DNA of 64,000 nt from Octopus sinensis (lineage: Eukaryota): NCBI RefSeq assembly GCF_006345805.1, contig NC_042998.1, positions 195,362,001-195,426,000 of the forward strand. The letters are read 5' to 3'. Under the pieces are notes generated by a model. It saw only the letters and a program-made list of their open reading frames with translations, was not told the origin of the DNA and did not search any database. Each line of letters begins with the position of its first letter. Positions within the stretch are counted from its first letter, which is position 1. This document shows, in pieces, positions 1 through 64,000 of this stretch. The translations under genes and the position numbers were made by a program.

Positions 1-707
1 TTTCCACCAAACACAAAGGACGGGTTTGTTGCCATGGATATTCATCTTTGGCTGCTTGGGGGATATTTCTGCAAACTCCAGGATCAGTTTTGCACATTAA
101 GCATGCAATCCATTTTTCGTCTCCAGTCAGAAGTCGTTCCAAAAAAGGGCATGCTTTCTTTCCTTTTCAAAAGCATGTCCCAAACGGAATACTGGTCCCA
201 GCAATTCTTATCTAAGAGTTTCAAGCACCCATATATTAAAGCAAAGAGTAAGATAGAAAGAGGAACAGAGAGAAGTGTACATGATATGTGATAGAGGGGA
301 ACATAATATTTCTTACATCGTTAAAAAAGTCAGTTGAAGTTGATGATATAGAGAAGTTAGCAATATAATTTTAGCAGAGTGGTGATGTTCTGATGGTGAG
401 ATTTGAGGCACAAAGAGAGAGAGAGAGATGATGGTTGTGGTGGAGGAAATGGTGATGGACAGTGCATAGTTAAAAGTAATTTGTTTTTAATTGAACAAAG
501 TTTTTTTTATATTACGTATTTGCAGAATCGTATGAATTAACCTGTAAAAAGTCCAAAATCACAATAATTTGACATTTCACACCCCTTTTTTACATGAACA
601 AAATGACAGCTTCCAAATATTGTTTTCTTAATGGGTAAGAATGATCAAACTTTAAACCACAGTGTGACACATTCATATCTGTGTGAATACGCAGGTATAC
701 GTAAGTA

Positions 708-1400
708 GAATACATCCCCACTTTTGGCACTATTTTGTTAGTGACAGTATAAAGTTTATATGTATCACTACGCTGAATGTAGTCCAGTTCGTGTAACATG
801 AAAAGGTAATTAAACACGTAAAAGAATAACAATGGCTTCGTATTGAGTTGTTTATCCCATTAGAACGAAATAAAACATAACATGGTGGCAGCGGTGGGAT
901 AATTAATCGGAAAATGTTTTTTAGGCAATTAAACCAATGGTATATTTTGATTTTAAAAAACGTAAATATTTTCTCTTTTTATTCATGATAAAGTTTTTTC
1001 CAAATAAATGAAAAGACAAGTAACTAATTCTGCTCGATTACAAAGCAGAGGCAGAATAATCTCACGGTTTCTGCTGCAGGATTTCCACCTCGCGCTGACA
1101 ATCCATTAGAGTAAGGGAGACTGCTATATTTGTCTTCACTGCCAAAAGACCCCTTTTTTTTTTCAAAAAAAAAGGGATGTTACACGTTCATATATATGCG
1201 TGGGCGTGTGTGTGCGGAATACGTCCCCGCTTTTGGCACTATTTTATAAGTATTACTACGCTGTGTCTAAAGTTATACCGGTGTCGCTGCGCGGAATGTA
1301 GTCCAGTTCGCGTAACATGAAAAAGTAATTAAACACGTAAAAGAATAACTATGCTTCGTATTGAGTTGTTTATCCCATTAGAAGAAAACAACACATAACA
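708..1400 (+). repeat. Diverged ~180-bp direct repeat pair (708-882 and 1217-1400), present in every unit
   Basis: gaatac.tcccc.cttttggcactatttt ... gaatgtagtccagttcg.gtaacatgaaaa.gtaattaaacacgtaaaagaataac...gcttcgtattgagttgtttatcccattagaa occurs twice. Confidence 0.85.
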
Positions 1401-1689
1401 GTGATGAAGCCGAATATTGAAGAAATCTCTTTCACAAAATCCCAAATCTATTAAAGTAGAGCCGCAATTCTTTAAAGACTGGAGTTAGTTCCCTTGAACT
1501 TTCATCTGCGTTTTGAGAAGTTTGCTGCCTTTTGTTGAGAGAGTTAGATTTTTTGCTCATCGTTGTTTGTGTTGGTTGTTGATTGAACGGTGCCCGTTGT
1601 GTAACGGTGGTTTTCGCCCTGCGGGGCGGAGAATTCTGTGTTTGAAATTGTTGTTGCCTTCGAGGTGGTTTTTGAAACATTTTTGAGAA

Positions 1690-3105
1690 ATGGATTTCGA
1701 CTTGGCGTCGAGGAATGATTTTCCCGCGATGGTGAATTGGGGGACACTGAAGTGGCAAAACGGTCTTTTTCGGCCGCGGTGGGCGGAACCATGATGGACG
1801 TTGAATCCAGGATCGAACAGCTGTTCGAATTTGGGAACTTTGTAAAGGTGGAGGGAGGCGAAATCGAGTTTGTGCCGCCGCAGGCGAAGGTGCAAGAGGC
1901 AGAGGAAGGAACAGTTGTATACAAGGTGTATAGCTGCAAGGAGGGGAAAATTATGGACGTTAGAAGCGAGATGGTCGAGGAGTGCTTGTCCCCGGTGTGG
2001 GACGGGATTCGCCGTGTCGTTCGAGGTGCTCGCAGTGCTGCTGTTGAATCACATTTTGACTCGGCTGAGGTGGCAGGAGAGGTGTCATCTGTGACCCTGA
2101 AAAATGATGATATCATGTTGCTGCCCTCGTGTATGGGGGTGGGGAGCGGCTGAGCTGCTGGTGGAGGACGTACCGGGAGGGTGTGATATAGTGTGGGTGG
2201 CAGCGGCGGTCCTGCGCAATGTTGAGCGGGAGGTTTCGATTCTGCGGATGAGAGGGAGGGAGGAGGTGCGCTGGAGGGGACGGACGCTGGAGCTCCTCGT
2301 TCAGGCGGAGAACAAGATGTTGGAGAGCCTGCCCGATGGGATGTTTGATGAGGATGGAGCGTCCATGGGAGTGTCAGTGGAGGGGCGCAGACCTAGGTGT
2401 TTTGAGTGTGGCGAGAGGGGTCACGTCCGCTCGAGCTGCTTAAAGGAGAGGAAAGACAACGAGGCCCCTCCTCAAGGTGCTTCAAGCACTGAAGGGGAGA
2501 GCAGGACGACGACGGGCAGGGAAGCAGAGGCGGAGGATTGTGTCGAGCGGATGGATTGCACACGGGTGACACACAGAGGAAAGAAGGATAACACCCTGGA
2601 CTCCCCTCCCCAAACAAGGAAAAAATCAGCAAGCACCGCAGACATACACACAAAGCAAATTCCCCAGCCCTACTCCCACGGCACTGTATTCATTGGAAAA
2701 CAGTTCGCCAAGCCCCTCCCCATAAAACAAGATGTGAAAAAGTCTTTAAAAAAAAAATGATAATATCATTGCATTTGATGAAAAAAACGAGAGGGTATAT
2801 AAATACTTTAAATTTTCCAAATTTAAACTATTTAGCAAGGCTACAGACATAAAAGCAACCACTCGCTTCGCAAAAATAAAGGAAGACGAGTGGAAGGAGG
2901 AAATACTACAAGAACATCTAAAGAATAGACTGATAAGAGACGTAACAAAGGAAGTACTGGAGGGTAAACTTGTTATAACCCCGGCAACCACACCTACCCA
3001 GAGCCGGTGGCAACGCCGGTTAAGAGCCCTGCAGCTACGACCACAAGGGAGGAAGAAGGGGAAGCGGGCAGATTTAAACTGTCATGCTCCCTTTCTCAAC
3101 CGTAA
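1690..3105 (+). pseudogene. Tx1 ORF1 (gag-like zinc-knuckle protein), frameshifted; start uncertain
   Basis: CFECGERGHVRSSC CCHC knuckle in ORF 2104..2760. Pieces in different frames end at TAA 3103-3105, just before the ORF2 ATG. Confidence 0.8.
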
Positions 3106-3132
3106 GTTCATTTATTTTTTCTCTCACCGACA

Positions 3133-6100
3133 ATGGCTAAGCTGGGTTGTGTGAATGTACGTGGAATGGGGACGAAATGGAAACAAATTTGTTTCCTGAA
3201 CGACCTCACGACACATGGAGTGGACATAGCTATTGCAACCGAGTCCAAGATGAACGAGGCCCAAGCGTTCTCGCCTCTTCTAAATGGGTTCGAGAAATTT
3301 ATTTCTCCTAGCCGAGGAAGAGGCAGAGGCATGGCAGTCCTTATCAGGAAGAGCTTGGACTTGCAGGTAAGTACTGTCTTTCTGGACCCAGAAGGCAGGC
3401 TGGTTGTTCTGGATGTGACCCACGTAAGTAAACAGTCCTTCAGGTTGGTAGCTGTCTACGCTCCGAATGAGTGTAGACAGACGGGTTTTTTTCGGAACCT
3501 GGAGCCCTTTTTAGCGACGTCGAAAACGGTAATCTTAGTAGGGGACTTTAACACTGTCCTTGAAGCGCGGGTCGACAGTGTTGGCTCAACCAATAGGAAG
3601 GGGAACCCTAGCCTCAAGGGTCTACTAGAGAGCTTTGATCTAGTGGACCGTTACCGACTGGATGAGCCGAGCGTTCCACAGTGGACGTGGAGTAACAACG
3701 ACGGCTCACACAGATCGTATTTAGATAGGATATTTATTAAGAAAAGAGATAAGGATACGTTTAGTTGTCCACAGTTTCACATTGTGCCTTACACGGATCA
3801 CAAATTTGTGACGTGTAGGATGCAGTTAGACAAGTGTCATAGACGGACCCGGGTACTGGAAGCTGAACAAGGCTATTTTGAATTGTGAAGACTTCCGTAC
3901 CCGGATTAAGGTGTTAGTACAGAGGGCATTGTGTGGCACCATCATTAACAATAGATGGTGGCACTCCCTCAAAAGAGCCATTCGTTCAGAGTCCATTAGA
4001 TTTAGCAATCAGCTAAGGTTAGATAGGTCTAGGATAGAGGACGATTTAGTTAAGAATCTAAACGAGGCAATGGAAGCTGGCTCTGCATCCGGAGTGATGG
4101 CGGCAAGGACGGTATTGTACCGTCACCTTAACTCCAAACACGAAGGTTGCAGAGTCAGAGCTAAGCTACGCGCTGGGAAACGAGAAGGTATTAACGTTGC
4201 CGGATGGGCCCGTCGAGTGGAGAGTCAGAGAGGTAACAAAGCCTCAATCAAGTCTTTAACTGACGAACAGGGACAAAAGATCTATGGACAGGAGGAGATG
4301 CAAAAGTTTCTTCACCAGCATTTCACCCGCGTGTTCGGGGGTGGTGTGGCGCCGGAGCGGGGGAGGACCTTAAAGGACTTCCTAGCCGGCGGACCGCGGC
4401 TCTCGGGGCGTGAGGTGGAGTGCTGTGAAGAAGCGATCACTCCCGCGGAGATAGAGGGGATACTGGCCGGATGCGCCGGGGAGAAGTCGCCGGGGTTGGA
4501 TGGTCTGCCCTACGAGTTTTACCAAAGTATGCCGGACTTGTTCGGGGGAATATTGGCAGGCGTCTACACGAACTGGCAGCAGAATGGGAGAATTCCCAGT
4601 TCTGTAAGCCGGGGAGTGGTGACGCTAATCCAGAAAGACCCGAGCAAGGGGGATAACATTAGTAACTACAGGCCCATAACTCTACTTAATGTAGAGTTAA
4701 AGATTTTGGCCAAGGTGTTGGCAAAAAGGTTGACGGTTGTCGTGGAGAAACTTGTAGGGAGAGCACAGACATGTGCAATTCCAGGCAGGTCGATCCAGGA
4801 CAATCTTCACCTTATACGCTACACCTTAGATAGGGTGGGTAAATTAACCGGCAAGGGCGGGGTAATGGTCCATTTAGACCAAAGTAAAGCGTTCGATAGG
4901 GTAGACCATGAGTACCTGGCGACGGTCCTCGAAGCGGCTGGACTGGGCCCTGAATTTCGCGGGTGGATCTCCGCTATGTATAGCGGCATCAAGTCCACCG
5001 TCCAGATAAACGGTTACCTAACGGAACCGTTTTCGATCGAATGTTCAGTTCGTCAAGGGCGCCCCTTGTCACCACTTTTGTACGTGTTGGCTCTTGAGCC
5101 ATTGCTGCGAAAGTTGGAGAGGCTGGGAAGTAACTCGGATGAGATCGGAGGTGGGAGGACGGTTACTGCTTATGCGGATGACGTCACCCTCATCGTGTCC
5201 AATGAGGCCCAGCTACCTTGTGTGGAAGAGGCTATCAGAGGATACGAGGCGGTGGCAGGAGCAAAGGTTAACAAGGACAAGTCGGTTGGCTTGCGCCTCG
5301 GCACCTGGAGGAGCAAGTCGATATCGTCCAGTGTCGTGGGACACTGGACGGATGGCCCTGTTAAGTTGCTAGGAGTTTGGTTTGGGCCAGACTCCCAAAC
5401 GGAGAGGAACTGGAGTGAGGTGACGAGCAAGGTGGAGGCCATAGTACGGACCTGGTCCGGAAGGTTTCTGTCCTTGAAAGGAAGGGTGGAGGTGGTACAG
5501 ATGTTCATTGCATCTGTAATCACTTACCGCCTGACCGTTGTCCCTTGCCCCGATTCATGGCTTAGCAAGTTGGAGCGAATCCTTTTCCGCTTTTTGTGGA
5601 AGGGAGGAAAGCCACTTGTGAGGCGCTCCGTTTGCTGCCAGGAACCGTTAAAGGGTGGGTTAGGAATGCCTTGGTTGATGATGCGCAGACATGCGTTGAG
5701 GCTGAAGCATCTCTGGCACCACCTGGAGGGTGATAAGGTGTGGAGTCCGCTGGCAGGGAAATTTTTCCCGAGACCGGCCTCCTTAGTGAATTTTAAACCC
5801 GGTCGCATCAAAAGATGGAAACTGACTTTATGGCAAAAGGAGTGCCGACAGGCACTCACGCTGATCCACAAGGCGGGCAAGGCCGGCTGCGGAAATACCA
5901 CCTCGGTATTTTATAGAAGGCTGGTAGAGGCAAAGAACGACGACGTCCTAGGAGGGGCTCTGGGGTTTGACGAAGACCAGCTTACCAACCTGTTTAAAAA
6001 GACTTTCAGGACGGGGTATTTGGATAATTTCCAAAGATCCCTGGCCTGGCAGTGCTATAGGAATGCTTTACCTGTTCGCGAGAAGTTATCGCGGCACGGA

Positions 6101-6520
6101 ATTTCAGTGCCACCGACGTGTCCAAGGTGCGAGTTGGACGATGAAACCGTCCAACACGCTTTTGTACACTGTCGGAAGTTGTCCGACTTGATAAGTTACG
6201 CAGAACACGTGTTATCGCATCTGGGACGAGTACAGCTGTCGGCTGAGTCTATGATTAAGAGGATACCGCCAACTGGACTCTCGAAGGAAGGTGAGGCATG
6301 TTTTCACTGCACGGTTGCAGTAGTAAAAGAATGCATGTGGCGAACAAGGATGGAAGGAGTCGCGATAGGATCCTTTGTCTCGGGCCCCGGCTTGCTCACT
6401 TACTTCAGATATCATCTGAAGAGCAAAATGGGGCTGGAAAAGAGGATCTTACCACGGGGTGTGTATGAGAAAAGATGGAAGGAAGTGGGAAAAAAGGTGG
6501 GTGTCAGAAACCCAGCTTAA
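3133..6520 (+). pseudogene. Tx1 ORF2: APE endonuclease, reverse transcriptase and C-terminal zinc finger, with one frameshift near 3844
   Basis: EN motifs NVRG, VYAP, GDFN, YLDRIF and TDH. GPGYWKLN resumes in the shifted frame at 3845. RT motifs KSPGLDG, YRPITLLN, DQSKAFDRVDH, RQGRPLSP and YADD, then CPRC..ETVQHAFVHC. Confidence 0.92.
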
Positions 6521-7009
6521 CTATGGAGGGAGGAGAGGAAACAAAAGCTGCGGGGCCTTATAAATTGCCGGGGTTTAAAACTTCGGTAAGATCGAAAGTT
6601 TATGTAATGTTATAATATTCTATTGGTCATGTAAAGGACAATTTACAGACGAATTTTTATAATGAATAATCCAAATGTTATGGAAAATTTTTAATCGAAC
6701 CTCTTAACTGTTTTTTGCATGTATGTCCTGTATTTGTCCTTCTATGTAACGATTGTATAATCATAATAAAGAAATATGGAGTTAGTTCCCCTTGTTCTCC
6801 CTCATTAAGAGTATTTCTTGTTCTTGTTTCCCACGCACCTTGATTGCTTGATCAGTTCCACTTGACAACTGATATTTAAGAGAAAATCCAATCAAATATA
6901 TACAAGTGATTGGTAATTAACTGTCTAAAGAAACAGATACCCCATTTACGATTATGTGGACCTGAAAAATATTAATTAACGTTTGTTGTAGAAATCTAGA
7001 AATTCTCTT

Positions 7010-7091
7010 GAAGCTGTCGTTGTCCACTCAGACTCCAGTTCTCACGTCTTCCTCCTTCACTCTTTCTCTCCATATCTATTACTATGTAAGT
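7010..7091 (+). promoter_or_regulatory. Candidate non-coding first exon and 5' splice donor of the ZNF gene
   Basis: A pyrimidine-rich stretch ends in ctat|GTAAGT (7086) and is conserved in all units. Candidate acceptors are ctttcAG at 8737 and ttttAG at 9384. Inference only. Confidence 0.4.
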
Positions 7092-7759
7092 ATTTATTTA
7101 AACATTTCTATTATATATGTGTCGTATTATGTACATTTATTTGTTTCGATGTGTTGAGAAAGTTAAAAGGAAAAAAAAAAAAATCTCACTAAGACGAAAT
7201 TATACGAAAGGCTGTAATTTTAATACTTTTATTGTGTTGTCGTTTTCTTTTAGACATTTCATTGCACTTTTGGTTATTTTCTAAATTATTTGTAAAAACG
7301 TCGGATCAATCCCTTGTTTAGATAACATTTATCTTTCTTTCTAACGTGTAAATTCGACAATTTCGTTAAATGCGGTAAAATTACGATGTAATTTGTTAGA
7401 AATGGGGAATGTATAAAAATACGAGTGTGCACTTGAAATACTGAAACGAACAAATATCGCATCGAGAGGAAATGGAAAAGCTTTTATATTTGAAACATAG
7501 GAAGTCTTTATTTCTGTGGTTCTTCTGCATCATTAAAAGTTAGAATTAATATGGTTTTCTAATTTATTTAATTTTTGTGTGTGTGTAGTGCTGCTTTAAG
7601 CACCTAATATATCCCTCGTCACATATTTTTATTTGCGGGAATTTTCAGAAATTTCTGCGTACGAGAATTCGTTTGGTCAGGCAACCAAAAAAAGAAAAAA
7701 ATGAGTGTGATTTATGAGCTATTTAGCTGTTATTTTTCGCACATCTCACGACCAGTATG

Positions 7760-7950
7760 GTAATAATTCTCTGCTTAAGTTCCTCTGGGCTTGCAGGAAG
7801 AGGGGAGACATAGACTAGGCCCTCCCTGAGAAAGAAATGGCAAGGTGTCAGCTCAGTGAACGTGGCGGTCATTTCAACCACATTGCCTTCTTCAGGACGC
7901 GCCAAACTCTTTGGAGGAATCTGGCTTTCATTCTCCACATCAACCAATAA
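7760..7950 (-). mobile_element. Tc1/mariner transposase relic (copies at ~20700-20910 and ~30030-30224)
   Basis: The unit-3 copy translates WLPRSPERTPCHFFL...VY...P...ELKQRI, resembling the WPPRSPDLTPCDFFLWG motif. Confidence 0.6.
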
Positions 7951-8094
7951 TTTTTCCTACATTAAAATTTCCCACAAAGATTTTGATGCTGTTAGTGAGA
8001 CATCAATATTATTTACTGACATTTATTCATCTTTTATGCTCAGCAAAATATTAACGTTGAGCTAACCTTATATATATATATATATGTATTTGTA

Positions 8095-8405
8095 TATGGC
8101 TCCCATGCAGGTAGCATGTAAAAAGTACCATTTGAGCATGATTGATGCTAGTGCCGCCGCCTGACTTGCACCCGTGCCGGTGGCACGTTAAAAGGCACCA
8201 TTCAAGCATAGTCGATACCAATGCTACCTGACTGGCTCCGTGGCACATATAAAAGGCAACCGCTACACACTCAAACAGCATCCAGCTGTAGAAATCTTGC
8301 CTGATAAGATTGAAACCTTGTTCAACCTCATGGCTTGCCAGTCCTCAGTCAAACCTCACAACCCATGCCAGCGTGGAAAGCAGATGTTAAACGATGATGA
8401 TGAAG
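8095..8405 (+). mobile_element. SINE-like fragment with internal ~70-bp repeats and a (GAT)n tail (one per unit)
   Basis: Repeated ggc.cc.gtg..ggtggcacg..aaaa.gcacc modules ending in gttaaacgatgatgatga. Confidence 0.5.
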
Positions 8406-8954
8406 GTAGGGAAAGAGCAATATCTATTTTAGCAAACAAAGATACAAGACTGCAATGAAAACATCAGAAATCTAGTGTCATTTATATGTATATTGGTGTG
8501 TGTGTATGTGGAAGTGTGTCTATGACAGACTTTATATTCCAGGAGTTTGGTATTATAATAGATGTGTCTCCTCTATGATATAAACATTTTGGTAATGCAG
8601 AAATTGGATAAATTTAATAGTACAGATAAAGAATTACATCTAAAATTTTTGGAACAAGAAATGTCGTAAATTTGCACTTTTGAATATCTGCCTTTTAAAC
8701 ATACTTGATATCTTATATTACCTTCGTATTCTTTCAGAAAATCACATGAAATTGGCTAAAAAGTAATTTTTACTTTTAAAGAATCATCATTGTGTTTCAT
8801 GTTTAAAAGACACTGCAAAGATATTCGACAAACGTATAATCCTGCTTCTATAAAACGTTGCTGAGTTACAGTAAAATATTTCTTCTGAAGAGAAAGCATT
8901 TCTTTACTTCTGTGTCTGAAATGTGCAAGATAATTTTCTCTTTTAACTTTAAAA

Positions 8955-9171
8955 CCCTTAGTGTTTAAACTGGCCAAATCCGGCCCAATATATTCCACAT
9001 GTTTTATATTCAAACTGGCGATATCTAGCCTCTCACACCTAACTTACAATGCCATTCTAAAAGTAAGTAATCACATCATTGAAACCTCAAAGCTGTAAGA
9101 TGATCTAGGATTAATTCAAAACAATTTGAGTGAAAAAGTACATTTAACAGAATAATCTGAACACTAAAGGG
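8955..9171. mobile_element. piggyBac-type TTAA MITE, unit 1 copy
   Basis: Same element as 21888-22108, with a slightly rearranged left end. Confidence 0.75.
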
Positions 9172-9391
9172 TTAAATATACATTGATAGATTTCCAAAGA
9201 GTATTTGCGGCATTTTTAAATATTGGCATTGATCACATTTAGAAGAAATATAAGAGAAGTGATATTTGTTTGGAATAAACTATAAAAACAAAAAGAAGAA
9301 AAATATCCATATATTTTGGTGAGAGAAGAAATGTTTTTGAAAAGTTGTTGATCTGTACAACTTAAAGGTTCAGTTTTATTTTAGTGAAGAG

Positions 9392-10922
<1,531 letters not shown>

Positions 10923-10939
10923 AAACCATATACCTGTGA

Positions 10940-11263
<324 letters not shown>

Positions 11264-12941
11264 TAACCTTGTAATATCTGTGGTAAATCTTTCTCTCAGA
11301 ACAGTGACTTACCTCAACACAAACATATTCATACAGGGTAGAAACCATACCCCTGTGATAGCTGTGCTAAGACATTCTCTGGAAACAGTCACTTTACTAT
11401 ACACAAATGCATTCACACTCAAGAGAAATCAATTCACAGTGATATCTGTGGCAAATCATTTACACAAAATCTTTTGTGATTTAAACAAGTCTTTCCTTGT
11501 GAAGTGCATCCCTAACACAGTGATATTTGTTGTATAACATTTCCTCAGAAGGACAAAGGACGTATCTCATAAAGACATCCACAGAATATAGAAACTATAT
11601 GAATGTGACATCTATGGTAGATCTTTGACATGAAATCATCCATTATTGAATCAAAAGAGCATTGACTGAGGAAGGAAAACACATCACTGTGATGTTAACC
11701 CTGAATCATTCTTTCAAATTGGTGAATTGTTTGTACACAGTCCTATCAATATGAAAGATATAACTGTAACCTAAGCTATTTCTGATAGCTCAATCTATGA
11801 AAATGATCAATTATTGAAATGTAAATGCATTCATACAGAAGACGAACCCCGATGATGATGATCCTCATCATTTAACATTCTCCTATTCATGCTTCTGTGG
11901 ATCAGATGGAATTCATTGATGGAGATTTTCTACATCTGGGTACCTTTCTTGTGACCAATGCTCACCTGTTTCCAAGCAAGGAATATTTTTCCTGGTGAGA
12001 CATATTTTACGCAAAGGACTGGAAATGAACAACTGCACAAGCATGACGGTCATGATGGCCCTTTACGAACATCACATAATATCTGGACAAGGGAACACAC
12101 ACACACACACACATATGTATGTCTGAAGAATTTCTTATAGGAAATATCTTTCATGTTTTCCCTACGTAAAAGTTTATAATTCCTATTAGGAAATGAAACA
12201 CATGTAATGCTGAATAAATAATATCAAACTTTTCTCCGGTCTCCTTATGTGATTTGTAATTACCTTGCAAAAAATATTATCCAAACCACCCACAAAAATA
12301 TTGTAGGTGTATATATGTAATCAGAAGCTTGTTTGTTCAACTGGTGTATTTATGTTAGTTAGAGTAGTGGGGTGAGAGGGTGGGAAAAGTAAAGGAAGGT
12401 GGTCTTATAATAATTCTGCTTGTCATTACGATACTTAGGTCGACAGTAACACTTTCATGTGATTGGAGAGAAAGGATAAGGCCATGAGTGAGACGGGAAG
12501 AGTGAGAAGTGTGTATGACGTGATAGGGGGACATATTTAGTTAAGGTTGTGATATAGAGGAGAGTAAGGAATATAATTTTAGAAGGTGGGTAATGTCCTG
12601 ATGGAGAGGTTAAAGAAAGGTAGAGAGAGACAGATGATGGTGAATACAAAGTGAAAAGTAATTTTTTTTTTACTTGAACTAAGTTTTTTTTACAAATCTT
12701 ACAAATTGAAATGTGTATTGACTCTCTGACCCATCACTTTGGCTTACAAGTTACCACTGATGTGGTTTTCAGAGTAAGCCATGTTACATTAAATTCTGAC
12801 CTCTATATTTTACATATAAGGTAATTTTTTTAGTATACACTTCTCGTGTTTCAGATAAGAAATTGTGCCCATGTAAATTTTAAAATGTAATCTTTTTCTG
12901 TTTATGAGAAAACTGGAAAAATATGAGCAAATATTTATTTT

Positions 12942-14040
12942 ATAATAATAATAATAATAATGAAATTATTGCATACAGTGCTCAGGTGCACCAGAACTTG
13001 TCAGAAAGTGCATATAAAGTACATGCAGTAATGTAGAAATGTCTGGAAAGCGACCAATGTATGTGTCAGATACATGCTTGTGTGTGTATGGAGGGGAGAA
13101 AATCAAGTGTAGCGTTGGCGAATCTCAGGAAGCATGGAATTTTTAAAGGATGCAGTGCTCCGACAACTAACAACTGATGCCGGCAGTTTGTTCCATGCTT
13201 CAGCAACTCTCAGCATGAAAAAATGTTTCCTGAAGTCATGGGAACTGTGCTGTTTTCTTACTTTGTAAATATGTCCACGGGTGTTAGATGGGTGGAGTTT
13301 GAAAAGGTGCTCAGAGTTATTGTTTGTACGATGGTTGATAATTTTATGGGTGTCTGCCACTTCAACTGCCAGACGTCGGAGTTTCAATGTGTCCATGCCC
13401 AGGGAAGTAAGGCGTTCAGGATATGGCAAATGCCTGATGGAGGGTATTCTTTTGGTTGCACGTCGCTGAACAGCTTCCAGACGATTGATATCCTGGGCAA
13501 GATAGGGGTTCCAGACCAGTGATGCAAATTCCAGGTGAGGTCTTACCATAGCTATATAAAGCCGCAGATGTATAGCCGGAGTGCGGCTCACAAAGGATTT
13601 GGTGAGTGATGCCAAGACACCCTCAGCCTACTTGACAATTTTAGCGATGTGTTTTGTCCAACGCAAATCACTGTCGACAATAACACCCAGGTCACGTTCA
13701 CCTGAAGACTTTTTGAGACTAGTGTTGTGGAGGGAGTAGGTGGACGCTGGGTTTCTCCTCCCAAAATGCATGGTGGTACATTTGTCCACAGCCAGCTTGA
13801 GTTGCCAATCTATGATCCACTGCTGCATTGTGTCCAGGTCTGCTTGCAATAGATTTGACCTCTTTATTTCGAGGTACAGCTTGATGTCATCTGCATATTT
13901 CAGCACTGTGGCATTCTTTAAGTTGGCATCTATATCATTAACATATGCAACAAATAAAAGGGGGCCAAGAACAGATCCCTGTGGTACACCAGATGTCATC
14001 TCATAGGGCGAAGAGTGCTGTCCTAGAACTGTGACAACCT
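12942..14040 (-). mobile_element. 5'-truncated CR1-like LINE (RT C-terminal half)
   Basis: SGVPQGSVLGPLLF, KYADDIKLY, ERDLGV, RPHLEFAS..WNP and TRGH motifs, with a (TAT)n tail near 12942-12961. Confidence 0.88.
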
Positions 14041-14399
14041 CATAAAATTGTGCATAAAGTGTATTAAGTAATTACCGTATTCCAATTTCCTTCAGTTTTC
14101 AGTGAGTAGCAGATGAGCGACTATCTTTTGATGCAGACACAATACAGGCTCCACTTTAGAGTGTTTTGGTTTCAGGAATAACCCAATCCATTGCCTCACT
14201 GGACACCGAGGCCATGACTAGTGACCGGGAGCTTTTGTTTTTGGATAATGGATAAACAGCTAAAAGATTATATAAATATATATTTATAAAATTAAAGACT
14301 TAAATCTGTAAGAGATGCAAAGCAAAAAGAGAAGAATTCAATTAAGAATGCATCGGGTGAAAGAATATTGGTTTAAAAAACATACGACATAAAAATGAA

Positions 14400-14560
14400 G
14401 ACTATAAGGAATATGAGGGAGATAGGGTGAATCCTTTCTATTTGACAATGATCGGGCATTGTCTTGTTGGAAGACTAATGCTTTTCTGTTGGTAATCTCC
14501 AGCCGCAGTTCTTTGATATATTTTGGTTCAAATTAGCCAGTTGACGACAGAACACAACAG
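14400..14560 (-). mobile_element. mariner-like transposase relic (copy at ~27370-27530)
   Basis: The reverse strand encodes an LVFQQDNARS-like second-Asp motif. Confidence 0.45.
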
Positions 14561-16102
14561 AATGAATGGTCTGGTTTCATGGGAGAAGGTCATATTAATG
14601 CCTTTATGTTTCCACCAAACACAAAGGACGGGTTTTTTGCCATGGATATTCATCTTTGGCTGCTTGGGGGATATTTCTGCAAACTCCAGGATCAGTTTTG
14701 CACATTAAGCATGCAATCCATTTTTCGTCTCCAGTCAGAAGTCGTTCCAAAAAAGGGCATGCTTTCTTTCCTTTTCAAAAGCATGTCCCAAACGGAATAC
14801 TGGTCCCAGCAATTCTTATCTAAGAGTTTCAAGCACCCATATATTAAAGCAAAGAGTAAGATAGAAAGAGGAACAGAGAGAAGTGTACATGATATGTGAT
14901 AGAGGGGAACATAATATTCTTACTTACATCGTTAAAAAAGTCAATTGAAGTTGATGATATAGAGAAGTTAGCAATATAATTTTAGCAGAGTGTGATGTTC
15001 TGATGGTGAGATTTGAGGCACAAAGAGAGAGAGAGAGATGATGGTTGTGGTGGAGGAAATGGTGATGGACAGTGCATAGTTAAAAGTAATTTGTTTTTAA
15101 TTGAACAAAGTTTTTTTTATATTACGTATTTGCAGAATCGTATGAATTAACCTGTAAAAAGTCCAAAATCACAATAATTTGACATTTCACACCCCTTTTT
15201 TACATGAACAAAATGACAGCTTCCAAATATTTTTTTCTTAATGGGTAAGAATGATCAAACTTTAAACCACAGTGTGACACATTCATATCTGTGTGAATAC
15301 GCAGGTATACGTAAGTAGAATACATCCCCACTTTTGGCACTATTTTGTTAGTGACAGTATAAAGTTTATATGTATCACTACGCTGAATGTAGTCCAGTTC
15401 GTGTAACATGAAAAGGTAATTAAACACGTAAAAGAATAACAATGGCTTCGTATTGAGTTGTTTATCCCATTAGAACGAAATAAAACATAACATGGTGGCA
15501 GCGGTGGATAATTAATCGGAAAATGTTTTTTAGGCAATTAAACCAATGGTATATTTTGATTTTAAAAAACGTAAATATTTTCTCTTTTTATTCATGATAA
15601 AGTTTTTTCCAAATAAATGAAAAGACAAGTAACTAATTCTGCTCGATTACAAAGCAGAGGCAGAATAATCTCACGGTTTCTGCTGCAGGATTTCCACCTC
15701 GCGCTGACAATCCATTAGAGTAAGGGAGACTGCTATATTTGTCTTCACTGCCAAAAGACCCCTTTTTTTTTTCAAAAAAAAAGGGATGTTACACGTTCAT
15801 ATATATGCGTGGGCGTGTGTGTGCGGAATACGTCCCCGCTTTTGGCACTATTTTATAAGTATTACTACGCTGTGTCTAAAGTTATACCGGTGTCGCTGCG
15901 CGGAATGTAGTCCAGTTCGCGTAACATGAAAAAGTAATTAAACACGAAAAAGAATAACTATGCTTCGTATTGAGTTGTTTATCCCATTAGAAGAAAACAA
16001 CACATAACAGTGATGAAGCCGAATATTGAAGAAATCTCTTTCACAAAATCCCAAATCTATTAAAGTAGAGCCGCAATTCTTTAAAGACCGGAGTTAGTTC
16101 CC

Positions 16103-19100
16103 TTGAACTTTCATCTGCGTTTTGAGAAGTTTGCTGCCTTTTGTTGAGAGAGTTAGATTTTTTGCTCATCGTTGTTTGTGTTTGTTGTTGATTGAACGGT
16201 GCCCGTTGTGTAACGGTGGTTTTCGCCCTGCGGGGCGGAGAATTCTGTGTTTGCAATTGTTGTTGCCTTCGAGGTGGTTTTTGAAACATTTTTGAGAAAT
16301 GGATTTCGACTTGGCGTCGAGGAATGATTTTCCCGCGATGGTGAATTGGGGGACACTGAAGTGGCAAAACGGTCTTTTTCGGCCGCGGTGGGCGGAACCA
16401 TGATGGACGTTGAATCCAGGATCGAACAGCTGTTCGAATTTGGGAACTTTGTAAAGGTGGAGGGAGGCGAAATCGAGCTTTGCCGCCGCAGGCGAAGGTG
16501 CAAGAGGCAGAGGAAGGAACAGTTGTATACAAGGTGTATAGCTGCAAGGAGGGGAAAATTATGGACGTTAGAAGCGAGATGGTCGAGGAGTGCTTGTCCC
16601 CGGTGTGGGACAGGATTCGCCGTGTCGTTCGAGGTGCTCGCAGTGCTGCTGTTGAATCACATTTTGACTCGGCTGAGGTGGCAGGAGAGGTGTCATCTGT
16701 GACCCTGAAAAATGATGATATCATGTTGCTGCCCTCGTGTATGGGGGTGGGGAGCGGCTGAGCTGCTGGTGGAGGACGTACCGAGAGGGTGTGATATAGT
16801 GTGGGTGGCAGCGGCGGTCCTGCGCAATGTTGAGCGGGAGGTTTCGATTGTGCGGATGAGAGGGAGGGAGGAGGTGCGCTGGAGGGGACGGACGCTGGAG
16901 CTCCTCGTTCAGGCGGAGAACAAGATGTTGGAGAGCCTGCCCGATGGGATGTTTGATGAGGATGGAGCGTCCATGGGAGTGTCAGTGGAGGGGCGCAGAC
17001 CTAGGTGTTTTGAGTGTGGCGAGAGGGGTCACGTCCGCTCGAGCTGCTTAAAGGAGAGGAAAGACAACGAGGCCCCTCCTCAAGGTGCTTCAAGCACTGA
17101 AGGGGAGAGGGCGGAGGGGGAGAGCAGGACGACGACGGGCAGGGAAGCAGAGGCGGATGGATTGCACACGGGTGACACACAGAGGAAAGAAGGATAACAC
17201 CCTGGACTCCCCTCCCCAAACAAGGAAAAAATCAGCAAGCACCGCAGACATACACACAAAGCAAATTCCCCAGCCCTACCCCCACGGCACTGTATTCATT
17301 GGAAAATAGTTCGCCAAGCCCCTCCCCATAAAACAAGATGTGAAAAAGTCTTTAAAAAAAAATGATAATATCATTGCATTTGATGAAAAAAACGAGAGGG
17401 TATATAAATACTTTAAATTTTCCAAATTTAAACTATTTAGCAAGGCTACAGACATAAAAGCAACCACTCGCTTCGCAAAAATAAAGGAAGACGAGTGGAA
17501 GGAGGAAATACTACAAGAACATCTAAAGAATAGACTGATAAGAGACGTAACAAAGGAAGTACTGGAGGGTAAACTTGTTATAACCCCGGCAACCACACCT
17601 ACCCAGAGCCCGGTGGCAACGCCGGTTAAGAGCCCTGCAGCTACGACCACAAGGGAGGAAGAAGGGGAAGCGGGCAGATTTAAACTGTCATGCTCCCTTT
17701 CTCAACCGTAAGTTCATTTATTTTTTCTCTCACCGACAATGGCTAAGCTGGGTTGTGTGAATGTACGTGGAATGGGGACGAAATGGAAACAAATTTGTTT
17801 CCTGAACGACCTCACGACACATGGAGTGGACATAGCTATTGCAACCGAGTCCAAGATGAACGAGGCCCAAGCGTTCTCGCCTCTTCTAAATGGGTTCGAG
17901 AAATTTATTTCTCCTAGCCGAGGAAGAGGCAGAGGCATGGCAGTCCTTATCAGGAAGAGCTTGGACTTGCAGGTAAGTACTGTCTTTCTGGACCCAGAAG
18001 GCAGGCTGGTTGTTCTGGATGTGACCCACGTAAGTAAACAGTCCTTCAGGTTGGTAGCTGGGAAGTAACTCGGATGAGATCGGAGGTGGGAGGACGGTTA
18101 CTGCTTATGCGGATGACGTCACCCTCATCGTGTCCAATGAGGCCCAGCTACCTTGTGTGGAAGAGGCTATCAGAGGATACGAGGCGGTGGCAGGAGCAAA
18201 GGTTAACAAGGACAAGTCGGTTGGCTTGCGCCTCGGCACCTGGAGGAGCAAGTCGATATCGTCCAGTGTCGTGGGACACTGGACGGATGGCCCTGTTAAG
18301 TTGCTAGGAGTTTGGTTTGGACCAGACTCCCAAACGGAGAGGAACTGGAGTGAGGTGACGAGCAAGGTGGAGGCCATAGTACGGACCTGGTCCGGAAGTT
18401 TTCTGTCCTTGAAAGGAAGGGTGGAGGTGGTACAGATGTTCATTGCATCTGTAATCACTTACCGCCTGACCGTTGTCCCTTGCCCCGATTTATGGCTTAG
18501 CAAGTTGGAGCGAATCCTTTTCCGCTTTTTGTGGAAGGGAGGAAAGCCACTTGTGAGGCGCTCCGTTTGCTGCCAGGAACCGTTAAAGGGTGGGTTAGGA
18601 ATGCCTTGGTTGATGATGCGCAGACATGCGTTGAGGCTGAAGCATCTCTGGCACCACCTGGAGGGTGATAAGGTGTGGAGTCCGCTGGCAGGGGAATTTT
18701 TCCCGAGACCGGCCTCCTTAGAGAATTTTAAACCCGGTCGCATCAAAAGATGGAAACTGACTTTATGGCAAAAGGAGTGCCGACACGCACTCACGCTGAT
18801 CCACAAGGCGGGCAAGGCCGGCTGCGGAAATACCACCTCGGTATTTTATAGAAGGCTGGTAGAGGCAAAGAACGACGACGTCCTAGGAGGGGCTCTGGGG
18901 TTTGACGAAGACCAGCTTACCAACCTGTTTAAAAAGACTTTCAGGACGGGGTATTTGGATAATTTCCAAAGATCCCTGGCCTGGCAGTGCTATAGGAATG
19001 CTTTACCTGTTCGCGAGAAGTTATCGCGGCACGGAATTTCAGTGCCACCGACGTGTCCAAGGTGCGAGTTGGACGATGAAACCGTCCAGCACGCTTTTGT

Positions 19101-19711
19101 ACACTGTCGGAAGTTGTCCGACTTGATAAGTTACGCAGAACACGTGTTATCGCATCTGGGACGAGTACAGCTGTCGGCTGAGTCTATGATTAAGATGATA
19201 CCGCCAACTGGACTCTCGAAGGAAGGTGAGGCATGTTTTCACTGCACGGTTGCAGTAGTAAAAGAATGCATGTGGCGTACAAGAATGGAAGGAGTCGCGA
19301 TAGGATCCTTTGTCTCGGGCCCCGGCTTGCTCACTTACTTCAGATATCATCTGAAGAGCAAAATGGGGCTGGAAAAGAGGATCTTACCACGGGGTGTGTA
19401 TGAGAAAAGATGGAAGGAAGTGGGTTAAAAGGTGGGTGTCAGAAACCCAGCTTAACTATGGAGGGAGGAGATGAAAAAAAAGCTGCGGGGCCTTATAAAT
19501 TGCCGGGGTTTAAAACTTCGGTAAGATCGAAAGTTTATGTAATGTTATAATATTCTATTGGTCATGTAAAGGACAATTTACAGACGAATTTTTATAATGA
19601 ATAATCCAAATGTTATGGAAAATTTTTAATCGAACCTCTTAACTGTTTTTTGCATGTATGTCCTGTATTTGTCCTTCTATGTAACGATTGTATAATCATA
19701 ATAAAGAAATA
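16103..19711 (+). mobile_element. Tx1/L1-clade retrotransposon copy 2, internally deleted
   Basis: TSD cggagttagttccc at 16089-16102 and 19712-19725. The junction at 18057-18060 fuses the EN 5' part to the RT 3' part. Premature TAA at 19426-19428. Confidence 0.93.
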
Positions 19712-21887
19712 CGGAGTTAGTTCCCGTTGTTCTTCCTCATTAAGAGTATTTCTTGTTCTTGTTTCCCCCACGCACCTTGATTGCTTGATCAGTTCCACTT
19801 GACAACTGATATTTAAGAGAAAATCCAATCAAATATATACAAGTGATTGGTAATTAACTGTCTAAAGAAACAGATACCCCATTTACGATTATGTGGACCT
19901 GAAAAATATTAATTAACGTTTGTTGTAGAAATCTAGAAATTCTCTTGAAGCTGTCGTTGTCCACTCTGACTCCAGTTCTCACGTCTTCCTCCTTCACTCT
20001 TTCTCTCCATATCTATTACTATGTAAGTATTTATTTAAACATTTCTATTATATATGTGTCGTATTATGTACATTTATTTGTTTCGATGTGTTGAGAAAGT
20101 TAAAAGGAAAAAAAAAAAAATCTCACTAAGACGAAATTATACGAAAGGCTGTAATTTTAATACTTTTATTGTGTTGTCGTTTTCTTTTAGACATTTCATT
20201 GCACTTTTGGTTATTTTCTAAATTATTTGTAAAAACTTCGGATCAATCCCTTGTTTAGATAACATTTATCTTTCTTTCTAACGTGTAAATTCGACAATTT
20301 CGTTAAATGCGGGAAAATTACGATGTAATTTGTTAGAAATGGGGAATGTATAAAAACGAGTGTGCACTTGAAATACTGAAACGAAAAGCAAATATCGCAT
20401 CGAGAGGAAATGGAAAAGCTTTTATTTGAAACATAGGAAGTCTTTATTTCTGGTGGTTCTTCTGCATCATTAAAAGTTAGAATTAATATGGTTTTCTAAT
20501 TTATTTAATTTTTGTGTGTGTGTAGTGCTGCTTTAAGCACCTAATATAATCCCTCGTCACATATTTTTATTTGCGGGAATTTTCAGAAATTTCTGCGTAC
20601 GAGAATTCGTTTGGTCAGGCAACCAAAAAAAGAAAAAAATGAAGTGTGATTTATGAGCTATTTAGCTGTTATTTTTCGCACATCTCACGACCAGTATGGT
20701 AATAATTCTCTGCTTAAGTTCCTCTGGGCTTGCAGGAAGAGGGGAGACATAGACTAGGCCCTCCCTGAGAAAGAAATGGCAAGGTGTCAGCTCAGTGAAC
20801 GTGGCGGTCATTTCAACAGCACATTGCCTTCTTCAGGACGCGCCAAACTCTTTGGAGGAATCTGGCTTTCATTCTCCACATCAACCAATAATTTTTCCTA
20901 CATTAAAATTTCCCACAAAGATTTTGATGCTGTTAGTGAGACATCAATATTATTTACTGACATTTATTCATCTTTTATGCTCAGCAAAATATTAACGTTG
21001 AGCTAACCATATATATATATATATGTATTTGTATATATGGCTCCCATGCAGGTAGCATGTAAAAAGTACCATTTGAGCATGATTGATGCTAGTGCCGCCT
21101 GACTTGCACCCGTGCCGGTGGCACGTTAAAAGGCACCATTCAAGCATAGTCGATACCAATGCTACCTGACTGGCTCCGTGGCACATATAAAAGGCAACCG
21201 CTACACACTCAAACAGCATCCAGCTGTAGAAATCTTGCCTGATAAGATTGAAACCTTGTTCAACCTCATGGCTTGCCAGTCCTCAGTCAAACCTCACAAC
21301 CCATGCCAGCGTGGAAAGCAGATGTTAAACGATGATGATGAAGGTAGGGAAAGAGCAATATCTATTTTAGCAAACAAAGATACAAGACTGCAATGAAAAC
21401 ATCAGAAATCTAGTGTCATTTATATGTATATTGGTGTGTGTGTATGTGGAAGTGTGTCTATGACAGACTTTATATTCCAGGAGTTTGGTATTATAATAGA
21501 TGTGTCTCCTCTATGATATAAACATTTTGGTAATGCAGAAATTGGATAAATTTAATAGTACAGATAAAGAATTACATCTAAAATTTTTGGAACAAGAAAT
21601 GTCGTAAATTTGCACTTTTGAATATCTGCCTTTTAAACATACTTGATATCTTATATTACCTTCGTATTCTTTCAGAAAATCACATGAAATTGGCTAAAAA
21701 GTAATTTTTACTTTTAAAGAATCATCATTGTGTTTCATGTTTAAAAGACACTGCAAAGATATTCGACAAACGTATAATCCTGCTTCTATAAAACGTTGCT
21801 GAGTTACAGTAAAATATTTCTTCTGAAAGAGAAAGCATTTCTTTACTTCTGTGTCTGAAATGTGCAAGAGATAATTTTCTCTTTTAA

Positions 21888-22108
21888 CCCTTTAGTGTTT
21901 AAACTGGCCAAATCCGGCCCAATATATTCCACATGTTTTATATTCAAACTGGCGATATCTAGCCTCTCACACCTAACTTACAATGCCATTCTAAAAGTAA
22001 GTAATCACATCATTGAAACCTCAAAGCTGTAAGATGATCTAGGATTAATTCAAAACAATTTGAGTGAAAAAGTATTACATTTAACAGAATAATCTGAACA
22101 CTAAAGGG
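21888..22108. mobile_element. piggyBac-type TTAA MITE, unit 2 copy
   Basis: TTAA|ccctttagtgtt ... aacactaaaggg|TTAA. Unit 3 has a single TTAA at 31226-31229. Confidence 0.85.
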
Positions 22109-22328
22109 TTAAATATACATTGATAGATTTCCAAAGAGTATTTGCGGCATTTTTAAATATTGGCATTGATCACATTTAGAAGAAATATAAGAGAAGTGAT
22201 ATTTGTTTGGAATAAACTATAAAAACAAAAAGAAGAAAAATATCCATATATTTTGGTGAGAGAAGAAATATTTTTGAAAAGTTGTTGATCTGTACAACTT
22301 AAAGGTTCAGTTTTATTTTAGTGAAGAG

Positions 22329-23861
22329 ATGTCGGAAGAATTAGGAAAATCATCATATGACTGTGACATCTGCAAAGAGTCATTCTTAGAAGAAAGTAAA
22401 CTCAATCAACACAAACAAATTCATGCAGGGGAAGCACCATATCACTGTGATATCAGTGGTAAATCATTGTCTCACAGGAATAGCTTAACTCAACACAAAC
22501 GTATTCATACAGGAGAGAAACCATATCACTGTGATATCTGTGGTAAATCATTCTCTAATGGCAGTCACTTAACTCGACACAAACGGGTTCATACAGGAGA
22601 GAAACCTTATCATTGTGATATCTGTGGTAAATCTTTCTCTGATGCAGGTAGCGTAACTAAGCACAAACGTATTCATACAGGGGAGAAACCATATCACTGT
22701 GATATCTGTGGTAAATCATTCTCTCATAGCAGTGGCTTAGCTACTCACAAATGGGTTCATACAGAGGAGAAACCATATACCTGTGATATCTGTGGTATAT
22801 CATTCTCTCAAAACACTACCCTGACTACGCACAGACGTATTCATACTGGGGAGAAACCATATCACTGTGATATCTGTGGTAAATCATTCACTCATAGCAG
22901 TCACTTAACTGAACACACACGTATCCATACAGGAGAGAAACCATATTCCTGTGATATCTGTGGTAAATCATTCTCTCAGAACGGTGTCTTAACTAAACAC
23001 AAACGTATTCATACAGGTGAGAAACCATATCACTGTGATATCTGTGGTAAATCATTCTCTCAGAACGGTGTCTTAACTAAACACAAACATATTCATACAG
23101 GTGAGAAACCATATGACTGTGATATCTGTGGTAAATCATTCTCTCAGAACATTGTCTTAACTAAACACAAACGTATTCATACAGGTGAGAAACCATATCA
23201 CTGTGATATCTGTGGTAAATCATTCTCTCATAGCAGTGGCTTAACTACTCACAAATGGGTTCATACAGAGGAGAAACCATATACCTGTGATATCTGTGGA
23301 AAATCATTCTCTGATCACAGTCATTTAACTCAACACAAAAATATTCATACAGGGGAGAAACCATATCACTGTGATATCTGTGGTAAATCTTTCTCTCATA
23401 GCGGTGGCTTAACTTCACACACGCGTATCGATACGGGAGAGAAACCATATTCTTGTGATATCTGTGGTAATTTATTCTCTCATAGCAGTAGCTTAACTAA
23501 ACACAAATGGGTTCATACAGAGGAGAAACCATATACCTGTGATATCTGTGGTAAATCATTCTGTTTTGGCAGTGCTGTAACTCAACACAAACGTATCCAT
23601 ACAGGAGAGAAACCATATTCCTGTGATATCTGCGGTAAATCATTCTCTCATAGCGGTGGCTTAAATATACACAAAGGTATTCATACAGGGGAGAAACCAT
23701 ATACCTGTGATATCTGTGGAAGATCATTCTCTGAAAGCAGTAACTTAACTAAACACAAGCGTGTTCATACAGGGGAGAAACCATATACCTGTGATATCTG
23801 TGGTAAATCTTTCTCTCAGAACAGTGGCTTAACTCAACACAAACATATTCATACAGGGTAG
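22329..23861 (+). CDS. C2H2 zinc-finger protein, 510 aa, 18 tandem fingers (2 degenerate), no KRAB/SCAN domain visible
   Basis: Intact ORF of 28-aa CxxC-12-HxxxH repeats with TGEKPY linkers. Finger 2 has C>S and finger 13 has H>D. Confidence 0.92.
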   Translation: MSEELGKSSYDCDICKESFLEESKLNQHKQIHAGEAPYHCDISGKSLSHRNSLTQHKRIHTGEKPYHCDICGKSFSNGSHLTRHKRVHTGEKPYHCDICGKSFSDAGSVTKHKRIHTGEKPYHCDICGKSFSHSSGLATHKWVHTEEKPYTCDICGISFSQNTTLTTHRRIHTGEKPYHCDICGKSFTHSSHLTEHTRIHTGEKPYSCDICGKSFSQNGVLTKHKRIHTGEKPYHCDICGKSFSQNGVLTKHKHIHTGEKPYDCDICGKSFSQNIVLTKHKRIHTGEKPYHCDICGKSFSHSSGLTTHKWVHTEEKPYTCDICGKSFSDHSHLTQHKNIHTGEKPYHCDICGKSFSHSGGLTSHTRIDTGEKPYSCDICGNLFSHSSSLTKHKWVHTEEKPYTCDICGKSFCFGSAVTQHKRIHTGEKPYSCDICGKSFSHSGGLNIHKGIHTGEKPYTCDICGRSFSESSNLTKHKRVHTGEKPYTCDICGKSFSQNSGLTQHKHIHTG

Positions 23862-25070
<1,209 letters not shown>

Positions 25071-25901
25071 ATTTCTTATAGGAAATATCTTTCATGTTTT
25101 CCCTACGTAAAAGTTTATAATTCCTATTAGGAAATGAAACACATGTAATGCTGAATAAATAATATCAAACTTTTCTCCGGTCTCCTTATGTGATTTGTAA
25201 TTACCTTGCAAAAAATATTATCCAAACCACCCACAAAAATATTGTAGGTGTATATATGTAATCAGAAGCTTGTTTGTTCAACTGGTGTATTTATGTTAGT
25301 TTGAGTAGTGGGGTGAGAGAGAGGGAAAAGTAAAGGAAGGTGGTCTTATAAGAATTCTGCTTGTCATTACGATACTTAGGTCGAGAGTAACACTTTCATG
25401 TGATTGGAGAGAAAGGATAAGGCCATGAGTGAGACGGGAAGAGTGAGAAGTGTGCATGACGTGATAGGGGGACATATTTAGTTATGATTGTGATATAGAG
25501 GAGAGTAAGGAATATAATTTTAGAAGGTGGGTAATGTCCTGATGGAGAGGTTAAAGAAAGGTAGAGAGAGACAGATGATGGTGGTTGTTGTGATGGTGAA
25601 TACAAAGTGAAAAGTAATGTTTTTTTTTTTACTTGAACTAAGTTTTTTTTACAAATCTTACAAATTGAAATGTGTATTGACTCTCTGACCCATCACCTTG
25701 GCTTACAAGTTTCCACTGATGTGGTTTTCAGAGTAAGCCATGTTACATTAAATTCTGACCCCTATATTTTACATATAAGGTAATTTTTTTAGTATACACT
25801 TCTCGTGTTTCAGATAAGAAATTGTGCCCATGTAAATTTTAAAATGTAATCTTTTTCTGTTTATGAGAAAACTGGAAAAATATGAGCAAATATTTATTTT
25901 A

Positions 25902-27010
25902 TAATAATATAATAATAATGAAATTATTGTATACAGTGCTTAGGTGCACCAGAACTTGTCAGAAAGTGCATATAAAGTACATGCAGTAATATAGAAATGT
26001 CTGGAAAGCGAACAATGTATGTGTCAGATACATGCTTGTGTGTGTATGGAGGGGAGAAAATCAAGTGTAGCGTTGGCGGATCTCAGGAAGCATGGAAGTT
26101 TTGAAGGATGCAGTGCTCCGACAACTAACAACTGATGCCGGCAGTTTGTTCCATGCTTCAGCAACTCTCAGCATGAAAAAATGTTTCCTGAAGTCATGGG
26201 AGCTGTGCTGTTTTCTTACTTTGTAAATATGTCCACGGGTGTTAGATGGGTGGAGTTTGAAAAGGTGCTCAGAGTTATTGTTTGTACGATGGTTGATAAT
26301 TTTATGGGTGTCTGCCACTTCAACTGCCAGACGTCGGAGTTTCAATGTGTCCATGCCCAGGGAAGTAAGGCGTTCAGGATATGGCAAATGCCTGATGGAG
26401 GGTATTCTTTTGGTTGCACGTCGCTGAACAGCTTCCAGACGATTGATATCCTGGGCAAGATAAGGGTTCCAGACCAGTGATGCAAATTCCAGGTGAGGTC
26501 TTACCATAGCTATATAAAGCTGCAGATGTAGCCGGAGTGCGGCTCACAAAGGATTTGGTGAGTGATGCCAAGACACCCTCAGCCTTCTTGACAATTTTAG
26601 CGATGTGTTTTGTCCAACGCAAATCACTGTCGACAATAACACCCAGGTCACGTTCACATGAAGACTTTTTGAGACTAGCGTTGTGGAGGGAGTAGGTGGA
26701 CGCTGGGTTTCTCCCAAAAGGCATGGTGGTACATTTGTCCTCAGCCAGCTTGAGTTGCCAGTCCATGATCCACTGCTGCATTGTGTCCAGGTCTGCTTGC
26801 AATAGAGATCTATAGTGTACAGGATTTGACCTCTTTATTTCGAGGTACAGCTTGATGTCATCTGCATATTTCAGCACTGTGGCATTCTTTAAGTTGGCAT
26901 CTATGTCATTAACATATGCAACAAATAAAAGGGGGCCAAGAACAGATCCCTGTGGTACACCAGATGTCATCTCATAGGGCGAAGAGTGCTGTCCTAGAAC
27001 TGTGACAACC
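25902..27010 (-). mobile_element. 5'-truncated CR1-like LINE, unit 2 copy
   Basis: Same motifs in ORFs 26374..26970 and 26061..26507. Confidence 0.88.
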
Positions 27011-29048
27011 TCATAAAATTGTGCATAAAGTGTATTAAGTAATTACCGTATTCCAATTTCCTTCAGTTTTCAGTGAGTAGCAGATGAGCGACTATCTTTT
27101 GATGCAGACACAATACAGGCTCCACTTTAGAGTGTTTTGGTGTCAGGAATAACCCAATCCATTGCCTCACTGGACACCAAGGCCATGACTAGTGACCGGG
27201 ACCTTTTGTTTTTGGATAATGGATAAACAGCTAAAAGATTATATAAATATATATTTATAAAATTAAAGACTTAAATCTGTAAGAGATGCAAAGCAAAAAG
27301 AAAAGAATTCAATTAAGAATGCATCGGGTGAAAGAATATTGGTTTAAAAAACATACGACATAAAAATGAAGACTATAAGGAATATGAGGGAGATAGGGTG
27401 AATCCTTTCTATTTGACAATGATCGGGCATTGTCTTGTTGGAAGACTAATGCTTTTCTGTTGGTAATCTCCAGCCGCAGTTCTTTGATATATTTTGGTTC
27501 AAATTAGCCAGTTGACGACGGAACACAACAGAATGAATGGTCTGGTTTCATGGGAGAAGGTCATATTAATGCCTTTATGTTTCCACCAAACACAAAGGAC
27601 GGGTTTGTTGCCATGGATATTCATCTTTGGCTGCTTGGGGGATATTTCTGCAAACTCCAGGATCAGTTTTGCACATTAAGCATGCAATCCATTTTTCGTC
27701 TCCAGTCAGAAGTCGTTCCAAAAAAGGGCATGCTTTCTTTCCTTTTCAAAAGCATGTCCCAAACGGAATACTGGTCCCAGCAATTCTTATCTAAGAGTTT
27801 CAAGCACCCATATATTAAAGCAAAGAGTAAGATAGAAAGAGGAACAGAGAGAAGTGTACATGATATGTGATAGAGGGGAACATAATATTTCTTACATCGT
27901 TAAAAAAGTTAGTTGAAGTTGATGATATAGAGAAGTTAGCAATATAATTTTAGCAGAGTGGTGATGTTCTGATGGTGAGATTTGAGGCACAAAGAGAGAT
28001 AGAGAGATGATGGTTGTGGTGGAGGAAATGGTGATGGACAGTGCATAGTTAAAAGTAATTTGTTTTTATTGAACAAAGTTTTTTTTTATTACGTATTTGC
28101 AGAATCGTATGAATTAACCTGTAAAAAGTCCAAAATCACAATAATTTGACATTTCACACCCCTTCTTTACATGAACAAAATGACAGCTTCCAAATATTGT
28201 TTTCTTAATGGGTAAGAATGATCAAACTTTAAACCACAGTGTGACACATTCATATCTGTGTGAATACGCAGGTATACGTAAGTAGAATACATCCCCACTT
28301 TTGGCACTATTTTGTTAGTGACAGTATAAAGTTTATATGTATCACTACGCTGAATGTAGTCCAGTTCGTTTAACATGAAAAGGTAATTAAACACGTAAAA
28401 GAATAACAATGGCTTCGTATTGAGTTGTTTATCCCATTAGAACGAAATAAAACATAACATGGTGGCAGCGGTGGGATAATTAATCGGAAAATGTTTTTTA
28501 GGCAATTAAACCAATGGTATATTTTGATTTTAAAAAACGTAAATATTTTCTCTTTTTATTCATGATAAAGTTTTTTCCAAATAAATGAAAAGATAAGTAA
28601 CTAATTCTGCTCGATTACAAAGCAGAGGCAGAATAATCTCACGGTTTCTGCTGCAGGATTTCCACCTCGCGCTGACAATCCATTAGAGTAAGGGAGACTG
28701 CTATATTTGTCTTCACTGCCAAAAGACCCTTTTTTTTTTCAAAAAAAAGGGATGTTACACGTTCATATATATGCGTGTGTGTGTGGAATACGTCCCCGCT
28801 TTTGGCACTATTTTATAAGTATTACTACGTTGTGTCTAAAGTTATACCGGTGTCGCTGCGCGGAATGTAGTTCAGTTCGCGTAACATGAAAAAGTAATTA
28901 AACACGTAAAAGAATAACTATGCTTCGTATTGAGTTGTTTATCCCATTAGAAGAAAACAACACATAACAGTGATGAAGCCGAATATTGAAGAAATCTCTT
29001 TCACAAAATCCCAAATCTATTAAAGTAGAGCCGCAATTCTTTAAAGAC

Positions 29049-29062
29049 CGGAGTTAGTTCCC
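29049..29062 (+). other. Empty (pre-insertion) Tx1 target site
   Basis: A single cggagttagttccc joins the left flank (ttaaagac) directly to the right flank (gttgttcttcctcattaa). Confidence 0.92.
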
Positions 29063-31441
29063 GTTGTTCTTCCTCATTAAGTGTATTTCTTGTTCTTGTT
29101 CCCACGCACCTTGATTGCTTGATCAGTTCCACTTGACAACTGACATTTAAGAGAAAATCCAATCAAATATATACAAGTGATTGGTAATTAACTGTCTAAA
29201 GAAACAGATACCCCATTTACGATTATGTGGACCTGAAAAATATTAATTAACGTTTGTTGTAGAAATCTAGAAATTCTCTTGAAGCTGTCGTTTGTCCACT
29301 CAGACTCCAGTTCTCACGTCTTCCTCCTTCACTCTTTCTCTCCATATCTATTACTATGTAAGTATTTATTTAAACATTTCTATTATACATGTGTCGTATT
29401 ATGTACATTTATTTGTTTCGATGTGTTGAGAAAGTTAAAAGGAAAAAAAAAAATCTCACTAAGACGAAATTATACGAAAGGCTGTAATTTTAATACTTTT
29501 ATTGTGTTGTCGTTTTCTTTTAGACATTTCATTGCACTTTTGGTTATTTTCTAAATTATTTGTAAAAACGTCGGATCAATCCCTTGTTTAGATAACATTT
29601 ATCTTTCTTTCTAACGTGTAAATTCGACAATTTCGTTAAATGCGGTAAAATTACGATGTAATTTGTTAGAAATGGGGAATGTATAAAAATACGAGTGTGC
29701 ACTTGAAATACTGAAACGAAAAGCAAATATCGCATCGAGAGGAAATGGAATAGCTTTTATTTGAAACATAGGAAGTTTTTATTTCTGGTGGTTCTTCTGC
29801 ATCATTAAAAGTTAGAATTAATGTGGTTTTCTAATTAATTTAATTTTTGTGTGTGTGTAGTGCTACTTTAAGCACCTAATATAATCCCTCGTCACATATT
29901 TTTATTTGCGGGAATTTTCAGAAATTTCTGCGTACGAGAATTCGTTCGGTCAGGCAACCAAAAAAAGAAAAAAACTAAGTGTGATTTATGAGCTATTTAG
30001 TTGTTATTTTTCGCACATCTCACGACCAGTATGGTAATAATTCTCTGCTTAAGTTCCTCTGGGCTTGCAGGAAGAGGGGAGACATAGACTAGGCCCTCCC
30101 TGAGAAAGAAATGGCAAGGTGTCCGCTCAGGTGAACGTGGCAGCCATTTCAACAGCACATTGCCATCTTCAGGATGCGCCAAACTCTTTGGAGGAATCTG
30201 GCTTTCATTCTCCACATCAACCAATAATTTTTCCTACATTAAAATTTCCCACTAAGGATTTTGATGCTGTTAGTGAGACATCAATATTATTTACTGACAT
30301 TTATTCATCTTTTATGCTCAGCAAAATATTAACGTTGAGCTAACCTTATATATATATATATGTATTTGTATATATGGCTCCCATGCAGGTAGCATGTAAA
30401 AAGTACCATTTGAGCATGATTGATGCTAGTGCCGCCTGACTTGCACCCGTGCCGGTGGCACGTTAAAAGGCACCATTCAAGCATAGTCGATACCAATGCT
30501 ACCTGACTGGCTCCGTGGCACATATAAAAGGCAACCGCTACACACACTCAACAGCATCCAGCTGTAGAAATCTTGCCTGATAAGATTGAAACCTTGTTCA
30601 ACCTCATGGCTTGCCAGTCCTCAGTCAAACCTCACAACCCATGCCAGCGTGGAAAGCAGATGTTAAACGATGATGATGAAGGTAGGGAAAGAGCAATATC
30701 TATTTTAGCAAACAAAGATACAAGACTGCAATGAAAACATCAGAAATCTAGTGTCATTTATATGTATATTGGTGTGTGTGTATGTGGAAGTGTGTCTATG
30801 ACAGACTTTATATTCCAGGAGTTTGGTATTATAATAGATGTGTCTCCTCTATGATATAAACATTTTGGTAATGCAGAAATTGGATAAATTTAATAGTACA
30901 GATAAAGAATTACATCTAAAATTTTTGGAACAAGAAATGTCGTAAATTTGCACTTTTGAATATCTGCCTTTTAAACATACTTGATATCTTATATTACCTT
31001 CGTATTCTTTCAGAAAATCACATGAAATTGGCTAAAAAGTAATTTTTACTTTTAAAGAATCATCAATGTGTTTCATGTTTAAAAGACTCTGCAAAGATAT
31101 TCGACAAATAATCCTATAATCCTGCTTCTATAAAACGTTGCTGAGTTACAGTAAAATATTTCCTCTGAGAGAGAAAGCATTTCTTTACTTCTGTGTCTGA
31201 AATGTGGAAGAGATAATTTTCTCTTTTAAATATACTTGATAGATTTCCAAAGAGTATTTGCGGCATTTTTAAATATTGGCATTGATCACATTTAGAAAAT
31301 ATAAGAGAAGTGATATTTGTTGGAATAAACTATAAAAACAAAAAGAAGAAAAATATCCATATATTTTGGTGAGAGAAGAAATATTTTTGAAAATTTTGTG
31401 ATCTGTACAACTTAAAGGTTCATTTTATTTTTCTTGAAGAG

Positions 31442-33053
<1,612 letters not shown>

Positions 33054-33153
33054 NNNNNNNNNNNNNNNNNNNNNNNNNNNNNNNNNNNNNNNNNNNNNNN
33101 NNNNNNNNNNNNNNNNNNNNNNNNNNNNNNNNNNNNNNNNNNNNNNNNNNNNN
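33054..33153. other. Assembly gap (100 N)
   Basis: Run of exactly 100 N. Sequence character differs on the two sides. Confidence 1.
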
Positions 33154-33158
33154 TGAAT

Positions 33159-33468
33159 GCGCATGGCTCAGTGGTTAGAACATCGAGCTTACGATCGTGA
33201 GGTTGTGAGCTCAAATCCCGGACCGGGCTGCGTGTCTTGAGTGTCTTGAGCAAGACACTTTATTTCACGTTGCTCCAGATCACTCAGCTGTAGAAATGAG
33301 TTGCGATCGGCTGTTGCCTTTCCTTTGGATAACACTGGTAGCGTGGAGAGTGGAGGCCGGTATGCATGTTCGACTGCTGGTCTTCTGTAAACAATCTTGC
33401 CCGAACTTGAACCTGGGAGGGTAAATTCCTAGGTGCAATCCCATGGTCAGTCATGACCGAATGGGGGT
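33159..33468 (+). mobile_element. tRNA-derived SINE (related copy at 57005-57303)
   Basis: A-box tggctcagtggttag and a B-box-like gagctcaaatccc, followed by a cttgagcaagacact core shared with the second copy. Confidence 0.75.
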
Positions 33469-33499
33469 CTGAGATCATAGGTCGTCACTACTAAGAACA

Positions 33500-35430
33500 A
33501 CGCCGCCACCAACCAACGCAACTCTACTATCATTCAATCGTTATAACCACCAACACTACCACCACCGCTACCATCACTACGACTACCACCATCTCTATAA
33601 TTTCTACTACTACTATCACTACTACCATCACCACTACCATCACTACCACCACCGCTACCATCACTACCACTACCACCATCTCTACCATTTCTACTACTAC
33701 TATCACTACTACCATCACCACTACCATCACTACCATCACCACGACCATCAATACCATACTACCGTCACTGCCATCACTACGACCAAACACCACTGCAACC
33801 ACAATACCCCTACTAAACATCACCATAACTACCATCTGAACACACTACCAACACATCTTCCTTACCAACACACCACTACAATGGTAGCGCTCCCCACCAC
33901 GACCACAAACTGCCACACGCAACTGTAATCGCCACCACAATTATCATCATCGTCAGTACCACTAAATACTACAGCCACAACTACCACAACCTACCCTCGT
34001 CACCAACATCACTACTATACACCACCGCCATTTCTGTAATCAAGTGTATCACCATGACCATCACCACCCATCCTCAAAGATACCATAAATATCACCATCA
34101 CCCAGTGCTACCACCATCGATAAGAAACACCACACAAATCCACCACCATCACAACAACCATTACACACCATCACCACCACCACCACCACAACCACCACCA
34201 CCGCCGCCATCACCACACCCATCACCACCACCACCGTCATAAACACTATAACCACGACCACCACTACCACCACCACCGCCATCACCACCATAACAACTAT
34301 CACCACCGACCACCACTACCACCACCACCGCCATCACCACCATAACAACTATCACCACCACCACCACTACCACCACCACCGCCATCACCACCATAACAAC
34401 TATCACCACCACCACCACTACCACCACCACTGCCATCACCACCATAACAACTATCACCACCACCACCACTACCACCACCACCGCCATCACCACCACCATA
34501 ATCATCATCAATATCATCATCATCACCACCACCACCACCATTACCATCATCACCACCACCGTCATAAACACCATAACCACGACCACGACCACTACCACCA
34601 CAACCCCCACCACCACCACCAAAAAAACAAACACTATCAACCAGCACCACTACATACCACTACGTCCGACACAACCACTGTAACACTACTACCACTACAG
34701 CAACAACTGCTGTCATAAGTACCCTCCTCTACGCAACTATCCTCCCCCACACAAGTACCCTCCCAGCACTACAACCATCAAACCAACACCACTACGACCA
34801 CCACCTTCACTAACACCTCCGCAACAATGACACCTATCACTGTCACAGCCAATACCATTACCATTATCAGTGCTGCTATCAATACCACCACCGCTCTCAT
34901 CCCCACCATCCCCACCACCACCACCATCACCCCCCCACCCCCCCCCCACCACCATCCCACCGCTACCATCCCCACCTCAACCGTCACCACAACCACCATC
35001 CCCATCACCACCATCACCACCACCACCACCACCACCACCCCACCACCCTCACCACCACCACCATCCGCACCACCACCATCCCGCCGCTACCATCACCACC
35101 ACCACCCCACCACCCTCACCACCATCCTCATCACCACCATCTCCACCACCACCACCATCCGCACCACCACCATCCGCACCACCACCATCCCACCGCTACC
35201 ATCCCCACCTCAACCGTCACCACAACCACCATCCCCATCACCACCATCACCACCACCACCACCCCACCACCCCACCACCCTCACCACCATCTCCACCACC
35301 ACCACCATCCGCACCACCACCATCCCGCCGCTACCATCTCCACCACCACCGTCACGACATCCACTATCACCACGATGAACCGCCACCATCACCACCACTA
35401 TGACCAATATCATCGTTCCCCGCATCAGCA
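33500..35430. repeat. (CAC/ACC/ACT)n low-complexity tract with a ~42-bp minisatellite at ~34260-34490
   Basis: Direct inspection. Gives poly-T/P/H/V/G pseudo-ORFs. Confidence 0.9.
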
Positions 35431-35639
35431 GCACCAGTCTCCCAGAGCAGCAACATCAGTAGAAAGAAGAATTCAAGAGAGCATGTACAGTTGCCACGCT
35501 ATTGCAGAAATGCCCTGACCGGCTGCCGACGGATTCGAACCCAGACAACGACACTTTTGAAGGCACGTGAGTAAGACGAACTTATACATACCGATCAAAA
35601 TGTTTGTGACAAGGAGTTGGGAGGGGATATTTGTACGCT

Positions 35640-35662
35640 ACACATATATATATATATATAGG

Positions 35663-35697
<35 letters not shown>

Positions 35698-35737
35698 ATA
35701 TAAACAACACATCATATATACATTACATACATATATG

Positions 35738-35793
<56 letters not shown>

Positions 35794-35932
35794 ATCTAGA
35801 GTGTATATGTGTATATGTATACATGTATACACATATTCTGTCAAGCAAGCACACAATATATATATATATATATATACATACATATACATATCTATGCATA
35901 CACACACACAAATATTAATATAATATAATGTA

Positions 35933-35970
<38 letters not shown>

Positions 35971-36022
35971 CATATATACCTACATATGTATATATGTATA
36001 TGCATATAATATATATGTATTT

Positions 36023-36061
<39 letters not shown>

Positions 36062-36240
36062 CGTATATGCATATAATACATATGTACATAGTACATACGC
36101 ATATACACATATATAAATGCATATATATATGTATATATATATGTGCGTGTGTGTGAGTGTATACGTGTGTATATATATATATATATTATATATATATACA
36201 CACACACACACAAGCAAACATACACACATGCACATATAAA
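35640..36240. repeat. (TA)n/(CA)n microsatellite field (many more through 35.6-63 kb, e.g. (TATG)n 48300-48880 and 60826-60940, (GATA)n 37050-37145, (TTC)n 43545-43623)
   Basis: Direct inspection. Confidence 0.95.
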
Positions 36241-36811
36241 CATATTCGTTTTTCCTTTCCTCTTTTTGCTTTTCACTTGTTTCACTCATTAGACTGCGGC
36301 CATGCTGGAGCACCGCAATGAAGAATTTTCGTCGAACGAATCAACCCTAGTGCCTATTTCTTTATCTAAACTTGTTACATATTGTATCGGTGGCTGTTGT
36401 CGAACAGCTAGGTCACGAGGACGTAACCAAACCAACACGGATTGTCAAGCAGAGGTGGGGGACAAACGCGATGTGTTGTTATTCTTGAGCAAAACACTTT
36501 ATTTCAAGTTGCTCCAGTCCACTCGGCTGGGAAAAATGAGTAACCCCTGCGGCAGATCGATGTCCCGCCCAGGTGGGGAATGCATATACGCCACTGGAAC
36601 CAGGAAACAGCCCTTAGGAGCCTGCCATGACTCGAGAAGGAAACATTTCTTTTATATGCATAGACATACATACATATATATATATATGTGTGTGTGTGTA
36701 TGTATATATGTATATATATATGTTTTATATATACATATATATATATATGTATGATAAGTATCTCTCTCTCTATATATATATACTTTATTTAAAAGCAGCA
36801 GAAAATTCAAC

Positions 36812-36858
36812 AAAACCTGTTACTCTGAGTTTCACGTTCCCGTTCGTCGGACAGTTTT
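36812..36858 (-). ncRNA. Hammerhead-ribozyme-like motif (type I, CCGACGA core) in a ~135-bp (TA)n-flanked element
   Basis: Minus strand reads ctgt CCGACGA acg-ggaa-cgt GAAA ctc-a-gag TA acag, and all three stems pair. Confidence 0.65.
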
Positions 36859-37070
36859 TGCTAGTATTTGAGTACTCTTTTTTCCACCTTGTTTCACATT
36901 ATGTGTTTACTCCGGTATATATATATATATTATATATTAATATAATATACATATATTATATATATATGTATATGTAGTGATTATATATATATATATAATA
37001 TCTATATATATATATATTATATATTATATATATATATGTATATATATAGAGATAGATAGGAGATAGATAG

Positions 37071-37136
<66 letters not shown>

Positions 37137-37338
37137 TAGATATAGATATATATATGCATATATAAAATGCAAAATGGGACAAGAACGCAAAACATCTGGA
37201 TAGTTAGGTGATACAAAAATGGGACAACAAAACACCCAGATAGACGATACAAAGAAAACAAGGACGGGTCATTCGGAGTCTTCTTTCCTAAGTCAAATAC
37301 CAGATTATCTTCACAATTTCGGCTGAATGTATATACAT

Positions 37339-37502
37339 AGGCGCAGGAGTGGTTGTGTGGTAAGTAGCTGCTTACCAACCACATGGTTCCGGGTTCAGTC
37401 CTACTATGTGGCACCTTGGGCAAGTGTCTTCTACTATAGCCTCAGGCCGACCAAGTCATTATGAGTGAATTTGGTAGACAAAACTTGAAGCAGCCTGTCG
37501 TA
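37339..37502 (+). mobile_element. tRNA-derived SINE 5' part (same family as 52601-52998 +, 54700-55099 -, 48895-49106 -, 36255-36470 -)
   Basis: Head gtggctgtgtggtaag...ccacatggttccgggttcagtcc and shared tail aaaggcggtgctccagcatggcc..agtcaaatgactgaaacaagtaaaaga across copies. Confidence 0.8.
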
Positions 37503-37569
37503 TATATATATATTATATATTATATGTATATTGTGTGTGTGTGTGTGTGTGGTGTGTGTGTGTGTTTTG

Positions 37570-37609
<40 letters not shown>

Positions 37610-37726
37610 GTATTTATTCTATTCATTTATACTCATGACAATTTTATCCATACTCTTGATTTCTTTACTTTCCATACCCGCGAGCCTACACGCACGCACG
37701 CGCACGCACGCACACACACACGTACG

Positions 37727-37761
<35 letters not shown>

Positions 37762-38061
37762 CACACACACACACACAAGCACGCACGCAGATGCACACAG
37801 ACACACACGCAGAAAAAATGCAGCGAGGGAGAGAGGGAGAGAGAGAGAGAGAGGAAGAGAGAGAGAGCAGAAAATATATATAAATTATTTCTCCTATTCT
37901 CTAAATATACACATGCAGTTGGACAATATGGCCCACATATGGTTCACATACATATGCACGCATACAGATTAACATACACGAATGTATGTGTGTGTGTATG
38001 TGTGTGTGTGTGTCTGTGTGTGTGTGTGTCTGTGTGTGTGTGTGTGTGTGTGTGTTGTGTG

Positions 38062-38265
38062 TTGAAAAAAGTCATGATAGAAAATGTTCAAATAATTTTA
38101 TAAAAAACATTTCAGTACCGGTTTCAGTCATTGAGACTTTTTCAACTGTAAGTATGGAAAACAATTAAATTTTGGAAAAATTAAAAGAAAAGTTTTTTTA
38201 AAAGAATATTTGCATAGGTCCAAATACAAGGGGCATTTCTCTGCCTGTTCTCTCTCTCACTTGTT
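38062..38265 (-). mobile_element. Solo pseudo-LTR of a Penelope-like element with a hammerhead-like motif at 38113-38148
   Basis: The reverse complement aligns with the 3' end (43758-43981) of the Penelope-like element. Confidence 0.7.
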
Positions 38266-38367
38266 ATATATATTATATATATCTATATAATATATAATAT
38301 ATATACTATATATATATATATATTATATATATTATATATATTATATAATATATATATATATATATAT

Positions 38368-38680
38368 AGCAGCAATTAAGGAACGGCCATAATAGGCCGT
38401 TCAACCCACTAGAAATAACAGCCAAGGCTTCAACCGCAAAATAGTAGTAATTCCGTAAATCAGGAGAAAATTAAAAAAATTTTCTCCTGATTTACGGAAT
38501 TACTACTATTTTGTGGTTGAAGCCTTGGCCGGTGTTTTTTAGTGGGTTGAACGGCCTATTATGGCCGTTCCTTAATTTGCTGTTGAATTTATAAATAGTC
38601 TCTGACTATTTCCTTTTTCTCACTAGACCGCTGGTAGCAAAATAATTTCTGCTGTATTTTTTGCTACCCTATATTGATTA
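38368..38680 (+). repeat. ~105-bp-arm palindrome plus unpaired 3' tail, flanked by (TA)n
   Basis: 38368-38472 is the reverse complement of 38478-38584. The tail runs 38585-38680. Confidence 0.85.
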
Positions 38681-38955
38681 ATATATATATATATATATAG
38701 GAGTGCGTGCGAATACACACAAGCGCGCACACGCACACACACATACACACACACTCACAGGCATAAGCAAATTCATTTATCAAAGAAGCAAAATCGTAGG
38801 ACAGTATTGCTGTTTCAATACTTTGTATCTTATCAATGGTCGGAAACATGAAGGTTGACCCCCAATCCCCATATATAGAATGTATGTGCCTTTTATTGAG
38901 GTGTAGCTTCTCCATTTTCATTACCTTTCTGTCGTATATATATTATGTATATATA

Positions 38956-39002
<47 letters not shown>

Positions 39003-39030
39003 TATATTAATTATATATATATATATATAT

Positions 39031-40054
39031 ATATCAATGTGAGGATAAAATTCTTCTCGAAAAAAAATATTTTCTCCAAAAAATTTTATCAATGGCCAGC
39101 ATATTAAAAAATACCTTTAACGGTTAAATTTATAACAATTCATAAATGAGGGCAAAGGAAAAAAATTCTAATGCCAAATATGCCGAAAAAAATTGGACAT
39201 ATTGTCCATAACCATATAATTTTCACAATACGCACGCTACCCGAAAAAAGGTCGACAGAAATTTCTAAAAAATTCCATTATTCCATATCGGACCGATTTC
39301 AGAGTTAGCCCTAAGAGACCTCTCTTCGTCAGTGATACATGTGGCAAAAGAATAAATGAGATACTTACATTACCCATGGAAGAAGCAAATACTAAGTCAT
39401 GGGCACAACAAGTACCCCAAATAATCAAAATAGAAATACTCCAGCCATTCGAGGCACGTGCGATTTTGAACTGAGGCTCTCACAGAGTGAGTTAGTTAGT
39501 TCGGAAGTGAACGCTTAAATTTATATCAAATGTGAGGATAAAATTCTTCTCGAAAAATTTTTCATCAATGGCCAGCATATTAAAAAATACCTTTAACGGT
39601 TAAATTTATAAACAATTCATAAATGAGGGCAAAGGAGTATTTCTATTTTGGATGTATTTGGGGTACTTAGTTGTGCCCATGACTTAGTATTTGCTTCTTC
39701 CATGGGTATGAGTAAGTATCTCATTTATTTATTTTGCCACATGTATCACTGACGAAGAGAGGGCTCTTAGTAGCTAACTCTGAAATCGGTCCGATATGGT
39801 AATAATGGAATTTTTTAGAAATTTCTGTCGACCTTTTTTCGGGGTAGCGTGCGTATTGTGAAAAAATTATATGGTTAATGGACAAATGTCCAATTTTTCG
39901 GCATATTTGGCATTAGAATTTTTTTCCTTTGCCCTAATTTATGAATTGTTATAAATTTAACCGTCAAAGGTACTTTTTATATGCTGGCCATTGATAAAAT
40001 TTTTTTGAGAGAAAATTTTTTTTTCGAGAAGAATTTTATCCTCACATTTGATAT
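39031..40054. repeat. ~410-bp inverted repeat with a hammerhead-like motif in each arm and a composite spacer, flanked by (TA)n
   Basis: 39031-39442 pairs with 39634-40054. CTGACGA agag..ctct GAAA tcg GTC at 39743-39797 (+) and 39285-39338 (-). Confidence 0.85.
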
Positions 40055-40064
40055 ATATATAATA

Positions 40065-40131
<67 letters not shown>

Positions 40132-40265
40132 ATATTATATATATATATACATATATAATACATATATACATACATATATATATGTATATGTATTATATTA
40201 TGATATTATATATGTATTTATATATATATATATTATATATATAATATAAATATAAATATATATAG

Positions 40266-40330
<65 letters not shown>

Positions 40331-40664
40331 TAATATATGTATATATATATATATATTTCACACATACACACAGACATATGCACACGCACTCACACGCACG
40401 CACACACACATACACACAAATATACAGTGATCCAAAACAAGGAAAATAGGCTCCTCTTAAAGGGATGAAAACATCAAAGTTTTCGCTGGCTTAACTGTCT
40501 ACTACCCAATTTAGCAGGGAAAAAGTTTACAATTCACACGGTCATATATTAAATTTATAAAAATGAAAAGAAATGGAGATTGATAATTCAAAAATTTATT
40601 AACATATTATATTATATTCATATAATAATATAATATAACAAATAATAATTAATATTAAATACAA

Positions 40665-40745
40665 ATTACATACAATTGTTTCGATTCTTACCCATAGTAA
40701 AATTAAAAAATCCATATTTGTGGGTAAGAATCTCTTCAGTATAAT
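40665..40745 (-). ncRNA. Canonical type I hammerhead ribozyme motif
   Basis: Minus strand reads attata CTGAAGA gattcttaccca-(loop)-tgggtaagaatc GAAA caattg TA tgtaat: canonical core, 12-bp stem II, palindromic stem III, GUA triplet. Confidence 0.8.
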
Positions 40746-41523
40746 GTTTGATATATGAGGATACACAGATCCAAGAAAAGACTGAATTTAGATATGTTTG
40801 TTTTCAAGCGCCAGTATTTAAAAACAAAAACAAAGATTAAAAAAAATAAAATATGAAAAATAAAGTAATATAACGCTCGTGTTATATATTTGTATATTAT
40901 TAAAAATTTTAATCTAAATGTGTTTCTTATTTCGCCATTGTATTTTTTTTAAATATTGTTCCTAGTAATTTAAAAAACTAATGCGCTAAAATATATTTAG
41001 ATTAAAATTTTTAATAGTAAACAAATATATTTTACTAGCAGAAATACCCGGCGTTGCTAGGGATTGAAATGGCCTTGTTATTTTATTCTTATACTTGTTT
41101 CAGTCATTTGACTGTGGCCATGCTGAGAAACAGAGAATAAGAAAAGGAGAGAATCGGTTGAAAACTGCAGTTTTTAGAGAAAAACCCATGTAAAACACAT
41201 TTTTTTTTTCAAATTTCTCGCTTTACGCGAGAGCTCTGGGCAAAAAATTATACTACATGACCATCTTTGGCACATAAGTAATATGTGTGTAAAGTTTGGT
41301 GAAAATCGGTTGAAAATTGTAGAAATGCAAACATATTACACAGACATCCTTTGTTTTATGTATATAGATGACCGTTGTATTAGTTTTTTTTCATTTTATT
41401 TTTTATCGTTGTTTTTATTTTTAATTATTGACGCTCACGCTTGAAAACATAAACATATTTAAATTCAGTCTTTTCTTGGATCTGTAACTCTTCATATATC
41501 AAACATTACAATGAAGAGATTCT
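40727..41523. repeat. Diverged inverted repeat (40727-40930 vs 40990-41523), right arm split by a Helitron-like insert
   Basis: aagaatctcttca...cagatccaagaaaagactgaattta pairs with taaattcagtcttttcttggatctg...tgaagagattctt. Confidence 0.75.
41035..41368 (-). mobile_element. Non-autonomous Helitron-like element
   Basis: On the minus strand it reads A|TC...CTAG|T, with a subterminal GC hairpin (cccggcgttgctaggg) and no TSD. Confidence 0.6.
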
Positions 41524-42271
41524 TTTTTAGATACCCTCTTAAAACCATTCCTCAAGCATATCAAAAGCTACATAAAGGACAACCTAGATATGCTCAATCA
41601 CTACTAGTATCCTTCGATGTAGACAGCCTCTATTCTAATATTTCCCCCACAGCCTAGAAATAGAGGCAGTCCAATTCTGGCTAGAGAATTATTCCAATGA
41701 GCTCCCACGCCGCATCAAAAAAGAATTCGTAACAGAAGAGCTAAAATTCATCTTGGAGAATAACTTCTTCGTCTTCAAAGACAACTTCTATTGACAAAAA
41801 TCGGGGACTGCGATGGTTACGAGAATGGGCCCCCTCCTTTGCTAACCTAGTCATGGAATATTTAGAAATCAGTCTTTAACGTAAGGTATTTGAAAATACA
41901 GTAACCCATTCTCCCTCTACATAGAAAATAACTAGAAGAGACATGTAGATGACTGCTTCATTCTTTGGCATGAAAATATAGAGAGACTTAAAGAATTTCA
42001 AGCACTTCTAAAATGGACTTGACATAAGCATTCAATGTACGATGGAATATAGCCATCAATAACTTCCATTCTTCGATATCCTCATTAAGAAATCCAACAT
42101 CAAAATAGAAACAGATATATACTATAAGCCCACAGATACCAAGTAATATCTACCGTTCAACTCATGCCACCCTAGACACATTAGAATGAATATCCCATTC
42201 AACCTGACAAAAGGATTTGTACTATAGCTTCTAATACAAACACCAGGGATACACGACTACATAAACTAAAG

Positions 42272-42572
42272 TACAGGTTAAGAAAGTGGGCGTTGAGACG
42301 GTCCAGGTGGGCGCTGTGCCTAAGGGGGAGGTGGGGACTGTAGAGAAAAAGGAGGCGCTGGGAGGAAAGCAGTGGATTGGGGGACACTATGAATTTATTA
42401 TAATATTGTTATAGTATTGTATAAAAATTATATAATATTATATTAAATATCAAATGATTCATAGTATATATAAATTAGTAAAATGTAAAATATTTATTTA
42501 TACATAAAAATATGGGCGAGGCGCTGAGGGTAATATGAGGAGGCGGTGGCTCAAAAAGTTTGAGAACCTCTG
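42272..42572. mobile_element. hAT (Charlie-like) MITE nested in the Penelope ORF
   Basis: 8-bp TSD aactaaag at 42264-42271 and 42573-42580, with right end aagtttgagaacctctg. Confidence 0.75.
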
Positions 42573-43593
42573 AACTAAAGGATACACTCATCACCAGGAA
42601 CTACCCACCATTACTAGTTGATATAGGCTTTCAACGTGCCCGGCAACTCAGTATCCAAGAACTCAGACATCCCAAAACTAAAGGAGCATATACGCCCCAA
42701 ATCCCTGCCATACATATTCACACACAACCCCCTAAACAATAAAGCCTTCGACACCATCCTCCAGAACATTCCTCAACTAAAAATGGACCACATAATGAAT
42801 TTAAAACGTACACCATCATACATCAAACGTACACCATCATAAAAAGCAAAAGACAACCCAAATCTATGAAAAATTCCTAACACAAGTCCAAGTACACTCG
42901 TCAACAACACTGAAGCCGTCAGTAAAAATATGGGGAAGACCTAACTGTGGTAAATGCGTCAATCTAATTGAGGGATCGGAGTTCTCCTTCAAATGTTTTA
43001 CGGTGAAAAACAACTTCACACGTGTTTCGGAAAACCTATATATGTACTAACTTTCTCAGGGTGTCGAGAACAATACATAGGCCAAACCTAAAACAGTCTA
43101 CGCCAAACGATGACCCTACTTAGATCCCAGATTAAAATTCGAGAATACAGAAAAATAGCATTCAATGAACATACCAACATTTGCATTACTAATGAACAAC
43201 CCAACTTCAAAATTTTTCCCTCTATAAATTCAGGGAGGATGCACCTATTAACAGCGCATTTGCAAAGAGTCATATTTCATTACAAAATATAAACCTCTCT
43301 TGAATGCGTCCACCACAAATGACACTACTACAAGGGCCTTAGAATAATATCCACACAAATATTAAAAATGATATATTCAGAACAGTCACTACCCATGAAT
43401 TCATTCAAAACAATTCCAATCACTACTACTATAACCACAACAGGTCACTTGACTATTTAAGAAGACCCCACAAACAGCCTTTTACTGTCATACCACTCCC
43501 GTTTTTTCTTATTCTCTCTTTCTTCTTTTCCTACTCTATTCTTTTCTTCTTCTTCTTCTTCTTCTTCTTCTTCTTCTTCTTCTTCTTCTTCTT

Positions 43594-43624
<31 letters not shown>

Positions 43625-43892
43625 TTATTATTATTATTATTTTCTTTGACCGTCTCCTTCCTCGGCTACTACTGCTTAAACAATCAAAATCAAGAACCCA
43701 CGTCCATCATATTAAATATTTCTTCAGACCTGCTACTACCTATCTACCGAGCCTTCACACAAGTAAAAGAGAGACAGACAGAAAAAAGGAAAATGTCCCA
43801 AGTATTTGAAAACAATGGAAATATTTTAAAAAACATTTCATATAATTTCATATAATTTTTCCACAATTTAATTGTTTTTCGTACTTTGCTCT

Positions 43893-43928
43893 AAGTTGAA
43901 AAAGTCGCAAGGACTGAAACCGGTACTA
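43893..43928 (+). ncRNA. Hammerhead-like motif (UUGAAAA core) in the Penelope 3' pseudo-LTR
   Basis: ag TTGAAAA agtc-gcaag-gact GAAA ccgg TA ct. Confidence 0.6.
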
Positions 43929-44009
43929 AAATGTTCTTCATGATAAAATTATTTTAGCATTTTGTACTTGTCCTGTTTTCCTATATATATAGATATATAT
44001 AATATATAT

Positions 44010-44061
<52 letters not shown>

Positions 44062-44719
44062 ATATTATATATGTCAACTCGTGTGCTACTTTTCAACCTT
44101 CTACACACACACACACATATTCAGCTCGTCCCACGGTTCCGAGGATTAATTTCTCTGTGACGAATATTTGGACCATTAATAGCAGTGGTAAATGTGGCTA
44201 ACAAGTTCATTCATCGCGCAGAACACGCGATTGCATTGACCCCATTTAAAGGTCGGAGTCGCTCGCGGTGGCCGCTGTCAATTGTCTTTGTCTCTTTTCC
44301 TGTTTCTTGATTATTTCTTTTCAAACAACATTAGGTTATTGTTTTTGCTTTGTCAGTAGTTGGGACAGTTGGTTACAGTCATCTCAGAAGCCAGGTGGGT
44401 GAAACTAGCCTGCTTCACAGTTAACATTAGCTGATCTTTGTAGAGTTGAAGCGGGGCACCTCTGTCATATGTATGTTGCCAGTTTGCTGAAGAGGATTTG
44501 ATGGCGAATTCGTTCATCGTTCATTCTGGTGACATGGTGTTTGATGATTAGTGATTCCATGCTCTTTTCCATCAGTTATTGGAAACATAGTCAAGGGAGA
44601 TGTTCAAGAGAGAGCGAAGTATCAGTTGATGAAAGTGTTTGAATTTTTGATGTCACGACGACACAAAGTCCAAGTTTCACAAATATATAAAAGCGTGGAT
44701 ATGACGACTGCTTGGTAGA

Positions 44720-44870
44720 CCATAGTCAAAGAGGCTGATAAAGGAAGTGCAGTTGTCTTAATCGACACGGTATACTATATAACTCTAGAACTATCCATAT
44801 TAGAAGGCACAACATATGGAAAGGTCCAACGCTACAGTCAGCAGATAATAATGAAATTATTGACAGCTTG
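44720..44870 (+). mobile_element. Penelope-like RT N-terminal fragment
   Basis: Translates IVKEADKGSAVVLIDT, matching the PLE ADKG..VV motif. Confidence 0.55.
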
Positions 44871-44944
44871 TTGCATTTCTAAGCACGAGTGCCACGTTGT
44901 CATCAGCATCCTGGAGTTCTGAGATTCGTTTGATACTGGTGAGT

Positions 44945-45340
44945 TACTCTGACGGTCCCTATCTGAAAGATTTGGTTTTCTTCCGGAGTTTTGTTCCAAC
45001 GGGGAGGTTTTTCCTTCTTTCTCAAAGGCTGTCATTACTTTCGAGATGGTACTTCTTGATACACGAAACATTTCAGTTGTTTACGTTACTCTAGCGCATG
45101 ACATACGAACACCAACAATTTGACTTCTTTGAAAGGTCGATAGATCTGTCATTTTAATGAATTTTAATTTTTTTTTCAGATGATATCTGAAAAGAGACGG
45201 CAATTTTAGCAAAACATATTAAGCAACACTAATAATAAATAAAAAAACATAAAAATAAACAAGCTTTTGACGGTTTTATAGATATTTCAAAATTATGATG
45301 CTATGACGCTAGGTGTTTCCATTATTTTGTCCGACCCCTG
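44945..45340 (-). mobile_element. Tc1-like transposon left end with HTH fragment
   Basis: TA|caggggtcggacaaaataatggaaacacc terminus on the minus strand and the peptide VSRSTISKV...SGRKPNLSDRD. Confidence 0.75.
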
Positions 45341-45947
45341 TACATGTACAAACATATATTCATACATACATGCTATCAATAAAATACACAAAACCTATAT
45401 GTAAATTTTAATGCTTTAAAAAACATAAACGCGTTTCTAAAAATTAACTGGAAGGATTACACGACTTTGTTGAAAATTACATAATTGTATTGATTCATCT
45501 CGTCAAACACTGTTGCAAGGAATTAATAAGTTTATGTGATTTCGAATAAACAGTTGTGCAATCTTCCAAGTTAATTTGACGAAATGCGTGTATGTTTTAT
45601 AAAGCTGAAATACTAAACGTTTTCTTTATTCTATTAATATTAAACATTGTCTGTATTCCACACACTACCTTATCACGTTGTTGATACTACCCCTAATTGC
45701 GCTGGATATAGGAGAGGAATGTGGGACGTACTGCTGATTCTGAATTTTTGGTTACGTGTCGCGCTTTACAGCGCATATGTATTTATTTCTTTATTGCCTA
45801 CAGGGGTTAAACACAGAGAGGACAAACAAGGACAGACAAAGGGATTAAGCCGATTACATCGACCCCAGTGCGTAACTGATACATACTTAATCGACCCCGA
45901 AAGGATCACTCTCTCTCTCTCTCTCACTCAGTATATATATATATATA

Positions 45948-46144
45948 TAGGGAGAGTTCACGAAAAAAAAAAACAAAAGACGAAGACAGGTGGTGTACAA
46001 AACAAACAGATGTATTAGTATAACGCTCAGGAATTGAAAAAGTCTTTTACGTTTCGAGCCTACGCTCTTCTACAGAAAGGGACACAGAAAAAAGCAAGGA
46101 GAGAAAAAAATGTGTGTAGTGGCTACCGATCTACCGTGGCGACT
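45948..46144 (-). mobile_element. ~195-bp (TA)n-inserted element with a hammerhead-like motif (46044-46079), copy 1
   Basis: cttt CTGTAGA a gagc-gtag-gctc GAAA cg TA aaag. Homologous copies at 47430 and 59201. Confidence 0.75.
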
Positions 46145-47429
46145 AATAATATATATAGATATATAATATATATATATATATCACGTAGATTTCTACTATA
46201 TGGAACTTCAACAAATTGCAATTTTCAAGCATTATTCTTCATTATTTGATAAGCAATTCTATTTCCCTCGGTCTGCAAGCTGTATAACTTACGTATTGTC
46301 TGCCAATCTCTTCTCATGAGTGTGAAATGTTTCCAGTCATTATCGCCAAATTCTCAGGGACTTAAGGGCGTCCTTTGTGACGAAATAAAATTTCTTATTT
46401 GGCTGGCACAAGAGATGCCTACTAAGAGCCCGATAGAATAAGTACAAGGATTACAAAGAATAAATCCTGGGGTCGATTTGCTCTCGACTAAAGGCGGTGC
46501 TCCAGCATGGCCACAGTCAAATAACTGAAACAAGTAAAAGAGTAAAAGAGTACACATTAACTTGTGTTAGTTGAACTATGTTAAAATGTTAGAAAAAGAA
46601 ACCTAACTGATTCTTGCAATACATACCAATACATTCATCTAAAGCTAAATTTTTTCAGGACCCTTGAAATACTATTGCGAATTCCCTATTTACTCTTTTC
46701 TTACGAGGAGCCACAAAAAATCTTTTATGGACCCTCAGGGGCCATATGGACTCCGGTTGATAACTTCTGCTCCGTACAAATATGCTCTGTTTCCTAGTAA
46801 TGCTATTCATGTATATTATGTATATGTGTTAGTCTGGAGATTCTGGTTATTATTTCTTTGCATGCTTTCAATCATCCTCATTAAAGATTTTCTATTTTCA
46901 CCCCCAACTACCAGATTCTAGTTATCTCTATTTTCATATAATTATAGCTAATTAATTTCCTTATATCTTTTCGAGATACATCCATAAGGAGAGATTACTT
47001 TTCCTGATGGTTCTTGACGACAATATCTTCCAACTAACACTTAATCTCCTTGTCTGTGTAGATCGATTAATTTTACTGATCATTCTGTGATACCTTTTCT
47101 TGTGTATATTTATACCACTTCCCTTCCGTTGGTATTTCATAATGCTAGTACAACTTCTAGTATATATAAGTCCCATTTCTCTCTTATCTTCTTTGTTGGC
47201 GAAGACTAAGCTACCAGTGATAATGTGATAGTTTCTTCTCAACCTTAACATACACTTCAGTTTATTTATGCATTCTGGTTCATTATATAATTTTGGTGGG
47301 GTTTTTTCATGGTAAGACCTTCATTCAGTGCAGCAAACAAGAATTTCTTCATTTTTCGCTTTGAATTTTACACTATTCAAACAACATTCTGATATTTCTT
47401 ACATGCCTTCACGATATATATATATATAT

Positions 47430-47626
47430 TCGCCATGATAGATCGTTAGCCACTACACATTCTTTATTTTCTCTCCTTGTTTCTTTCTATGTTCCTTTCT
47501 GTAGAAGAGCGTAGGCTCGAAGCGTTAAAGACTTTTTCACTTCCCGAGCTTTATACTCATACATCTGTTTGTTATTTACACCACCTGGCTTCGTCTTTTG
47601 TTGTTTTTTTTGTGTGAATTCTCCCT
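47430..47626 (+). mobile_element. Same ~195-bp element, copy 2 (GAAA mutated to GAAG)
   Basis: Aligns end to end with the other two copies and is flanked by (TA)n. Confidence 0.75.
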
Positions 47627-47772
47627 ATATATATATATAACAGTGTGTAAATATTAGGTTAAAAACCCTTTGAATAGAATAGAAAAAAGTCGGAGACTAC
47701 CGTCACTCGCGAACGAGTATGGGTCGATAACATGTATCATGCTTTTGCTAAGTGTGTGCGTGTATTTGTGTG

Positions 47773-47804
<32 letters not shown>

Positions 47805-48167
47805 TATATGTATGTATGTATGTATATATGTATGTATGAATGTGTGTATGTATGTATGTGTGTGCGTTTGTTAGCATGCGTGTGCGTCGGGGTGATACAA
47901 AAGTCTCTTTAGCATTCATATGACCAAGCTAACAACTGATGTCATGTGTGGTCAGTTCAGATTTTTATTTCCCCTCTCACCTTCTCTCTTCCCCTCCCCG
48001 CACTTCTTCCACCTTCGCAATTGTCACCACAAATCTTTGGTGAACTGAAATGTTACTGTCACATGAGAGGAGTCTAACGAAATGGTAAATTGAATACAGC
48101 TGGAATCGTAACATAAGGTGAGTGTTGTATATGTATTTAATATACTGGCGTATGGGACCATATATAT

Positions 48168-48222
<55 letters not shown>

Positions 48223-48562
48223 ATATATATATAGGTATATATTACATAGCTATAACTATCTATCTATCTACCCATCTACATGTCTGTCTGTCTATCTGTA
48301 TGTCGATATGTACATATGTATGTAAGTATGTATGTATGTATGTATGTATGTATGTATGAATGTATGTATGTATGTATGTATGTGTGTGTGTATGTATTTA
48401 ATGTATGTATGTATGTAATATGTATGTATGATGTTGTATGTATGTTGTAAGTATGTATGTATGTATGTATGTATGTATGTATGTATATAATGTATATATG
48501 TATGTTGTATGTATGTATGTAGTATGTAGGTATGTATGTATGTACGTACGTATGTATGTATG

Positions 48563-48593
<31 letters not shown>

Positions 48594-49104
48594 TGTATGT
48601 ATGTATGTATGTAGCTGTATGTATGTATGTATGTATGTATGTATTGTGTATTATGTATGTATGTATGTATGTATGTATGTATGTATGTTGTATGAATGTA
48701 TGTATGTATGTATGTATATGTTGTGATGTATGTGTGTTGTATGTATGTATGTATGTATGTATGTACGTATGTATTTGTATGTATGTATGTAATGTACGTA
48801 TGTATGTATGTTACGTATGTATGTATGTATGTATGTATGTATGTATGTATGTATGTATGTATGTATGTATTATATGAGTGCGTGTATATATAGATTCTTT
48901 TACTCTTTTACTCGTTTCAGTCATTTGACTGCGGCCATGCTCCAGCAACGCCTTTAGTCGAACAAATCGACCCCCAGGACTTATTCTTTGTAAGCCTAGT
49001 ATTTATTATATCGATCACTTTTGCCAAACCGCTAAGTTACGGCGACGTAAACACACCAACATCGGTTGTCAAGCGAAGGCGGGGGAAACAAACAAGACAC
49101 ACAA

Positions 49105-49140
<36 letters not shown>

Positions 49141-49145
<5 letters not shown>

Positions 49146-49600
49146 TATAGAGACAAAACCACTATTTTGCAAAACAAACAAGGAAAGACTTAATCAATAT
49201 AATTATCTCCCTTTACGAAACACGCCAAGGCAACCATTAGGTTGTTCACTCTAAACATTCAAAATGCCACGACAAATATCAGAAATAAAGGAATTTTTGT
49301 TGACTGCGAGAAGGAAAGATGCAAAATCCGTAAAAATTAAGAAGAATCGGGATAATGTTAAATTCAAAGTTCGTTGTAGCCGCTTCTTGTATACACTGGT
49401 TATACATGACAGAGAAAAGGCTGACAAATTAAAGCAATCTTTACCACCAGGTTATTGATTAAGTCTTTCCTTGTTTGTTTTGCAAAAAATAGTGGTTTTG
49501 TCTCTATAATATTTATAATATTTTACTATAAAATTGGATTTTATCCTAAATCTGATTTTTTTCCCTGTAAATTTGGATTTATTCCCTAATATTATTATTA
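49141..49600 (+). mobile_element. Inverted-arm element enclosing the RPL38 copy (arms 49141-49199 and 49453-49513, tail to ~49600), in (TA)n
   Basis: The ~60-bp arms are exact reverse complements except for a 2-nt difference in an A run. Confidence 0.85.
49264..49458 (+). pseudogene. RPL38: 60S ribosomal protein L38 (eL38) intronless copy, C-terminally truncated retrocopy
   Basis: [63 protein letters not shown] is clearly eL38. It lacks the usual last ~7 residues, and the stop comes from the flanking repeat arm. Confidence 0.88.
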
Positions 49601-49627
49601 TATATATATATATATAATATATATAAC

Positions 49628-49666
<39 letters not shown>

Positions 49667-49840
49667 ATGTGTGTGTGTGTGTAAGACGAGTCTCTTTCAG
49701 TTTCCGTCTCTCGAACACACTCACAAGGCTTTGATCGGCTTGTGGCAATTGTGGGAGACACTTAACTTAGGTGCCACGCAGCCACTCCTGCGCCTCATAG
49801 TCACTCCTACACGCGCACACACACACACACACACACACAC

Positions 49841-49883
<43 letters not shown>

Positions 49884-49908
49884 ATAAGTATGCATGCATA
49901 TATACACA

Positions 49909-50523
49909 GGGCGGCAGAATTGTTAGCACGCCGTTCGAAATGCTTAGCGGCATTTCGTCCGTCTTTACTTTCTGAGTTCAAATGCTACCGAGGTCGTCTT
50001 TGCCGTTCATCCTTACGGGTTAGATAAAATAAATACCAGTTGAATACTGGGGTCGATGTAGTCGACTTATCCCCTCCCCCAAACTTGCTGGGTTTGTGCC
50101 AAAATTTGAAAATCGTTAGCACGTCGGTCGAGATGCTTAGCGGTATTTCGTCTGTCCCTACGTTCTGAGTCCCAATTCCGCCGTCGCCGACTTTGCCTTT
50201 CACCTTTTGGGGTCGATGAAATAAGTACCAGTTGCGTACTGGGGTCGATATAATCGACTAGGCCCCTACCTCTAAAATTTCAGGCATTGTGCTTATAATA
50301 AAAAGGATTATTCTTTTCAACTCTAGGCACAAGGCCCGAAATTTTGGAGGAGCGGGGCAATCAATTAGATCGACTCCAGTACGCAATTAGTACTGAATTT
50401 ATCGGCCCCAAAAGGTGAAAGTCAAAGTCGACCTCGGCGGAATTTGAACCCAGAACATAAAGACAGACGAAATACCGCTCAGCATTTCGCCCGGCGTGCT
50501 AACGTTTCTGCCAGCTCGCCGCC
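49909..50523. mobile_element. Cluster of tRNA-derived SINEs of another family (also 53365-53545 +, 54380-54611 -, 45780-45905 -)
   Basis: Shared ggcagaa.cgttagcacgccgggcgaaatgc...ctgagttcaaattccgccgaggtcgactttgcctttcatcc...gtaccagtt...ctggggtcgat. Confidence 0.8.
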
Positions 50524-50544
50524 TGTGAAACGGATTATTATTAT

Positions 50545-50582
<38 letters not shown>

Positions 50583-50650
50583 TTATTATTATTATTATTA
50601 TTATTACTACTACTACTACTACTACTATACTACTACTACTACTATTATTA

Positions 50651-50715
<65 letters not shown>

Positions 50716-51024
50716 ACACATACGCACGCACACAATATGGCAATAGCGTCACACAAAATGCATTGTTTGTATTTATTCGTTTACGCCATATTTCCACCTA
50801 AGACGAAGAAAGGAGGCCCCAGGATGCCAGGCAGAAGGCTTTACGTTATTACTTTGGCTCTCTGCTCTCTGAATTCTAATCCTTCGACGGTGATCTTTGT
50901 CTTTCATTTCCTCACGTTTGTGAAAAAGTACCAGTTCAAAGAAGCAGTACTTCGATGGCGTTTTGGCATTTATTTCAGCTATTAATCTTCTGAGTTCAAA
51001 TCCCGACTCCAGTCACAGTACAAA

Positions 51025-51113
<89 letters not shown>

Positions 51114-51121
51114 AATAATAA

Positions 51122-51695
51122 TAGATGCCCTGATGCAGTACCAGGCAGTGGCTCTCGTGGCTTCTGATCTTAACTTAATGGAAGTGTTATCATGTACATT
51201 GTTTTGCCTTGGTATAAAAGATGGGCTACAGCAAATATTCTACTCAATACCACAGATTTTTCTTGTCAGTTGTTTGACCGTAACCAGTTGAGCATGTCCC
51301 TTAGTGGCTGACGATATGTGCATCTCTGATCACGAGCAGAAGTAGTGGGGGAGCATCATAGCCATGTGTTGAAAGGAATTCTTAGAGGTTTGAATAATTC
51401 ACCTCTGGAAACATGGGTGTTTCGTTCAACATCCTTAAACAACCCTTATTCAAGGACTGTTTGAGCGGTATGGGTGACTAAACCAGAAGAAAATTCTTAC
51501 TGGGCCCCACCTGCAAGGTCATGTGCTGTTTATCTTGATATGAGATCACCATGACGCGCACATATGGTTGTGATGCATGTGCCTGGTGTACCTATTTATC
51601 AGACGGGTAGTCCTGATGGGTACCTGGGCTTCGTATATTTTATACCTTACCACCCCAGTGTCACTTTGATGGCATGCACTGCTCTCATCACTCAT
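51122..51695. mobile_element. Unclassified ~570-bp insert between (TAA)n tracts
   Basis: A block of balanced composition with (TAA)n on both sides and no recognisable ORF. Confidence 0.4.
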
Positions 51696-51750
51696 ATATA
51701 ATAATAATAATAAAATAATAATAATCTAATAATAATAATAATAATAATAA

Positions 51751-51987
51751 TTGCTCATGGGAACTGCTCATATCCTACGCAAAATATTTTCTATGTAATC
51801 TCGAGTTTTAAAACAAACATAATTTTCGTATTTTTTTTTGACATTCCCTAGTACAACACTAAATACAAACCAAAATATGGCACACTAGGCATAACAAACA
51901 CACACGAACTCCAACCTGTTGTCTCTTGAGGTCTCTAGGTTAGATTGGAGCCAACTTGTACAAATATAAAGCAAAGTCAAACATAGA

Positions 51988-51988
<1 letters not shown>
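51751..51988 (+). mobile_element. 3' end of an R4/Dong-like non-LTR element in (TAA)n
   Basis: LLMGTAHILRKIFSM* resembles the R4-clade C-terminus, and both flanks are (TAA)n, the known Dong target. Confidence 0.6.
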
Positions 51989-52052
<64 letters not shown>

Positions 52053-52600
52053 TTAAATAACTAAATAAATAAATAAATAAATAAATGAATAAATGAATAA
52101 ATAAAATGCCCTTCAGCGGAAAATGTTATAGGAAATATTTCAGCAAGCGTCGAAATATTTTAGCCTATCTCTTTATCTCTTTGCTGGAAGAAGAAAATGT
52201 AAAGGAATTTTTAAATCCAGACATTCATAGAAGAAAGTATGGGCGTGTGCGTGTACATATACATACATACATACATACATGCACACACGCATACATATAT
52301 ACATACATACACATACACATACGCGCGCGCGCGCACACACACACGGTTTGGCGAAAGCAAGCAGGAAATTTCAAAGTCGCCGGCCAATTCTACTTGTACG
52401 AAAGTTCAATAAACATGTACTCTACTAAAAGTTGTTGTTAAATTGTTTTATATTTGACTTGACATAGAAATATGCATAAATGTGTGCATGTGTGTGTGTA
52501 TGTGTGTGCGTGCGTGCGTTTGCGTGTGTATGTGCATTTGTGTGTATAAAGAGATCTATAGTTCTTAAAATTCTCTATTTAAAAGTCATTTTTTAAAATT

Positions 52601-52998
52601 CGTAGAAGTGGCTGTGTGGTGAGTAGATTGCTTACCAACTACATGGTTCTGGGTTCAGCCCCACTGCGTGGCACCTTCTACTATAGCTTCGGGCCGACCA
52701 AAGCCCTGTGAGTGGATTTGGTAGACGGAAACTGAAAGAAGCCCGTCGTATATATGTATATATATATGTGTGTGTGTGTGTGTGTATATGTTTGTGTGTC
52801 TGTGTTTGTCCTACCAACATCGCTTGACAACCGATGCTGGTGTGTTTACGTCCCCGTCACTTAGCGGTTCGGCGAAAGAGACCGATAGAATAAGTACTGG
52901 GCTTACAAAGAATAAGTACTGGGGTCGATTTTCTCGACTTAAAGGCGGTGCTCCAGCATGGCCGTAGTCAAATGACTGAAACAAGTAAAAGAGAGAGA
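52601..52998 (+). mobile_element. Near full-length tRNA-derived SINE with an internal microsatellite
   Basis: Head, (TA)(TG) middle and LINE-like tail. An inverted copy lies at 54700-55099. Confidence 0.8.
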
Positions 52999-55289
52999 GT
53001 ATTTCCAATAGCATAGAAAATAGAAAGTTGCTTATTGTTTCAGTTTCTTATTTTAAATATGATTTTTGCTTATTTAGATTTATAAGCTCCATATGTTGAG
53101 CGGCTGCATATTCTAATATTTAAATACATTTCGAATATTTTAAAAATTACGAGTGCGATTCGAGAATATTTTAGAAATATCGAATATCTTAAAGATTTAA
53201 ACAAATCTCAATGTAAAATAATTATTAGATTATTTTCCATCTAGCTTGGTATTTGAAACAGCATTTTAATATCTGAAGTAGAAGATTCCATAGCTTCAAG
53301 TTTCCAATATGTGTTGCCAATTTTATGTGAAATGTAATTACTTTCCTGTATTACTCCAAATTTTTCGTCTGCCGTTACGTTCTGAGTTCAAATTCCGCCG
53401 AGGTCGACTTTGCCTTTCATCATCCTTTCAGGTCGAGAAATTAAGTACAGTTACGCCCTGGGGTCGATGTAATCGGCTTATCCTTCCGTTTTATTTGTCC
53501 TTGTTTGTCCCCTCTGTGTTTAGCCCCTTGTGGTAGTAAAGCATAGGTATTACTCCGAATACAGGTAAATCATTTGAAATAAATTTTTACCATTAAAAAT
53601 GTGAAGCAATGCACGAATAAATCTTTACTATCTTTCTATTTGAATACGCCGTTTAAGTTTTTAAAGAACGAATTTTAAATGCGAAATTTTACTAACATAT
53701 TTCATTATCAGACAATTACAGCACAATGTTCAAGTTCAATTTCATACCGTGGTGCCTGTCGGGGAAAACGGCCCTTGGAAGATTATGTAAGCTGGAATAA
53801 TACCTTGCACATTCCAGTTCTTCGAACGAGATAGAGGGCCTCTTTGCCATCATTTTGTGTATCTGTTCATCATTGAATTTTCAGCATCATAGGCATAATC
53901 ACTCGATGAGCATGACAAAAACAAAACACGGTATCAAGCGCAACAAGCGTGGGGAAAAAAGCCCATATCGAGAGTTTAATTCTTTCCCATACAAACAATC
54001 GTTAGACTTCATTGAAAAATATTGTTCTCTACGTAATTGACAAGGATGTTGGACAGTGTGGAGAGCCAGATCCTGCGCAACTGAATTCGCAACTCTCAGT
54101 CGAGAGATTCTTTCGACATCCATGTCAAAACAAGGACTACATTTAGTACCCCACATAAAAAAAGGCTTATACAAAGATTAAGCAATAGATGGCATCTAAT
54201 TTGAGAGTAGTTTTCCTTGATGTTTCTTATGGAACAACAGAACATTTTTGATCAACCAAATTTTAGCAAAATTCGTTCACTAAGCAAAATGCTATTGTAG
54301 AAGAGGCCTGTTCGGGTGCTGCCTTAACTTTGCTCAAAGGTGGCAGTACTACACTGCTCATTGTGCGTTTAAGTTACCTATTTCTTTACTACTCACAAGG
54401 GGCTAAACACAGAGGGAACAAACAAGGACAGACAGACGGATTAAGTCGATTATATCGACCCCAGTGCGTAACTGGTACTTAATTTATCGACCCCGAAAGG
54501 ATGAAAGGCAAAGTCGACCTCGGCGGAATTTGAACTCAGAACGTAGCGGCAGACGAAATACGGCTACGCATTTCGCCCGGCGTGCTAACGTTTCTGCCAG
54601 CTTACCGCCTTCTGTGTTTAAGTTACCACTCACCCATATATACAGGGTTGTCCTGTATACTGTCATGTGATATTTATATATATATATACATACACACATA
54701 CTCTACTCTTTTACTTGTTTCAGTCATTTGACTGTGGCCATACTGGAGCACCGCCTTTAGTCGAGAAAATCGAACCCAGAGCTTATTCTTAGTAAGCCTA
54801 GTACTTATTCTATCGGTCTCTTTTGCCGAACTGCAAAGTTACGGGGACATAAATATACCAGCATTGGTTGTCAAGCGATGTTGGTGGGACAAACACAGAC
54901 ACACAATCATATACACATATATATATAAATATATATACGAAGGGCTTCTTTCAGTTTCCGTCTACCAAATCCACTCACAAGGCTTTGGTCAGCCCCAGGC
55001 TATAGTAGAAGACACTTACCCAAGGTGCCACGCAGTGGGACTGAACCCGGAACCATGTGGTTGGTAAGAAAGCTACTTACCTCACAGCCACTTCTGCGCT
55101 TAAAGTTGAATTTTTCCTTGTTTATATGATGTCTAAAACTTTTGAGATTGTACTTTAGGTTATTTTTAATCTTGTTATTTAAGGAAATATATCTTTGATT
55201 TACTGAATATATTTTCTTAGAATTTTAAATTCATGTGCAACATAAAACAGAAGCAGTTCTAATAGGAATGTGCTTTATTCACCACAAAT

Positions 55290-56300
55290 CCTTGAGGAAA
55301 CAGTATTTTTTATTCTGCGGTGTAGTGTTCTGATGGAAAGATAGCTACTTGGATCATCATCATGTGGACATGCAAAATAGAACTGACCGTGAAACAGAAT
55401 GGGTTTGTCAGTTTAACTGCAACAATCCTTAAGGAATGTCCATAAACCCTGTTCATTGTTGTAGAAGAAGACAATATCATTGGAAACTAAATGTGCTTGG
55501 ACTGAAAATAACATGTCCGACTGTTTGAAGAGATTAGGCGGAATAGAAACATCTTCCCTGATACAACCAGTCACAATGATGGCTTCATAAGAGTTTTGAC
55601 AGTTAATCAAGCACTTTTACTGAATTTTAGTGCACCCAAATTTCGTAGCAACCTTAAAGGTGCTCCTAACTTCAGCTGCAAAATATGTGGGGCATCATTA
55701 GTTTCTCTATCTTGGCAGCACCGTTAACGTCAACTACAGTGCAGTCTCCTGTACTGTGTAGATTGAATAAGGGCAGTGTTAATACCCTGCATAATGTCAC
55801 TTATGTGAGTTGATATGTCATGTTCACAAAGTTACTCATGGTTTCTATAATTCTGTGAGACGCCGGGATAAAGGTTCAAGAGCTTTCTTGAGATTGGTTG
55901 ATGGTCATTTTAAAAGTTTAGGCATCTTGATGTCACCACTCTCAGTGTCAACTGCGAGATGACAATTGTGTCAAATTCAGGTGAAAGATTTACAAACTGG
56001 ACAGTCGAGATATTTCTATTAAGTGCAGTTCACATGTTCGTAAAAAGATGTTGTCTTCTTGTCTCCAAATAAAGGACTCTTTGAGGCATGTTCTCAACAC
56101 ATCAGTAAATGTAACTTTGAAAGAGTTTGCATGAAATCAACAGAAAATAAGACTGTTACTTCACCCATGATATTAGTGTTAACTCTGAGACCTTGTATGG
56201 TGAGATCAGGATCTGCAAATGCAAGCCTTTGTAACATCGCGCATTCATCTCATACCGGACGTTCTTGCTGTCCAGATCTTAGCCAGTATTGCAATGCATG
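55290..56300 (-). mobile_element. Helitron Pif1-like helicase relic
   Basis: Minus-strand V*DECAML...IMGEVTVLFSVDFMQTL, GAPLRLLRNL, IVTGCIREDVSIP and FHGQFYFAC match Helitron helicase motifs in the expected order. Confidence 0.75.
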
Positions 56301-56483
56301 CATACTACATACATACATACATACATACATACATACATACATACATACATCCATACATACATACATACATACATACATACAAACATATATATACATACAT
56401 ATAATATATATACATACACATATATACATACATATATATACATATATATAGATATATATATATAGATATATATATACACAACA

Positions 56484-56518
<35 letters not shown>

Positions 56519-57424
56519 ATATATATAATATATATATTTATAAATAAGGATAATAATCGATCTTATCAAGTGACCAGCATAGGAATAAATACATACAAAT
56601 GTAATAATTATTTAAAACTATAAATTAGGGTATCTGAGAGATACCACCATGCTGAAACAGCAGTCAAAACCCTGACCCTAAAGCCACCTTAAATGTTCAT
56701 ATAGCGCTAGGAGAGAAGACAGAAAAGCAAAATAAACTAGCAAAAAAGATTTTTCTGGATAATTCAAAATCCTGGATTTCTGACTTTGCTTCAGAAAAGT
56801 TCTGCCTTCTTCAGTTGAATATATCAGATAAGGACATAAACACACACACATATATTATATATATATATATATATATACAGAACATACGTTATACTTACAT
56901 ATATATATATATATGTGATTTAACTTATATATTATATATATAGATATATATTTATTTATTTATACACACACACACACACACATATTATATATATATATAT
57001 ATATCGCATGGCTCCGTGGTTAGAGCGTCGAGCTTACGATCGTGAGGTTATGAGTTCGAATCCGGACTGGGCTGCGTGTTGTGTTCTTGAGCAAGACAAC
57101 TTTTTCACGTTTCTCGTCCAGTTCCCTCAGCTGTAGAATGAGTTGCGACGTCACAGTACCAAGCTGTATCGGCCCCTTTGCCTTTCCCTTGGATAACATC
57201 AGTGGCGTGGAGAGGGGAGGCCGGTATGCATGGGCGACTGCTGGTCTTCCATAAACAACCTTGCCCGGACTTTGTGCCTGTGAGGATAACTTTCTAGGTG
57301 CAAGTGAATGTGAAGAATATCATATGAAATATATTAGACTATGACATACATACATACATACATACATACATACATACATACATACATACATACATACATA
57401 CATACATACATACATACACACCAC

Positions 57425-57471
<47 letters not shown>

Positions 57472-57475
<4 letters not shown>

Positions 57476-57767
57476 CAATATGTTACATTACTCGGTAGTC
57501 AAAATAAAACTCTGAGTTTTCAGATGCCGAAGTGGAAATCCACAACACCATCTTTTCGGTTATCTGGCTATTTTCTGGTTATCTGATTATCTGGAAAATA
57601 GCCAGATAACCGAAGAGATGGTTTTGTGGATTTCCACTTCGGCATCTGAAACTCAGAGTTTTATTTTGACTACCGAGTAATGTAACATATTGTATAGATA
57701 AATTTCCTCTATTTACATAATATTGAGGTCTCTTTCTTTCTTTTGTTATCTTACCGTTTTATCAATT
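57472..57767 (+). repeat. ~104-bp-arm palindrome plus 3' tail in (TA)n, containing a hammerhead-like motif (57606-57664)
   Basis: 57472-57575 pairs with 57594-57696. Motif ataa CCGAAG agatg...catct GAAA ctc-a-gag TT ttat. Confidence 0.8.
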
Positions 57768-57791
57768 ATATATATATATATATATATATAT

Positions 57792-57999
57792 AGTTAATCC
57801 AAACAAGAAAACACAAAAAAAAAAACACAGCAACGCGAAGACGTGGAACAAATAAAGTATTATTGGACGCTCAGGAAAGAAGGGAAGAAGAAGGGTTTAA
57901 CGTTTCGAGCGGAGCTCTTCGTCGGAAACAAAGGAGAAGGAAAGATCCCGAGAAGGGAAGACAGAGGGAAAAAATTGCTGGCGGTGCTCACGAGGTCAC

Positions 58000-58003
<4 letters not shown>
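57792..58003 (-). mobile_element. ~210-bp (TA)n-inserted element with a hammerhead-like motif (57895-57929)
   Basis: Minus strand reads gttt CCGACGA a gagc-tcc-gctc GAAA cgt TA aac. Confidence 0.65.
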
Positions 58004-58039
<36 letters not shown>

Positions 58040-59053
58040 ATATATATATATAATTATTTGAGGGAATATTATTCCTAACTTACAGGGAAAAATTCAATTT
58101 AGAAATACTAAATCAAATTTCACAAAATATAATATATATATATATATATAAATTAGAAAAAAAAACACCTTTTATCAATTAAAAATGAGCAATTAAATTA
58201 CACCATCTAGAAAATTGCATATAATAAAAATATTAAAAATAAAACAACAATAATATACCAATGATTAAGTAAATTGCAAAATAATAATAAAAACGTATAT
58301 ATTAAAAGAAAGTCATTGCTGATAGTCAGGGATGTAGTCTCAATCGAAAGTTTAGTAAAGAAATATTCTTTTAATGAGAGGACTATAAGTAGAAAAATTA
58401 TAGAAAAAATTATAGAACTATAGCAAAAGACACAATGTAAAAGATATTTAAGAACATCTTAATCTGAAGTAACCATAAAGAATATGGGACTAGAGTAAAA
58501 GAGGTAAAGAAAAGGTTTAATATAAAAAAATAGTTGAGAAATCTTAATCAGAAGTAAACGCAACTAATGGTCTGATATGTAAAGCTTGATCACAGCTTAC
58601 GGTAATCGTAGTTAATATGTGTTGTAAAGAAAAGGTTTCCTAACGAGATGCGGGCACATTACAATAACCCCTTTCTAGTTCATAGTAGCGAGCACCTCAC
58701 TACAGTAGAGTGCATAGTACCTCACACCGCTAGTATGAGGCGCTGCGTGTTTGACAGTCGGTCAGGAGATTGAGTAATCTTTGCTTTGTGGTTTAGACTC
58801 CCATATAATCTTGGATAATGAAGTGAAATTAGCCTTGCTTTCATTCGGAAAATTATATACAGTACGTGGTTACTTCTCCTTTCCTCATTTAAATTATTAC
58901 TTTTATTATTCACTCTGCGGGTCTTATACTAAACCTGCTAGATCTTGCCATAGAGTTGTGTAGTACTCCCTTTATTTTCAATCAGTCTTACGAATCTCCT
59001 TTGATTTTTGGAATATTACGCTACCCACAATTATAATTACCCTCCCTCTCTCT

Positions 59054-59111
<58 letters not shown>

Positions 59112-59164
59112 TATATGTATGTATGTATATATATATATACACATACATCTATGTACATACACAC

Positions 59165-59200
<36 letters not shown>

Positions 59201-59204
<4 letters not shown>

Positions 59205-59398
59205 GCCATGATAGATCGGTAGCCACTACACACATTTTTTCTCTCCTTGTTTTTTCTGTGTCCCTTTCTGTAGAAGAGCGTAGGCTCGAAACGTAAAATA
59301 CTTTTTCTATTCTTGAGCGTTATACTAATACATCTATTTGTTTTGTACACCACCTGTCTTCGTCTTTTGTTGTTGTTTTTTTCGTGAACTCTCCCCTA
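59201..59398 (+). mobile_element. Same ~195-bp element, copy 3 (motif at 59264-59299)
   Basis: Aligns end to end and is flanked by (TA)n. Confidence 0.75.
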
Positions 59399-59681
59399 TA
59401 TATATATACATACATATTTACAGGAAGTTAATTATATGGTCGATCATAGAGTGACCAATGGTTTTGCATCTATAAAGCGTTTGACCATATAATTAACTTC
59501 CTATAAGTATCAGGTATTTAAGAATGAAATGTCCGATTTTCTTATGCACCAAGTTTGACAGTTGTTAACTCTAATGTTTTATCCTGACAATTCTTTGTTT
59601 TACAACATTGAAGAGTTACATGATCACTTTTCGAAATGCAATTCCTGGTGTTTGATTATGTTGTGAGTTTTCTCTTGTAAA

Positions 59682-60450
59682 TCAATTTTTGTGAGCCCAT
59701 GGAGAGATAAAATAATTCGTGTTATTTATGAAAATGAGTTCCGTCGTGGAACCAGTGCAACCCAGACAGCTCGAAACATCAATGAGGTGTTTGGTGAAGA
59801 TGTGGAGAATGAGCGCACTGTACGTCGATGGTCTGAGAAGTTCCGGTCTGGTGACTTTACTCTTGAAAATCAGCCCCATAGTTGACCTAAGACTAAGGTG
59901 GATAATGATGATCTGGAAACCGAAGTGGAAGTGGATACATCTCAAACGACGCTTGAGTTCGCCGCAAGGTTTGATGTTTCGATTCCAACTGTATTGGACC
60001 ATCTGAAACAAATCAGCAAGGTAAAGAAGCTGGACAAATGAGGACCACACAAACTGAATGAGCATCAAATGACACGTCGGCTTGAAACTTTCTGTTCTTT
60101 GCTGTCACGGAATAAAAGCGAACCATTTTTGCATCGTATTGTTATGTGTGATGAAAAATGGATTCTTTTCATAAATAGCAAGAATTCTGCATGGTGGTTG
60201 GATAGAGACGAAGTGCCAAGACACAATCCAAAAAAGAATATTCACCAAAATAGCTAATGGTATCCGTTTGGTTGTCCAGGGCTGGTGTCATCCACTAGAC
60301 CTGTTAAGTCAATTACAGCGGATGTATACATTAACCATTTGGATGAAATGATGAGTGAACTTACAATTTAGCAACCGAGATTGGTGGTGAATAGGGACAG
60401 GTCAATTCTCTTGCAAGACAATACTCGACCACATGTTCAGCAAAGAATGC
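59682..60450 (+). mobile_element. mariner transposase relic
   Basis: EFRRGTSATQTARNINEVFGEDV.NERTVRRW..KFRSGD HTH, FLHRIVMCDEKWI, and LLQDNTRPH. Stops are present. Confidence 0.88.
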
Positions 60451-60869
60451 TACTCAATGTCCACAATCACTTACTTCATCACTTTTAATTTCTGTCTCTC
60501 TTTGTTTCTCACTCTTTAGTGACAACCTCTATGGGTCTCGAAACTCGTTAGATTTACTGGTTAAAACCATCACAAAAATTACTCCGAACTATATTCTTCC
60601 CCACGCTCTTCTTTGTGCAATGTCTTCAACACTACATCATAAGCAAAGCTCTATGTGCTGGCTCTTTTAGGAAACATCCATTCCTGTGAAATCTTACTTT
60701 GCTTCACGCCTCTTTAACATTCCAAACTCAGTTCTAACCCACTTTCAGTCCAAAAAACTCATTCCAGATACACACTGAATTCATAAACAACAACCTGAAG
60801 AGCGAGAATGTTCCACCAATAATCTTATGTATGTATGTATGTATGTATGTATGTATGTATGTATGTATG

Positions 60870-60903
<34 letters not shown>

Positions 60904-61419
60904 TGTATGTATGTATGTATGTATGTATGTATGTATGTATAATCCTATTTATTATTTTTCTTATCAGATCAACGACAGCGATAAAATGGTTTTACACACC
61001 ATTTCTTTGTTCAATTATGGAATTTACTCAGACGTATTTATCCGGATATTTCGGTCTCGACGTATGGTTCTTTTCATTATATTTTACACACTTCTCTTGG
61101 ATAATTTCCTCCTCACAGCATTAGGTAAGTTACAATTCATTGACTTTACATATAACACCAAATCATTTTGTTGAATATTCATCAATGTTGACGTTGTTAT
61201 TATTTTCCTAACCGATTTATTGTGAGAAGTATTCTATGACCATCTCAACTTATTTTAAGATACTAGGTTAAACTTTAGGAATATTTCTGGTAGCTCTTTT
61301 TTCCTGTGTAACTACTGACTTTGTTATTCATTTAACACCCTCTACAAATACACAATAAAAAAAAACTTCCAAGCTGAAAATTATCCAGGTATGTTTGTAT
61401 TTAAGGATTAATTATTTCA

Positions 61420-61990
61420 ACTGCTGTGTGAAATTAACAGCGGACCTTCAAGCAATCCAGGGAAGATTCACAAAGAAGATCGTCTCTTTGCAACAGTTCA
61501 GCTACTTGGAAAGGTTGAAACAGTTAAGACTCTACTCCCTGGAGAGAAGACGGGAGAGGTATGCAGTAATATTTACCTGGAAGATCCTGGAAGGAATTGT
61601 GCCAAATTTTGGCATTGAAAGCTAAACCAATGCCAGAACGGGACGATGCTGCATAATGCCAAAAGTCCCAGCAATGCCATCACGCTTCAGGACCAGCTTC
61701 TGCAACAGCCTGGGTTTCAAGGGTTCACAGCTTTTTAATATTCTCCCAAAGAGTCTGAGGAACTTGCACAAAGTAGATGTAGGGGATTTTAAATCAAAGC
61801 TGGACCGCTTTCTGTCGAGAGTCCCAGATGAACCTACCTCACGGCAAGAGGTGTAAATGAGAGTAGCTATGTCAAACTCCATTCTTCACCAAGTGCCACA
61901 TATTAGAGGAGGTTCTTCGTAATAACAGTGTAGCAAAACGGCGGTGCATCAGCATGGCCACAGCTCTGAGCTGAAACTAGAGAAAAAAAA
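61420..61990 (+). mobile_element. 3' fragment of a CR1/Jockey-group LINE
   Basis: IQGRFTKKI...SYLERLKQLRLYSLERRRER and QLFNILPKSLRNL...FKSKLDRFLSRVPDEP, with an A-rich end. Confidence 0.8.
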
Positions 61991-63030
61991 CTGCTATTGA
62001 ACTAAAGAATAAATTGTCGACACTGAGTATGCACACAATAAATGTAAACAAATCCCTATACAATCTCTCTGTGGGCAGACAATAAAGGTTCAACTGGTTT
62101 CGATCCTACTTGGGACACTCAACAGTTTACTGTTCACAGGGATAATGTACACACACACACACACGCGCGCGCGCACGTGTGTGTGCATGTATGCATGCAT
62201 GCGTGCATGCGTGTCTCTTCTAGATTTAAACATTTAAATTCTTCCTCTGAAGAAGGAGCTTGTTTCTAACAAAGATACAAAGTTCCTTTCTTTGGAATGT
62301 AGATAGCGAAAACAACGTCACATTTTAAACCCGAGAAAAGCCTTGCATAGTTTTACTGTTTCTCTTACAGATCGTATTTGTAATATGCGAATCGGTTGGT
62401 TGATTACTTTTTCTGAAAATGTATGTATGTACGTGTATGTATGTATGTGTAAATTGACACTTTATACATGTGTTTCAGTAAGCATATAACAGATGGGTGT
62501 ACACTGACCTCTAATTTGGGTTCAAACAGAGCTTGAATAGGAGTCTATTTGCAGTTTCCCGATGTCTTCAATTACGCATGTAGTGTTGATTAAACTTGTA
62601 TAATTACTCTATATATTTTACTCAAGAATGCAATCACAGTCTCAAAGACACTCTCAATTGTCCATCCATAATTAATTCAACTACCTGGCAGCATTACACT
62701 GCTTTTGCAAATCGGGTTTTCCGGTTTAATGAAATCACTACATTCAGTGACTAAACACACACACACACACCGAGTGTCTCTATGGATAGATACGCGATCG
62801 CAGTTCCTAATGAATATCTCAAATAGGGTCGAAACTGCTTCTTTTTCTGTTCACAGAGAAATTTTATTGGTGTTTGTTTACATTTCCTAGTGTTCTCAAC
62901 ACAATATCAGCTAAAATTTGTTTTACCACAATAGTTTTCCTCTGTAATATAGGAAACACTGAAAGGCTGAAGATACGCTGGAGCTGTGTCGGGTGATGTG
63001 TTGCTGGGTGACTCAGAAGAATAGAGAATG

Positions 63031-63079
<49 letters not shown>

Positions 63080-64000
63080 GTGTAACTGATTTGTAGTGTA
63101 ATGTGGGTTTGAACTGAATTTTGTAAAGACTGAAGTATTTCTAGCTTCGAAGATAAAGTCTGACATTTGGGGTGGAAATTGTGCAACATTACTGATATTT
63201 GGTCACAATTAAAGATCATCTGATGTTGTGAGGTTTAACATTTTAGTGCGTTTCAGGATCTTAGTTGTGTGTTGGTTCGGAACATGAAGAGTATAGTTCA
63301 GTATGGCTGTTTCATGTTGATGATAGAGATGAGGTTGTTATGCTTTTCTTATGTTTCTTGGAAAGATGAGGCTGACAGTGCATGCAGCAGATATTTTCAA
63401 TTAATTTCCTGTTTCTAAAAATTTTTAAACTAATTTAATTTAATTTACCAAAATTGGTGCGGCGTTAGAAATTTACTATTGAAACTCTAGAATCGACTAA
63501 CAAAAGAAGAAAACTAAATCCTTTTTTATCTATCTCATCGTCCAATTTCGATCTGAGTTCAATTTTCAATAGTAGCTTAATTTTAAATCCGATTTAATAC
63601 ATTTGCACACACTTTTAAAATCTCCACCACTTTATTTTTTACCCTTTCTTTTTTTCCTTTTCTTTTTCGTGTTTTTTTTTCTTTTGCAAATATTTTATAT
63701 TTTAAGATTTCAAACAGCAAATTATTGATGTGATAAAAAGATCATTTCATATCAGTTCTGATCTGCCATATTTTATATTCTTCCCACTTTTGACTTTTCC
63801 CGTTTCAGTACCGATTATCCCAGATTATTTGATAGAGAAAGACAAAGAACAGCTGAAACAAACCTTAAGAGGATATCATCTAAAAGTCTTTGATAATCGT
63901 ACAAGTTTACAAATCGTAGTAAACCGGACTCAATATATAAACTTCACTGGCAACTTTAGTAACAGTCCGGATGTGGGTGGAAGATTCAGTATTGTACAAG

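What the first reader, a model, noticed from the sequence alone, without database searches (positions are those of the whole stretch)
36783..59398. System-level pattern: (TA)n-embedded mini-elements with hammerhead folds and inverted-arm plus tail architecture
Seen: at least eleven hammerhead-like motifs in ~23 kb (36812, 38113, 39285, 39743, 40665, 43893, 46044, 47495, 57606, 57895, 59264) from several sequence families, nearly all next to (TA)n. Five elements have inverted arms, and three of them add an unpaired 3' tail. One motif is physically in the 3' end of an RT+GIY-YIG element. Known: Penelope-like elements carry minimal hammerheads in their pseudo-LTRs and often form inverted pLTRs lacking the 3' tail. 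Inference: a diverse non-autonomous PLE or retrozyme-like population that inserts in TA microsatellites, uses non-canonical cores and can capture foreign RNA between its arms.
Basis: partly seen in the sequence, partly recalled or inferred. Interest (0 to 1): 0.8.

Follow-up and report, generated by a model that had tools for sequence, protein, structure and literature searches.

The report
Penelope-type insertion holding spliced host mRNA
This stretch is littered with short pieces that carry hammerhead-shaped RNA motifs, sit in TA repeats and are likely left by Penelope-type jumping genes, which is a known pattern, but one insertion of the same shape holds an intron-free copy of a ribosomal-protein messenger RNA between its mirrored arms, likely because the jumping gene's copying enzyme switched onto a host message.

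Summary
The observation largely holds. All 11 named motifs are type-I hammerhead folds with palindromic helix III. A relaxed descriptor found 8 of 11 (shuffles: mean 0.1); the other 3 are damaged or have an extra base. Only 3 of 11 have a canonical core. They lie in 10 insertions. Homology-defined ends abut (TA)n in 11 of 13 cases, against 3 of 28 for other repeats. One motif ends a broken RT+GIY-YIG Penelope-like element (PLE) with a Neptune/Nematis-type linker. These features, inverted arms and tails are published PLE traits. 'Non-autonomous' is shown only for one 493-nt unit; one mini-element is simply a truncated copy of the autonomous PLE's 3' end. The new part is 49140-49598: inverted 60-bp arms and an 84-bp tail of a very abundant repeat enclose 254 bp of RPL38 mRNA. 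Public contigs show the parent gene has three introns across this stretch that the copy lacks, with no other differences. Best reading: PLE reverse transcriptase jumped from element RNA to host mRNA. Gaps: that arm family has no shown hammerhead or ORF link, no contig spans the junctions, and a later repair patch in a palindrome is not excluded.

The parts
36783..36916 (-). E1: 134-bp fragment between (TA)n tracts; hammerhead core at 36850 (U4C), cleavage base 36821
38063..38262 (-). E2: 5'-truncated copy of the 3' end of the PLE at 41521-43980; U3-A8 hammerhead 38145-38116; ends in (TG)n on one side and (TA)n on the other
38370..38680 (.). E3: head-to-head arms 38370-38472 and 38478-38582 with 5-nt spacer, plus 98-nt tail; (TA)n both sides; no hammerhead found
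39036..39635 (-). E4 main copy: non-coding 493-nt unit (39036-39528) preceded by a 107-nt repeat of its own 3' end (partial tandem); canonical hammerhead 39332-39286
   Evidence: fold z -4.8
39634..40050 (+). E4 inverted 5'-truncated copy; canonical hammerhead 39749-39796
40420..40957 (-). E5 left copy; canonical hammerhead 40739-40671 with 12-bp helix II; outer end not fixed
40958..41524 (+). E5 inverted arm, interrupted at 41031-41369 and cut off inside its hammerhead (41511), where it joins the RT remnant
41521..43980 (+). 5'-truncated, frameshifted PLE: RT, thumb, CX2-5CxxC-type linker and GIY-YIG (41521-43308); 3' UTR with U3-A8 hammerhead 43896-43925; ends in (TA)n
44713..44874 (+). second PLE RT remnant (N-terminal part)
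   Evidence: iE 3e-7
45950..46145 (-). C1: 195-bp element, A6U hammerhead 46075-46048
47428..47625 (+). C2: same family and ends; hammerhead at 47499 with GAAG, likely dead
49140..49199 (-). E49 left arm, inverted copy of 49453-49514; abuts (TA)n
49199..49452 (+). intron-free 5' part of RPL38 (eL38) mRNA: starts 11-12 nt upstream of the main 5' end (49211), ATG 49264, lacks 3 introns, stops 2-3 nt past the last exon border (49450/1)
49453..49598 (+). E49 right arm (49453-49514) and 84-nt tail (49515-49598) of a very abundant repeat; abuts (TA)n
56540..56850 (-). E56: unlisted element with degenerate hammerhead 56814-56768
57476..57766 (+). E10: arms 57476-57575 and 57594-57692, 74-nt tail; hammerhead 57610-57660 (U4C, extra U) pointing to the tail; damaged twin at 57559
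57793..57991 (-). E9: relative of family C; U4C hammerhead 57925-57899
58053..58330 (-). relative of the E49 tail family, ending at (TA)n
   Evidence: score 102; 0 of 500 shuffles as high
59202..59397 (+). C3: 195-bp element, A6U hammerhead 59268-59295

Best explanation
These are likely 3'-end insertions made by Penelope-like retrotransposon (PLE) enzymes into (TA)n, and at 49140-49598 the enzyme likely ran off the element RNA and jumped onto RPL38 messenger RNA, leaving the intron-free copy that sits between the two arms. Shown: hammerhead folds, ends at TA, inverted arms and tails, one RT+GIY-YIG element sharing its 3' end with a mini-element, and loss of three introns in the RPL38 copy. Inferred: the endonuclease nicks both strands in (TA)n; one strand primes at the distal start site (giving arm plus tail) and the other at the internal site (arm only); both cDNAs usually stop at the same point of the RNA and are joined head to head. 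In E49 the tail-side cDNA continued onto spliced or last-intron-retaining RPL38 RNA and copied it to near its 5' end before joining. The mini-elements are a mixture of truncated copies of autonomous PLEs (E2) and non-coding units moved in trans (E4, perhaps family C). The hammerheads would cleave, if at all, as dimers through the palindromic helix III.
For: Motif scan 8 hits against a shuffle mean of 0.1. Helix III is palindromic in 11 of 11, in five different sequences; one helix-I pair is swapped between family C and E9; loops differ while helix II is kept in both family pairs. Homodimers are predicted 4.6-11.6 kcal/mol more stable than two monomers in 6 of 6 tested; the two-helix-II plus intermolecular helix-III fold is the minimum in 2 of 6. 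TA ends 11 of 13 versus 3 of 28. PLE protein homologs with RT, GIY-YIG and the CX2-5CxxC linker; E2 aligns to the PLE 3' end. RPL38: Pfam E 3.8e-35; RNA contigs match with 0 differences and go on into the normal C-terminus; gene contigs show introns at 49248/9 (491 nt), 49266/7, 49327/8 and 49450/1. The mRNA is in sense towards the tail, as a template jump requires. Both arms stop within 1 nt of the same family position although the family runs on upstream (loose ends at 49199 and 49453). Exon-joined contigs occur in both genome-sized runs and none continues into the last exon. Two RT start sites bounding the tail and cutting of both strands are shown in vitro for a PLE (PMC11167929).
Against: The E49 arm family has no shown hammerhead or ORF; its link to hammerhead-bearing E5 is one post-hoc 18-nt motif, and the whole alignment is not significant (133 of 500 shuffles as high). 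No listed contig in 6 runs laid spans an arm-RPL38 junction (2532 pieces not shown). In run X1 the exon-4 contig depth (6.9) is not doubled as exon 3 is (17), which I cannot explain. Sense orientation has a 50% chance in one case. Equal arm ends are also what a pre-existing palindrome would give. E4's arms are offset by 191 nt, so a shared stop is not universal. Only 1 of about 7 hammerhead families is tied to an ORF. No cleavage data; 8 of 11 cores are non-canonical and at least 2 look dead.
Confidence: 0.62

Rival explanations
1. Two steps: a PLE-type head-to-head palindrome formed first, later broke at its apex and was patched with RPL38 cDNA made by another reverse transcriptase (LINE or repair polymerase). 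The rest of the region is ordinary PLE debris.
For: Explains equal inner arm ends directly; E3, E5 and E10 are such palindromes with spacers of about 5-18 nt. No poly(A) and 0-1 nt overlap at the junctions fit class-2 templated insertions (PMC5110952 abstract). LINE ORFs are in the window.
Against: Needs a break at the apex with equal or no loss on both sides; the insert points in sense to the tail; arms and insert are both nearly undiverged, as expected of one event.
Confidence: 0.22
2. The chimera was made at RNA level (ligation or trans-splicing of RPL38 exons 1-4 to element RNA) and then inserted by PLE machinery.
For: The copy stops 2-3 nt past a splice donor; L1/mRNA chimeras in human are mostly sense, carry first exons and often end at splice sites (10.1101/2025.02.02.635956 passages).
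Against: The family sequence just upstream of the junction has no AG acceptor and is not a hammerhead cut site (loose ends); two bases past the donor are kept; the left arm stops exactly at the junction, which a continuous chimeric RNA does not predict.
Confidence: 0.08
3. E49 is a MITE or Pack-TIR-like DNA element with 60-bp terminal inverted repeats at a TA site, or an assembly chimera.
For: 60-bp inverted ends next to TA; no hammerhead in E49; no contig spans the junctions; the window has many homopolymer indels between arms.
Against: The repeat continues 84 nt beyond the right arm on one side only and also inward in other copies, unlike terminal repeats; DNA-level capture would keep introns; exon-joined forms exist in genome-sized runs.
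Confidence: 0.08

Closest known systems
Minimal hammerheads of metazoan PLEs (Cervera & de la Pena 2014, PMC4209133; parts 1-2 of 4 read: results, discussion, bioinformatic methods)
   Same: Type I, palindromic helix III, extra base between 9 and 10.1, U3-A8 covariation, mostly single motifs from truncated PLEs, pairs on opposite strands 100-700 bp apart, many families per genome.
   Different: A6U and U-before-GAAA variants are not in the parts read; Lunse et al. 2017, which surveys PLE hammerhead variants, could not be read, so they may be described there. Several motifs here have A10.1-U11.1 rather than G-C.
EN+ PLEs of the Neptune/Nematis type (Craig et al. 2021, PMC8557442; passages read)
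   Same: RT then C-terminal GIY-YIG, CX2-5CxxC-type linker, partial tandems, inverted 5'-truncated copy, one-sided tail, microsatellite bias.
   Different: The ORF is broken and 5'-truncated; tails here are 74-98 nt against 30-40 nt; Neptune versus Nematis not resolved.
Metazoan non-LTR retrozymes (PMC7229834 passages; bioRxiv 10.64898/2026.07.22.740005 parts 1-2 of 5)
   Same: Non-coding, self-paired unit with a type I hammerhead (E4, 493 nt), proposed PLE derivation.
   Different: No array with two complete hammerhead units in tandem here; E4 is 1.2 units plus an inverted copy; no circular RNA shown.
PLE-mediated host gene capture in Adineta vaga (Arkhipova et al. 2013, PMC3846280; sections 9 and 11 and passages read)
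   Same: Host sequence framed by PLE repeats; template jumps proposed.
   Different: There the gene keeps all introns, lies between direct pLTRs and has a TSD, and an antisense or unspliced template was favoured. Here the insert is spliced, lies between the inverted arms and is in sense to the tail.
LTR-mediated retrocopies (PMC5131818 abstract and opening) and L1/mRNA 5' chimeras (10.1101/2025.02.02.635956 abstract and passages)
   Same: Partial spliced mRNA fused inside a retroelement insertion, sense bias, template switching proposed.
   Different: Different enzymes; flanks here are inverted arms plus tail in (TA)n, with 0-1 nt of shared sequence, no poly(A) and no separable TSD.

Membership tests
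Type I minimal hammerhead (PLE type) | CUGANGA / GAAA / UH core or a described variant | tested here: met
   3 of 11 canonical, 2 U3-A8, 3 U4C; 3 A6U are doubtful and one of these also has GAAG
Type I minimal hammerhead (PLE type) | Helices I and II pair; helix III palindromic | tested here: met
   helix II fully paired and helix III palindromic in 11 of 11; helix I at least 3 bp in 10 of 11
Type I minimal hammerhead (PLE type) | Stem covariation among copies of a family | tested here: inconclusive
   only 2-3 copies per family in the window; one compensatory helix-I pair (C versus E9), loops vary with stems kept; no genome held
Type I minimal hammerhead (PLE type) | Self-cleavage as monomer or dimer | not testable with these tools
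   only contigs available; folding prediction only
EN+ PLE, Neptune/Nematis type (41521-43980) | RT followed by C-terminal GIY-YIG | tested here: met
   (profile positions 254-752 of 752); direct Pfam scan of single frames gave 0 families
EN+ PLE, Neptune/Nematis type (41521-43980) | CX2-5CxxC linker before the endonuclease | tested here: met
   10 of 10 homologs inspected have it; the window copy aligns there with the first Cys replaced
EN+ PLE, Neptune/Nematis type (41521-43980) | Hammerhead in the terminal repeat; insertion in microsatellite | tested here: met
   43896-43925; 3' end 2 nt from (TA)n
EN+ PLE, Neptune/Nematis type (41521-43980) | Phylogenetic placement in a named clade | not tested
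   homologs carry no clade names; no tree built
PLE-type insertion (E49) | Inverted arm plus one-sided tail, in microsatellite | tested here: met
PLE-type insertion (E49) | Family carries a hammerhead or belongs to a PLE ORF | tested here: inconclusive
   none in E49; only 30 nt of upstream family sequence seen; weak motif link
Non-LTR retrozyme (E4) | Non-coding unit with type I hammerhead | tested here: met
   493 nt, longest ATG ORF 46 aa
Non-LTR retrozyme (E4) | At least two tandem units each with a complete hammerhead | tested here: not met
   1.2 units with one hammerhead, plus an inverted copy; other loci not seen
Non-LTR retrozyme (E4) | Circular RNA | not tested
Processed retrocopy (RPL38 insert) | Introns of the parent are absent | tested here: met
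   3 of 3 internal introns absent
L1-type processed pseudogene | Poly(A) tail and target-site duplication | tested here: not met
   copy stops before the last exon's body; flanked by arms
Adineta-type PLE gene capture | Intron-retaining gene between direct pLTRs | tested here: not met
   spliced, between inverted arms
Permuted (type-SGC etc.) hammerhead | Blocks in non-circular order | tested here: not met
   6 of 6 hits scoring >=8 were order CGS in 35.5-60.5 kb

The most novel reading that the evidence does not exclude
Penelope-like reverse transcriptases make processed pseudogenes by jumping from the end of their own RNA onto host mRNA, and such chimeras record the reaction: one sense RNA is copied twice from two start sites on opposite target strands. 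PLEs would then be a third route to retrocopies beside L1 and LTR elements, and head-to-head arms would not need self-priming on an antisense template.
Probability: 0.45. Interest if true: 0.75.

Novelty: new variant of a known kind. Interest (0 to 1): 0.55.

Why it matters
How PLEs form head-to-head arms, and whether they copy sense or antisense RNA, is open (PMC3846280 discussion; PMC8557442; PMC11167929). An mRNA can only be copied in one direction, so a spliced message caught between the arms fixes the direction of synthesis. A genome-wide set of such loci would test the models by orientation and junction statistics alone. PLEs are known for keeping introns; making intronless copies would change how retrocopies are attributed in PLE-rich animals. 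The hammerhead census itself is ordinary in kind.

Tried and rejected
Whole genome: none held, so no family census. Rfam: no hammerhead hit among 143 matches at E<=10, mostly microsatellite and hairpin noise. Pfam on three single frames of the broken PLE: 0 families; identity came from homologs. Exact-pattern scans for the E49 arm or tail in metagenomes and prokaryote genomes, and for the family C hammerhead in viral contigs: 0 matches each. My first reading that 49200-49210 was filler and that the copy began exactly at the cap was wrong: it matches the gene upstream of the main 5' end. Foreign capture in E4 rejected: 107 of the 191 spacer nt repeat its own 3' end, and the other 86 nt are read as the unit's 5' part. 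Permuted hammerheads in E3, E49 or 58 kb: none. No PLE protein remnant near 58 kb. No tRNA gene in 36-60 kb. Simple motif-to-TA distance: not significant. Joints where a short inverted arm meets the tail directly (49172/49177 to 49512/49514) would fit priming at two sites, but rest on 23-letter sides and are not counted. Two script rows (43893, 57606) had wrong offsets and were redone. Lunse et al. 2017 is not held: known only from a reference list and recall. Earlier-finding look-ups by place, words and sequence for this locus, E4, family C, E49 and mRNA capture were empty.

Full report
Setting. The window is animal DNA with C2H2 zinc-finger arrays and LINE ORFs in its first half and microsatellite-rich repeats in its second. 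I take it for octopus from recall of such repeats and from unchecked earlier notes on this genome; no call of mine names the species. No whole genome is held, so family statistics rest on the window and on public contigs.

Hammerhead motifs. A type-I descriptor allowing up to two core deviations found 8 of the 11 named motifs and nothing else in 64 kb. Thirty shuffles of 36-60 kb gave a mean of 0.1, maximum 1. The three missed are present but damaged or variant: 43893 has a short helix I, 47495 has GAAG, and 57606 has a U before GAAA. Cores are canonical in 3 of 11, U3-A8 in 2, U4C in 3, and A6U with an extra A in 3. Helix II pairs fully and helix III is a palindrome in 11 of 11, in five different sequences. 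Family C and its relative E9 differ by a compensatory pair in helix I, and loops differ while helix II is kept in both family pairs. Predicted homodimers are 4.6-11.6 kcal/mol more stable than two monomers in 6 of 6 motifs tested, but the hammerhead-like dimer fold is the minimum in only 2 of 6. A twelfth, degenerate motif lies at 56814. Rfam saw none of them. No permuted hammerhead was found (definition from passages of PMC10085705).

TA association. Being near (TA)n means little here: 93 tracts lie in 24 kb and motif distance is not significant (P=0.085). Ends are the real signal. Of 13 ends fixed by homology between copies or arms, 11 lie within 5 nt of (TA)>=4, against 3 of 28 ends of other repeats (Fisher p 7e-6). 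Those ends come from alignments that stop at masked simple repeats, and several belong to the same insertion, so the p-value is generous.

The autonomous element. 41521-43308 is a 5'-truncated, frameshifted ORF. Its frame with X at stops found 32 proteins, many with RT, GIY-YIG and PF26215 domains. These map back over profile positions 254-752, and the 10 inspected carry the CX2-5CxxC linker of Neptune and Nematis (PMC8557442 passages). The U3-A8 hammerhead lies in its 3' end. E2 (38063-38262) aligns with the last 220 bp of this element, so at least one mini-element is just a short copy of an autonomous PLE. No other family is tied to an ORF. E5's right arm is fused to the RT remnant but is a different sequence family.

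Inverted elements. Five are confirmed and three have tails of 74-98 nt. In E10 the more intact hammerhead points to the tail. E3 and E49 have no hammerhead. E4 is a 493-nt non-coding unit preceded by 107 nt of its own 3' end and joined to an inverted truncated copy, the textbook PLE layout without an ORF; it folds better than 100 of 100 shuffles (z -4.8). In E3, E5 and E10 the arms meet with about 5-18 nt between them; in E4 they are offset by 191 nt. Family C has three 195-bp copies with the same two ends: either a defined non-autonomous unit, or a parent with internal (TA)n that fixes the truncation point (untested).

The captured RNA. Between the arms of E49, 49264-49455 encodes ribosomal protein eL38 lacking its last residues (Pfam E 3.8e-35). 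I laid 6 of 24 listed runs, all contigs; their RNA or DNA nature is the tool's guess. Contigs X2, X3 and X6 begin at 49211 behind a cDNA adapter. They match to 49452 (long contigs with no differences) and go on into the normal C-terminus. In the two genome-sized runs (X1, X9) the gene has introns at 49248/9 (491 nt), 49266/7, 49327/8 and 49450/1; the window copy lacks the first three and differs at no base. It starts at 49199-49200, 11-12 nt upstream of the main 5' end; X7 holds a spliced contig that also runs upstream. It stops at 49452 (mRNA) or 49453 (if the last intron was still present). Each junction shares 0-1 nt with the arm. Arm and tail have summed depths of 1e4-1e6 against about 7-130 for the RPL38 part in X1 and X9, so they belong to a very abundant family (depth is not a copy number). 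That family continues upstream of the arm, yet both arms stop within 1 nt of the same position. Exon-joined contigs exist in X1 (depth 7) and X9 (depth 19, gene 49-60), and none runs into the last exon, as expected of this truncated copy. Against: no listed contig spans an arm-RPL38 junction, one of these runs may be the window's source, and X1's exon-4 depth is not doubled.

Mechanism. A purified PLE protein cuts both strands of AT-rich DNA and starts reverse transcription at two sites that bound the tail; hammerhead cleavage was not needed for insertion (PMC11167929, parts 1-2 of 4). I infer that each target strand primes one cDNA on the same RNA, one with the tail and one without, and that both stop at the RNA's broken 5' end. 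In E49 the tail-side cDNA then jumped to RPL38 RNA. This fits the sense orientation and the equal arm ends. A plain snap-back at the end of the RPL38 cDNA would have duplicated RPL38, not the arm. The main rival is a later break at the apex of an existing palindrome, patched with cDNA; it explains the equal ends as well, and one locus cannot exclude it. The stop 2-3 nt past a splice donor hints at a nuclear, partly spliced template; no acceptor lies upstream in the family, so trans-splicing is unlikely. That E49 is PLE-made rests on geometry: its family shows no hammerhead or ORF in what I could see, and the link to E5 is one post-hoc motif.

Comparison. Cervera and de la Pena 2014 (parts 1-2 of 4) already report U3-A8, the extra base after A9, palindromic helix III and opposite-strand pairs. 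U4C is noted in PMC3088659, where A6C cleaves slowly (passages). Inverted copies, tails and microsatellite bias are in PMC8557442 (passages). PLE derivation of retrozymes is argued in the 2026 preprint (parts 1-2 of 5) and suggested in PMC7229834 (passages). PLE capture of host genes is known with introns kept (PMC3846280; PMC6431247 passages). Spliced-mRNA chimeras are known for LTR elements (abstract and opening) and L1 (abstract and passages). Pack-TIR work excluded intronless inserts (PMC8277862 passages). I found no report of a spliced mRNA inside a PLE insertion in four searches of the open library (listings and abstract starts only, apart from papers named here), nor octopus PLE hammerheads. 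Subscription papers, Lunse et al. 2017 and all supplements were not seen and may bear on the variant cores and on novelty. Earlier unchecked notes on this genome give the same two-arm reading for other families; they are not independent support, and none shown mentions mRNA capture.

Verdict. The system-level pattern is real and mostly known. The RPL38 chimera is the part worth following: a new variant, resting on one locus.

Noticed in passing
window 42272-42572: Insert inside the PLE ORF flanked by an 8-bp direct repeat (42264-42271 and 42573-42580); one end resembles a hAT terminal repeat (label recalled).
   Followed up: partly
window 41031-41369: Insert in E5's right arm with ends like non-autonomous Helitron/DINE-1 elements (label recalled), holding a SINE-like piece at 41078-41125.
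   Followed up: partly
window 41521-41525: E5's inverted arm is cut inside its hammerhead and fused directly to the truncated RT of a different family: deletion or a jump between two PLE RNAs.
   Followed up: no
window 38370-38680: E3 has PLE geometry but no hammerhead; its tail holds two hairpins and its arm a third. Family unknown.
   Followed up: partly
window 40505-40523, 49559-49576, 58074-58091: The same 18-19 nt motif lies near the 3' ends of three elements; possibly a shared recognition signal. Pattern chosen after seeing the sites.
   Followed up: partly
window 45374-45639 and 59414-59510: Two older imperfect palindromes (about 71-73% arm identity) without TA flanks or hammerheads.
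   Followed up: no
window 1432-31000: Long duplication of a C2H2 zinc-finger array with neighbouring LINE ORFs; the copy at 3830-6520 has an open 896-aa RT frame, while the second copy lacks a large part of it.
   Followed up: no
window 59682-60440: Broken mariner-like transposase (recognised by eye, not tested).
   Followed up: no
window 50111-50507: Two SINE-like copies head to head forming a 400-bp palindrome at 80% identity.
   Followed up: no
run X7, record 9: A spliced RPL38 contig extends 761 nt upstream of 49199: an upstream start or a merged divergent transcript.
   Followed up: no

Follow-up and report, generated by a model that had tools for sequence, protein, structure and literature searches.

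A processed copy of RPL38, with a separate intron-bearing parent gene, lies between inverted arms assigned to a Penelope-like element (PLE) in the window analysed here, a 64,000-nt stretch of Octopus sinensis DNA (G000:C2:195362001-195426000). The explanation that we consider probable is a two-cDNA one, in which the cDNA of the long arm would have jumped onto RPL38 mRNA before end joining closed the insertion. More generally, and here we lean only slightly towards the idea, Hydra-type PLEs would normally twin-prime on RNA that is sense and often spliced, and host RNA would generally be taken up where the two cDNAs meet, both by jumps and by splicing onto the element's acceptor. The layout that the original prediction had read from the letters, (TA)n, arm, RPL38, inverted arm, tail and (TA)n, was found with every part in place, the inverted arm beginning at 49453 as proposed. 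Element positions are counted from this base as +1, minus values being 5' of the arm start. The features are as follows.

49105-49139, no strand: (TA)n left flank, target site
49140-49199, minus strand: short arm, inverted copy of PLE terminal-repeat positions 1-62 (with 49453 as position 1)
49200-49450: RPL38 host piece as matched, within 253 nt between the arms
49200-49248, plus strand: RPL38 exon 1, non-coding; parent G000:C1:136814263-136814215 (minus strand), 0 mismatches
49207-49214, plus strand: pyrimidine tract
49249-49266, plus strand: RPL38 exon 2, ending in ATG (49264-49266); parent G000:C1:136813723-136813706
49267-49327, plus strand: RPL38 exon 3; parent G000:C1:136810114-136810054
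49328-49450, plus strand: RPL38 exon 4; parent G000:C1:136807292-136807170
49264-49458, plus strand: truncated RPL38 frame of 64 codons, its stop lying within the long arm
49451-49453, plus strand: 3' junction
49453-49514, plus strand: long arm, the portion pairing with the short arm, element sense strand
49515-49592, plus strand: PLE 'tail' extension; the ORF begins shortly past the tail in full elements
49599-49648, no strand: (TA)n right flank

A genome search for RPL38 returned four matches, the window itself and three exon blocks on C1. The parent that the original prediction had wanted located is there, intron-bearing and with five exons, of which the 18-nt exon and the last exon were placed within the 20 kb examined. 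Over the 251 nt of window positions 49200-49450 there is no mismatch to parental exons 1-4, and the three parental introns (491, 3,591 and 2,761 nt, all GT-AG) are precisely missing. The ORF at 49264-49452 consists of 63 RPL38 codons (Pfam PF01781, E 7e-35), which confirms the uninterrupted codons 1-63 reported from the sequence; a Tyr follows codon 63, then the stop at 49456-49458. The copy is without the last RPL38 exon, is bounded by element arms and (TA)n, and has neither poly(A) nor 3' UTR, as had been claimed. It is likely young and, as a gene, non-functional and dead. A LINE-type processed pseudogene was rejected, as there is no intact 3' end with poly(A) and the flanks are arms and (TA)n instead of a target-site duplication (TSD).

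The two arms are nearly identical, the short arm (60 nt) differing from its 62-nt long-arm counterpart only by 2 nt in a T run; each strand of the 64-kb window has a single occurrence of the arm's first 31 nt. Both RPL38 junctions have a 1-nt overlap. On the left, base 49199, the end of the short arm, is common to the PLE arm and the RPL38 parental gene. The 'short linker' seen earlier at 49200-49206 turned out to match parental RPL38 directly 5' of the pyrimidine tract, so that the host piece begins 7 nt before ctcccttt (49207-49214) and reaching a TOP cap is not shown for RPL38. On the right, the GT at 49451-49452 is compatible with the start of the last exon and with that of intron 4, and the third base, T (49453), with intron 4 and with the element. 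Since these bases fit several sources, a spliced mRNA, an RNA retaining intron 4 and a free 5' exon are indistinguishable as templates.

Is the insertion real? In run X1, a 60-nt contig crosses the exon 3/4 junction at depth 19, the intron-bearing contigs having depths of 53 and 57, and in run X15 contigs at depth 7 cross the exon 1-3 and exon 3/4 junctions; both runs are DNA-like, and perhaps dependent on the assembly or on each other. A junction depth of 19 against 53-57 would fit a real copy on one homologue, one per diploid genome. In the DNA-like runs the exon 4 contigs continue into other sequence, and the read-based contigs skip the repeats at both flanks, with no joint across the insert; no empty allele was seen in them. 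Two raw-read runs (X21 and X22) have zero depth on the RPL38 part, which, with only 3% of each run and filtered reads, is no evidence of absence. An assembly artefact, a genuine exon or a capture of genomic DNA by a DNA transposon is barely credible. The arm-RPL38 junctions are indeed known from the assembly alone, no spanning piece being present among the contigs listed; but the exon-junction contigs in DNA-like runs argue against an artefact, the five-exon parent on C1 rules out a genuine exon or a sole RPL38 locus, the three introns are precisely missing, and the element encodes a reverse transcriptase (RT) and loses its own intron.

A 140-nt query made of arm and tail gave 291 candidates, 40 of which were scored, at 93-100% identity, and an exact 41-nt arm word has 2,615 matches in the genome (control, 0). 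In two family copies (L044 and L045) a frameshifted ORF lies on the same strand 3' of the tail, in which RT motifs (GAPDS, YRDD, YLD) followed by a GIY-YIG region (VVY..YIG) were recognised by eye. The same copies have DKT, RIKWK (RWK-like), a CxCX5C linker and CxxC + CxH, without a CCHH pair in the core. With Pfam, four element ORF pieces matched neither an RT nor a GIY-YIG domain; PF26215 was found in Atlas neighbours and in homologues, and PF00078 in some Atlas neighbours. Inverted terminal repeats with an optional tail are present across the family copies, as in PLEs of the EN+ type, and the family targets are (TA)n, as in the Hydra clade. A hammerhead-like motif (core, stem I, stem II, GUA) lies 36-80 nt 5' of the arm start; Rfam gave no hammerhead among 14 matches, and the fold z-score was 0.87.

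Judged from these motifs, the arms are the terminal repeat of a PLE with an RT and GIY-YIG ORF, and this PLE carries Hydra-clade motifs when set against the description of these C-terminal EN+ PLEs by Craig et al. 2021 (PMC8557442). The clade likewise has RT then GIY-YIG in one ORF, DKT, an RWK-like motif, a CxCX5C linker, CxxC + CxH, a GIY-YIG without an internal CCHH pair, (TA)n targets, a ribozyme-like motif and an inverted 5'-truncated copy plus tail. The tail differs (about 78 nt in our element versus 30-40 in the clade), and Hydra-1_Obim, an octopus family listed in the supplement of PMC8557442, has a different ribozyme row from this element's. Neptune and Naiad were discarded, as their CX2-5CxxC linker, CCHH and, for Naiad, N-terminal EN are not matched by the element motifs. 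A Pack-type DNA transposon with TIRs is contradicted by the RT ORF and by the loss of element and host introns. The assignment of the arms to a PLE in the original prediction thus stands, with an RT and GIY-YIG ORF adjoining arm and tail in family copies, and spliced copies of the element exist, which sets DNA transposons aside. A diverged relative (77%) of this PLE end is found at 57998-58330 of the window, inside a TA run.

The inverted short-arm/long-arm form is the normal insertion of this PLE family and not a product of the capture. In an unbiased sample, the first 100 matches of the 41-nt word (C1, by position), 119 arms made up 43 head-to-head pairs and 33 unpaired arms; in 42 of the 43 a short arm faces a long one, four pairs being near-identical neighbours in one cluster. 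The two outer ends are fixed. PLEs are usually described as retaining introns. The intron of this element (leader, GTAAGT ... TTTAG, acceptor at -84) is kept in long copies and spliced out in short ones. Among 104 distinct acceptor sites, 51 are preceded by the spliced leader, 42 by the intron and 11 by other sequence, and both arms are spliced in 9 of the 59 loci scanned. The spliced leader is often present in both arms, which are thus copies of sense RNA.

The reach of the two arms is often unequal. In two loci (L134 and L181) the 5' reach of the short arm exceeds that of the long arm by more than 70 nt, in two others (L128 and L133) the long arm reaches much further 5' than the short one, and in L203 host exons are present on the long arm only. 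The arms are therefore templated independently, neither simply copying the other. This bears on the serial model of the original prediction, in which a single cDNA runs from tail to arm to RPL38 as far as the cap and folds back to make the inverted arm. Both arms do end at the same base, with the same small length variant beside the outer end, and self-priming has been proposed for PLE palindromes (PMC3846280). However, the short arms of L134 and L181 contain sequence missing from the long arms, the outer end of the short arm is fixed whether there is a capture or none, and the host piece begins 5' of the pyrimidine tract. We thus find this serial route very improbable, and its step that the enzyme 'then made the inverted arm' does not hold, as the arm is also there in ordinary insertions and may carry 5' sequence absent from the long arm.

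Where do the arms end within the element? Among the inner ends of 123 arms, 25 belong to long and unspliced arms; the 98 others were classified at -114 to -82 (42), -81 to -37 (3), -30 to -5 (42) and +5 to +40 (11). The -114 to -82 class is likely the RNA start of the element. The inner ends of the family are bimodal, one group lying near this probable RNA start (-107) and the other immediately 3' of where the ribozyme is predicted to cut (-36); of 13 arms in a selected set, 9 depart from the element 0-2 nt past the predicted cut. Ends at this place may have arisen by cleavage in vivo or by the RT stalling at the fold. The 5' intron of about 1.8 kb, GT-rich and with internal tandem repeats, is seen in long copies only (L037, L038, L044 and L045). 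One locus (L202, G000:C30:9595100-9596800) holds 5-6 head-to-tail units of about 305 nt (arm, tail, ORF start), an array that resembles the retrozyme type, but without a ribozyme.

Host exons were also found spliced onto the element's acceptor. L248 (G000:C2:201067933-201068500) and L203 (G000:C1035:17430-17810) both contain exon sequence of an IQ-motif gene (PF00612), presumably CEP97-like, whose parental exon (G000:C2579:8475-8582) lies between AG and GT. In L248 the end of this exon abuts the PLE acceptor exactly (C2:201068138) and an upstream coding stretch abuts its start in frame; in L203 the exon is followed by a 73-nt SINE-derived exon, flanked by AG and GT in the parent, and then by the same acceptor. 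The best reading is that two separate insertions arose from chimeric transcripts in which host exons had been spliced to a sense PLE lying in the IQ gene, a 5' transduction by splicing that in L203 went through an exonised SINE. The source PLE copy of the two was not found, nor was the upstream parental exon of L248, the contig ending 5 kb past the exon.

Could the RPL38 insertion have the same origin? The RT would then have copied one ready-made chimeric RNA, RPL38 exons 1-4 plus the PLE end, formed by splicing, by read-through out of a source PLE copy in intron 4 or by RNA ligation. The break does sit at the end of exon 4, and L203 and L248, with host exon ends joined exactly to the acceptor, show that such a route exists in the family. 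But RPL38 does not fit the acceptor-splicing route well, its joint being at +1, 84 nt from the acceptor. Moreover, no PLE arm is present in the 20 kb around the RPL38 parent, the pattern for the RPL38-element junction had 13 matches, of which only the window has this junction, and a continuous chimeric template leaves unexplained that the short arm also ends at +1. We regard a chimeric template as quite unlikely here.

We then considered foreign sequence at the joint of other copies, flagging as filler at least 40 nt left unmatched between paired arms. Seven of the 43 sampled pairs were flagged, and four fillers are foreign (L054, L048, L130 and L133); those of L063 and L180 were dropped, read as divergent element interior, and that of L120, read as an AT-rich palindrome. 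The L054 filler, on C1, is 128 nt long. It stems from a radial-spoke-head gene on C2 (PF04712, E 1.7e-5, slightly under the curated cut-off), two exons of which are present without their 657-nt GT-AG intron; we take this gene to be RSPH9-like. The switch point of L054 is 7 nt, AAAATTT, common to the mRNA and the element. The original prediction had suggested a search for other mRNA 5' fragments bracketed by such arms; further spliced mRNA pieces do lie between them, in L054 and, as exons, in L203 and L248. It had also held that RPL38 was copied to the cap, which fits neither the RPL38 piece, beginning 5' of the pyrimidine tract, nor the radial-spoke capture, an internal mRNA fragment. Scaled up from one spliced capture in 43 pairs, the genome would contain a few tens of them, though the margin is very wide.

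The L048 filler, about 600 nt long, consists of two permuted pieces of C28, and those of L130 and L133 copy DNA about 0.8-0.9 kb away. Selected sets added further local fillers (L008, L087, L103 and L217), and in all six local cases the source is about 0.8-1.1 kb off, in either orientation. Such fillers could be supplied by DNA repair alone, so that the joint takes DNA templates too. Targeted junction patterns (43 of 68 matches examined) gave mostly element-derived rearrangements and 2 foreign fillers; a further pattern set of 17 matches gave 1 filler (L243) and 4 non-element sequences. The inserts of L051, L100, L102 and L243 are without a traced source. In L051 (G000:C1:2758300-2758700) foreign sequence is joined near the acceptor position, there is no left arm, and no local source was found within 1.5 kb. 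In L243 (G000:C8877) the filler between the arms is about 600 nt, and beyond the TA runs, on either side of the insertion, lies an 11-nt duplication, which suggests that the TA runs were partly made during insertion.

These fillers raise another reading of the window, in which a loose RPL38 cDNA made by another RT, or an RNA-copying repair polymerase, bridged the PLE cDNA ends and the PLE only gave the break. The six traced fillers of local genomic sequence are in its favour, as are the 1-nt overlaps at the RPL38 junctions, typical of end joining, and the abundance of other RT-coding elements in the window. Nevertheless, L054 shares its 7 nt exactly where the arm cDNA would switch, L203 and L248 show the element's RT copying host exons, and neither poly(A) nor another element's 3' end is present. 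This bridging is unlikely in our view, and a template switch onto RPL38 mRNA, as first proposed, is judged the likeliest step.

The two-cDNA explanation that we prefer would proceed as follows. The PLE protein would cut the (TA)n tract, and each cut strand would prime one cDNA on the element's own sense RNA, at two start sites that may lie at about +62-70 and +140-155; the short arm would be the second cDNA, primed off the left flank. Both cDNAs would halt at the same base, +1. That of the long arm would jump onto RPL38 RNA at or beside the end of exon 4, with a 0-1 nt overlap, and copy it for 251-253 nt as far as 49200, and the two inner ends would be united by end joining with a 1-nt overlap. 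Given the arm ends and the in vitro two-strand extension described below, one cDNA per strand, joined at the inner ends, is the simplest model. Against it stand the RPL38 overlaps, of only 1 nt each, and the local genomic fillers. The RPL38 break, at most 3 nt from the exon end, also fits a chimeric RNA, and the inner end at +1 does not coincide with the RNA 5' end (about -107) or with the place where the ribozyme is predicted to cut (-36).

This scheme has precedents in part. A PLE protein was shown in vitro to cut both strands and to extend them, starting at two internal RNA sites on either side of the tail (PMC11167929); the assay concerns another PLE clade, and template jumps are outside its scope. 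How PLE inverted repeats form and which RNA strand is copied are stated as open questions in PMC8557442, PMC3846280 and PMC11167929. An antisense self-priming model for head-to-head repeats and intron retention was put forward in PMC3846280 and echoed in PMC6431247 and PMC8557442. In our family the template is recognisable as sense RNA, because the arms contain spliced leaders and spliced host mRNA. If twin priming on sense RNA is the normal mode of Hydra-type PLEs, head-to-head PLE repeats are explained and the antisense self-priming model is contradicted.

Transport of a host gene by PLEs is not new. In the rotifer Adineta vaga, Penelope pLTRs mobilised an intron-containing host gene in trans (Arkhipova et al. 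2013, PMC3846280). There too, host sequence lies between PLE terminal repeats with no element ORF, and other captured sequences are found between solo repeats. However, the rotifer gene kept all its introns and has direct repeats and an 8-bp TSD, whereas in the octopus the introns are removed, the template is sense RNA and the cargo lies between inverted arms. The original prediction had presented a poly(A)-independent route to retrogenes as apparently undescribed for PLEs. As the transport of an intron-containing gene by PLE ends is published, the novelty is limited to the spliced templates and the joint as capture site. Neither a spliced 5' leader nor the capture of host mRNA, both seen here, has a mention for the Hydra clade in the available part of PMC8557442. 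Our literature search found no paper on spliced mRNA between PLE arms, which is weak evidence of absence, subscription papers and older PLE reviews being thinly covered; the part of a 2026 retrozyme preprint available to us contains neither 'template switch' nor 'capture'.

Two other retroelement systems are comparable. LTR-mediated retroposition (Tan et al. 2016, PMC5131818) also yields truncated retrocopies that lack poly(A) and have element ends on both sides, with microsimilarity at the switch points, but through two switches inside the particle and with both LTRs direct, whereas one switch and an end join of opposed cDNAs are presumed for the PLE. L1 twin priming (PMC11702581; U6/L1 chimeras, PMC4476161) similarly involves two cDNAs from opposite break ends, with a second RNA or nearby genomic DNA at the cDNA joint. 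Yet L1 primes on poly(A) and twin-primes occasionally, whereas the PLE would prime internally, always at one of two sites, and its usual insertion has two arms.

The capture of spliced mRNA by PLEs would be a way of generating gene copies for which no poly(A) tail is required, and PLEs would join the known sources of processed gene copies in animals. If true, each genome should have tens of spliced gene fragments devoid of poly(A), and retrocopy pipelines would miss or misassign such copies, which have neither poly(A) nor TSDs. As the family is large and young, with 2,615 exact copies of the arm word, the model can be tested on genomes and with the in vitro assay that already exists.

The window has other features. 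C2H2 zinc-finger arrays are found at 9471-11460, 22408-24400 and 31548-33053, and LINE ORFs at 3106-6517. The segment 5122-16105 is repeated at 18057-29066 with 98.5% identity, which may reflect either a recent tandem duplication or a haplotype artefact.
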